A stretch of DNA of 64,000 nucleotides from assembly GCA_000934665.2 (NCBI GenBank), contig KZ538554.1, positions 1 through 64,000 of the forward strand. The letters run 5' to 3'. The position numbers were made by a program, and so were the translations under genes. This stretch comes from Catajapyx aquilonaris. Taxonomy: Eukaryota. Shown here one piece after another: positions 1-64,000 of this stretch (the stretch's first letter is position 1; each line of letters opens with the position of its first letter). A model generated the notes under the pieces. The model did not search any database and had not been told where the DNA came from. It worked only from the letters and a program-made list of their open reading frames with translations.

Positions 1-23
1 CTGGGTACCATACAAACTAGACC

Positions 24-519
24 TCATTTATTTATTTATTTATTTATTTATTTATTTTACCCCGTGATAGAGCTCTAGGTATATAGTCTGGTGACCCGGG
101 GTAGCTTGCCCCCTGGGGTAACTGGTTGTTTACTGCTATCCTCTTACATATGCTGCCATGGTGATTGTCCCCGGGATAGCTTACCCGGGGTCATCAGACT
201 AGGGGCCCTAATCCCTTATAGGGGGTGGCAAACCACCTGAAGTTTTCTAGTGTGTGTAGTTTTCTTCACTCTCCGGTGCAAGGAATCAAGGCCATAGGCA
301 TAGGGTAAGGATTTTTGGGGAGGGAACATGGGTGCAAGCGCAATGTCTGAAAAGGGTCATGTGCTGTTCCCCGGGAGGTTAGGTTGTCAGACACCTCCAA
401 GGCGTGGGTCATAGACCCTCCTGACGCAGGTGAAAGGGGAACTCCCAGGCGGGGGATCTAACCTGGGACCTTTCACTCAGCAAGCCAAGTCATTACCATC
501 TCGGCCACCGCACCTCCCC
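24..519 (-). mobile_element. tRNA-derived SINE, full length with target-site duplication
   Basis: The head GGGGAGGTGCGG is followed by an A-box TGGCCGAGATGG (507-496) and a B-box-like GGTTAGATCC (463-454). A (TAAA)n tail lies at about 26-56, and the direct repeat ACTAGACC at 16-23 and 520-527. Confidence 0.85.
84..201. mobile_element. Small TA-flanked MITE nested in the SINE
   Basis: Imperfect terminal inverted repeats TAGTCTGGTGACCCGGGG.. and ..CCCGGGGTCATCAGACTA, with TA at both ends (84-85 and 200-201). Confidence 0.75.
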
Positions 520-1185
520 ACTAGACCCTATAAAATGTTATACATAGAGTGCAACTAAAGGATGACTGACCAGTTTTGCACTCCTGCGCTTCCAGTTACA
601 CTTCAATTTGCGTGGCCTCACGAACAGTCGTGATACAGCTGGACTATTAATATGAAACAAATACTGTATTAATACCTCCATAATTGCCCCACAGATGGGC
701 AACCTTGAATTACCTTGTGCAAATGGCCCGTTTTTTGGGGGATTCCTGATGAGGGTGTAGACATTGCAATAAATTGCCCATATAAAAAAGGCAACTTTTC
801 TTCTTTGCAATGGTATCATCGTTGATATTGCCATTTCTGCGACTCTGCCGAATCAGGAATTTGGGAACCCACATTTTGTAAGGCCAGTTCTACAAGAAAA
901 AAATAATTAGTGAGCCACAGTGGCAGAAATATTCCTGGAAAAGTAAGAACCAACCTCTCAAGTTCTTTGCCAAAATAACATCTCCTCCCCTTTCTTGTTT
1001 ACTCGTATCCATGGCACAAGGTACCTAGACACTTCATTGTTGACATCCTTGAAATTAATGCATTTCAAAAAAAAGTTTGTCAACTGAATAAAACATGGAT
1101 TGATGTACATTAAATAATGTTCGTCTCCTGGCAATGCATGACCTGGAACATTTTCGACTTGAATATAAATAAATAAATTGGCTAC

Positions 1186-1442
1186 CCTGCAACATGCTCA
1201 TTTCCTCTTTTTTTAAATGTCCGCCTTCATTCATCGAGGTTAATGGATATTTATCATGGGAGGAAACAGTAGAATGCTGAGAAAGCCAATGCGAATGAGG
1301 ACAGAACCCATCAGAATTATTTCCACATGAGAAAGAGTCCTCCTTCATAACCAGGGATCGGATGTGGGACCTCAGACTGGGCTTATGTTGCCCTATGCAC
1401 CACCATGCTGGGCACACATCAGTATAAGTCTCGGATATATTG
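1186..1442 (-). CDS. Candidate internal exon of the left-edge gene, product unknown
   Basis: Good acceptor cttgtcctttacaaattttgcag at 1443, inside the 184-aa ORF 1055-1609. The donor CAGG|gtagcc is weak and no domain is recognisable. Confidence 0.25.
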
Positions 1443-3080
1443 CTGCAAAATTTGTAAAGGACAAGTAGGGTAAACCATATAGTGATGGCCAGTTTAGTGT
1501 ATGGGTCTAAGCAATAAATGCATATCCTCATAATTTCTTTCCATGTAGGTTTTCTAAAATATTTCTCCAATAGTAGAAGGTTTGCCCATTCACACACTAT
1601 CAAATTCACTCAAATCTGTCAGAATGTGTATATACTCATATATGTAGGCCTATATTAAAATGCACAAAATATACTACCTAAAAGACAGTGATGGCCATGG
1701 CAGCAAAACAATAAGCTATATCTACAGTAGGAATCAAAGGATCTTCCCCATCTGTAACAATATGCAGATTAGGAAGGTAGGCCTAACTGACATGAGAAGA
1801 AGCCACACAAAACCCTAGATGTTGTAGGGAAATTTCCCTGAATATTTAATGTCGTACGCATTATCCCCATCTACAATAGGCCTTTACACACAATAAGGTA
1901 TGGATTTGCTTTTGCTGTCATAGGCTATATAATTCTGTCTGTGGACAGATTTTTGACTTAGGTCAAGACAGGCACAGGAGATGTCACCAAATGACCATTT
2001 CTTCATGGTATGGCATTTGCAGGGCTTATTTCTTAAAGAACCCACGCACAAAGGGCCATCACTATACAGTTTACCCTACAATATTCGGTAGCACATCATA
2101 AGGTCAAATTATTCAGTACAATTTTCATGTCAGGACAAAAACTTCATAGCATACTTTCCATGCAATATATTTACACAATATGTACACAATGGGGGGGAAA
2201 TGCATCACTTTTCACTACTTGGGGCGCTCTCGCCGATGTGACCCTACTGCACCATGAAAAGCATGGGGAATGTACTAATATAGTTATTTTTGTTAGTTAT
2301 TCCAAGTGCAACTATACATAAGTATACCAGTGGAGAGTCCATAATTTTATCTGTGAGTAGCAATGCTGAAGTCACTATGTAGTCAATTTTAAAAGCGGTT
2401 GAAATTTCTTAGCTCTTATTCATCAGCCAGCACATGGCTCTAGAGGTGACATTAATTCTGTCCCATTTAGGATAGTAAGCGTTATATAGTGTTGCCAGCT
2501 TGTTCCATGAAGTGACTGAGCGTAAGTTGGATCATTTAGAATTGCTGCCAAAGACATAATGGTGGCACAGTCAGTAAGTCACAAATAAAACTGTGTGCCA
2601 CCGTCAGGATGACTGTAATACCCCTGATCTACTTACAGATATCTAGACTGGCATTGACATAATATTTTGTATTGTCACTGAACGGGCAAGTCCTATGAAA
2701 TTTAACCCACTTCTGAGACTTTTCTAGATAGCTGTTCGGCAAAGTTACTACATTGTCAAGTTATTTTGCTTCCTAAAAAACCGCTGTCCATGATCATAGT
2801 AGTCTTCTCCGAGAGTGTGGTGCCACCAACTCCCAACTTTCGTGTCCTGTGGAGATTACAAGCTGGCTTTATATCACGAGTAAAATGTGGGACTTCCGGT
2901 GGTATTCTTGTCATTCTCGTAATCCAAACGTGAAGTTCACTATTGCGGAAATTCCCCGTTTCTCTCAATGGTAGGTATAGGGTCACATCGCCGACTGCGC
3001 CATATGCGCTGAGCTTTCCAAGTTGCCCCCCTTCCCCCCCCTCCCCCCATTCGAACCGTTATACGAAGTCTCACACTCAC

Positions 3081-3260
3081 GCTGACTTGAAAATCCATAG
3101 TTTACGTTCCAAAAGAAAACAATAACAATAACACAAGCCCACGTACCAAACAACAAGATGGCACTGATGACGAGAAAATTCCAGTTACACTCCTTCGGAA
3201 TCAAGATACTCCCGCACTCGCGTTAATTTTAACACCTTCAGACTGCACTTTGACCACTCA
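3081..3260 (-). other. Candidate first exon of a second gene running off the left edge (possible ATG at 3098, MDFQVS)
   Basis: Consensus donor AGC|gtgagt at 3081/3080 within a CpG-containing, promoter-like block. Sequence to the left is visibly CpG-poor, as expected for a gene body. The 5' boundary is approximate. Confidence 0.4.
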
Positions 3261-4082
3261 TACGTTACGCACACACGTCACGTCTCACAAGAAAAAAATA
3301 ATAATAACGAGCATAACCGCCAGCTGAGGACAAATTCACACACCAAGTTTGTTTGATGGTTCCTTGGGACCTGTCCGTTTTAATTGCTTTTCCACGCGTG
3401 ATTGTGTTTTTTTTATCCTTCTTCCCAGTGCCGTGAGCATGACAGGTGTAAGATTTGTCACACCGGTCGTCGTCACCCAATCAGTTGGCAGCATCTCTGA
3501 GAAGGAGGATGGTAAATCAGTCCCCCATCTGTGATGTGGTCAAAGGCGCCTCTCCGCAGGGTCTCCACAACCTGGTGGAAAAGAAAGAGTTTTTTATGAG
3601 TTGATTGCGTTATTTATGGCCCGTGTTTAAATATAAAACACCGAAAGTTTATGCGCGCGCGTGTGTATGTGTGTCTAACGATTTGCCGAGCGTAATAATC
3701 CCCGAATTTGTGGACAGTCAGGAAATGTTTCCGTCCCTCTCGATAGGAGAGGAGACGAACTTATTATCAGGCTGTCACCACCCGTTATTATAGAGACCCA
3801 ACTCTTTGGCTTGGCTGATTACTCCTATACGACTTGCGAGCGTAATCATGGCAAACAAACGCTGACAGATGCGTCGCACCAAGCCTATAGCAGAAATACT
3901 CCCAGTGCCCTGGCGAACACAGCCACTAATAAAACTTTCGGAATGAAAACATTTGAACACCTGATTCACAGGACGATCATATTCACATTTCGGACATAAT
4001 TGATTTCCTACTTCTATATACGGTATACTATCTCGCGTTCAAATCAGTTTTCTACTTCAGCCTCCTAGAAAATAGCGACTAA

Positions 4083-4207
4083 TGGCCGGTTTCACCGAGC
4101 TCAGTATATGATAAAACCAGGGTATTTCTCAAAATCTCTATCTATTTGTATGGATTTTCCTAAAGAAACCTGGTTTTATCATATACCAAGCTCGGTGAAA
4201 CCGGCCC
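4083..4207. mobile_element. MITE, PIF/Harbinger (Tourist)-like
   Basis: Near-perfect ~38-bp TIRs, GGCCGGTTTCACCGAGCT..GTATATGATAAAACCAGG and its reverse complement, flanked by TAA and TTA. Confidence 0.8.
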
Positions 4208-5896
4208 TTAATAAGGGATGATGCAAATTTTAAACTTCACAGAATTGTGTCTCTCATCGTTCTGCATTTCAAATCTTAATTTCTGGGAGCAGAAACTCGA
4301 TGGGCTTATAACCGGACAAAAAAAATTAGTAGGTTACAGATCCTGCCTGAGTGTCCATCAGCAGTGTCCGGTCTGCCATCATCCTTTCGGGCGCGTAAAA
4401 CTGTTGCACCGCATACATTGCTTATCTCGTCTCCTTTTATTTACTTCTGCTAACTCATGAAGGTAATCCCAGTTCTTCGGCAAGTTTCCCCATCGGAACG
4501 AAATTGTTTGCCGCGGTTTCATCGAGAAGAAAAGGCGCGGTCCAAAGGGAGTTCAGATTGGACCATCGGACGGAGAGGCGTGCGCCCCCCTTCTTTTTCC
4601 CCCTGCCCTCCAGTTCTTTTTCCTTCCTTCCTCTCCCTTCTTTTGCTTTTCAACAATGACGTCTGACAGGTTCATTTCCTTGCTCCCAAAGGGATGGTGG
4701 TGACATATCAATCGGATCCGGGGCCCGATGAAGGGAAGGGTGATGGGGAGTTGGTGGTAGGGGGTGTTTCACTCTGCGATACACACACGGTCCGGGCCTT
4801 GTTTCCTCATCAAACACTGGAGGCCTGGGTTTTTTGGTCGCGGGTGCAAACCGCAAGTCACTCTCTCATCTCTTTTTTACGTGCTGCCTCTCCCCGCCAT
4901 GTTCAGGCTCAATTTGTGCCACCATTTTATAGGGTGGAACGTCAGTTTCGACCTGGGGCGTCATTTTTCCTCACTTAGCGGTGCCCAAGAGGACCACTTG
5001 GTGTCATTTGTTGCGGGGAAGCGCTTTTTCTGGGCCAGTATGCACATTGTTTCTCCAAAATCTCTTCAGAGGATTTGGTACTGGCCGTTTGCATCCCTTG
5101 GAGGTGAATAAATTGCTTTAAAATGCTTTCATACAGAGAGTTCGGATTACTGGCCTCCAGGTAGTCGTGGAGGAGTTTCCGCTCACAAAGAATGGGTTAA
5201 CGAATACGAAAAACCTGCTTCATCACTCACAAGTCTTTCTGCGCGTGCGTGTTCATGGATCCTGCATGTGGTCGTCCATAAAGTATGACACGCTAATTTT
5301 TGGATTATTTGACACCCTCTCCTCCTTCCTCCAGGTCACGCACAGTCACGCTGAGCCAGACTCTGTACCCAATAGATACGTCACCCTGTTGTGGACTACA
5401 GATCCCTCAATTTTAGGATTTTTCTTAAACTAAAAATTGATTTTGGGGGTAACACCAGTACCTTGTGTTAAGAGGGCCCAACCCGAGGCCCAACCCCCAC
5501 GTCACGTCTGTACAGCAGTGGCGTATTCTCCCCCCCCACACCCACCAGTATGACGTACCTTTTGGAGGACCACTTTGGCAAAGTGTGTGCAATAGTAGAA
5601 TTTGGCGGATGGAGACTGGTGTATTGTTCTCGTTTTCTTTAGCCTTTCGTTGAGAGTATATTGATGTTCTCCACATCTCTACAAGAATTGAACAAAGACG
5701 ACTTATGACTATTTTCTATGGGGCACTTCCGGATTAGAACCAGAATCCTATTTCGGATCCTGATGCAGTATAAATCCTTTCATGCTGGCGCTTCTGTTTC
5801 GTACCCAAAACTTGCCGGTGAGTGCAATGTACCACATGGGCAAAAGGCAAAGCAGGTTCTTCTCCCGAACTACTCCATTGAATTATCCTACAACCA

Positions 5897-6625
5897 TACT
5901 GTAGGGGAAGCTCTTGTACCTTGGGACAATTTTTACATGAACATTTTTAACTTTGGCAATATCTGTTACTAGTCCTTTATTTATGAGCCAGTGGATAAAG
6001 CACATATTATGGATTAATCATATAAATTTTCATGTGGGCTAGCATCAACTTCTTGATCACTTTTAAAAATAAATACGGAACCTCTGCAACCGTCCCAAGG
6101 TACAAGAGTAGTAGTGCACACCTAATTGGGCCATAGGGATGTGTACCTTGGGACAACAACAAAATGAAATATGAGAGTAGACTACTTCCAAATAATTATG
6201 TCCTTGTTTATTTTAATCCAGGTACATTTTGAATGCATGTAGCTCCGTATAATATGCGAACAGTTTACATTTGGTGTGGAGTAATCAGTCAAATTTAAAA
6301 ATAGGAAGGCCTACACACACCTAGGAATATTGTGGCGCACAAAACGCCCTAGCAGCCCTAGCAGCCCTAGAAGAAGCCAAATTCGGATCTTTGTGGTACC
6401 TTTCACTAATAAGGTGACTGAAATTACTTTTACTACCTAAAAACATACATTTTCATGCAGCAGGCAGACACTTAATCCGATGACGCTGAAAACACAATGG
6501 GGTGAGGGCCACTCAAGGAGCATGACATTAGTGCAGGTTAGTGCTTTTTCACGCCAACAGATTTCGAGAAAAATGTCCCAAGGTATACAAGGCGGTCCAA
6601 GGTACAAGAGCTTCCAGAAGATAGT
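5897..6625. mobile_element. Non-autonomous DNA transposon with repeated subterminal motif
   Basis: Perfect 19-bp inverted repeat GGAAGCTCTTGTACCTTGG at 5906-5924 and 6597-6615. The TACCTTGGGAC motif recurs internally in both orientations at about 6092, 6144 and 6575. The outer ends are degenerate. Confidence 0.65.
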
Positions 6626-9009
6626 GTAGTGGTGCAGCACTACTTCCTTCTAGTTCGTTGACGGTACGATGAAAGCGAGAGGTATTTGATGTTTATGTGC
6701 ATCACAGCCAGAGGGTGATGATAAGAGGAGGACATCAGTGGGGGAATTCCAGCCTCCGAGATACATTTTAGCTCTCATACTATCCACAAAAGAGGGCTTA
6801 AGATAGGCATTTTTGTAAAAAGAAGAAGAGGGAGGATAGAATACCAAGTAAAGGTCATTCCGACGACTCCTGCAGAACGAATAATAGCTGAAGAGTGGGT
6901 CCGTATCCCAAAGTATATAAGTTGGGCTAACACTTTTTGGCAGAGTCAAGTCATCCTGAAGACTATGGGTTCATTTGGTGGGACCACCTGTAATCCTCTT
7001 TGTCAAGTTGGAGAAGGCCGATGGAGCGTGGAATGGCTTACCCTTTAGTCCCTTTACTCTCTATACGATTCTTTTCGGTCGTCACAAGCAAACTTTTTTT
7101 TTTTTCCTCCAACGTTGCTTCGGTCCAAGACTATTGTGCAGTGTTTTTTTTTCTGTTAGCCAATCCTCCAGCAACTGGAGCAATTATTTTCAAATAGTGC
7201 CGTGGTTGTGTAATCAGAATGTACCTTCGTTTCCTTTTCCGTCACACGCACGGAATCCGCTCTCAGAATAATGATTTGACGTTGTGGAGGGATTACGTAT
7301 CAGCATTCTGAGACGCCAAAGAAATTCTGTAGCGGAGGAAACTCGTTTCGGAGAAATTCATGGCGGAGTTCAACGAACGTATTAAAAATACGTGATACAT
7401 GTAGTCATTAATCATGTTTTCATTTGATTGGGAGATGGGTAATCAATCAGGAATCTGTCGCGCCATATCATTCACGTAGTACACAAAGATGAAATATCGA
7501 TATCCAACCATCCTATCAAACCTCAGCATTCAAATTACACGCGCTCATCTAACCGCGCTGATCGACATTACCGCAATCCAACAACCGCCTCTAGTTATAT
7601 ACTACATTTTCTTCTTTTTTTTCTAGAAATATCCAGCACCAAGGCGGGCCTGGAAGCTGAATGGATTGTCCCAGAACATCCGGATGCGATCTTTTGATGG
7701 CTTTCTCCAGGGAATCGGGTAGGAAAAAGACCCGACTTTATTCAGATTTGGTCACTGCTCTTCCGGTACCTGTTTTCGTCGCTTACAGCCAATCAGATTA
7801 TCGGAGCAGGCTGCAAAAAGTATCTTAGTAGTGGAGCTAGGGGGGGATGAAATATGGAAGTTCATTTCGCCAGGATGTTGAAAGGCAAGTGCCAGGGAAA
7901 TTTCCTTCCCTTCCCCTCTCAGTTTCATTCCTACTTCAAAGAGAATCCACTTGTTATGTCGTCAGGGCTTTCCAGCAGCATCAGGCAGACTGAAAAGACC
8001 TGTCCCCGCGATGGTACACCTTCTAGAAATGTGTGTGCATGTGCCGCACCAGGTGCAGATTTGAAAGGCGATTTATCTGCTAGGCGTGGAAATATCGCTT
8101 GATTTTCCCAGCTCTGCAGGTAGACCCAGAAGAAAAATCGTTGCATCCACAATCCTGAGTGAATATTGGATGTAGAAGAGAGCCTAGAAGCCATTTCTTT
8201 CCCACAAAGACCGAGTGACAAGCAGAAAACGACCCCGACTTGGTTTATTGTCGCGTAAACTCCGCACGTGATCGCATATACCGCGTTTCTATCCCAGTGG
8301 CAGGCAATCATACCGGAGAAGAAAAAAAAATCGGGAGACATATTTCTTTCGCTCCAGATTCTCTTCTGGCTGGTGCGTACATCCCGCAAGTGGTTGGTAT
8401 GGAAGAAGTAGCAAGCACGATTGCCTCTCCCCTTATTAAATCCCGCTAATCTTTTGCCCGTTACCACGCCCAATTTCCCATACCATCACCGCAGCTTCCT
8501 GAGGTGCTGCAACCTTAAGTGCACACAGTCCTGTTAATTGGTTCCAGGAAGGAAGGAACGGGGCTCAATGGCCAACTTGGGAGAACTTCAACTTTAATTT
8601 TCAAGCAGACGGCTTCTTCTCTCAGAATGAATGTCGCCAACGGCATTGCACGAAAAACTCGGCCGTAGTCGGTGTAATCAAATAACTCCAGACTCCTTTA
8701 TTTCTTTTTTTAAACAGATTAACTCGGGTTTGCGTTGTTGTTTTATGTTACGCGTTGTAGTGAAGAGGTGTTTAAGCAAAGCAAAGTAGGAGTAATTATG
8801 CGAACTTTTCTGCAGTATTTGTACACGAATTTGTCGGTACATTTATCGCGAAAAACTGTGGATCGAGAGCATATACCGGGAAACATGGCGTAGAAACCTA
8901 TAATTGGAGTAAGGTTATACCACCCTAGTGATACCATCCATTCACTAATGGTAACATGATATTAATTCAATTTGGGATCAGATACATCATTACCGAATAT
9001 AGACATCAA

Positions 9010-9254
9010 TACAGGAAGTTCCAAGTATATGGGTCTCTTTAGTTATATAGGAAATTCCCTCGAAACTGGTATTTTGTGTAGCTTGTGGCGCCACGATCCA
9101 AGTGCCCTGTTATACGTATAGAAACTGCTATATCCTACCAATTGGAAATAATAGGGTACCTAGATCAGCGCAACGAGCTAATTTAAAAAATAACAACTTC
9201 AGGGGTCATTACAGAGATAACTAAATACGACCCTCATACTTGGAACACACTGTA
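9010..9254. mobile_element. Tc1/mariner-type MITE (degenerate)
   Basis: TACAGGAAGTTCCAAGTATATGGGTC..TTTAGTTAT matches the reverse complement of ATAACTAAATACGACCCTCATACTTGGAACACACTGTA; both ends are TA. Confidence 0.7.
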
Positions 9255-9842
9255 TATTGCCTCAGAAAGAATGGCTTACTGCCTAAGAACAATCATTATT
9301 AGCCCAATAAGACAAGGGCCGACGACGCGACGTCCAGCACAAAAATGATGGGGGTGCACAGAATTTATTTTTAACTCAAACCGAGTGCTTACTTCAATTC
9401 AATACAAGACCAGGGACAAGACCATCCAAACATTAAATAGACTAATATTTAAATGTTGTTGCGTTCTTGCGTATAGTGCACGGAGCATTCTTATTTATAC
9501 CTTAGTTATTTTACCGCAGCGCCACTCCACCTCCCCTAATAAGCGACATTTACGATACCAAGACGTAAAATGCGCAACGAGCAGTCACATTTTACCTAAA
9601 ATAGAGCTACAGACATGGTTTACTATAGTCCACGAAGGGTAGGTCTACTTTCTGATGGTAAAGTCAGATTTCTGATAGAGAAATTGCAGCTCCGCATAAT
9701 TTTTTTAAATAAACATCACACAAGGGACGATGAAATCTTCCAACTTCAAACCTGCATTTAAAGTCTTCATACGGATTCCACGAACAAGTGTACTGTAATT
9801 TGATTCCAAATTCATAGACATAGCCACACCTTCGCTACATTA

Positions 9843-10009
9843 TACTATCTGGTTCAAATACTTTTGGCCACTTTATCCTGGTCGTGAAGCAACCCTTAAC
9901 ACACACACACACACACACACANNNNNNNNNNNNNNNNNNNNNNGGGTCTGTGCGAAGGGTTGCTTCAAGACCAGGATAAAGTGGCCAAACCTATTTGAAC
10001 CCGACAGTA
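9843..10009. mobile_element. TA-flanked MITE with ~55-bp TIRs enclosing a (CA)n tract and an assembly gap
   Basis: TACTATCTGGTTCAAATACTTTTGGCCACTTTATCCTGGTCGTGAAGCAACCCTT pairs with the reverse complement of 9955-10009 with few mismatches. The Ns lie at 9922-9943. Confidence 0.8.
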
Positions 10010-11342
10010 CATTTAGGCCATTGTTCTATTGGGTTATTCAATGATTAATTATTACAGTATGGGTGTTTTAAACGCAATTGAAATATTCGCGGTAAATGTA
10101 CTATAGAAGCTACCTCAATCGCAGTCTGTTACGAGCAGTTATAGATATCCACACCCTTTCCTAACTTGTCCGCAAGCCTTCATTATAGAGGATCTTCATT
10201 GGGAAACAGAAGTATGCGTTTTATGAACTCGGCACCGAACCGTGGGGTAGACATTATTAATGTAATAAGGAGAAATGATGAACGAAGAGCAAAAAACTCG
10301 GGCTAACAATGAGGGCGATATCTCGGTTCAGCATACATTTTCACAAAATAAGGTTCATCAAGCGTTGGGCCGCTATTGCACTACTTTTCTATTCTGCTTT
10401 TGAAGAGGGTTTTTAATTTGAATCCTTACACTACTGCCGCAAGTAAAAATACGAAGCTGTAATATGGCCATGTGTAACGAATACTGATTGTATGAAATAG
10501 AAGAACACAACATCAGATGAACTGATAATGAATCCACTTTATAACAATTGAAATTGGGTATTGTTCAGTCAAACATAACCCATTGCTCCGTGCTTTGTTC
10601 GTATGTATGGAGAGGTCCATGCAGCAATAATGGTAATGTATATCTGCAAGCATACTAAATTTGTGCTTTAAGTGGTTTTTCAAAATAAATAATGACTCGG
10701 GTAATGAAATGATTAGCGTGCAATATTTACAGGCGGATTGGATTTTGTGACAGCAACAAGGCAGCTCTTCCTGTCCCACATTTTCGGACTTTATTCATCA
10801 TGCCTCCAAAAAAATGCTTCTCCATACATGCGCTAAAATTCCAATTTGCATTGTCTTCCGAAACTTATGCGGGGGAGGTCACTGGGACCCCCGACATTGT
10901 GTTATACATTTTGAGCAGAGTTGGGAATAGGGAAAGGGAGGTTATATGCAAACATCCACCCTCAAAATAAAATCCCGATGGCTACGGGCTACACGAGGGT
11001 ACGTCGTTGTAAAAAGACGCCCCACCTAGGTGGCTCATCAGAAGGCGATGTGCCTGCAGCTGGTACAAAATCTGGCATTTTCGTCTCTTTTTTCCTGCCT
11101 GATATAACGTCACAAAATCCACATAGCTACAAAATGCATGTTACAAAGTTATGGCTCAATAATGTTAGAAGTTGTACAGGTTTATTCTACTCGTATATAA
11201 ATGTTTTGAGTCATTTTTGCCTGAGCTGGAGGCAGAAAAAAGTACGGGTTCTACGCTCCAAACCCTCGCATTAGAGTCGACAAAAAACTCAATATTGAGC
11301 TTTTCTATACAGATTCTTACGAACGTCCCTATTGGTGCGTAC

Positions 11343-11712
11343 GGGTAGGCTGAGTGGCGCTGCGGTAACGTATGCGTCCACGGATGTAACGGTCCTGAGT
11401 TCGAACCCAAGCCCGGGCATCCTCCCCTTCATCTCGTGCAGAGTTGGGTCGTCTCTGCCTTCGTCTCGGGTGAGATTCCTTGAGACTAACAATCGGGGGG
11501 AGGTCACAAAATGACCAGGTGCCGACTGCACATTCCCTCCCTCTCACCCTGCCCATGGACCCGGGCGTTTCGTGAAAATGTTCTGCATGTACTGTACTGA
11601 TTGTACCAAGATTAATAAAGGTCCGTGCAATAGACCCCAAGAGGGGTAAAAGCACTACCTGATGATGATGATGATTATTATTATTATTATTTATTATTAT
11701 TATTATTGTTAT
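11343..11712 (+). mobile_element. tRNA-derived SINE, full length with 13-bp target-site duplication
   Basis: A-box-like TGGCGCTGCGG (11355-11365), B-box GAGTTCGAACC (11397-11407), AATAAA near the 3' end and a (GAT)n(TTA)n tail. The direct repeat TATTGGTGCGTAC lies at 11330-11342 and 11713-11725. Confidence 0.9.
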
Positions 11713-12199
11713 TATTGGTGCGTACTGTAGGCCTACAACTATCCCGGGGATAAATAAACCGTCCATTGTGAGCTCGGAACAAATACAGTATGTCTACAGG
11801 CTATCAAGAAAGTATCAAGCAGGTACTGTGCATGTTACACTCTCAAGTCTCAACACGTTGAGGTATACAACTATACAGTGCGATACTAAACGTTCATTAT
11901 AAATCAACTATTGCTGCAGTGGTTTTATATAATATGGAAGATCTGAAATTCATAACGATCAGTCACATTTCATTGGAATGATTTCCCAAAAACAAGTTTA
12001 AAAATTGCATATCGTACGGGACTTTAAAAAGTTTCTAAGGGACTATCACTTCTCTGTCAGAAACCTGACTTTATACATTCAGCAAGCACAGCTCGAGGAT
12101 TATATTGAGTAATCTGTAACTCAATTTTGACCAAATGTGACTCTGATCGTGTGGCATTTCAAAGCTTCATAACATGCAGAAGGAAAACCCCGCATTTCT

Positions 12200-12227
12200 A
12201 GAGAGGGAGAGAGAGAGAGAGAGAGAG
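12200..12227. repeat. (GA)n microsatellite
   Basis: Read directly from the sequence. Confidence 0.9.
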
Positions 12228-12339
12228 AAAATTAGTGATCAACATCTCAAATTGACATTGCAATCCCTTCCCACATTGCAGGCATTCTATAGCTACCTCA
12301 TATCTCAATATTCTGCTTGCCTGAGAAACTAGAACTTTA

Positions 12340-12562
12340 TACAGGGTGGAACATTTGTCAACCGGACACCTTTAACAATGGGAGTGGGGGATGGGGGGGG
12401 GGGGTATAAGTCATGGATTATTTACTCTAACCGGTTTAAACAAAAGCAACAATCCCGACCACCTTCAAGTGTTTATATGCCAAGGGAGGCAGAGTGAGTA
12501 TGTAGCCCTGATTGTTGCTTTTGTTTAAACCGGTGTCTGGTTGATAAACGGTCCACCCTTGC
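12340..12562. mobile_element. Tc1/mariner-type MITE with an internal perfect inverted repeat
   Basis: The left end TACAGGGTGGAACATTTGTCAACCGGACACC matches the reverse complement of GGTGTCTGGTTGATAAACGGTCCACCCT. An inner 25-bp perfect IR lies at 12430-12454 and 12510-12534. Confidence 0.7.
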
Positions 12563-15500
12563 ACAACTACCTCCATGATTCAAATTAGCCTAGCTATTTC
12601 GAAAGCGTGAATATGTAAAGGGCAAATCTTATCCCAAAAGTAGCTGGCAGCATTTATACAGTACTAGCTGTGAGTCCAGAACAGTGAGCAGGAAAAGTGG
12701 TCAGCTTTTGGGCGGTGAGAAACGTAAGCGAGTGGAACAAAGTCGAATACGGCATTCCCAGCGAGGGAGTTCCATTAGTTGCAGGACGTGTGTAAGTTAC
12801 ATCCTGTAGTGCAGATAATCAGAGTGGGGCAGGCGAGCAGCAGTTAAATGAAATGGTGGTGGCGCCAAACATCTAGTGACGCGGCTATGTATTCCCGCTA
12901 TCATGGGCTTCACCGCTCCCACACATTCCCACATCGATAGATAGATAGTCTGTTGGTCGCACCCAGCCGCACATTCATTTCCATGCAGATGAACAACAAT
13001 GGCCAGGACCACTCTCTCCCTCTCTTATCTCTAGCCTGTGTGTATTCTGCACCGGCTCTTTGTTTACGCTCCCTACCGCCATTTCGTTTTCATGACCACA
13101 TTTCACACTCCAGCTTGCAATTGGAAAGCTATCTGCAGAGCGGCGCAAATGCGGCGCGGCCAAAATTTCGGCCGGCCAAGGAAGTGCGAATACATTTTCG
13201 GGTTTGGAAATGATGGCCAGCCAGTGCTTGTGAATAATCAGAGGCAGGCAGGCGGGCAAGTGGGTGGGTGGGTGGGGTCCTTGGCCCCTTCGTACATAAT
13301 GGTGCGGTGCGGAATTCTCGCACTCCACCCCCCATGCCAAAGAGCAAGTTCCCGTATAATTAAACCCTCGGCGTATACACGCAGTATTTCATTGATCGTA
13401 GCTTTGCAATCAAGCTGTTGCAAAGGTGGCAGGTAATGAAGACGTGTTGCCGCCAAGACTGGCATGGCCAAGGATGGGAATCATGCTGAAAAGAGGCCAC
13501 TTTGTTCTAATCAAGTCTTGCAATTAAATGGCAACATTTCACATCATAAAGTGTACCACGCAGGCTGCCTAACAATGACAACCAGGTTGCAGCGCCCTGT
13601 GAAGAGGTGGTCACGAAAGGTGCGGTGATGACTACATTAGTGCTTTTTCTGATGCTCTCCCTTTCCATCCCCCAAGCGGGAAGAGATGGCCGGTTGGGAG
13701 GTTGGGGTCCTGATAAATCATAATTATTATCCTGCTAGCCAGTCCCCGCTCTGGAAGGAGGGGAAGGAGGGGGGGGGGAGAGAGAGAGAGAAAGACCTCG
13801 TTTTTGCAGGTGCTAATCACTGTAATTTGGAGTTGCGGCCAGTCACGGCTAATCGGCAGGAAGGACTGAAACCTTCAGCAGATCCTCACTGCTTCGGCTA
13901 TGATGAGCCATTTTCCACAAGATTGCTGGGATGGTGTTGCCTACGGGAGGAGTTTAGTTGTGTTTGATTGGGGGAAGTTCGTACCTGCGATACAGATCAG
14001 GATGTTTCGAGTGCGACAGCGTGTGTGTGGTGTTGGCCGTTTGAGTCACCCGGGCCCTGGCTGAAATCAGCGAGCTGCCATCTGTTGGAGGCGTCATTAC
14101 ATCACGCTCATCCCTTCCTGCAGGCAGACACGTGGCGCCATAAAAGAACGTATGGTCCCCGTGTGCCCTGTCCTTAATCCAAACAGATGACTTGTCGCCT
14201 TGCCAGGCCATAACTCGCCAGTCGGCAACTTTCTTCATCACTGCAGGCCGGCTTCTAGGATGGGCCCTTTTCTCCTTTGGATGGACATGGGGAGGGATTT
14301 AGAGGGCACGTGGGTAGGCTGCCCCCAACCACACCCAGCTCTTCAGGATATTGGAATCTGGGGATCTCTGTACGTTTCCAATACTTCCGGAAAGTGCCTG
14401 CTTCCTACTAGGATTGTCAGCTGGGACCGTTTTCATCGGAATTGCTTTTACGCCTATGAAATGGGATGAGTGCACTTCCAAGTCAAACGTTGACGCTGAC
14501 ATCTTCCACCCTGCTCCCTCTCAGCGCCCAGAATCCCAAAAATCCCTATATCAGTGTCATTGTACACAGGTCGTACATGACTTTTGCGTGATAACAAGTA
14601 AAGCATGAGGTAAAGCAGTTACATCCACCCTGGTTGGCTGGAAGAAGTAGTCGAGCCTCAACGTGACTTTGTTCAAGGCTATCCCTTACTAGTCCCGATG
14701 TGTGAGCCCGGCGGTTTTGAGAACCGATCCTATAGAATACAGTTCCGGCGAAGGCGTGTCAACACTATGATAAATTAATCCTAGCCGCCATATTTCTTCT
14801 CATTATGCCCGCCTGAAAGCGATGCATTATCGTGTCATTTTCACTATTAATAAATTACTTAGTCGCAGCCCATAGCTCAAAAGGAGTTGCCATTCCCACC
14901 ACGCCTGCCCCATCGTGTCGTCCTATTATGGGTCGATTTTAATCAGGCAAACGCGCATTTGCTTTCCTATTAAATCTAACTATGCCATACGTATCCCAAT
15001 TGACTCTTTGCTATCCGTTTCATTGCATGCGAGCCAGGGGTGGAGGCCCCCTGTTCGGGTGCATGGCTGCATTACGCATTACAGCAGGGGTTTCCCGGGA
15101 TGGGATCAAATTAGCTGACGATCCGTTTCCAGTAGGCTTTTCGCATGAATTATGTAGTGCAAAAAATGTTGGTTCACCCCAGAGCCTCGCTAATCCAAGA
15201 TTTGCATTGTGGCATAGGCGATTCATCCTCGCGGTGGTAATATGCCGTGATAAGTTGCAAAGCGTGAAATGGAGTGAGTTTTTGCTAATACGGATGTCAA
15301 GTGAGAGAGGAAATGTTGATCCCAGTACGTGGACGCCAAGTCCGGTAATTAATGAACTGAGCTGTTAGTGTTCAGCCACGAAATCAAAGCATTGGAAGTA
15401 CTCGACTGGCTATACAGTTAGGTAGGTCACATATAGCCTACTCGACAAAAAAAAAATATTGATTACGCATTTTATACTAATTGTGGTTAAATGTCACGGC

Positions 15501-17860
15501 CTGTATTATTAGATCCGAACGGTACATTAGCTACACATACTGTACTAGCACCACCCCCAGTAGAGTATGTCATAACTGTAATTTTCATAATATTTCAAAT
15601 GCAAAATAACACATTTCTGTATGACCGTAACGCGGCAGTCTTTCACACTTCCTGCGCTTTCGTCCATCCATTTCTGTAATGAAACGTAGGAAGTGTGCCT
15701 GTAAGGGAAAGACTGGGAGCTTTTATCTCCCATGATTTAGCCGAGACGCTGAGAGAAAAAGAAGTCGTCTATCTTCCCTTCCTCTCCCGCACTTCTTCCA
15801 TTTACTCCATTGCTGCCTGCTGTTCTTACATCACCAACGCCCAGAACAAGAGTAAACAGAACTAATCAGTTTCCCTTTGAGCAGCTTCCTACATCCTTGG
15901 GCCGACCGGCAGAGTTTGGTTTTGTTATTATGGGTTATTGTCCTCTCGGAGATGAGAGAAGTAAACTTGAGGAGTGTTCGGGCGCAGCACAAATAACATC
16001 ACCGAGGTGCACACAACTTCCAGTGAAGGATTACAACGATCCAAGGATGCTTCCCCGTTCCCCCACCCAGAAACCTCTCCTCTCCCTTAGCGTCTCGACT
16101 CTCAGGAGTCAGTTCGGAGACACCAGAGGCAGCTTCTGCACTGTAACACGAAAGAAATTAATTGCGGCAATGGGGGAAAATAATATAGCTATCGTTTCCG
16201 CGAAACAGGGTCGTTTCCCCACAACTGCAGAGTGTTTCTGATGTTCTCTGCTTCATGAAGTGAAAAGGTTTTGGCTGCACAGGCTAGGGCGATCGATGCA
16301 GGCCAACAAAGTTTGCATAGAATGAAACACCTGTTGACATCAGACCTTAGGGTCTATTTGCATTAGTGCTGCTAGCCGGATTTCCGCACTAGGTGCCGAG
16401 TGCGAATGCAAGCTGCTGCTGTGCAGGCATGATGGAACCTGCTGCTGCTGCCACTGGTAGCGATCATACCCGGAGCAATATCGATAAATGGAGCTGACCA
16501 TCTAGTGGAAGACGGGGTGAATGACTCGTGACGCATATTGTTGTCTGACAAAGGCGAACAGGTATGAAAGGCAATGGTGGCGTAGAGCAGAGGAAATGGG
16601 CCTTGGCGCGATGGCACGAAACACACTTGGCGATTCTGATCGCGTCTCAGGGACGAGCGTGCGACAAATCACTGAAACTGCTGTGATGGGGAGGGGAAGA
16701 GTTTGTCCGATAGGATTCCAAAGGGAGGAATCGTTGGTGGGGGGTGATAAATAAGATGACCGTAGGCGAGGAAGAGAATCTATGAGCAACTCTGGGAATG
16801 GAACACTCGCAGCCAATACTAACTCTGCCTCAACCTAAGCTTCATTTCAGTGATGGAAGTGCCCGTGAGACCCCTAACTTGCACTGTGTATTACTCCACT
16901 GTCCGTTTTCCGATCGGGTCTCTATTTATGGTGCTGGCAGCAGGTACAGTGCACCATGTGCCTCAACGCTCCAGATGCCAACTTATTCAGAAAAGTTGGG
17001 CCCATGCTGGATAGAGTCTTCCTTCACTTGGAAAAACGTAGCCGGGTAGTACAACAGGTTTTTAGAGAATCCTTGCCGCGTGCGTGTGGAAAATCCGGTG
17101 CGTGCAACGGAGTTACAGATAGTGACCTCGACAAGAGGCATGTTCGAGTCATATTTATTGAGGTGATAAGGGCGTACATCAAGATAGTGACCTGGAGTTA
17201 CCATGCAGAAGCCCACCAGGGGAACTATTTTCTCATCAGGGCCTGTAGATTGGAGCGCCCCTTTGGAGATTCAGCAACCGACCACCAATTAATTAACAAG
17301 AAGGTTTCCGTTGTATCTTAGTTTGGTAATAAACTAGTCGGAATGGTATAATTAGTGTGGGCTGGATACGGAGCGCCGACGGCTCTATATCACCGCTCTG
17401 AGCCTGATGAGAGAAAATGAGCTATTCATTACGCCCCGTTCTCCTGATGCAAAGTCCTTGGGTGCACGACAAGGATTACGCCAAATGCAGCGCCGCCAGC
17501 CCGGACTCAACCAGGGGTTATCAAAGTGGACATTCCTGCGTGCCAACTCCCAAAAGGTGCAGATGTCACATACCGTACATGTAGCGTGTCACGTCAGGTT
17601 AAGTTATATTCCTCTGAACGCTTTCTTACATGCACGACAGATAGCATTCAAATGTGAGCAAAGTAGGTGCTTTCAAACAGCCTTCTTTCTAACATGACGT
17701 TGCACTCAGCTTCACCTCAAAGGTACTGTATCCTACAGCAAGCTTCAAAAAGCCTCCGCTCATCGCACTGCACTTTACGAGTCTTACTTTTCAACATGCA
17801 AATCAGCAGACTTGATAATTATGGCCGCTCATGTAATACAGCACTTGGTTGCTCAGAAAA

Positions 17861-18248
17861 TACAGGGTGTTCCAATTGAAGTGTCAGTCTTAGCCAGTTT
17901 TTGGCATTAAGCTGTTTGTTTTTAACAAATTGCTTTTGAATAATTACTTTTAGTGGTTATAAAAAAGTGGCTGGTAATATTGGGTTGTCTGAACTCATCC
18001 TGTTTCACGCCTGCGACGTGGGCTAGCGTGCAAACAATGGGTTCATTCATTGAAGTTCGATGTCTATTGTTCCAGTGGACCGTTCCCAATCGGAAATTCA
18101 TTGCAATTTTGAGCGGAGTATAGAGATGATTAAATTCGACCGAATATTAGCAGCTAATACTTTCGATAAGAGCTATATGTAGCTTCTAATATAAGCAGCT
18201 TTGTGCCAAAAAATTTCAAACTAAATATTTCAATGGGAACATCCTGTA
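17861..18248. mobile_element. Tc1/mariner-type MITE
   Basis: TIRs TACAGGGTGTTCCAATTGAA and TTCAATGGGAACATCCTGTA with TA ends, plus weaker subterminal complementarity (TTTTTGGCA..AAGCTG with CAGCTT..TGCCAAAAA). Confidence 0.8.
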
Positions 18249-18436
18249 TATCTACTGTATAAGTGACTCACGTGATTAAGAGCAACTTTTCATTGCTGCA
18301 CATGACAAGATAATATACTGCGTCAGCCGAATCTCACACACTCTATAAACCCATAATCAAATACGCCATCATCAGCCAAGTTATTTTCATATAATTGCGC
18401 AGCCTGAAAGAGGCAATGAGCTTTTCATATAACGGG

Positions 18437-20721
18437 TTTATTTACTGCAAAATGTCAACCATGAGTAATAAGAATTGAAAAGGTCATACTGTTTATATAC
18501 TAGACTAGCGTTTCTTGTGCAACTTAATCTCTTGCGAGAAGCATTATAATAATAAGCATCTGCTTGGTGAATCGTATAGACCAGGCTGGCTCTATACAGT
18601 CTCTAGAATGCGTTTTATTTTCAAATGAGAAAGAAAATTCCTCTTATTGTGTACGCAAAAATCCTCCTATATTGTGATCAACCATAAGGCGTATAGCAAC
18701 CTTTCTGCAGCACAAACGATTTTTTTTTTTGCTCTCGTTTCTAAAATACCGTAAGATGTCACTCAGCCTTGGCTTGTTGAGCTTTACCTACGCACTAAAT
18801 AAAATAATTATACAGTACAGTATACTTCCTACCAATATCGGATAACAAAGGCTCTGGAGCTGATGATAATCCCCAATGCACACAATAGCATGAGCGTTAC
18901 AGTGTATAATTAGTTCAAAAATTCATTTAGTGGCTGCATACAATGCATAGTTAACAATGTTCTGCAAAGTTACAGTTAATATTCATCGTACAGTGTCAGG
19001 ACACGTCGCATTTGTAAGCTTGCCTCTCTGCTTTCGACATTACAATTTGATTGGACTTGAAATAATTTATATTGGTGCGTAGTAACACGAACATGTAGGG
19101 GCATGGCCTCTAGTGCTTTAATCAATTTTGCATAATCGCTGCTATGGGAATTCTTCAGCGTCAACCAACGCAACCGCGTAAACAAGTCAACTTGTCGGCA
19201 TACGTGAGTGGATTGTAACAGAATATGTTACACCAAGTATGCAAGTTATCCTTTTTTTCTATTATTTCGGTGTTCACCAACCTGTGATTTTGTTATCCTA
19301 TAGCAAGCTGGCTTATGGGAACAGATAAAAAGCATGTACGGCTGGGCAACTATGGACAGTATTTTCACATTATTTATGCTCTGCATACACAAAGAGAAAG
19401 TTAATGCGTCACTCCTTTGGCAATCTTGAACTAATAATGATTACGTATAACAAGTATGTCCACATTCTCGGCCTACTGTGTAAAAAAACCAATTCACATA
19501 CCAATACACCTGCATACTGCGGATGAGAATATGCAGGCATATGCCTTGCAAAGCTGAAGAATTACAACCCACTGTAGAGGCGTATTGGAACCATGTAAAA
19601 CATGGTAACATCCTCTTTATCCCTAATTCCACAGCTTACGTAGGTGGCATCAATGATTAACCGAGTGTAAGACAAAAAATCCAAAATGACATGGGGCACC
19701 CACACGCAAAGCCAGTAAGCTTCGAAGCTTTGCAAAATATTTCCACCTCATCTTCCAAATGAGCAGGCAACAATCGCTGAACTGTGATTCACTTAGCAGC
19801 TCAGCTATCAGGGATTTCATCATTAATGCTGCGGCTAGAGGCAACTAGGGTTTGAGGCCGACTGTAGAGCCCGTGTTTGAATACGTGAAATGCACACCCC
19901 CGCTTCCCAACACCCCCTTGCATGGCACATTTTCTGTCCCGTCCTGCATTCGCAAATTCCCATTAGCTCGTTCGTTCCACGTTCAACTCTGGGTCACGCT
20001 CGCAATTTTAGTTTTTTTTTTTGTGCACAACATTCCACTCTGCTGCAGCTAGTCAACAATGCACCAAACTGATTAAAGTAAGTCACGATCAAAAAATGGT
20101 GCAGAAGGGAACGAAGGCTTACTGCAGAGTACACGTGCCTGCAGGAAGGTCCCAAAAAAAGTGAAATAAAATGGTCGCGTAGAGAAAAGGCGCTCACCTT
20201 TTGGAATCAGGGTCCTTGAAGTCAGTGGATGGTACTCGGGGCCTGGTAGAGCTATTCACTTGGGTATCGCTGAATGGCGTGGAGTAGGTTGCGCTTGGGT
20301 GAAATTGAGTGCAGGGCAAACAGGAGGAGGAGAAATAGAAGGATGTGACTAGCATTTGCTGCTGCCTTTGTTGAGCGCACTTGTGTCCACTCGGGGGAAG
20401 AAGTGGCGGAGGTTCTGCCTAAGTTCGGGTCAGACAGACTTACTGACTGATTTGAGAGAGAGTCCGGCAGCCATCATCAGTCAGCCTCAAGTGCTCTAAT
20501 TCTACATTCTGGGAATGACTCAACTGGTTGTGAATTTAGTGCACTTGAAGGAACGCTTGGAAGCAACCGCACTACGTCCACCACATTCACTGAAGCGCGG
20601 TCTGAAGAAGAAGAATAAGCAGTAGAAGAGGTCCTCACCAACGGGACACCACGCCAGTGGCCTGGAAGCGGCGGCAGTGGTCTCGGCGGATGCTGCCTCT
20701 AGTTGGGGCTGTCCGCACGTA
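18437..20721 (-). other. Putative 3' UTR of the membrane-protein gene
   Basis: It follows the stop codon and becomes progressively AT-rich. Minus-strand AATAAA hexamers lie at 18614-18619 and 18437-18442. The true end is unknown. Confidence 0.35.
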
Positions 20722-21701
20722 TCACACGTACTCAGAGGGCACGGGTGACAAGGAGGCGCGGTCGGAGGGCAAGGGTTCCGGAGAGGTCCTGACCACTGGA
20801 ATACCGCGCCATTGCCTGCTAGGTAGCGGCGGCAGAGGTCTCCCAGATGACTGCCTCTCGTGCAGCCGGCCGGGGCTGTCCGGCACCTGGAGATTATCTG
20901 GATCCACCTCCAGCTGCATCGGCATCAGGTCGCGACACCCCCGTCCCGACATTCTCTCCAGCGAGTCATCCTCGTCCAGATCAACCACACCCACACTGGC
21001 ACCACCGTTGCTCGCACCCGCCCCCTGCATCTGCACCACCCCGCACCCCCTCCGGTCCTTCTTCTTCTTCCTGGTCTGCTGCAATTGCACATCCCTATGG
21101 TAATGTCGGTTGTCCGTACTCGACAAGTCTGAATAGTACGCACTGCTGGGAGTGGACGCACTCCCGGTGCTCGAATCCAGCGGTCCGTCTATCACATACG
21201 CCGCGTTTTCGTACGTACCATCTGAGAAGAGGCGCCGGAGTTCGCTCACCGCCGCACCCACGCCAGCACCTACCCCTGAGGACGGCTCTGGGATTTCCGA
21301 ATAAGTGTTGAGGGAGTAGGGCCGGTGGGCGCCGCTGCTGTGTGAGGTCGACACGCTGTTTAGCTCGGCGTACACGGCGCTTCCGGTGTCGCCCACGGCG
21401 GCGCAGCTGGCGTACGGCTCCTCGCAATAACTATTCTCCTCGGAGCCAGGCGTTCCCGGAGGCCTCAGAGGACGCTCGGGGCTGGAGCCTCGCTTCCAGA
21501 GGCGTAGGCGCCATCCTCCGCCGCCTCCGCCACCGCCAGAGGTGGAGCCAGCTGCAGCACCACTGGCGCCGAGGCCGCTCTGGGAGGACGAAGAAGAGGA
21601 AGAATGTGGCGCCGGAAGAGGTGGTGGGGTCTTGTTCGGGTCCGGACGCTCGCTGCTGCTCTTGTTGCCCCACTGGCTGATGGGAAGCACCGGGCACGAC
21701 T
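20722..21701 (-). CDS. Terminal coding exon (cytoplasmic tail, 325 aa plus the split codon) of an uncharacterised single-pass membrane protein
   Basis: This is the longest ORF in the window, GC-rich and protein-like. The acceptor gtgctgtttcag|AGTCGTGC lies at 21702/21701 (phase 1) and the TGA stop at 20722-20724. It reads (E)SCPVLPISQW...RPLPPLP...VPSEYV*. The ORF-track extension 21702-21804 is AT-rich intron. Confidence 0.92.
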
Positions 21702-24700
21702 CTGAAACAGCACCCAAGACATACATGTACTCGCCATATTCACTTGTTTCACATTCATTCAACACAGAACGAGAGCAGATTTTTTTTTTAAATGTCACTG
21801 TCACCGAAGCAAGTCAGATTCATAGAGATTAGTGGGTAAAAGGATTGTTGTTTGAAAAGCTTTCCTCAATAATCACCACACATTGCTGTTGGGATCAATC
21901 ATATTCATAAGATTGCGATAGCAGTTCAGTTCCCTAATACAGCAAGTTTAAATGGAAGTTAGTTTCAGGATCTCACTACAGAATGGTGTACCGGTACTAC
22001 TGCCAAAATCTCCACTTCAAGAGGGAGGTCGAGGAAGAAATAAAAATTGTTCACAACAACACAGTTTAAACAGAAACAGAACAATAGAAGATTTTAAAAA
22101 ATTATGGCCACGATCACTGGTCATTTTGGAAGCTGTTACTTAAACCGGTTGCTGGAGTGAACAATTATTGACCTATACCCCCTCTCTTGAACTGGGGACT
22201 TGGGCAATGCACCACCCTGTATTGAATTGATTGAAGTTTTATCTTTTACATAAGTCATTTAAAAACATTGCACCGTGAAGTTTTCAAATGCTCCATTTTT
22301 ACGCTCATTAACGCGTGCATCGTACAACCTAGAGTCTGGGGGTGTCCGTAAGCGGAACACTTCACACAGCATGTGAATACCACCCAGTTTACGACAAGAG
22401 CTGTCGCGAGTTACGAGACGGTGGCCAAGAATTCCCATCCCACCTAGAAGAAAAATCCGGTTCCAGGATATGAATAAATTGCATCCAATCAAAGCGTGCG
22501 CGTTCCATTCGAGGCACAATGGATGTCACTTTTGGTACCGGTAGATCTCATTAACATACCATCGTGTCCCATTGAGGCTTGGAAAGGAAGACACATGAAC
22601 CAATTATCTATTGGAGGAGAACATTTTCGCTGGAATGAGCCCCATTTTCGGTGAGGGAGCTGGAAGAATCGCATAGGGAAAAACCCGTAATTCAGCCTAG
22701 CCAACACCTTCCAAGTCCCCAATTTTTTGTTTTAATTAGTCCTGCGACAATATTTCTGCCAATAGTGTCCATTTGCGCATGGATAACCTGCCAAAGTCCA
22801 TCACATTACAAACCTCCCGAATACTGGTCTAGCATATGAAGGAAATGAAATCTGATTCAGAATATTTATTATGCTTATCTCCCATTAACATGATTTACCG
22901 CATCCAAAGACACTAATGGCTTCCCCAGAGTAAAATCATGGGGCCCAGAAGAACCGCATTCTCAGAAGGAAGGTTTGTGTCCCCCTACTACTGCTACCAG
23001 TCCCCCACAACTCCCATCCCTCCCCACCCACAGCAGCAGCCGCAGGTCCTGTAACATAAAATATGTGTCTGGAACGCGCCGGAAACAATGGCTGGAAGTC
23101 CCATTTACTCCGCCGAAGACGATTAATTTGCGATGTCTCTCGGCGGCGACTTCTCGGCACCGTTAGTCCTCCTCTCTCATTTTTATTGGCGTATTTGTTT
23201 AAACGGAGAGGGATTTCGTAGAGATGTCGCGGTGTTCATGGACCCAACTAGGAGAAACATGTCAGGCGGGCGTCCTTTTACGTTCAACGTTGCTGACGCT
23301 CTTCGGGCCAGTGTTTTACGTCCCTAACTACAAGAGTCACTCGCATTCCACGCCTTGTCAGCCGGACGATTTTTTTTTTCTCTGGCTTCTCCCAATTCTC
23401 GTTCGATGCTTTGTTTGCCTTAGGGTGTCATGCGGACCAAGAAAAAAGGTCCAAACGACAGGATCCTTACGCCAAATTACACGATCATCCTCCGACAATA
23501 CCATCTGCTATATGCAACGGCTCTACTCGAGATGTGCTACGCAAGCGCAGAGTGTAATCATGAGAAATGAAAAAGTATCAGGCTACTCTGCTACCTTCCG
23601 CTTGTCAGAACTGGTTCCAAATGAGTTGGGAGATCTTCCGGTAACTTCATTACTCAGAAGGTCGGAAGCGCATTCTCACTGTAACATGGAATTAAAATGG
23701 TTCCTCTGTAATCAGTGCTTATTTTCCTCTTGACCCAGTTAATGTAAGGGTGACAGATGCTTACTATTTAGATGAAAGTAACTACAGCGCTCCCTCTAGT
23801 TTTTTCAGTTTCTTTTTTTCGTTTTTTTCCACTTAACAACCTTGTTTGTGCGCGCCTGTTTCATCAAATTGCAATTAGAGCAGGAAGGCCGGCTCATTAC
23901 ATATTTCCCGGAACCTCTTTCCGTCTTATTAACACAAATTACAGGCCAAAGTACATGTCGAGTAATTGGATTTCCATGGTGAAGAAGAGAGGCAATAAAT
24001 CCGGCCGTTTCTTTAAGAAAATTCCAAACAGCTCTTAAACACAGCGGTAATTCCTGGCGACGAAAAGTAGTGCGAGGTTGCCTCTTTACATGAATCTCAC
24101 TTTGTAATTCAAACTTCCTCTTTGGTCCTCAGAAGTTCTCGGGCGTCGCATTGAAAAGACGACGACCCTGGGAAAATGTTGGATGCAATGCAATGCTGGC
24201 AGCAGCCATCTTCCTATAGTAGATGTGCATTAGGAGAATGATATCTTCCCGAAATCCCAAGAGCGCATTGTTTCACCTTCCACATCTGCTGTCTGCTGAA
24301 CTTGGGGTCTTGGACCAAGTCACTTGCATTATTGAATGCTGGTCTGGTCAAAAGAAAGACGGGAGGGCAAAGGAACGGGATATGACGACGCTATTCAAGC
24401 AAACTGCCTGGTGCTTGAGCTGGCTGGGGCTCGCTCAGAGTAAAAGCCTCCCGAGTTCTGGGCATGACGATCTCTAATTGGGCGTGTTCCTTCGGTTGGG
24501 AGCACGTCGTTCAAGCAGATAAGTATTCGCAGTCAGCCTCTTTTGCTGAAATTAAGGGATTTACTTGTTCTGGAGGCTCCAGCGGACCGTTGACAATGCT
24601 ATTCATTGTCTTTTCCAGATATGATCCCGATGCCCAATTTTCATCTTTCCAGAATTCTCGAACTGGATGCTGGGACGAATCAAGTTGGGAGCCAATCCCC

Positions 24701-26187
24701 GTTCGGATGCAATTAAGCAAATAATAGAAACCAGCAGTCTCGAACGAGGATAAAAAACAACGCCTTATTGATATCCTCGATGTGACATCAGAATCAATCC
24801 TGTACACGTGACGCTACTCCGCAAATGGCTTTTTCGAACATATGTTTTAAAATATTAGCATTGCCCCACCCTGTACATAGCGTAGGGGCAAGAACTGGAT
24901 TTAGTGTGGCGCCTAATATATTTGAGAGTGCGAATTCTTTCCTTTCACTACCAGTTCGTTTACCATCTGGATGGACCTCCGAGATCGATTTGATTTATTC
25001 CCGGGCTTGCCCTTTGATGATACTCGTGCTTCTTCAGCGTGAATATACTGCCGACTATACCATTAATACATCACGGTTTTCTGATACGGATCGAAAAAAG
25101 ACCTCGCGTGAAGAAGCCCAGAATGTAGCGCTCAAGTTCAGAACTTGGAAAGTGTAATCATTCCGTATAGAAACCAGTTGTAGGTTTCTTCCAGCAGAAC
25201 CTACTGTTTGAAAACCATAGCACAATTTCTTAGATTTTATTTTTTAACCGGTATCCTGGACACCACCGGTTAGCATTTAGAATAGATTTCGGATTCCACT
25301 TTGAAAAGTAATACTGATAAAGCTGGCGTTAATGAATTCATAGCTGTCGCTCGTCAGGCGTTAAACGGTAGTTAAACAAACATTCTTCCAAGTGTCAGCA
25401 TGTCTAGATAGAACCCTAGTGCCTCCCCTCTCTGGTGGATGGGAGAACCTTGTCATTTCCATCCATAGCAGGGAGCTGTATAATAAGTCAGGGTGGGGTG
25501 GGTTTCCGAGGCCAAGTAGGAAGAATATGCGAATTTGGTTAGTACATACTCTCCGCACTTTTCATCCAATTTCGGTGCGCTCACCAGCTCATAATGAAGC
25601 ATTGACGTGATATTGAAAAGCATGAAATTGTGCAGTCGGGCATGGGAGAGCAAAAAAGACCACTCCCAAACCCTAATTTATCAGTGACTGCTCACACCAG
25701 TGGCCATGGCTGCTTCGTCCGATTTACCCGTGACGTACCCAGTTGTGTAGAGGTCTAGAGACAGGCGTCGAAAAGGGGCCCGAAGATGTGCATAGAGAAT
25801 CAGAATGCCAGTCAGGTTCAACACAATGCATATTCGGTGAATGAACAGGAACTTGCGTTGTTACTACATTCTGCTTCGACAGATGACAAGAAGAAGAAGG
25901 AAAAAATGCTGCTCTCGTCGGTTGTAATAAAATACTTTTATGAGCCGGTACTTGTTATCTTTAAAAAAAAAGAAGGACACAAACAGCAATCTTCTGCGAC
26001 TGAAACAGGCGGTCTGTTAGATACAGATAGGGGAGAAAACGGAGATTTCCTCCCTTCCCCTTGTGTCCCTCCAGGTTTCACCGGATTTCTCCCCTCTGCT
26101 GGTCCCAAGGAGGATCCGGACTCCACGTGAGAAGGGAAGAAAGAAAAAGAAATAAGAAAAAAGAGGACGTAGTCGATGGGCACTTAC

Positions 26188-26210
26188 CTCCCGCCGGCAG
26201 GATCCGGAAC
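26188..26210 (-). CDS. 23-nt coding micro-exon, (R)FRILPAG(E)
   Basis: Strong acceptor cctaattttgtcctcgtctcttttgtgcag with a CTAAT branch-like motif, and a consensus donor GAG|gtaagt. Phase 2 in and phase 1 out exactly bridge the TM exon and the terminal exon. Confidence 0.85.
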
Positions 26211-29200
26211 CTGCACAAAAGAGACGAGGACAAAATTAGGCTGCTGAATGGGTGGGGGTTGAGGAGACAGCAACAGGCTTATAAAGCTATATGTTGCATG
26301 GGGGACAAGTACCAAGGACTGTGTCCCGCTCACCCAACAGTTTGAAAAAAAAGGCGGGAAAAAGGACAAAGAGCCCTGATTCTCCGCTCGACTGCGTCAT
26401 GGAGACAGAGGCAATTTTTTTCTCTCTTTCCCGGATTTTCCCCCAGAAAAGGATAAAAACGGAGCAACAGCTGTGATGTCCCAAGTTCATTTCCGATAGC
26501 ATTTACACCCGATCCCACTCCCAAGATGCGGAATTGATGCTCAATGACGACGCTTGATTGAGGATTCTGGGGGGGATACGCTCACTGCATTTTTCATTAC
26601 GTTGGCCTCCGAGACGTCTTTACTCAGATTTCAACTACACCTGTGCGTTTTCAACAATACTGTCAAATTGCATTGTATCCTGGCAGCGTTTTTTTTCAAG
26701 GCCCGTTGTATAACATGATAGCATACCTGAATTTTAGACTCAAGAAAGTGACTGATTAGACGGACAAACAGCGTTCCTGGCGGGCCAGGCACAGTTGCAG
26801 CACCTAACATTTCGTCTCATTTTTTAAAAAGTCGATCACTCGAATACTGCTATGATTGATCCAAGTTCGTTACTTCGAGGAGGAAAAATCCATATCTTTT
26901 GCCCAATACACAGCCTACCTAGCATGAGTCAGCACCTATTCTTCTGCGATCAACAGTATAATGTGCCATCAACCAGGCATCCCACTGCTCTTTCATGTTT
27001 TTGGTGCAACCTTAAATACGGCACACAATTGACTAGTAAGAGTCACCAGCGAGAAAATACTGAAAAGTAGCACTCCCACACAATAGCCACCCCATTCTAC
27101 AGTATACACGAGTCGCATTGACTGGACATCAAAGGTTGAAAAGCGAATTAGGTAAGTGACGGAAGCGTCATTATTTCGAACAGATCCTCTTCCAAATGTA
27201 TGGGATGGTTAAGCAATATTACATTCGCATGCAGCTCGTGTTTCATAAATCGTACACCTTACGACCTCACCGGATAGAGCAATCTTGTAGGATAAAAGAA
27301 ACTCTGCTGTATGACATTCATCAGAAGTAAAAGACCCCGCCTATCTCTTTTGTTCGGACGAAACAAAGCAGCGCAATTACAATTCACCCCCCCCTCCCCC
27401 ACCCTCTCATTTTGGCCGGCCCTTTGTGCTCGCATTCTAATTGGCGCTGAAGACGAAGGAAAATTAAAAGGACCGTGATTTTCTCGCGTTCTTTGCTAAC
27501 GACAGACACGAAAAGTATCGCGCCGAGGATCCCCTACAGCCCTTTTTGCCTCAGCCTCCTTTTTGAAACACTGCCATCATTTGGCCCAAGAGAGTTCCTC
27601 CCTCCACCATTGATGCCATAATTAAAGTCAACTCTAGGGGAAGAGAAAAGAAAGGATTTCGTTCTTTTTTTCCTCTCTTTTCTTTTCCCTCCCCTTCTTC
27701 TTCTTCGTCCCCTTCTTTTGCAAATGCCTCACCGTGATTGCGGGAAGAAAGTTGGATGGCGCGTGGCAAGCGACATTTCTTGAATCTGCCACTACCAGTA
27801 AGTGAATTACAGACTCTATACTCAATTTACTCTCGAAAACTGCATTTCCCCGCCATGTAACAACCCATCACATGCCTTGCTTCCACACCAGACTACCAGA
27901 CTCGGCTGTATAAGGATCGGTATACATGTGCAACAGGCACAAACCGGGGGCGAAACGTGCTATATGTAGCATTCTGAATATTGGATTACAATCGATACAT
28001 TATTAATAAAGAAATCGACACTGCGACCAGTGCTCCCGTTGTAATTTTGCAGCTGCAGCAGGGTGGTCCAAACCCAGCAGTTTGTATAACAGAAGATGCC
28101 AGTAGCGTGTCAGCTGCGGATGGAGGCATCTCTTTGTGTCCAAGTCCGCAGCCAAACCCAAGCACCCGAGGTCCTTAATAAATACAGGGCTCCGAGCAGG
28201 CTCCCCAAAGAGCTGAATGGTGTATTCACGACAACCGCACCTGACCTGTCAATGGTTGGTGCCTGCGGATGTCACCCGACAGGGAGAAAGGAACTAATCC
28301 TTGGTTAATAAGGACTCAAAGGGGTTCCTGCTGCTACCTTTCAAGCAGGTTGATGGTAGGTCGGGAAAGTCAAGAGCCGATTCTCACCAAACAGCGGGTC
28401 GTTTCAAGTACATCGCTTGCACACCATCTAATCACTATACCCTCTTTACCCTCCGTTTGCACCGGTACACCGAGGGGTGCCCACAAAGTTATGCAAAGGC
28501 TGGGGGTTCAAATTTGGTGGAATTTATATTTCGTCATTTTTTCCCCCGTCTCGGGTAATATAGTGTAAGTTGAGGTTTTTACTGGCTGAACAAAGGGCGC
28601 GATAGTGTGCAGGGTGTGGTGAGGCCCCCTGACTTGCAAAGCAAATTCCAAGGTCTGTAAGTAAGTCAATATAATGCTGACAAATATGGGGCAGTAAATC
28701 TGCACTGTATATGCTGCTATTTGCCAGCTCGTGCATAAGTAAATTCCCAATTTCAAACCTTTACGCACACCCTGCATTTATGCTTTCCATTTTCAACTGC
28801 GCATAAAATAATGTTTGGCATTAAAACAACATTTCCTTCATAAACCAACTGACCCGCGTTAAAACGCGGAACAAACAATAATTATTATTGTTTTGCAATA
28901 TTCCATGCATGCATGAGTATGACATTTTCGTTATTTACAGCAAGTTGTGTTACTTCCGCATGAATAAATCTAACTCCCGAACTAATCAGTTGTACCTGTT
29001 GTGTGTACAGGATGTTATTAAAATGGGCTAAAATATTGCACTGATTCTAGCATTGACTTGAGTCACTACCTACAACCAACTAAACAGAAATGTGTACTAC
29101 AGTGCACTGCACACCGTTACTGTAGGATTATCTACATCACAAACGCAAATGATTATTGCACGGCACCCAGTAAACCTGACTCTACTCCGGGCATTATCTT

Positions 29201-29310
29201 TGAGGTTAAGGTATAAGCTACCACTTCGATCGTTAGGTGAGCTTCGGAAACTAGAGAATGAAGAGCACTTGTGGCAAGCTAATCCACGCTACAAGCGTTC
29301 TGAAGACGAA

Positions 29311-29348
29311 CCCCCCCCNNNNNNNNNNNCCCCCCCCCTCCCCCCCCC
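29311..29348. other. Poly-C tract with an assembly gap (N 29319-29329)
   Basis: Read directly from the sequence. Confidence 0.95.
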
Positions 29349-31787
29349 AAAAAAAAAATGGCCACAAGTGCAGCCGAGCATTGCTCTGAGGGTAGAGCAC
29401 TCTTGATGTCAACCAGAATATTCCATCTGCTTGGTAGAATCATAGGTATAGTTTGTAAGCCAGCGGGCCTTTGTGTCTGCGAGGAAGAGGATCTCGTGCC
29501 AACAATCCATAACTTGGGCCCCACCGCAACAGGTCCAAAGTTCTTAATTATCCCACTCACGATCCGTCGTTATCGTGTCTGCGTGAGGTGGTAAGCAAAA
29601 CGCTAAGTGTTTCTAGCACTGACCTTACATGAAAAAAGTGTACTCGGCTACAAATCGGTGAACAGTGAAGCTGCCAACTGTCGTGACCATTAGCAGAAAA
29701 AAAAGGAAGGAGAGATTATTACATTTGGGAGGTAGGGTGTAGTTGAAGCAAGAGGGGTAATGCGAGACCGCGCGGACATGAGGTACGAGGATGACGAAAA
29801 AGGCGATGGCCCAGAGGCACGAAAGGTGACAATTAATCACCCGGTTCGTGTGACAAGGTGCAGCAAAAGCGAGTGGTGGTTCCCTTGATAAACTCCGGGG
29901 GAACATTACTCGGTCTTCATCAGCGGATCGCCACATAGACGCCTTGCGGTGCCCACCCGGATATCACATGGAAAAGTTAATTTCCTGATGGTGCGCCCGG
30001 CCTGATGAGCCAATGCACTCTCACCCCACCACCCACACCATGATATCTAAAATGTGCGACACAGATTGCAATCCCCGCTTTCGGCCATCAAGCTACAACA
30101 ATCAACATTATTTTTGCATCCCTCATTGGCTCATTTGCACCTCGATAAATGTTCCGCACTGCAAGACGATTGGGACGGACAAATGCATTTCAACTCCCTC
30201 TGACAGACGGCTCCTTTTACAGCCAATATTTCCACAACAGTGCTTATCGAACATTTGCACATTTTATTCAGATCGGTGCACGATGATGATCCAACTGAAG
30301 TAGCGTACAATGAGCTAGTTCATTATTTATAATGACACAAGGGGGACGGAACCCTCCTGAAGAGGCAAAAAAAAAGGTGAAGTAGGGAGGGTTGGGGGGC
30401 TCCTTTTGCATCAACTGTTACCTTTATTGAATGCGAGGTATGGCCCAACCAACTACAGCAGCAGCCCTCGAGCTTGGTGTGCTCTTCCACTCTAGAGACT
30501 TGTAGGCGGTGCGCTTTACTTTGGGATACACGGTGAATATTGAATGACCAACTGTTTGCTCTGCCCCGGTGGGCCTTCTGCCGACCTCTTTCGCTTGTTA
30601 ACTTTCACATGTCGTGGATACAGAGGGGATCTGGAAATCCGATGAAGTCCCTCCAGGGTTGTGGAAACAGGGGGGAAAAAATTATGTGGCTCTTTCAGGA
30701 CCGCGAACAAAAAAAGACAAGCAGGACGAGAGGGTATACATGCCAAAGTGGTGCGCAGGAATGTCTATGTACGGGAATTCATATGCAGTAAATAGACCCG
30801 GTTTGGACAATATTAGACAACGGACTAGCCTACCTTGCTTTACCCTCAAGATGTTGAGAAGTAAATGAAAATTTGGGTGCTGTTACGGAGACCTTTTTTC
30901 CTCCCAGTGTTTAGTCGCTCTATGGCACAAATGCCACATAATATACCCTCAACATATTGACGCGGACACCTCCTTCTAGAAATGCTCAGGAGTATTTTTT
31001 TGTCCTATGGGTTATCCCCGAGTACTGACATGTCATTTGGGAGCAAATAGTGAACAAATATGTAAAGAAACGCTAGGCACGGTCCATCTCGACTGTACAT
31101 AATGTACACTGACGTGACGTGCCCAAAAATAGGCGAAAGACAGCAACATATGCACTGTGGAACAGTAGCCATTGCAGCGTGAATTATTAAATTTCATCAA
31201 TTTTGCTTCATTTAGTATCATCAGATTGTCATGTCATTCGCGTTTTCATTGATATGAACCTGTTTTATGGATTTTTGGAGAGCCATTTAGTTACCCTGCA
31301 CCTGCATTTTTCTCATATCTGATATATGTGCTGGTAAAGAGCATATTGGCATGACCACTTATAGCCCTGTAGATTTAATCATTGCCTTTTTCCATCCAAT
31401 ACCTGTGTACCGCCCACCCTGAGAAATCAAATTGCATGTAAAAATAGTCACAAACTGCAATTACCTTTTACTGCATGCAATAATACTTTTTATTGGACGT
31501 GACCAGTAAATGTGAGGCGAATTTGCCTCCCAGGTTGTATGCATGTTCATCAATATAGAGAAGGCTACCAATCTCTATAGACTTGTAAAGAACGGGAACA
31601 GAAGGATTAAAATACCATTTAAAAAGATCACTAAAGCTCTTTAAGTACTACATTTGGCCACTTTTCAAGAACTACACTAATATAATGCCCCAAACGGGAA
31701 TTGATAAGCAGCAATGTCCTTCATGACCATTAATTTTGTTTTTATTGCCAATTTCACTTTGTCAATATTCCACTACTTTTTAAGTAA

Positions 31788-32023
31788 TGTAGTGCCCCAC
31801 GCTTGAGTCGTCAGACACACCACATAAATACTCCAAGAAGCACAAGGGGAAGGTAAAAGAACGACTATGGAACTCTTATTCAGGACAAAACGGCAGCAGG
31901 TCCGTTCAGGAGAACGGCCGGTCAAGAACTAAAAAACAATCCAAACAAACTCTGTTTCCCAAAACAACATCAACAGTCATGTTGCCTAAGCAACATACAA
32001 CACTTCGTTGCCGGGCCACTACA
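31788..32023 (-). mobile_element. Solo LTR (236 bp), probably gypsy-like
   Basis: It starts TGTAGTG and ends CACTACA (TG..CA with a 7-bp IR), flanked by the 4-bp direct repeat GTAA (31784-31787 and 32024-32027). Minus orientation is inferred from TTTAGTT and AATAAG motifs. Confidence 0.75.
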
Positions 32024-33423
32024 GTAATTCATAATGCTAAATAACATTATCCTTTTTGCTTAAATAATAAATTACTGACTCATTTTACATACCATTGTAT
32101 AAATTACAAGCTTATACATCTCAGCATATTTTCAGCACAAAAATTTCATCATGGTCGCGGTAGCTAATGAAAAGGTAGAATTTCATCTAAGTTTCATTAT
32201 ATGGCACAAAACCCCGTGATACATTGCGACAAGGGCCAATCTACGCCCACGTGAACACGGCAATATGAATTGTTATATACTTGGAAGGCCCCCTAGACCG
32301 CAAAGAAATGAGGTAGACCTAGAAGTCTATACAGAGTTTCTAGTCCCTGGCACGAGCCTTCTTTTATCCTTTGGCGATTGAACAATAGGTTTGGCCATAG
32401 GAGAATAATTTGTCGGACGGACTTGTGCGAGGGGGCGATTCATTTGACCAGAGAATGTGGACTGAATAAGAGGCAGCGTCACGGAAGCTCCATTGTTTCG
32501 CGATGGGGTCGTTAGTGGGTCTCATGCCCCCGCTCGTTATAATCCGGCCTTGCTGAGAGGATTTTCTCTCCCATGCCTCTCTCTGGGGCTAGCTTGTCCC
32601 AGGGATTCTGCCAGTAATTTACCAGAGAGTCCTGCTCCTTCTATCAATCAGCCCATGCACGCGACAACCATTTGGTGGGTGGGTTACAGAAATGGCGCAC
32701 AGACAGCGTGCACTGGGCGCCCCCTTGACTGCAATTAACTCTGAATTATCCCCCAGATTATTAATCAAGGGAGGCTGTAATGCAGGGCTTGGTAGCGGTA
32801 TGGGTGTCGTTGGGCCGTCACATATGGTGGTATGCACCGCACAATGAGTGGGCATGTGTGGGGAGGTGGGGTGAAAAAAGAAAGGTGGTTCCTGCTGCCA
32901 TCAATCTTGATCCGGGCATTAAAAAAGGGAGGCGGTCCATGAAGGATTCCAGACGGCATTCGAAAAACCGAATGGCAAAGCAGCTCAGCCGACGGTTCTG
33001 CTTGTGAATTAATAGGCGAATCCGCCATCCATCTTGCCAGTGCCATTTTACTTCCCTTCTGGTCGTCAGTGTGTGTCCAAATCCCTGGCTGAATTAATGA
33101 TGAGCGTGTGCTGGGACACCCGTACCGGAGAAAGCATCTTTTCAAAAGCCAAGTCGGATCAATTCATTGATGGCTTCGACGTCAGATGTAACCTACGGTT
33201 AATTAATTTGCAGGCATTCCGCCTGATTGCTGCTTCTGTCCACGGGCACACACAGAATTTTGTATGGTCAATATGACTCATTTACTATAATTATACACCT
33301 GTTGCTGAACTCGTGTTTGCTGGCGAATATTAGCTTGCGGTTTTGTTTGTACAGGCCTTGTGATGCCAGGATACCATGCCGAAGTGAATAAGTGATAGGT
33401 GCGTTCAATCGGGTGTTACTCAC

Positions 33424-33526
33424 CTTCTGCATTTCAGCACCAGCACCATCAGTGCTGCGCCAGCCACCGCAGAACCCAAAGCCACCATCACTAGAATGGG
33501 GATCCAGCTAGAATCGCCTGCATTTT
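33424..33526 (-). CDS. Transmembrane-helix exon, (E)NAGDSSWIPILVMVALGSAVAGAALMVLVLKCR(R)
   Basis: Acceptor cttcttttccttattcattgcag and donor AAG|gtgagt; 103 nt, phase 1 in and phase 2 out. It encodes a ~24-residue hydrophobic stretch followed by a basic KCRR stop-transfer signal. Confidence 0.88.
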
Positions 33527-36500
33527 CTGCAATGAATAAGGAAAAGAAGTCAGATTAGTATACATGATACCAGAGGTGCAATGAAAACTAAACATAAGCA
33601 ACAGCCGCATTTCCCTTCTTTCCTTCCAAATTCCAATCACATCTTGCGTTTCATGCCGTGAGTCGCCGGAACGAACTGGTGTGGTATAAATCATTAATGT
33701 GACATAAGAAGCCACTCCGCCACCATACAAGGCGGATTGTCGCTGTCTGTCATTTGCGCACGGATAAAAAGGGTTGGTTGTCTCCCAAGGAATTTAGGCA
33801 TATAAAAAAACGCGATCAAGAGCTCTCTTGGCAGGCGACACGTCGCGGAATCAAGACACGCCATGAGCTGATGGGAAGAAATAAATACTGGCAATCGATA
33901 ATAATAAATAAACTCCCCTAATGGGGAGTTCTTTTGGATTGTTTGTTTAATTATGGCAAGAAGTAGCACAAGTGCCTTTCGTTTGTAAATTGTTGAGCGG
34001 CACCCTCATCAAAAGAGCCGTGGAGGCGGGGGCAAGGAAGAGTAAAATTGGCTGGAGATACTGGTTGCTTACATTTGGGTCCCCCTCCTTTTAATACCCC
34101 AGTTAATTACGTCAGGGAGTGGAGGACTTGTCCCGTGGCTTGGAACTTGTCTCCCATTCTGCCCACTGCTAATTGCCTTTGGGCTCATCCGGCCTGGGAG
34201 GGATGTCAAGGGTCGAGGGGAGGAGGGACAGAGTGAGAACTCTTTAGGACACACAAGTCCTCGTCACGCTCTTCCAGCCGTCTCGGTCGAGGCTTTTCCG
34301 AAACATGGCCGCCCGAACCTAGAGTGATGGCAGCAGGTCCCATGGCCACCCTATAGCTCCTTCCTAAAGATGCTATACTGTGCAGTGCACAAAAATGTCG
34401 AGACAAAAGGTTTTTTCGCACCAGCACGCAAGGTTGTCAGGACCAGTGAAAGGCAGGTTGCCAGGTGAAGTTATAGCTCCACCTACGCTTCTCCCGCCAT
34501 CATTCACGATCAGTTGAACGGGAGAAGCGACACATGGTACCCGAGGCGTGGATTAATTCCTCCAGTCTGCGTGATTCTTCGCATTTTCTTTCAGGCTCCC
34601 CCTGGTGGGCCGGGAAAGGAAGTAACGCAGGAGGCCGAATAAAAGAATCCGGGCGGGGGGTCACCTGCTCCGTACTGTGGCCCTTGCATTCGGTCAGGAG
34701 CTACGAAGAAAAGAAACCAGCCTTCTTTCCATTCAGTGACCATAATAATATACACACACCCCACCCATTCCACTGGATGGGTGCTGGGAGCCATATGCAA
34801 AGAGGTTGAGTCATGGACAGCTTTGTGGCTTTTATATCCGGGGCTGCCTGTCACCGTTTTTTATCGTTTCAGAAGCAGGGGGGACGAGAGGTGACGCTGT
34901 TCCGGGGGTGAAGTTGTGATATTGCATCGATTTCTAGCTGGGCTTGAAAAGAGTGGGTGACGTACCCGATCAAGTCTGGAGGGTGTATCTGGACGGCGGA
35001 AAGAAGCGACAGATCAAATTTGAAATGAGACATTTGCTCCATTTCAGGCAACATGCGCAAAACTGACGTAGATTTCCTGCCCTATTCGCCCTTTGATGCA
35101 TCAAAAACCTACACAAGTCCCATTAACTGGAGTAAATCGCGTCTAACACCGACAAAGCCCCCCAGTATATCTCAGCCAGTTTGGAATCCAGCTCTTCAAA
35201 CGGCACATAACGCAGCGTAGGGCAGTGTAAATTAAGTGCTGAATTGCTACGGTGCATGTGGTAGCGGACGGATGATAAAATAATGGCACAGGGCACGTGA
35301 GTTGGGCTCCCATGTAAATGTGTCTCGGAAGCTATTCGCGTTGTCGGTAGGGGTGATTTGGGGCAGAAATGAGGAATAACCCGGATGCCCTCCGCAGCTT
35401 CCTCTTTCCTCCTACATCCGGGTGCTTTCCTTCCTCCGCTTCTTTTCCTGGTGATAAATAGCCCTTCCTCATCCTAATGGCCGCTCCTTCTCCTTTGGAA
35501 GGGTAATGACAGAGCCCAGAGAGCGGGCTCGAGGCGGACCCAACGTGCCCGGAATCCGGCTCCGGATGGGCCCGCCAAACGAGATGAAGTGCCTCTGTCA
35601 GCTACACCCAAAGACTCTTGTGTTTCCAGAGGAGAAGACGATCCTCCTGGCCGCAATCCCACTCAATGTCTTTACAGGGGGAAGCTCACAAAGTCTCAGG
35701 CGCTGGAATTTCTGGATTACTAGCGCTGCCTGTCGGGGAACTCGACTTGGTTACTAGGTGCGAATCTTTCGCTACCCGAGGAATTTTTAAATGGCCAACA
35801 ACTGGTTTACAGATTGCCTAGAAGTACGTCCATGTGGTATTACATTGAGCAAAAAGATTATGACTACTGGTCGTGGGAATGCTGAAGATACCAGGGTTTC
35901 CAACGAGTTCAGTTTAAATCTGGGGTTGTCACTGCTCCAATGCAAATATGCAATGGACGTCCTTTCTGCCAATGATACCCTGGAGCTATACAGCCATCAG
36001 CATTCGACCAAAGTAAAAATTACGAGGAAAAACTTACATCTTGCTCGAGGGATGGTGGTTTTGTAGCTCCAGAATGTATGTACGAAACTTTTCTCGACAC
36101 TAAACATCACCGGTTTGACACTAAATTCATTTGAACTTCTGCTCATGTTCTGTCCCCATCTTTTTGCTCTTGACTGTACATCTTAAGCAACCTGTAGGCT
36201 CCAAAGCCTGCCATTGGTCATCATTACAGGGCGTCGGCACAAATGTAAATAAAACAGTAGGCTCTGCAGTGGAGCATTTTTGGCGCAGCTTCTCGGGGAG
36301 CGCAAGGTAACCGCAGTTTTGTGCAGGGGATTTAGTTCGTGAAAAGCTGTTGGGAGTGTGGTTTGTGTGTCGGGGCTTATCTGGCAGCAAAGCAGGCAGT
36401 TGGCAAGGTTGAAGCTTTTGGTGTCCAGAAAAGAGAAGAAGCATCTTCTCAGGGGTCGCCACGCAGAGATTGCGGTCCTCTTGCGAAGCGCGATCTCAAG

Positions 36501-36796
36501 AGTCCGAAGAGCCATTTCGCGGCTCGAGACACATCCCCGGAGCCCATCGCTCTGCCTTAGATAAGACCAAATCCTGGATCTGGCGGCGAGTAGGAAATCT
36601 CGCAAATGGTGCCCACTTCCACAAAACGGCTGCACTTTGCTCCAGCCTTTATTACCCGACAATGCTCGTTTTGAGAGTGTGGAAAGTCCACAAGCTCGCA
36701 TTACAGTATCGGACGATAATGCAATTCTCTGCACAACTATGCCGTATAGTTCGATATGCAAACAACTAAGTTGGGTCCTCACCTCTTATAGACTAT

Positions 36797-37073
36797 GCAG
36801 GATGTTCCAAATGCCCAGAGGCTGTTCTAGCCCGGATATCAGTGTTTTAGTGAACGTAGTAGTTACCTAAAAATTGACTCGGGCTCTGGAGCAGTCCATA
36901 ATCAAATGCTAAAGCGACTCCAGTTTCTCAAGGTGAACACCTTGGCGCTTGAATTACTTTTGCAGGGACCTCCTCATTTATCCTCACACATGGCCATATT
37001 TATTCGTTTAATTAATGCCTTTTTGGGCAGCTTATTCGAGTAACCTTGGGTATCCATTATTGGAACACCCTGC
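36797..37073. mobile_element. Degenerate Tc1/mariner-type MITE remnant
   Basis: GCAGGATGTTCCAA and TTGGAACACCCTGC form inverted ends similar to the CAGGGTGTTCC termini seen elsewhere in the window; the TA flanks are not intact. Confidence 0.4.
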
Positions 37074-40000
37074 GCAGGTGGTGCTTAGGGCCGGTTTTTT
37101 CCATCGACCCCATCATGCTTGGGCTGATGGTGGGTCAAGCTACTTGCCGCCTCCACGTGTCATAGTGCAACCCCAAAAATGTGTCCACTGTACCTATGGG
37201 ACACGAACGACGACGACGCCAAGTTGAAACGCACACATACCGTTCGCTGTATGAGGTTGTCATGCTCTAGGAGGCTAATTGAACATGGCTACGAGTAAGT
37301 GTTTGCACAAAGCAGTGGGTTGCTAAAGAAGGAAGAGGATCGGATGGGGCAAACCAGTTGGGGCCAAGCCGAAGAGTAATGGGCAGGAAGGATGGTTTTG
37401 GCGGGACTCTGCGGGGGCGAGGCGGCTCTATCTCCACGGGGCGGCCCCTTCTTCATTTTTTTTCTTCTTTCTCTCCCCCCAGTCCTCCCTCTCCGAAGAT
37501 GGTCTCTGGGTTGTGGCCCCGGGGCAGGAGTTGGACACAAAGAGCTATTGGTTGGCCACCGTCCAGTGCTCCCGACTGGCTAGATGGTGACGGTTATTGC
37601 AGACTCGGACACGCTAACGTGCCTTTAGACACTATCTTGGCACCTTCCAGTCTAGACTCACTCATAGAAATTATGATCCGAGCTAGCCAAACGTGGAACA
37701 ACGTTAGTGGGGATAACGTGCTAGGGAGATACAAATGTCAGCATGTTACAGCTTTTATTCCAAAAGCCCTGGGACATTTTGTATGCACAGACCTTGTGTG
37801 ATCTGTCATAGGGGTTGTAGACAGAAAGCCCCATTACGGATTCGCTTGTGCGCCATCTCACAGGGGAAAAGAGAGGCTGCAGCGAACCAAACTCGGCTTA
37901 GGGAAGCGTTTACATTAGGCCGGAATGCTCCAGGGCGCCAAGCGGATCAAGGGGGGTTGGGAGGGAGGGAGGGAGGGGTCAGGAAAAAGGGCACTCTCCT
38001 CAAGGATTGCACAAGACTTTTTCCCCCCCCACATGCTGATGCTCTCATCCACTGTCTCTGCTGCAGTGTACTCTATGCTTAGTACACATGCTTATTGACG
38101 ATTCTAACGGACCAAAATATGAGAGTGTCCCAGGTGTAGGGCCGACTATGTTTTTGAGGTATTGATTAATATGTCGCCTCTGCTGCAGAAAGCTGGGTGA
38201 GATTCTAGCTTCCTATGTGCAGGATGTGTGCTAAGGTGCAAACTGCTGGTTTCCACGAAACAGGTTTTAAATTTAAAACCTCCCCACTCAGTTGGAGCTT
38301 ATCATGGAAAGTGCAAAATATTGCACCTGCTCCGAATGCGAAATGATGCTAGTCTGGACCAATCCAGCGTTACAAAATGTGCAACCGGTCAAAAGCAGGT
38401 GTTCATTCCCAAACAGTTTCAGTGCAAGCCATTAGGGATAGATTAAAAGTTTGAAATTGCTCTCCAGGACCAACAACCTGGTTCGTTCCCTATTTTTTAT
38501 CGTGAAAAAAAAAAAAACTTTCAGTATCGCATGGGGTATAGGTCCGTAATTCAGTTTCCCCTTTTCTCACCTGAAACGTTGTCCTTCCACATCATTCCCT
38601 CCCATCCCAACTTGAATCCGACACTTGATGGAAAGGATTGTTAGTGTCAGCGGACGGATTTCTCAGCTTCCGTACTCTCATATTTTTTTCCGTAAAAAAA
38701 AGAAAAAAAGAAGGACGGAAAAAAAATCTTGACAAGCCCGGTGTTGTGCCACGTGAAACGAAACAAAGGAGATCTTTGGTGAAAGGCCAGGAATTTTCTT
38801 GGAGAAGGTCTGTTTTCTCCACTCTTGGATGTCACCCGACCTGTCTTGGGAGTCACCCCCAAAAAAGTTCCTCCAACCCCCCCACACATTATAAGAATAC
38901 CAGTGGCCATGTCACATTTCCTACCGCCTTTTTCTTTCTCTTCTCCACCCCCTGAAGCAAGTGTTGCCATCGGACCACATGCGGGGACCGTTTCCTGTCT
39001 CTATGCCGAATCTGGATTTTTATCGCTCGTTTGCCCACAACTTTAGCTTTTACAACTTTGGTCCGTAATTTTTTCTGGAGCTAACGACACCTGGTTTATT
39101 GCTCTTGTTTATTATTGCAAGTTTCTACTTACTATATTCAATTTTATTGCGGCGGTTTCAGGCATTTGTCTGCTTTTTCAGCAGCCGTATTTTTCACGAT
39201 AAAATATGCGTTTGATGTCAACACTCTCGTAGATGCCATAAAGATAGCCTAACATGCTAATTGGTTCGCCGTTTCTCTGAGCAGCGGACCCGTCCGTGTT
39301 TTTTTCTGTGTGGAAATGTTTCGAAAAGATAGAAAAAGCCAGCCAGGGCAAGAACGGCAAATGGAAAGCTTTGGGTCTCAAATTCGATTAAGCCCGTTTA
39401 TATCAGAGCCATTCTTGCACAGCACATGACCCCCATCATTGGAACAACTAATGACATTTTCCACACACGTACGCAAATGTAATGAGGAAAATTCTCCCCT
39501 CCAACCACCAGCAATGACTACTCCAACATTCCTATTTGGCTACAAACCAGGGGTCCAAAGGTAATGAAGGAAAATCAAACAATTACACGCACGACTGCTT
39601 GAATAATAACCGAACATGGGTCCTGCACCGTGAGTAAACAATCGTGCATTCCGTTTTCATGCGCTGCAAATGTGAAACATGAATAAAGTATGTTTAGATA
39701 CGGCTTGCAACACGTATGACAGCAGTGGACTTTTTAAAAAAAAGCATGAAATACCACGGCTCATCTCTCGGGCCGCACTCTCTCACTTGACTGTCCTTTG
39801 ATGGCGCTGTGAACACGTAAATGAAGACTCGTGATTTAATGGCTTCAAATTTCTAGTGCATTTTACCTGCCGGGCCTGTAAAAGCTAACAAAGCGGGTCA
39901 AGTGCTGAGTAAATTGCTGGTGTAAAAATGACAACAAACATGGACACCTATGCTGTACATGCTGGAACACCCTGTAAGATAGCCCTTTACACAGCAGGGC

Positions 40001-40299
40001 ATTTACATGATCGCTTTGTTGCAGAGAATGTCGATTTCCCCTAGTGTATAGAGGCGGCTCCGTAGTTTGTGGGTATACTTGAAGCTTTTTATTGCTTTAT
40101 AGCATCATCTGGGCCTAACCACACGTTAGTCCAATTTTTGCAGTGCAAAATCCGGTCGGGCAAGTTTTTCCTTCCCCCCTCCCTCCCCCAAGCCGGTGCT
40201 CCGGTTCCACGTGAAAACACTAGGGACCTGGGTATACATCATCATGACCTACAAGCGTAGGACGTTGGGGCAGTTCTTCTAATCGCAGCTTCGGATCGA

Positions 40300-40312
40300 G
40301 GGGGGGGGGGGN

Positions 40313-40340
<28 letters not shown>
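40300..40340. repeat. Poly-G run, single N and (GA)n microsatellite
   Basis: Read directly from the sequence; the N is at 40312. Confidence 0.9.
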
Positions 40341-40343
<3 letters not shown>

Positions 40344-43039
40344 AAAAAAAACACACACCGCTTGATCGGATAAAGATGACAATCGAAGACATCATGTTGT
40401 TGGCTCCTAGGGGCGTCGCCTCTTATGCAAACATGTCCGGACGTCTTAATGTTCCTGTCTCTGGGTATTTTGTGACAGGTTCGGTGTCGTTTATTCCATT
40501 CACGGGCACGCTTGAATGAACCGAACGGGGTGGACGGGGCGTGCATTTGCATAAGGGACGTTGGCTTGTTTATGAACTATACGAATGTGCAAAAAGGTTC
40601 GTTCCAACCCGCAGTAAAGTCCTCCAAGAAGGGTGCTATCACTTTTCAGGATATTTCGCGCCCCTGTGTTTGCCAAGCGCGATGTGAAGGACCCTCGTAC
40701 GTAGGATATAGGCCGGGGGAGTGGAAAGAGGGAAAGGGGAAATTCCCCCGCTCCTTCCCCCAGCAGATGCAAATGGGGATTTGCAACGCTTTCTCGTTGG
40801 GCCCCCAGAAAGCGAGGTAATGACAGTGATTTACCCCGAATGGGAATATTAGGGAGGTGATTTGAAAGGGGTTGGGAGGATTTGAGACAGAGGAAGGGCG
40901 GCTGCATTTCCGACTCTCCCCTTCTATCTCTGATTCACTCTCATCTGCTGCCGACCTGCCCTCCAATTTCCCAAATGAACTCGTTGCCAAGATTTTTCAC
41001 GGCATACACGGCATACGTCATCATCTGCGGCGGCCAAACCAGCCCCTATGAATGTTACAGCTCCTAGGGGCTGTAAGGGGGGGAAAAGCGGGAATAATAT
41101 GGAAGGTAGGATCAAAAAAATACACCATGCTACCGGCACCACAAAAGAGATGAAATTGACTTTGCATAGTTGGATATATATGGTATATATTCGCAACCCC
41201 CATGCCGCCATATCGATCTTTGCTTTTTTTTCCGGGGCCTTTCCCTCCGGATTCAAAAAGTTTCCTAATGGCATTTCCTCTTGGCGCAAACAACCGGAGT
41301 ACTCCTCGGTATTAAATTACTGGATGGTGCGAGTGTCAGGTGTTGCTGCGGGCCTTTACAGCCGCGTAAAATTGCATTTGTAACGGAGGAATTAGGGGGC
41401 AGTGACAAGTGGGGGAATTGACATTTTGTGAGCGTGATATTTTCCACAATGCGGGAGTCATAAGAGCGTTTTCCGCGCGCTGATTCCGGACCTTTTCAAA
41501 AAAAAAAAAAAAAAAGTCATCCCGATCTCATGCAGTTTGGGTTGGAAAGCCGGCTGTTTCACGTCTTCCTGACGTCTTCATCATGTTTATGGCACAATTA
41601 GTAGTCGAGTCGGATGAGGCATGCGCTTGGAAGTATCATAAATTGCGGCTGACGCGGGGTCGGTCTCCTTTCCTAGGCCGAGCCCATCCTTTTGCTCCTT
41701 TTCCTCAGCCGCAAATCATAGGTCTGGATGATTCCACTCGGGGGATGGAAAAAAAAGTGGTCATTCGCAGCTAGCGTACAACTCAGGCCACTTTGCGCCT
41801 TGCTCTTGCCACCGCACTGGATCAACCCTGCCACTTTACCCACCTCGGATAACACGACACTGCTGCTACTGCCCTCTTACCCGCTGGATCCCATATCACA
41901 AATGCGGACCACGCTCTCAGGCTGGGGAAATGAACGTGTCCTAGCTTGGACATGGGTCCAACAAGAGGTGGGGCTAGCAAAGCAAGTCAACATCGCACCG
42001 CTTTTCGAGTAATTAACGCTCTTCATTTTAGAGTCATTTTTTTCTGGTAGTGTGAACATACACTGACATGTGAGCGAATTATATGGTACGGAAAAATTCA
42101 TTTTGGAAGGAAGGAAGGAAGGCGGCATGCATTTCATGATGTGTGTGTCTGGCGTGATATGTATAGCTAGCAGATTTGGAAAAAATCAATGGCGATATCT
42201 TGCACACCTACATGCACCACGTAAAGTGATGGACTGCACTGTAGGGGTTTTGCAGTGCATTGCCATCTAAAGATAACTTTGAGGGGCACCGTCATGTTAG
42301 AACCCTTCCCACATGCACGAAGTCACGATTTTAAAACCCTCGTTGCACGAAACGATGTGAAACGATGTGAACTATCCTCTATTTATGTTAATCCTATTTC
42401 CATAATTTTTTGGCCTTATAGAGTTTTTGGGATGCGAAGTTCAGTATCTGCGATGTTTTTAAAAATCAACACAAACATAAATATCAAAACGAAATTCCGC
42501 AATTCAAAGCAAGCAGTACTCGGTAAAAAAAAAAGTTAGTTTATTGCACTAAAGCATAGCTATAGGCAACAAAAATCTGGCACAGCTCATTATAAACCAA
42601 TAATAAACTAATACAAAGTCCAACTGAAAAACAATTTCTTTACGAAAGAAGTAGATGCGGATACTAACACCGTGGAAAGAGTGGATATACTGTTGTAATC
42701 GACTGAGCCTTTCTTTTCCGCTCTACTGCACCAGAGACTTTCGGAGTTTCATCCTCGAGGTAAGCTAACCCATGAGCTTCTCTTGTTCATGTTTTGCATA
42801 TCTTTCGGGGGGAAAGCTCTTCCATGAAAATGCATCGCAATAAGGATTATTCTAGGAAATACACAATTTCAGGCAGGGATGGGAGCAAAAATGACTGCCG
42901 TAGAAAACTGAAAATGGGTAGGAGTTTAGACATACATTGTAAGCAATATCAGACCGTTCTCCAAATTCCAAGCACTGCTTCCAACGACATATAGAAAAAA
43001 TTACGCCCAAAACACGTTTCGGTGTGTGTGGGTTAATAT

Positions 43040-43280
43040 TTATCCTCCTAGTCCGCCTCCCCAGTGAACGAACTAGACGCAAGAGTGGCACTTAAAATAA
43101 GGATAAAATAATGCCCCGTACAAGTTATCCTCAAATTTAGACTCCCCGTTAAACAAGACTGACGCATGGGTGGCCCTTAATAATCAGGATAAGGCATCCC
43201 ATTTACTCATATTTATCCTCGTATTTATACTTCCCGTTAAGCAAGAGTGCCATATGGGTGGCTCTGAATATTCAGGATAA
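43040..43280. repeat. Three diverged ~68-bp units, each bounded by TTATCCT...AGGATAA, separated by 18-20-bp unrelated spacers
   Basis: Units at 43040-43106, 43125-43192 and 43213-43280 share T(C/T)CCC(GTTAA)...G(G/A)GTGGC cores; the period is about 87 bp. Confidence 0.75.
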
Positions 43281-46200
43281 ATGCGGAGTTAACGTTGCAA
43301 ACATCATGCAAAGTGCCATGCAAAAGCCATCCCCCAGCCCTAATTATGGTGTATTTCAGGCCGACGATTATGCTTGGCTGCGGGATCCTCCAACCAGTAA
43401 GAAACACCCCGTGTATATACAGTATGTGTCATCACCCACCATCCAATATTCGGCTTTCGACCAATTATTTTTACTCCAAGCCCTTCATTTACTGGACTAG
43501 ATATTATATAGCAATATTTGAAGAGGGTGTAGCCTACCAAACCACATATTAATTTCGTTAAAAAAAACTACCGACTATAACTTACAGCAGTTGAACTACA
43601 ATACTTGGGCAGCTTCATGAATAAGACTGACCGATTGAGGATAAAATTGAAAGCTTGAAGCACATGTTCTTGGCAGTGCAATAAACTTCAAAAAGCGGCT
43701 GTCGAGCTACTCAATAAGGTACGTAATCCAAGCCAGATCTTTACGCTGTGGATGGCCAAATGAGTAAAGCATATATGGTTCCGAGACTTTGATCCTACTG
43801 CCTGGAAAATGTAAATCTCGAGTGACTTTGACAACCTATACTTTTTTCCTTTTGCGAGCACAGCCCTGGAGAGAGATTACAACCAGAACCAGGTATCAAA
43901 GAAAAGTCCTGGCAAAAAAAGGCAAGGGAGTTTACATAGGCCTAGAGCCAAGAAGAGGAAGGAGTACCGGTAGAAAAGGCCGGCAGAATGAGATGCCTAA
44001 CTAGGAAGAACGAAAATCATGTGAGGAAAGAGGAAAACATGAGAGTCTTCTCTGCTGGCCGGGCTTTGGAAGAAAAGAATCCACGTTGTCAGCACGCGAC
44101 TGGAACAGGAATTCGATTCTGAGTCTTCCTTCTTCCGCCCTTTTTCCTCCTTACCCCTTTACCATAATATTGGATTCCGATCAGGAAGCCAAGTTTAGTT
44201 TGGGGAAACGTGCCGGAGGCTTTTTTTCTTTGACTTTCGGGGTCAAGGAAGCCTCGATTGAGGTATACTAGAACTACTAAGATTTATGCTTATACATACC
44301 TATATTACATGTGCTTTTTTTAATGAGAGAAGTTTATAGGTAGGTCCATATAAAGTAAATATTAATTAGTAGCCTGGGTGAAGTCAAAAGTAATCCTAAT
44401 AAAAAATTCAAACAGCATCAAGCTAATTTACGTGGTGCAAAATCTCATTTTAATTAAAGTCATTATTACCACTATCCTGCAAAAAATGGGGCATTTGCAT
44501 ACTGTAGGTGTGGGATATATATACTGTAAAAAGTCAAATGTAAATAAAATCACAGTTCTACCATATAAGATTTTTCTGATGTTTACTTTGCTGAGAGTGT
44601 ATGTGTACCTAATCCTGATGCCTGTCTGGATTACCCCGCTACTTTAAAAAAATCAATTAGACTTAGTCCCTGTATACTATATGCTACTGTATATATTTTG
44701 TAACTCCACTTGCGTCTGAACAACATCAACTACGTGCTAGGTGACAAGAAAGGGGCAATCAACATAATATCCTGGAGGGACTCTCCGTACAGGATATCAC
44801 ACCACAGTAAATTGTAAATGATCCTCTTTTTATATACTAGCAGAATACGTCGACTACTAATTACAACTCCACACTTTTTACGCTATGTGAACGAGCATGA
44901 TTCGAAAAAATTCCAAAACTTGTGCAGGTGGCAAATACGACTTAATTTAACTGTCCAGATTCACAGTTGTTATGACTCAAGTGCATTTGTAAAAAAAAAA
45001 TCTTTTTAATGTCAAAGGTGTCCTAGTGCTACACAATCGTCACACAATCTAGCAAGGTGGAGGTTTAAAACACCACAATCACCTTTCTCAAGTGTTGGTG
45101 ATTGTATATCGCCAGGACACATTTCGCTGAAACGCATTTTGACATAACCTGCAGTACATACAGGTGCTAGGTATCAAAATATTTGGGTGTCACACTACTT
45201 CTATCTCACATTGACCATGAAATTTAACTATAACACTTTCCGGCTATAAGTCTCGCTCTACATTCTGACTCCATATGATATAATTTGGAACATGTTCCTG
45301 GCGACACAAAACTGCCAGCTCGCGTTCAAAGGGGCTCACATTGTTGAAAGCACCGTGTATAGATACCACGTAATTATTTGCCAGACAGCTACTAATTTGC
45401 ACCTCACTTTTAATGCTAATTTCATACCAGTGACATTAAGTCATCATGTCATCCTATAAAACGTCGATGTAAGTTCCCCCAAAAATGGCAGGACATAACG
45501 CCAGGCAGGGTGCGAAACCCAGCTAGCTCGACCCCGGCTTTAAATTGGTGATTGCATATAAAACACTCCGCATTGTAAAACCCTAGCCATGATGGACAAC
45601 CTATGGCAGTAAGCCACGTGGCAGGGTCCGGAATTAATTTGACAGCAGCTCCCCTACCATAACAGGAAACACTGATGAAGAATAGTGGCAGGGGTGGGAG
45701 GGGGGACAATATCGCGGTGCCCACATCTTGCTTTATCGCCCCTTTCCCCATGTTGGCAAGCAGCGTTTATGAGCGGCAGCCCCCAATATTAGTAGAATCC
45801 CTTATACTTTTTTGTTGCTCTTAAGTGCGGGGGCGTTGTGGAGGGAGCCATGAAAACACCCCTCTTTCACCTTTTGCATTCCACGTGGCTTCTCTGCAAG
45901 CAGAAATTAGCTCGTGTTGGGGACAAGTCGTAATTTTCACTCGCCAGCGACACGTATTAGACGCTGTAATATTCCCTCTTCCTCCCCTCCTTCCTTCCTT
46001 CCTTAGCATTAAGTAGGGAGGGTCTGGGGAGGGAGTTTCGCACTGGAATGGGGGGAATGGGCCTACGTTTTCTACCATGGGAGAACAAGAGCGTCGTCAC
46101 TCTGTCTTTAATGCCTTACCAGCCTAATGGCATGGGGAAAGCTTATCCTACTAGGACGTCGATGCCATTTTTTATGTGAAATGGAGAAGCAAATAGGCGG

Positions 46201-47632
46201 AATGGATAAATGTAGACGGCTCAAATAATCCGGATGAATAAATAATGTGGTGTAGAGGGGGCGTCAAGAAGGGCGAATAAAGGCATTTCGCGTCATTTCA
46301 TGCGCCGAAAAATCAGGTGTAGTTTGCAAATTTGCAAAAAGATTTACTGCTGCTAGGCGGAAATTACACTTCCTTAGGAAGTTGTGATGCAAGAGTAAGA
46401 CAGGGAAAAAAATAAATAGAAGCGGAAAAAAGGGAGTCTGCAAGTTGCCATGTTGGAAGAAAGCGTATTTCATCTGCGCAGCAGCAGGAAAACTGTTTAT
46501 TTATTTATTATCTCTGACAGCTTGTGAAATGTGGTCTTCCTCCCAGCATTTTAAGTTTGTACATATTTCAAAAAGTTGTCCCCTGCAATATTTCATCTTA
46601 ATTATGTTCGATTTTCCCCTCTGAGCAGATATATACGGTATATATACTGTATATATATATATTTTTTGAAACAGGCTTCCTGCAGAAAACTTTTATGGCG
46701 TGAGATTTAAAAGGTCCCGGACAAGAACTTGTGAAATCTGGACACGCCCCAGACAAAGTGTGTTTTCGGATGTAGCTGTAGGGAGGGAGATGGGGAGGGG
46801 GGCTTGGGGAGTGGGAGGGATATGCCGGGCGATAGACTAGAAAATCCCCGAGGCTATGGAAGCGGGTATTAATCTTGCATTAGCCGCGGTTGTTAGCTGA
46901 AACCGAGATTCGTTGCTGCGGTGGCCAGAGTGGGAGTAATTTACAGGTCGGATCCTCGCTGCTGATCGCCATTTATCATTAAGTGGAAACACACATGCGC
47001 ATGTCAAGGCCCCAATTTTTATGCGCCACACTCTGTAGCCTACCACACTCCAAGAGTGACTGGGTCCAAAAACAACCCGGTTACAGCTTTCAACCACGCC
47101 CGGCTTCGGTGAAATATGAGGGACAGAAAAATATGTCGCTGCATATGTTTTCAGTGCGCTATAGGCGTCAAAATAACGCAATCTCACATAGTCATGTGCA
47201 GGGAGGCGAGACTAAATGTCCAAGAGTGTCAGGCTTTCCAAGATGGTTGATGAAAGTGACTGCGACGAATGAATAGGGTTCTTTCATCTCCAAAAAGAGA
47301 CTAGTGTGTATAGTAGATAGTCACTTCAAGGACCCACTGATGGTGGGCAATCGAGTGTTTCCCGGTTCCAGACCTAAAATCGACACACTGACGTATATTG
47401 CGGTGCAATGTCGAGTTTTACGAAAAAAATAGAGACGGTGGGACTCGAGCACACAGCCAGGCTTTATACTGTACGTGCTATTTCAGCCGTACTCCTTTTG
47501 AATTCTAGTGCAGTATAATAATATCATTTCCAATGATCATGCTGGGAAATTTTGCCAGGATGTCCCATGGCACAACTGCAAAAATAGCTAAACAAGAAAC
47601 CATATTGCAGCCAGAATATTGGTAAGGAAAAA

Positions 47633-47699
47633 GCAACACTGTCCTACTTCTAAGCCAACAAACGCAGCGTTTGTTGGCTTAGAAGTAGGACAGTGTTGC
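47633..47699. repeat. Perfect 67-bp palindrome (33-bp arms, 1-nt centre)
   Basis: GCAACACTGTCCTACTTCTAAGCCAACAAACGC-A-GCGTTTGTTGGCTTAGAAGTAGGACAGTGTTGC. Confidence 0.95.
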
Positions 47700-50600
47700 A
47701 TCAGTTCACAATAACACATTTTGGAATTTACAGTCGGACATAACATTGTACCTTTTCAAACGCGGCCATACGTCACATTCTGCGCATGAGGAAAACACAT
47801 TAAAAGGGAAACGGATTATACTGTTTCAATGGGTGTGCATTTGCTCAGAATTATGAAATTAAACTGCAGGATGAGCCTATTTAACCCTCATCCCGAAATT
47901 CCAACTCTGCCTCTACTTTTCCCATGTATGAAATTATATTCGAAATGAGTCCAGCAGTGTGCAATTCACTTGTATCTTATGATAAGCAGGCTATATATTA
48001 GTCCAGGTATTGGTTCAGAATTCTGAAGGTTAATCCTGGACTTGATGGTCAGTATCAGAGTTAAAGAATGTACGACAATGCGGAAAATACCCGTCAAGAA
48101 AGTATTTTCGATATGTCCAAGATATTAAAAAAGAGAGAGAGAGAGAGAGGGAGTTGGCCATCGAGCTGCTAATCTGGCCAAAGAGTAAGATCCAGCTCGT
48201 CTGCCATTTTTACGGGCCTTTTATTGACTTTACACGGCTAACGGCGTCATAAGGTTGGGCGCTTGTGCCAAAATCGCCTCTCGCCAACTGATTGCCTTTC
48301 CGCACTTTTGGCGGTGGCAAACGCGATTCCGGGAGGAAAAGGGCCAGGGTTGAGTCATGTCATAGCTGACAAGAATCACCATTTTATATTAGTTAGACCC
48401 TTGTCCTTTTCCATTCTGAAGTGCAGGGTGCGGGAAAGGGCAACACCAAAAAATGATCTGGGGGTGCTGGAATTATCCTGGAACAGGCTCAGGAAATTTG
48501 TTTCGAATTTTTCTCTCCAGGAGATAAACTGTGTTCACAGTGGTGTAACTCATTTTCACTGCCACACTTGAACGAGGATCTACAACTTTGGAGGAAAAAG
48601 AAGACCCTTGTATGTAATAAATTTCTACCTGCCTCTGGCAGGATATTCGAAATGGTTGTGCATTCATAGAAGAGGAGAAGAAGGGTAGTAGAAGTTTCGC
48701 TCTACCAGAATTGGAAAATATATTATGCAAGTGCTTGGAATGGCACATTTCATTCTTATAAATTTCTACGGATAAACTATATTTGACAACAAATTATTGC
48801 GAGTAATTCTATGCTGGTTCAGTTGAAGCTTTCTTTTTCTTTTCTTTTTTGCGTTAATATTAATAAATTCTCGACTATATCCTACACCTGCGGTATATGC
48901 GTAGCATGTGCAGGGTGCACTGCAAATCCCCAGTTCAAGGAAAGAAGTTTAGCTATGTTATGTTTAGTCCAGGAACCAGTTTAAAGAGAAGAGACGACAC
49001 AAATTCTGTGGCCCTGGTAGTTGCTTCCAGCAGGTTTCTTCTCTTTAAACTGGTTGCTACAGTAAACAATCCACATAACATTTCCCATTCCCCTACCCTC
49101 CCAAACTTGAAGTGGAGACCTGGGAAGTGTACCACCCTGCACAAAGAAGTTAGCATAAAAACTCGGAATATTTGGCAGGTGAGTCTCTGAGCACGCATAA
49201 TCTAGTTCAAAGCTATCTGATACTGACATTTTAATATTCGAATGCGTCGCGTATATGTTGCAGATTTCGCATCTGTATACTCGTAATATACAGCGTGTTT
49301 CAGATGTTATCTCAATTATTGTGATAACATCCGTATGTGTAAAAATCTCGTGGCTGATGTTAATTTCCAGTCGCTCCTGTCATACCTCAGTGCCTTCAAA
49401 TGTGACAGTGACTTACATACGAGTAAGTTACATACGTACGCATCGTTGGAAAGCCCATTCAATATGCACATAACTAAAGCAGGGGATTCAAATATTATCA
49501 TCCATATTTAATTTTAAATTCGTGTAAAATAGTGCACAAGTTAAAATTCAAGTACGTCGGGCTGCCTCGCGAATCTTTTAACAAACACAGCATGACTTGA
49601 AGCAGTTATATACTGGCTCTATTATAATTATTCTTCCCAAAGTAACTACAACCTGCCCAGGTTTATTATTGCAGCCTTCGAGTCTGAATGCATTTGCTCA
49701 ATATGAAATTCCCAACCAAATTCTGAAGCCTTCCATATAGCACGCGCTAAATTATTACGCTTGTTGTTTTCGTCGCGTTGCAGAGTTGAGCATGTTCCTA
49801 GGTGTTTGGCAATTGTTGGCAAGACAAGTGTGGCTGATCCCATTCTGTGTGACCTCTAGAGGAAAGTCAGCCATGCAGGCAGGCTTTGAATCCAGCGATG
49901 AGTCTGGCATGGGAAGAATGGCCTCCTGCGCGGGGCTCCACATCCCGGCGGACCGATATGTTAGCATGAAATAGCCACTTGGGCACCTTTCCTTGTCAAA
50001 CCTGGAGCTGAATCTGTGCAAAGCTTTCTCCAGTTGGTTCCTTTTTTCATCTGCCCACTACTGGCACCCATACATTGCTGTCAGCTGCACACTTTTGCGC
50101 AAGACTGCTTTTCCCTGATATGTATGGTTTTTCCAGAGGTTTTGGGAGTTGTTTATCTCCCCTGCCTCATTTATTTTCCACCCCTAACCCCTCTCAAACT
50201 GTGAAGGAGGTAGGAAAGGTGTTTTGAGACAGAAATATGGGCCGATTGGTGGAATGCGACTCATCAGGTATGTATGGCGTATGGTCCGAGTCACCCCGCA
50301 TTCTTACCCTAGGAAACGACATTCCCAAGGTACCAAGTCGGTAACATTTCCGCGGGATTTATGGATATATCCGTCGTGTACCTCTCTGTAACAAGACAAT
50401 GTTAATGTGCGGGGCGTGACCGTTTGTTTAGCTGGGGAATTGTGATGGGCACTGGCATCAGTCTCCGCCTACGGAAACTATTCAATATGATAACTTCTAC
50501 AACTGCATATAACATTTCTCAAAATATAGTCTATATTTCATACTAAGATTTTGATTATGAGTAGCTGGTGCTACAACAAATTTACATTTTGACAATTTTT

Positions 50601-53600
50601 GTTGTTGGAAAGAAGTTTAAATAAGTAATTACTACAAGCAGCCTAATAGTCATTACAGGTAACTTGGTATCATTTATTAGCATAAATCATTTATAACTTC
50701 TCGACAAACTTCAGAATTAGGCACACTCGGTTGATTACACAGCTAAAGCAGGGGTGATAATTGTACTGTACGGCAGTATTCCCAACTTAGTTTCCTCCCC
50801 CAGGTATTTGGTATTTCCCCCCGACTTATTTAGTATCGTACAACCTTTGCATGTGTATGCTACAATGGACATTATAAACTATCTCATAATAATCCCAAGC
50901 CTTGCATTTAGATTTACCTAACAAAAACGAGAATAGGTGGAAACAAATATATTCTATCACTTGATTTCAAAACATTGTTTGGGGTCATTTAGCTGACGTT
51001 GAATATGAATTCGTGCCCACTTATAATTTGTACTCAAACGTATTAACTGTATGTCAAAAAATGTTTCAGAAAAATGGCTCTCCCCTGTCGCTACACAACC
51101 ACCAGCACTGCAGAAGAGAAAGATTTGTTTTCTCTCTCTCTTGCTGGAGTGCTGATGGTGGCATGGTACAAGGATAAGCTTGTTCAAAACTTTTTTGACA
51201 TTACAAAATTGCTAATTATGTGAAGTCATTTTCATTACACGATTAATGATTCCTTGAAAATCGTTACAAAAAAGACTTGCAAGTTTTTGATACACAGTTT
51301 CAATATAATATTATTGTAAATTTTTGTGGAATTTTATTGGAAACTCTCGATTTTTTTGTTTAAAATACATACGCACTAATTACTGCAACTAATAGGTTAG
51401 CAGTAATGCAGCCGACAAGGCGGATACAAAAAGTACCACACTGTTATGCACAGGTAGCAAAACTCTAGCCCTCGATATACGAATAGCAAAAAAAGAGGTG
51501 CTGCACTCCCAGCCCCGTCTGGGTGCAATGTTCTCAAAAAACGCCAACTGGGCCTTTTTAGCAAATGGAAAAATGGCCGAAAGGAGCAATAGAAGCGCGA
51601 ATCCAGTGCAAGAGTTGGCCCAGGGCACCAGCAGTGGCCTCAGGGCCATTTCGTTCGCACCAATTTCCAACCCCTCCTCTGTACAAAAAAGGCCAATTGC
51701 GATATGTTCTCTTTTTTAGGAGGTTGTTTGGTGGTGAAAAGCAACGTGTAGGTATGTAAGCCGTATAATAATGAATGGAGGTTCTCCTTATATATTTTTT
51801 TCTCTCATTTCTTTTCTTTCCTTCCCGAACACTTGGCGTCTTCTGACAGCAGCTTGGCCTTGACTGACCTCCGCTACGTAAGGCGGAGTTTAGGTCTGCG
51901 GGGCGTGGAACGCTCAGGTCACAGGACCTTCAGATCTATAGCTGGTCGCCTAGATACTTTTCTTCTCCCTGCCTTTTATTTTCTTCCTATTTTTGTCCCT
52001 TTTTGTTTCTTTGTCTCATCCGGGCGGAAGTGGATCACCTTGAACCAAAGAGATATCCGTTGGAACACCCTGCCACTTACACCCTCTGCCACTTGGAACT
52101 GCCAAACTCGGTAGAATTCTCTCCAGGATTGGCAAAAAAATAGCCAGAGAGCTTTTTTATGCGGCCTGATATCTCCCGCCAGAGCGTGTGAAACACAAAT
52201 CCGGGAAAAGGCCCACATTTTGCCGAAATTATACTGGGGACCCACACACCCTGGGGAGTCTCGCATGCAAAACACATGAGTCACTTTGACTCCCACTTTA
52301 ATGTAAATATTTTGCTAACAGTTCCCCGATGAGTTTACTTTCCTACACTAACGTCCACCCCCGGCTTGATCCTTCTACACTTTTCCCCCAAAAAGTTGGA
52401 GGCGATGCATTATACACAGGGATCCCTACTTAATAAGTTGCTTAATGCTGGAATGAAATTCAGCAGGGGCATTAGGCCTTTGCTGTTCATCCTCGGGCTT
52501 AGTGCCACTGCAGACATCAGATGGTGGACTTTTCGCCCCCCTGCCTTCTCTTCTAAAGACAACAGAAGGCGACTCCAGGGGGGATGTTGATGTGCTTTTC
52601 TAAGCCCCTGGTAGCCAACACTACACTAGGAGGAAGCGAACTTCAAAGGGTATTCACCACGCTTAATGTGGTCATTATTACAAATAATAGGCGCGCTCGA
52701 GTACACAAAGTTTTGAATCGATCCCAGGCACGTGGACCGGAGTGAGAGAATATCACGGTAATCAATCAAAAGAGCCTTGCTCCTTGATTCAAATTATTTG
52801 AGTCCACCAACTGCAGGGATAACTTTCCCCTCAGCGGGAGGAGAGTTGCTGAGTCAAGACTTTGATGGATGGTAATCACTTGGAAACTAGTGGGTGAATT
52901 TATAAATGGAACGCGACTGACATTGACAACTCTAGAATTTCTACCTGGCAAAAATCAGTCGGGTCTATCTCCGCATCTGTGCTCAGCAGTCGCCAAATCA
53001 ACAACCCTCTCTTGGGCTCCTCCTGGGCCTGAATGGTCTTGGGCTCTCCTTGGACAGGCATTTCCTTTGGAAATGGAGCTGTGGCAATGGCGGGCACTTG
53101 GTGAGGCCCGGCACGTCCCCCAATGCAAGGCCATTAGAGCTGACAATCTCCGCGAGAAATTGCCTCTTTGAAAATGCAGATTTTGTTGCGCGGGGCGGGG
53201 ACGGGACGGAGCCCATACTTTTTCCCAGTAGGCAAATGTGTTAATCCCCTGTATGCGATACGGGGCCGGGGTTTTGTGATGGCAGTGCGCTAATCTCGTT
53301 TGATCGCCTCTTATTTTATCGCCTTCTCTACCTAACTCAATTACGGGCCTCCGACGTCCTCCAGCCATATTTTATCAGGACCTGATGCGAGCTTCAAATT
53401 AAGGCCAGGCTGCAGGAGCGATTCCAGGGGAATCTTTTCGGCTCCCCGCAGATGGCTTCGGATTCACAAGGAAGCCGTAATCGCCTACTTGAAAGAACGA
53501 ATGGCCATTTCAACCTATTGTTGGACTACTATTGGCTTACTAGACAGATGTTCCAATATCGGGTTCAGACCGCATTTATATCACTTTGTCACTCAATTCC

Positions 53601-55090
53601 TTTCTAATCACGTCAAAGAAGTCAAAATGGTTCATTCCGACTTGAAGAATGGTGGAGGAGCTATTATTCTCAACAAACAACTGCTGGGCCAACTCGGATA
53701 ATTTTGGTCAAATGACCTTAATTTCCGCTTTATCCGTCCTCTTTCCAAAGGCTATTGGGTAATTTGCATATGACAACTGCAATGGGCTAATAATACAGGA
53801 CAAGCTACTATACCCCAAAATATTTTAAAATGCATAATTTTTGTTATTACTTATTAGCATCTAGTTCTGCATATAAGTTAACAAAAACACTGACTCTCCC
53901 ATGTTATATGACTCGCAACATGTAGGCATCATAACCCACAATATATCGCAGCTGCAATCTTCTCATTTTTACACGCCTGAAAACACCTTTCTCGGAATTA
54001 GACCTCATAAGATATCTCGTGAGACATATTTGTGCCATCTAATTCGTGTAACGTACATTTACCTAGGTCTAGCATCACCTGGGACAGTGCAAAGTACCGT
54101 AAGGAGATGCCATTATCGCGCCAGGGTGTCTAAGGAAATGTCCCGCTGCGCTGTCATTACCATATATCTGCTCTAAAGTACGAATAGCTTCCGTCCTTCT
54201 TTTTTTTTTAATTTTTCGACTTTCCCAGAGCTCATACCGTCCGCCCATTATGCAGGATCCCCGTCTCCTTTTCTTCATTCCACTCTTTCCGCGCTTTCTT
54301 TGCTGAAATCGTACTCGAATGGAATATTTTAATTGCGTTCGTTTTTCTTCTGTCCTATAGGTAAAGCAGTTCTCTTGAGAGAGTTTATATAAAATTTTAT
54401 TTCCTCCGTGAAAACTGTATAAAATGTCTGTAGATAGTTCAGCCTATAGTTTATTCGAGCCAGTATCACGACAGATTTCGCGGTGGAAACAGCGTACCAC
54501 AAGAGACTTTCACGGCTGCATCTCTTGATATTTTTTTGTTGTTTCTTACGATTTTTTTTTGTGGCCACTCGAACGTCGGCACTCATGTGGCATAAATCAC
54601 GCTTGGATTAATTCGTGACTAGGTATTAACAAAAAATGTTCATTGTATGCCTGCCATTCGGTCACCAGATATAATTATTCTCCATGAAACACGCAGGCTT
54701 GGAAATAGGACTAAGCATCACGCACTTACTGAGATAATGCCAAGTGTAAGAAGAAAATGCACGTTACAAGCAGCTTCACTTTGGGCGTTCCAGGCTGGGC
54801 TATCTAAAAGTATTTTGAATAACCGACAACAACAAAAAAACAAGTACAATGAAAGCATTCTTGTTAACACTGCTCCGCTTTTTCTGACAGCACCTGGATG
54901 ACCCTTGTTGACACACCCTGAATATGGCAGCATGTCTGTCTGACAGACCCTCTGCAGTCAGTCTAAGGTCTACCTCAGTTAGAGACAGACAACGTGTCAC
55001 ATATGACGAGGAGAAAGGTGCGAGGACAGCGTGCAACTGGCTGTTTCCAGCCATAAAGGTGGTGGAAAAGGGGGTAAAACACCCGATTAC

Positions 55091-55169
55091 CGAGGTACTG
55101 CTGGAAGTCGTGCGGGTCTTTGCTGGTGTAATTAGGAGAGCGGATAGCTTTTGATCGAAATGAAGAGGT
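55091..55169 (-). CDS. Probable ectodomain exon, TSSFRSKAIRSPNYTSKDPHDFQQYL(E)
   Basis: Acceptor ccttcctcctctgctctgctgcag and donor TCG|gtaatc; 79 nt. Phase 0 in and phase 1 out match the TM exon, and it contains an N-Y-T sequon. A second frame is also open, so the reading is not certain. Confidence 0.5.
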
Positions 55170-55892
55170 CTGCAGCAGAGCAGAGGAGGAAGGTTGGGTC
55201 ATCATCCGTGATGCAACTCACGCTCTGGAAAACCCGTTCTTCCCCCAGGTCTCCCGAACCAAAAGCCAGCCAGCATCATGAGAGTCTTAAGGTCCACCGG
55301 CACCTCACCTATTCGGTGGTTGGGGGGCCCAACATAGCAGAAGGCCAACTCTCTCCGCGCCTACTTCATCCAGAGTAATGGGTGTTTAGCAGGCGTGGCT
55401 GTCTTCACGCCGTAATCAGCCGGACGTTACCCCCTAACCCTCTGAGGCCAACTTGCATCCAATACACTCTGGTAGTTGTTGTTATTTTCACGTCACACCA
55501 CACGGAGAAATTCCACGGACGTTCCATAAACTGGCAACTCTGTAATCAACGTCCAATCAAACCTCATTATGCTGCGCCCAGTCAAGCTGCGCGCGCATCG
55601 TAACCGTTGCCAAATATCAGCCACCAGCGCCATTCTCTCAACATGGTAAATGCAGCCTAAGGGCTAGTCGTATCAGCAGAAATGAAAGGAAAATCTCTGA
55701 TTACGTACAGGAATGCACAATATATTATAATGGTTGATTCACGGGCTCTCTCTGACGATCGGGGCGTCCCGTGATTCATGAGTGAGAGATAAAGCTAATA
55801 TTCACTTAGCAGCGGGGCGGCTGCGCATGAGCCCCGAATCCTCATGCCCACTCCGCCCTGTCATCTTCATCTCCCGCCCGCTGACAGCTCAC

Positions 55893-56027
55893 CTGGTCTC
55901 CCTTGTAGTTGCAAGGGGCAGCGCCCCGCCAGACCCACCGTGGCTTCGGGACTCGCCGCCAGGACCCCCTGACGTCATGCGCGAAATCCAGGGGACCGAC
56001 TTCCTGCGCATGACTCATCCATGACAT
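55893..56027 (-). CDS. Probable first coding exon, MSWMSHAQEVGPLDF...CNYKGDQ
   Basis: GC-rich block ending in the strong donor CAG|gtgagc. The ATG at 56027 gives 45 codons and phase 0, compatible with 55091-55169. An in-frame TGA lies just upstream, and a possible acceptor (ctcttcag) ends at 56038. Confidence 0.45.
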
Positions 56028-59000
56028 GAGAGTCTCGCTGAAGAGATGCCATTTTCAGGATTGTGGAATGCTGGCTGGGTCTCTCTCTCTGGCTGTTTCG
56101 AGTGTGGGCGGGCGTGATGGCCCAGGGGGCTCTGGGATCACGATTTCTGGCTCCTCCCTCCTCCTCCTTCCTTCCAACGTCTGCTCCCCCAACCCGTTCA
56201 GGTACGAGACCACCTATTGTAACCCGTGCCTAATTGACTCGTGTTGCTGGCTGCGAGCAGGGGTCGTACAGGCCAACACCGAACGCTTTTCAGGCCCAAC
56301 ACTTGCCGACCTCCCATTTTCTCCCTCATTCTTACCAAACAGGGAAGTTGAGGAGAGTATGAATATCCTAGTCCTAATTAAACTCCAAACTGCTTTCGTG
56401 AGACACTGACCACGTTGTTTTAATTTGTGCCTCTGCTGATGGCTTCGGGACCATGAACTTCATTAAACTGCTGGGAGCTAGCTCTCCGAGTGCCCTAAGC
56501 ACTGACTGGCAATTAGGATCCTTGGGTCGATCCGGCAAAATTGCCAATTAGTCCTCAGCTTTCAACCTGAGCCGGGTTATCGCAGTTTTAAACCCCCGCG
56601 TGTTGAGAGAAAAGGAAAACTGTGCCTATTTGTGCCGGCAAAATGCGAGCTGGGGTTGTGGGTACCGGAATCTATCAACACCAACATGATATGAGTGCCG
56701 TTTTACAGATTGGGTGAACACCATTTCACCAAATGAATCCAAGTCCGCGGTCATCCTGTGAGGTAGGCCGTGTGATTTATGAACCCACATGTTCGCAGAT
56801 AAGCAAGGCGTGCGTGAAGGAGAGGATATACAGGTGTCCCCCTTCCCCCTCTCCACCTTCCCCTTGTAACTGTTCATCCTACTCTCCACCTCGAAAGGAA
56901 TGCAATGATGGATATGCCTGAGTGTTACTCCCTACCACCTTTGCCAGGTGATGATATCATGGTGAAAATAGTACCTCTGAGAGGTAAAAAGTGTGTAGGC
57001 CGTTTTACCACCAGATAAAGCTGTCAAGTTAATTTTGCGTCTGCATGAGTTTGACTCGGGCTAATTATTGGAACGGGAAAGAAATATTGGGTCTAAATCG
57101 CTTGGTGCCAAAAACAGCGTGCGACTCCCACACAAATATTTCAGCCAAATATAGCTAGACCTTTGTTTAAAAAATGGGGGCAGTTAAAACGACAGGACTT
57201 GGTACAGTATGCCACATTTCCCCCCTGCAGGTCTACACATGTGTCATCAACACTCATCACTTATAAAAGTGGTTCGAAATAATCGAAACTGGTCGTGCAT
57301 TCTCAACGTGTGTGGCCGGCAGGTACGACATGAACGGACCAATCTGACAGAATATGTCATGCAAACTTTACACGTCCGGGAAGTACATTTCCTGTTTGCA
57401 CTGACAATTAGTGTTTTACCGCATGTTCCCAGAAGCTACAGTATAAACATGCTAGTACACTGGGACATGACAGACAAGACAAATTGCAGACTCTCACGAG
57501 CTAAATAGCAGTGCATATATTTGCAAAAGACAATGCACTGGGTTACTCATGCGATCATACTTCCGGTGTACTTATCAATGGATAATCCGTATTAGGCCTA
57601 AATATTTTCAAAATATTAGTATTTCACAACTGTATATATTTTAACTGATAGGGAAGGGAATAACTGCGTACTTCCATTTCTTAAAAATCATTAATCACTA
57701 TGAAATGTTTGATTACACTATGAAGTAACATATCCCGTGCATTTTCCATACTATTGTTTATAATGTGTCATTTTAATTATGTACATACCACGCCCATAAA
57801 AGTAAAACTAAAGTCGCTGGTGGCCCACCCTATTTTTAAGCCCGAGCCAGACTGTTCATTATAAATGCGGCTGTCTGCCTTGACATACAAATGTACAAAA
57901 CGTGTAATTCTCGCAGCTTTACTAAATCTCATCATTTGCAATCCCCAAAGCGCAGGAAGATTTACAAAAGAGAGCCGTGCAAGAGGAGAAATTACGAGCC
58001 ATATTTTTGTGTTGTAAAAACCCCCTCGGACGAATAATTCGACTCAGCATTGTAATATGACAAGGATGGCGCCAAGTAGAGACCGCCACGTGGCGAAGAG
58101 CTCAGTTTTTGCAGCTAAATTATGTAGTGCGTAGGAAAAGAGGGGGGGAGGGGGGGTTCATTCCGAGCTCTCATTTGCAACGCAAAAAAATCTTCTAAAA
58201 GTGCGCAATCCTGCCCTAGGGATGGGAAACCTGGGTGTAATATTTCGCGCTTTTATTTTGTGTCACTGGTCGGAAGAATCCGGCGGATAGGGTGGAAGAG
58301 AGGGCATTCCAAATTCAAGGGCTGTTGTCTCACGATCAGGATCCTCTCCCTCCACCCTCCACCCTCCCTACCTCCATTCCAAAACTCATCTCTTCCCCCC
58401 CAAAACACCCAGCTATATGGTATTATATCGCACGAACGGGTAAGGAAAAAGTCGGGGTCGGAACAAGAGTGATGGAGATGACGATTTTCTACTTCAGTGG
58501 TGAAGAAAATTGAAGTTAATCGGATTAAGCGAGTAATTAGCCTACTGATAAAGAGCGTGGTCGGAAACAAAAGGAAGGGACTGGATGTTACTCCGTCGGA
58601 TCTGTCCTACCGTACAGCTCCTTGTTGATTGCAAATTCATATCAAGACCTTATTGTGGAAGGTTCATTACACAGGTTCAGAACCTACGCGTAGGGTAGGC
58701 TACTGTAAATTTTGTAGCACTGGCAGAGATTTGCTATGGAAACTGCTTGACAAATACAAAAATTATGCCCCCCGAAAGGTATGATCTGTACAAGATTGTA
58801 CACAATTCTATGAGATATATAGATACAAATACTGTAATAACCAAGGAGAGCAAATGTCAGAAGGGGATGTAGCTATTATATTAGTTCTACTATCGGCTTT
58901 TGCTGCGTCTCTCTCATTGGGATAAAAACGGTTAGACACGTTTTGATTTATATCCGGCTACATATTCATGCTAAAATTAATCGATAATTTTGATACCACT

Positions 59001-60616
59001 GTTACGTAAATCATGAGTGCCTTCGCTTTAATTCTCTTGGCAACAATACCGCGAAAGTAATGGTTTCTATAGTCGGCCATCGATCCTCACGTTATTTTCC
59101 GCATGAATAGGCACTATACCATAGCACACTGGCAATGTCACTTATTTGTCACGAAGCAGAGCTGGAGTATAGGAATGGACTTCAGCTCAGGCAGGATGCA
59201 CGTTCCAGAACCTCACATCTGTCAAACCTGAACTAAAATTTAATCTACAAAGGTCCGTGTGAAATTACAGGTTGTGTTTCTTTTACTGCAGTAAACAGTG
59301 GTAGCAGGGATTAAATGTCAATGTACTCAACTAGATCTAATTACAAGCCATGTATTGCTTTCACAAAACAATATCAAGAGATATTCTATAGTCCTATTCG
59401 TAAGTGCTGAGCATCGCAAAATAATAATGAAATTAAATATTAAGTGTAAAAGAATCGAGTGTAGAATGTAATTGTCGATTAGCTATTCGATTATGCGTGA
59501 GAAACACAATAATTAAAAATAAATGAACTTATAGTTTTATGTTTAAAGTACGTTATTAGGCGAGTGACAAGCGAATTATGAGATTTCTATGAAAATAACT
59601 AAGGTACATAGTTTCACAGTTCCTCAAGCAGAGCTGCAGTAGACTGATTTTCGTGCCAACGCTGCTGTGACATCAAGGGCCTTTATTTACAGTCGTCCAA
59701 TGTTTGCCTTTCCGTGCAATGAATGCTCGTTGATCTTGAAGATTTTCCGAGAGTCTGCCTTGCCAATATTTCTAAAGGCAAGGCGCTTTATTGTCAGATC
59801 TCGGAAGGCAGGCGGCTCCGATTGGCCAGCATGGCAAGAGTCACAAAGAGTCTGCCAAAATAGAGGCGTCCTTTTCAAACTAGACTGTACACTGTACAGG
59901 ATTGCCAGCGCTTCATACACTGTATAGACGGAATCTTCACAGGTTCGAGTAACAATGAATTAAAACCTTGACGTCAAGTTACTAGTCACAAAAGTTACAA
60001 ATGTCAATACAGTTAATTTAGATTGTGAATATTGATGAATTTTTATCTTATGTCAGTCACACACAAATATGATCTATGGACGATATTCATATAATTTCTG
60101 AGTTCATAAGACTTGTAAGATAGCAGAATACATGGAGGTCCATTACTATGTTTTTCATGTTTGTGAGTCCTACTGGTCACGTACGAATGGCACTGTAACA
60201 GACTATGCATCACTTGGTTATCGTGGGCTAAATCCATATACTGCATATACATCCGATGCTGAAAAACTGGGTCAGTGCCCGTTATAATTACCCAGCTAGC
60301 TGACGGCTGAAGGTCATAATAACTCTTCTTGTTACGTTTTACCCACTATTCAAGACCTCGTATTATGTAACTGAATTGTAAAAAGCACTGGAACCTTGCT
60401 AGTAGGAAAATCTTATTTCAAACTTTCAGTAAAAGGTAACTTGGATTATCTCATAAACGCTGCGATTACAAGTACAGCCTATACTTCTTGGCGAAGGGAA
60501 TATTCTATAATTTTAATGGAACTGTTACCAGTATTATCTTTTCCAAAAGGGAAACGCATTTTTTCCTACCTGGCTTCTCATTTGTGTAAATGCCAGTTTC
60601 AAAGTTGTACAGTAAC

Positions 60617-60693
60617 TGAAGGGCTTCATGGAAGAAGGTGGTAACTAGATGGGAATTCCATCTAGTTACCCCCTTCTTCCATGGAGCCCTTCA
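60617..60693. repeat. Near-perfect 77-bp hairpin (36-bp arms, 2 mismatches, 5-nt loop)
   Basis: TGAAGGGCTTCATGGAAGAAGGTGGTAACTAGATGG-GAATT-CCATCTAGTTACCCCCTTCTTCCATGGAGCCCTTCA. Confidence 0.92.
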
Positions 60694-63600
60694 ATTGTTC
60701 TTTTTTTTCAAGTTTCAAATGGCCACAGAAGGCGCTAGGATAGTTCTATATGATTTTTTGGTTATTTTTTGGCAATGGTAGCAGGCACCCAAGCTGTTCA
60801 GCAGGTGAAAGACACATGGCATGCTTATTCAAATAGGCCTGAAAAAATCGTCACAGTCACCCATACCAACACGAAACGGATGCTTAATGTCCACTAAACA
60901 ATCTGGCATACAGTTTCGCGTCCTATTATAGAAGTTAATGTTGTCGTCCAGAAGTTCAAATGGCTGCATTACCATTAAGAAAATATTAGGTTCTTTACTA
61001 AGAAAATTTAGAGCGCACGAAAACCCGCTGCATTATCTATTCGACATTTGGAGCAGCAAGTTTAATCGCCAGGTATAATAGAACTGGCTCTGAAAGATTT
61101 GAAATGAAATGAAGCGTAACATTTTGACACCGAACGAAGATTTACACTAATGTAAGTTTCTAAAAGTGGTATTTTTTTCTCATCAAGTGAATTACCGCGA
61201 GTTCGGTTTGCGGCTCTCCCCTGGAATAAAAGTTGATAATGAGTCGGCAGGGAATTTTAAAGATCAAATTGATTGCGAGGAATAGGCAATTTGGAACTTG
61301 CATTGCGAGGACTCGCTGAAGTAATCACTTCTCAGTCATAATAGAATCATTTCGAGTTGATGGCGACCAGGAAAGGGCCAGTGATTTTTCATTCCAACAG
61401 CAGCCAGTAGCTCCAATTGTCATACTAAACTTCTTTTACATCACCACGCTCCATATTTCATTGTTCACTCAAAGTATGCTGTACTTAGGATGAAATCAGG
61501 CTGATAAGAAATCCATTTGGTAACGCAAGATTGCCTGACATTTCTATACTTATTTAATTATATATAAGTTGGTCACGATTTGTGAATCACGAGGTGGATA
61601 ATATTATACGTGCTTGACCACATGAAATGGGGCAGGAGGCCTATTCCCATCGGGCCAGCAGTCTCGTAAAGCACGAGTCGGGATAACTCTTGTTCCCACA
61701 ATGCTAATGTCTTCATCGGAGCCTCAATAATTTGAACTGCATTTTTACCAGGAGACGTGACGACCATCGACTTTTCTTGCCACTCTTGCCCTTCTCTTAT
61801 ATACCTCGGCTACTCAACTCCGCGGCTTTCCTTTGTGCTTTTCACCTTCCACATCCAAAGCTGCCATTATTCACAGCTTTTTGGAAATGGTGGAGGACCG
61901 GCGGAGCCTAATTACAAGGAGGAAATTACTGCGGAGGAAAGGAAGAGACATGGTGGAAGAGGAGGAGGTGGTGGGGAAGGTGTTATAGAAAAGGGGCGGG
62001 GAAGAAGTTTCCTGGTGAAAAAGCCCACGTGGAATCAAAGAGGTTGAACGGATGGTTGGAATGTATTCAGATGCCGGTGAAAGTAAAGACTCTATTAGGT
62101 AAAGAAATCCGTCTTTTTTCTACCCAGGCTTTTTGCAGGAATGACGTGAAAGAGTTCAAAAGAGAATCGTCGGGCCTAGGTAGGGAAGTCGCATAAGGAC
62201 ATCATGCGCATAAACGCAAAGCCAAGCTCTCTAATTTTCCAGATTGCCTCTGGAGTACACTCTATTATCTTTTGCTAGAACATGAAAGTGCGCATGGAGT
62301 TGCACGCTTAATTAGCTTCGATCTGGTTGGAATTGGCTCGTTTTGGAGTTGGTGCAGTCCTATTCTAAGCGTATTGCGAGAATGCGATAAGGCACGGCAC
62401 CATTCTTTACTGCAGGCTGCCTGTATTTACGTATATATAGGGCAGCATGGATTTAGCGTCGAACATTGTGCGCTCTACGTTATCAGAATGCTGTAATTTA
62501 TAGACAAAAAATTCCGGCATGCACTCCCTCTATACTTTGTAGCATGCAACCAGGGCATGGAATAACCAAGCAGGCATTCCAAACATCTGACGTGGAAAAA
62601 ATGCGCAAAATTTTTCCTAATCATGAAGCTTCCTTCCTAGTTGGATACTGTCTTGATCTTCGAAATGAGCGGATGAACTCACATGACTCGCTCATGCGAC
62701 TATAGAAACTAAGTAAAAAAAGAAAAAGCATCCCCGAGATGAAATTCGCAAACTTGTGCAACAACCACGATTACCATTTACTAACTTTTCCCCTCCTTTC
62801 CATTGGCGAAGAAGCGAGTCGGAGTTACGTTAATCGAGATGAAGTAGCTCATATCAGAGGGTGGATAGGCTGTCCTAACGATGTCGCGGATAACCCATTT
62901 CCCGGAGCCCAAAAGTTAAGATGGCGGAAGAGAGTTGAGGCGGAGGAGGAATTGTCAGGGGCAGGCACAAGACGACGTCTTTCGCCTTATTCCTTTAGGC
63001 CTCATTTCTCATCATCACTTTGCCTCCATCCCCAGAACACATTTGCCACGTCCCTTTTCATTTGTTTTCCCCTCCTCCCTGCGCGCCCTCTGCCATTTTG
63101 GAGACATTTGGAAGCCATTCATCACGCCAGGTGGCTCTCGGGACAGCAGCATGGCCGACCTCCCGGATGTGTGTTAACAAGCTGCTTCACACCCATCTTG
63201 GGGGCCCGACTTGTGCACAGATACAAATGAGTTGTGTGTAGCTGGTGGGCCGACAGAAGAAGGCCTTTTGCTTGCTCTCCAGAGGAAATAGCGGCACCAG
63301 TGTAGCCAGATGTTGTTTCATCCGGAGATTGCAGGCGAAGCACGGCATTATTAGAACCGAGCTAACAATGCACCTCGTTAGTGTCACCATCAAAGTAAAA
63401 TGTCACTGGGATCATCCCTGCACGGCCGCTATTATGGCCTTATCGACTTGAACGGGCTTGAACCGATGACTCCCTTTGAAACCCAGTAACAAACACGGTG
63501 ATGGCGTTTGGGACTCCCCACCTCTGGACCGACTGACTGCCCATCCCCAATCTCCAAAGAAGCCTGAAAATTTCAAAGTCACTTATCGGACGGCCATCTC

Positions 63601-64000
63601 CGGGCCCTGATGCTCCGTTGCAGACGTCCCGTTGCTTTATCGCCAGCATTTATTGGTCATGATCGCAGTTCAAAGTGGCTGGCGGCCCTTCGTTAGGAAC
63701 CTTCTGCCATGTCGACCCCACCTCCCTCCCTCGTGCCTATATGCTGTATATATAGAGAGGTCTACATATCCCCTGGCAGCCTTTCGATTTTCAATTTGAT
63801 CCGCATGGTCAGTGCTTTTGATCGGCCCGCAGTAAGATCAACAGTTTCAGACCAGCTCAGCTCCCCAATGGCGCCCCGGCACCATCTTGCTGGACTTTGC
63901 CAGCCTTGCGACTGCGGGCGCGAACGACCGCTTTTGATACTCTCTGGCAAAAAATTAAGAGGTACTTAAACCCCCCAGAAACGTCGCATAGGATAGTCGT

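Follow-up and report, generated by a model that had tools for sequence, protein, structure and literature searches.

Several membrane proteins with tyrosine-bearing tails have been described that resemble, in one respect or another, the protein considered here. LAT and NTAL (LAT2) are type III-like single-pass scaffolds, and the Y-x-N motifs of LAT recruit Grb2; to our knowledge, LAT has neither an SH3 ligand nor a conserved C-terminal motif. The tail of ephrin-B is short and conserved, with tyrosines phosphorylated by Src and, at its C-terminus, a hydrophobic PDZ ligand whose end reads Y-x-V. Shisa-like adaptors combine a small Cys-containing ectodomain (six to eight Cys), one TM helix and a Pro-rich disordered tail, and carry PPxY motifs. 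Csk is conserved in invertebrates; we know of no Cbp/PAG-like membrane anchor for it there. A passage of PMC3492796 describes Cbp/PAG itself as a protein with one TM, two palmitoyl sites directly after it, nine Tyr, Src-SH2 motifs of the form YEEI/V and a Csk-SH2 site, YSSV.

The window analyzed here is a stretch of 64,000 nucleotides from Catajapyx aquilonaris (contig KZ538554.1). Its minus strand carries, within 20722-33526, three 3' exons of one gene, as supported by homology and by family-typical junction residues. On balance, we regard these as the 3' exons of an orthologue in an arthropod-wide family, called here the CG42747 family, for which the motifs suggest a docking-scaffold mechanism. 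The family was previously undescribed and is without a Pfam entry. It ranges over chelicerates, a myriapod, crustaceans and insects, and its analysis corrects an earlier five-exon gene model.

Three 3' exons and their product

The preliminary description of this DNA had proposed a spliced minus-strand gene whose last three exons supply a TM helix, a juxtamembrane Cys and a long domain-less tail with 11 Tyr, and this part of the model was borne out. The exons are as follows:

33424..33526, minus strand: TM exon, entered in phase 1, encoding NAGDSSWIPILVMVALGSAVAGAALMVLVLKCR(R)
26188..26210, minus strand: micro-exon of 23 nt, encoding the juxtamembrane linker (R)FRILPAG(E)
20722..21701, minus strand: terminal coding exon, entered in phase 1, encoding 325 aa from 21699 to 20725, with the TGA stop at 20724-20722

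The TM exon was matched by tblastn (E 3.9e-7 and 5.4e-5); when the six-frame window was searched with the ectodomain+TM profiles, it was the sole significant match (E 9.6e-9 and 4.3e-10). The five-exon model has a single hydrophobic stretch, WIPILVMVALGSAVAGAALMVLVL, followed by KCRR, and a second Cys lies 13 residues further on. The micro-exon has AG/GT borders (TTGTGCAG then GTAAGT) and by itself gave weak tblastn values (E 0.67-2.8). Its spliced junction, KCRRFRILPAGESCPVLP, resembles those of the relatives P0027 (KCRRFKVLPRGGSCPTLP) and P0044 (KCRKFKILPMTDSCPILP), and the junction residues agree with the family motif F[KR][IV]LPxG. The terminal exon follows the acceptor AG in TGTTTCAG, has a GC content of 0.60-0.67 against a window mean of 0.45, and comprises the entire disordered cytoplasmic tail. 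A phmmer-type search with it returned 41 homologues at E<=1e-3 (best E 5.7e-31), while tblastn with eight homologues as queries reached E 3.4e-34. Eleven Tyr lie in this last-exon tail and 14 in the whole five-exon model. The introns between the three exons measure 4.5 and 7.2 kb. One further feature lies in the 3' UTR:

20627..20703, minus strand: degenerate direct copy of the coding stretch around RPLPPLP

In a repeat search this copy consisted of blocks of 40 nt and 33 nt, with identities of 75% and 79% at spacings of 158 and 155 nt.

The CG42747 family

The family profile, run against 1.84 billion representatives, recovered 53 matches at E<=1e-3. Non-insect members include those of the mite Sarcoptes, the millipede Chamberlinius, Hyalella, Armadillidium, Daphnia, Artemia, barnacles and decapods. 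Insect members were reached through a wasp match (P0075), with 105 matches that include Hymenoptera, Diptera, Coleoptera and Odonata; the member in D. melanogaster is CG42747 (NP_648045.2, Q9VRW9). Comparison of non-insect with insect members by hhalign gave a probability of 99.7 and an E of 4e-27 over 213 columns, covering the ectodomain cassette, TM, CRR, W-W-RR, YAEL, Y-x-N-x-x-Y and SSAYYSD. Pairwise BLASTP of the window tail against CG42747 was not significant, and the two are linked by profiles only. The family features found in the window protein are the tail similarity, the TM end ...VLVLKCRR (C[RK][RK]), YAEL, Y-x-N-x-x-Y, SSAYYSD and the C-terminal PS[EDQ]Y[VI].

Full-length relatives have 100-270 aa before the TM, in many cases preceded by a signal peptide, and this ectodomain contains a conserved 4-Cys/poly-Pro cassette in the order two Cys, PPPD, PPPPxPxF[LM] and CxLCxW. 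The PPPPxP...CxLCxW part is conserved from mites to flies. A conserved Cys with basic residues (C[RK][RK]) ends the TM helix in 136 of 232 sequences, compared with 139 that have the ectodomain motif PPPP.P. The gene product is a single-pass membrane protein. In the predicted structure of the Artemia relative, the TM helix has a pLDDT of about 97, the two short ectodomain helices, which form a hairpin in the cassette, 67-81, and the tail below 50.

The gene had been called hidden. In fact, the family is already annotated in dozens of arthropod genomes, CG42747 included, as uncharacterised or misnamed proteins; among the misleading automatic names are TSC22, midnolin, CBX4 and laminin alpha-1. 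In many automatic crustacean gene models the start falls within the TM helix; a very long first intron that conceals the ectodomain exons is the probable cause. As expected beforehand, the search yielded no characterised orthologue, the members found being uncharacterised "LOC..." proteins and CG42747. We found no functional study of any family member in the literature, no solved structure and no Pfam family. At E<=0.01, 0/27 members had a Pfam domain save for one low-complexity SR-25 match; the window tail, scanned at E<=1, added no other match.

Conserved motifs of the cytoplasmic tail

The cytoplasmic tail, about 330 aa long, is predicted to be disordered: the AlphaFold model of the window tail has a mean pLDDT of 49.7 and no secondary structure. 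Its conservation is limited to short linear motifs, namely WxxKxWRR, ENSYxEEPY, SAVYAELN, NTYSEI, TYENAAY, SSAYYSD, RPLPPLPSR and the C-terminal PSEYV. Those placed in the window are:

21490..21513, minus strand: WRLRLWKR, basic-aromatic motif; in alignment A1, W63 conserved at >=90% and W68 invariant; the tblastn alignments begin here
21361..21372, minus strand: YAEL (Tyr110 of the tail) in SAVYAELNS, invariant in alignment A1; Y[AS]E[LI] in 214/232 sequences
21292..21303, minus strand: YSEI (Tyr133) in YSLNTYSEI; Y-S-E invariant in alignment A1
21196..21213, minus strand: YENAAY (Tyr163, Tyr168), Y-x-N; Y163 and N165 invariant and Y168 >=90% in alignment A1; Y[EDQ]N in 202/232 sequences
21127..21147, minus strand: SSAYYSD (Tyr188, Tyr189), invariant in alignment A1
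20821..20841, minus strand: RPLPPLP, proline motif (R-x-x-P-x-x-P), read in the window tail
20725..20736, minus strand: C-terminal SEYV, within PSEYV

Motifs were counted over 232 family sequences, fragments included: 81 of crustacean/myriapod type, 11 of chelicerate type and 140 of insect type. Y[ST]E[IVL] occurs in 61/81, 9/11 and 0/140 of these, respectively, and [RK]PLPP.P in 40/81, 11/11 and 0/140. AYYSD is present in 64/81 crustacean/myriapod-type and 135/140 insect-type sequences and in 0/11 of the chelicerate type. The C-terminal [EDQ]Y[VI] was read in 56/81 crustacean/myriapod-type and 130/140 insect-type sequences, and all 11 chelicerate-type sequences end in [VI]RL; a C-terminal hydrophobic tripeptide is found in 186/221 mandibulate-type sequences. 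Eight of the 11 tail Tyr are conserved at >=90% (24 sequences), in SH2-like contexts, and the cytoplasmic tyrosine motifs show the strongest conservation in the whole protein. Alignment A1 and these counts thus agree with the prediction that the Tyr and Pro motifs of the tail would be conserved islands.

The 5' end of the gene

How much of the gene lies upstream of the TM exon? Because the TM exon is entered in phase 1, it must be preceded by one or more further coding exons. Two had been proposed, giving an ectodomain of 78 aa:

55893..56027, minus strand: proposed exon 1, GC 0.62; coding unsupported, no family similarity
55091..55169, minus strand: proposed exon 2, GT-AG and phase correct, weak donor GTAATC; no family similarity

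The five stretches do join, as described, into 1320 nt with no internal stop (439 aa), across four GT...AG introns of phases 0, 1, 2 and 1. The last three exons had been rated solid and the first two less so, and homology backs only the former. Neither of the two 5' exons resembles any of the 232 family sequences. None of the ORF pieces that overlap them scored better than an E of about 150 (<=0 bits) against the family ectodomain profile, and with a 50-sequence profile no ORF piece over them appeared at E<=50. Upstream of the TM exon, a stretch of 30.5 kb contains 429 ATG-started candidates comparable to proposed exon 1 and 271 internal ones comparable to proposed exon 2, all of them open and leaving in phase 1. 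About 700 candidates are thus equally phase-compatible, and the two proposed exons do not exceed what chance provides. The cassette PPPPxPxF[LM]...CxLCx[WLI] was not detected in the six-frame window, where the best values, the TM exon aside, were E 0.082 and 0.22, low-complexity or off-locus. The proposed 5' exons, and hence the 78-aa ectodomain, are therefore unsupported. Proposed exon 1 sits in a GC-rich island, possibly a promoter or a first exon that is not translated, and proposed exon 2 is probably intronic or intergenic. TCATGCGCR sites are clustered at proposed exon 1.

It is thus very improbable that the true transcript is exactly the five-exon, 439-aa model with a 78-aa ectodomain and no signal peptide, although its borders and phases are correct, its first exon falls within the GC-rich island, and the insect and Artemia models likewise have no signal peptide; the absent cassette, the many rival candidates and the weak exon-2 donor count against it. 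Since no cassette exon is detectable in the window, either the window lacks the 5' end of the gene or the ectodomain sequence has diverged, and the cassette exon may lie beyond the window. The failure to find an ectodomain exon in 30.5 kb, together with the degenerate duplication right behind the stop, would also be expected of a pseudogene in decay, or of a copy truncated by the loss of its 5' exons. We find this scarcely credible: an open frame runs through 325 codons, every conserved motif is preserved along with the exact C-terminus, the splice sites conform to the canonical pattern, and a first intron of more than 30 kb is plausible given the introns of 4.5 and 7.2 kb at the same locus.

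Possible functions

The motifs suggest, by analogy only, a phosphotyrosine/SH3/PDZ docking function like that of PAG and LAT. RPLPPLP is a Src-SH3 class I consensus and pYxN the Grb2-SH2 consensus, while SEYV has a Glu at position -2 and so does not belong to the commonest PDZ ligand class. In such a scaffold the basic flank would set an N-out/C-in topology, the Cys at the membrane edge would be a candidate palmitoylation site, and the tail would serve for docking at the plasma membrane. The SH3 domain of a Src-family kinase would bind RPLPPLP, and the kinase would then phosphorylate the conserved tyrosines. The resulting pYAEL and pYSEI could hold Src/Csk-type SH2 domains and pY-E-N a Grb2/Drk-type SH2 domain, with the C-terminus linking the complex to a PDZ scaffold. 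An extracellular module, which Cbp/PAG and LAT do not have, could sense a ligand. Because RPLPPLP and YSEI each occur in 0/140 insect sequences, the Src-SH3 step cannot be a family-wide mechanism; the features shared throughout the family are limited to YAEL, Y-x-N and the ectodomain/TM cassette.

A broader proposal can be built on these elements, in which the CG42747 family does in arthropods what Cbp/PAG- and LAT-type adaptors do in vertebrates. Having evolved independently, this palmitoylated scaffold would use YAEL and Y-x-N (plus RPLPPLP outside insects) to recruit Src-family kinases, Csk and Drk/Grb2, and would be coupled to a small extracellular sensing cassette. We put the proposal forward tentatively and consider it, as a whole, unlikely. 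If true, the family would supply the invertebrate membrane anchor of Csk. The docking-scaffold reading, if right, would give arthropods, the genetically tractable fly included, a phosphotyrosine docking protein of their own at the membrane that shares no ancestry with the vertebrate immune-cell adaptors, and the organisation of Src, Csk and Drk at invertebrate membranes could be tested through one small gene, CG42747.

With an ectodomain of 100-270 aa in its relatives, unlike the stubs of LAT and PAG, the protein may also be a receptor in its own right. It would then be a small and probably neuronal receptor of the ligand-binding or adhesion type, with the 4-Cys/poly-Pro ectodomain as its working part; the tail would mainly anchor it to PDZ/cytoskeletal scaffolds, like the tails of ephrin-B, neurexin and syndecan, and not act as an adaptor for other receptors. 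Conservation of the cassette from mites to flies inside the profile-profile match, its predicted helical hairpin and the frequent C-terminal hydrophobic tripeptide all fit this reading. So does a passage of PMC11068012 in which CG42747 is named among CNS-expressed, TET-activated genes, with Dscam3, DIP-eta, otk and sli. Against it stand the tiny size of the ectodomain, for which no binding fold is known, and the fact that the best-conserved residues of the protein are those of the cytoplasmic tyrosine motifs. We see a receptor of this kind as possible, if somewhat unlikely; it overlaps the docking scaffold and does not exclude it. The tyrosines themselves can be read in another way, since YAEL and YSEI, as well as YVID, match the Y-x-x-hydrophobic pattern of endocytic sorting signals. 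The motifs would then not be phosphorylation sites, and the protein would cycle via endosomes and control how other membrane proteins are trafficked or turned over, as do Shisa-like adaptors, with which its small Cys-containing ectodomain, one TM and long Pro-rich disordered tail would agree. This seems to us doubtful and quite improbable, as the tail has no PPxY or LPxY, Y-x-N and AYYSD fall outside the sorting pattern, and conservation around each Tyr (SAVYAELN, TYENAAY, SSAYYSD) extends further than a sorting signal requires.

Comparison with known systems

Of the LAT/PAG-like adaptor proposed in the preliminary description, only an analogous and independently evolved form is tenable, with no relation to any Pfam family, LAT and PAG included. 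Pfam scans of the tail and 27 members gave no membership in the vertebrate adaptor families LAT, NTAL, PAG1, LIME, SIT or TRIM. Vertebrate transmembrane adaptors have a very short ectodomain that lacks a ligand-binding module, whereas full-length CG42747 relatives have their 100-270 residues with the cassette. Those adaptors are also marked by a palmitoylated juxtamembrane Cys and by several Tyr that recruit SH2 proteins once phosphorylated by Src/Syk kinases, beside which the family has its membrane-edge Cys and conserved tail Tyr. By the same scans LAT and NTAL (LAT2) show no homology to the family, to which their likeness is one of single-pass layout and Y-x-N motifs; LAT has several Y-x-N sites in contrast to one conserved site here. 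The ephrin-B tail shares conserved Tyr and a hydrophobic C-terminal end with the family, but ephrin-B has a folded receptor-binding ectodomain and no sequence similarity to it in any search. Shisa-like adaptors differ as well, since CG42747 relatives have four conserved ectodomain Cys, the window tail has no [PL]PxY and no Pfam match was obtained.

Cbp/PAG1, as far as the passage of PMC3492796 describes it, is alike in its one TM, in the Cys adjacent to the membrane and in a tail that is long and disordered, has many Tyr in SH2-type contexts and carries proline motifs as well as a C-terminal motif. It differs in having a stub ectodomain and a CxxC palmitoylation pair, where the CG42747 family has the longer, cassette-bearing ectodomain and a single membrane-edge Cys, and no YSSV-type Csk site is evident in the family of the window protein. 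CG42747 and its arthropod orthologues have in common with the window protein the TM-C[RK][RK] end, W-W-RR, YAEL, Y-x-N-x-x-Y, SSAYYSD and the C-terminal PS[ED]Y[VI], besides the cassette seen in the relatives; the insect members are without YSEI and RPLPPLP, both of which the window protein has kept.

Gene model and the three 3′ exons

Five exons had been proposed for this gene:

56027-55893, minus strand, first proposed exon
55169-55091, minus strand, second proposed exon
33526-33424, minus strand, exon of the transmembrane (TM) helix
26210-26188, minus strand, micro-exon of 23 nt
21701-20722, minus strand, terminal exon, encoding the whole tail

When the model was rebuilt from the window, the splicing was reproduced as claimed: the five stretches join into 1320 nt (439 codons and a stop), and the introns are all GT...AG, with phases 0, 1, 2 and 1. 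The product also agrees with its preliminary description: it has WIPILVMVALGSAVAGAALMVLVL as its only hydrophobic segment, with KCRR after it and another Cys 13 residues further on, and 11 tyrosines in the tail. However, the exons themselves did not fare equally. Homology and the residues at the junctions support the three 3′ exons, while the two 5′ exons are unsupported and have no similarity to the ectodomain cassette, the conserved Cys/poly-Pro region that precedes the TM helix in full-length relatives.

Sequence comparison shows that the three 3′ exons are real. No open frame in the window is longer than that of the terminal exon, which has a GC content of 0.60-0.67 where the window as a whole averages 0.45. 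A search with its translation (P0001) gave 41 proteins at E<=1e-3 (best E 5.7e-31), the named matches being all crustacean. When eight of these proteins were compared with the window by tblastn, the terminal exon was matched with E down to 3.4e-34 and the TM exon with E 3.9e-7 and 5.4e-5. The matches to the 23-nt micro-exon were weak (E 0.67-2.8), but its spliced junction, KCRRFRILPAGESCPVLP, has the juxtamembrane pattern of the family (compare KCRRFKVLPRGGSCPTLP in the relative P0027 and KCRKFKILPMTDSCPILP in P0044), and backs this exon better than the tblastn scores do. Several truncated database models start exactly at the same exon borders, for example ...GRVFKVLPRGGSCP and MYFFIFTDTCPVL, which suggests that these borders are old. 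A search of the ESM Atlas gave unnamed arthropod clusters (best score 0.84), which we treat as a lead only.

The missing 5′ end

Full-length relatives have 100-270 residues ahead of the TM helix, often after a signal peptide. Their cassette runs in the order two Cys, PPPD, PPPPxPxF[LM], spacer, CxLCx[W/L/I]. Nothing of this kind is encoded by the two proposed 5′ exons, and the ORF pieces overlapping them score E 150 or worse against the ectodomain profile. Two ectodomain HMMs, built from 14 and 50 sequences, were each run over the complete six-frame set of 3173 ORF pieces from the window, and the sole scoring piece was the TM exon (E 9.6e-9 and 4.3e-10); the next-best matches, with E 0.082 and 0.22, were of low complexity or off the locus. 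Over the 30.5 kb lying upstream of the TM exon, open candidates that leave in phase 1 number 429 with an ATG start and 271 internal ones, and therefore a phase-consistent GT-AG chain is expected here by chance.

At least one upstream coding exon is nevertheless required, because the TM exon enters in phase 1 and has no in-frame start ahead of the helix. No convincing alternative was found in the window by motif regular expressions, tblastn with eight homologues, the ectodomain HMMs, a scan for signal-peptide-like ORFs or an enumeration of candidates with strong donors. The missing exon most likely sits outside the window, since the known introns already measure 4.5 and 7.2 kb.

Five candidates for an upstream or ectodomain exon were put down to chance: the poly-Pro ORF 62034-61915 (E 0.84 and 0.22, with high bias), the ORF 41316-40927 with CRVCREKSW (E 220), the ORF 46096-45824 (E 0.48), the stretch 55086-55000 (E 9.3) and a signal-peptide-like ORF at 51649.

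The 5′ ends of the database models vary among the relatives. Decapod models and one isopod model (P0005, P0009, P0011, P0054) begin at a Met within the TM helix, M[IV]GVLVGVAL..., and are probably 5′-truncated owing to a very long first intron; signal peptide and ectodomain cassette are both present in a longer Armadillidium model (P0087) and in a Hyalella model. In the models of insects, including CG42747 of D. melanogaster, and of Artemia (P0194, P0134, P0036), the TM helix is preceded by about 95-135 residues and a hydrophobic signal peptide is missing from the N-terminus, whereas the models from Daphnia, barnacles, the millipede, the amphipod and isopods have one. Either the family alternates between insertion by signal peptide and by signal anchor, or a first exon has been overlooked in the insect models.

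Other features of the window

No other genes were recognised at 1-20500 and 33600-64000; the 20 longest other ORFs of the window gave no Pfam family, and an Rfam scan of the window gave no match. A search for tandem repeats found only four short simple arrays, and there are three short N runs (9922-9943, 29319-29329 and 40312).

In the 3′ UTR, shortly past the stop codon, 20627-20703 is a degenerate direct copy of coding 20782-20861, the RPLPPLP region, with 75-79% identity and a spacing of 155-158 nt; RPLPPLP is still readable in it in another frame. The arrangement resembles a small tandem duplication of the region around the C-terminus. The stretch 55801-56200 is a GC-rich island (0.62 against 0.45), and three of the window's five TCATGCGCR sites lie in it within 190 bp (55822-56013). 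For the whole window 0.77 such sites are expected, and five were reached in 0 of 100 shuffles. A TGACGTCA site lies near the island, which looks like a candidate promoter or enhancer.

Family range and annotation

When 1.84 billion representatives were searched exhaustively with the family profile, no more than 53 proteins came back at E<=1e-3. Those named come from the mite Sarcoptes, the millipede Chamberlinius, an amphipod, isopods, Daphnia, Artemia, barnacles and decapods. A small alignment that used the weak match P0075, from a parasitoid wasp, gave 105 matches and led into the insects, with Hymenoptera, Diptera (many of them Drosophila), beetles and a damselfly. In D. melanogaster the family is represented by CG42747. 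Profile-profile comparison of non-insect with insect members gave a probability of 99.7 and E 4e-27 over 213 columns, from the ectodomain cassette through SSAYYSD. The window tail and CG42747 themselves show no significant similarity in a pairwise BLASTP comparison, as expected because only short motifs are conserved; the link rests on the profiles. Judged by these comparisons, the assignment of the gene to this family of arthropod single-pass membrane proteins is almost certainly correct. A quick tree put the window protein among the non-insect groups, without firm placement; it comes from an arthropod lineage that is absent from the named members.

Neither the search tables nor the Pfam scans show a Pfam domain in any family match, apart from one low-complexity SR-25 match, and a PDB search with the family profile found no relative, the one match being at chance level (E 0.064). 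The gene, which had been called hidden, is not so in general: the family is annotated, though unstudied, from mites to flies. In the article texts searched, CG42747 occurs in two papers and is apparently named in gene lists only (genes activated by TET in the CNS of larvae, and a set of candidates from a GWAS), and no mention was found of six crustacean LOC identifiers of the family.

Hymenoptera orthologues (P0097, P0101, P0102, P0111, P0074 and others) carry the automatic names 'TSC22 domain family protein 1', 'midnolin homolog' or 'E3 SUMO-protein ligase CBX4', and a Sarcoptes record bears the name 'Laminin subunit alpha-1'. These names are misleading and are not justified by the sequences.

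Conservation of the tail

With the family alignment, AlphaFold gave the tail a mean pLDDT of 49.7 and predicted no secondary structure. For the Artemia relative, the predicted structure has pLDDT of about 97 in the TM helix, 67-81 in two short helices of the ectodomain and less than 50 in the tail. As had been anticipated for the Tyr and Pro motifs, tail conservation in the family alignment is limited to islands:

WxxKxWRR
ENSYxEEPY
SAVYAELN
NTYSEI
RRLxSDGTYENAAY
STPSSAYYSD
a Lys run
DLMPxxLxxxPDN
RPLPPLPSRQ
C-terminal PSEYV

At least 90% conservation is seen at 8 of the 11 tail tyrosines (24 sequences).

Tail motifs in 232 family sequences, fragments included
Motif: all; crustacean/myriapod-type; insect-type; chelicerate-type
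Y[AS]E[LI]: 214/232; 68/81; 135/140; 11/11
Y[EDQ]N: 202/232; 57/81; 134/140; 11/11
AYYSD: 199/232; 64/81; 135/140; 0/11
Y[ST]E[IVL]: 70/232; 61/81; 0/140; 9/11
[RK]PLPP.P: 51/232; 40/81; 0/140; 11/11
C-terminal [EDQ]Y[VI]: 186/232; 56/81; 130/140; 0/11
C-terminal [VI]RL: 11/232; 0/81; 0/140; 11/11

The universal core therefore consists of the ectodomain cassette, TM-Cys-basic, YAEL and Y-x-N-x-x-Y.

Possible function

How could such a protein work? The charges flanking the helix, acidic before it and basic after it, suggest an N-out/C-in topology, and our preferred reading of the protein is a membrane docking scaffold that would be turned on by tyrosine phosphorylation. The conserved tail motifs belong to the types that modular domains recognise. 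Y-A-E-L and Y-S-E-I are similar to ligands of the Src-family and Csk SH2 domains. Y-E-N conforms to the Grb2/Drk SH2 rule, RPLPPLP is identical to the class I Src SH3 consensus, and the invariant C-terminus suggests a PDZ-type anchor.

The same conserved tyrosines also match endocytic Y-x-x-hydrophobic signals and would fit a role in sorting, which counts against the scaffold, as does the loss of the SH3 ligand and YSEI in insects. The conserved ectodomain also speaks against it and hints at a receptor role of the protein's own. Drawn by analogy, the scaffold mechanism stays tentative, at somewhat under an even chance; for the family assignment and the mechanism combined we would put the chance slightly above even. 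With a defined family and the link to CG42747, the adaptor hypothesis becomes testable in Drosophila.

An excerpt of PMC3492796 gives YEEI/V and YSSV motifs for Cbp/PAG. The LAT/PAG-like adaptor of the preliminary description holds for the architecture, as analogous and not homologous, and fails for membership: the protein does not belong to the Cbp/PAG or LAT families, because neither sequence membership nor a stub ectodomain was found when both were tested. If the scaffold reading is right, the CG42747 family would work in a way similar to Cbp/PAG and LAT, by analogy and not by homology.
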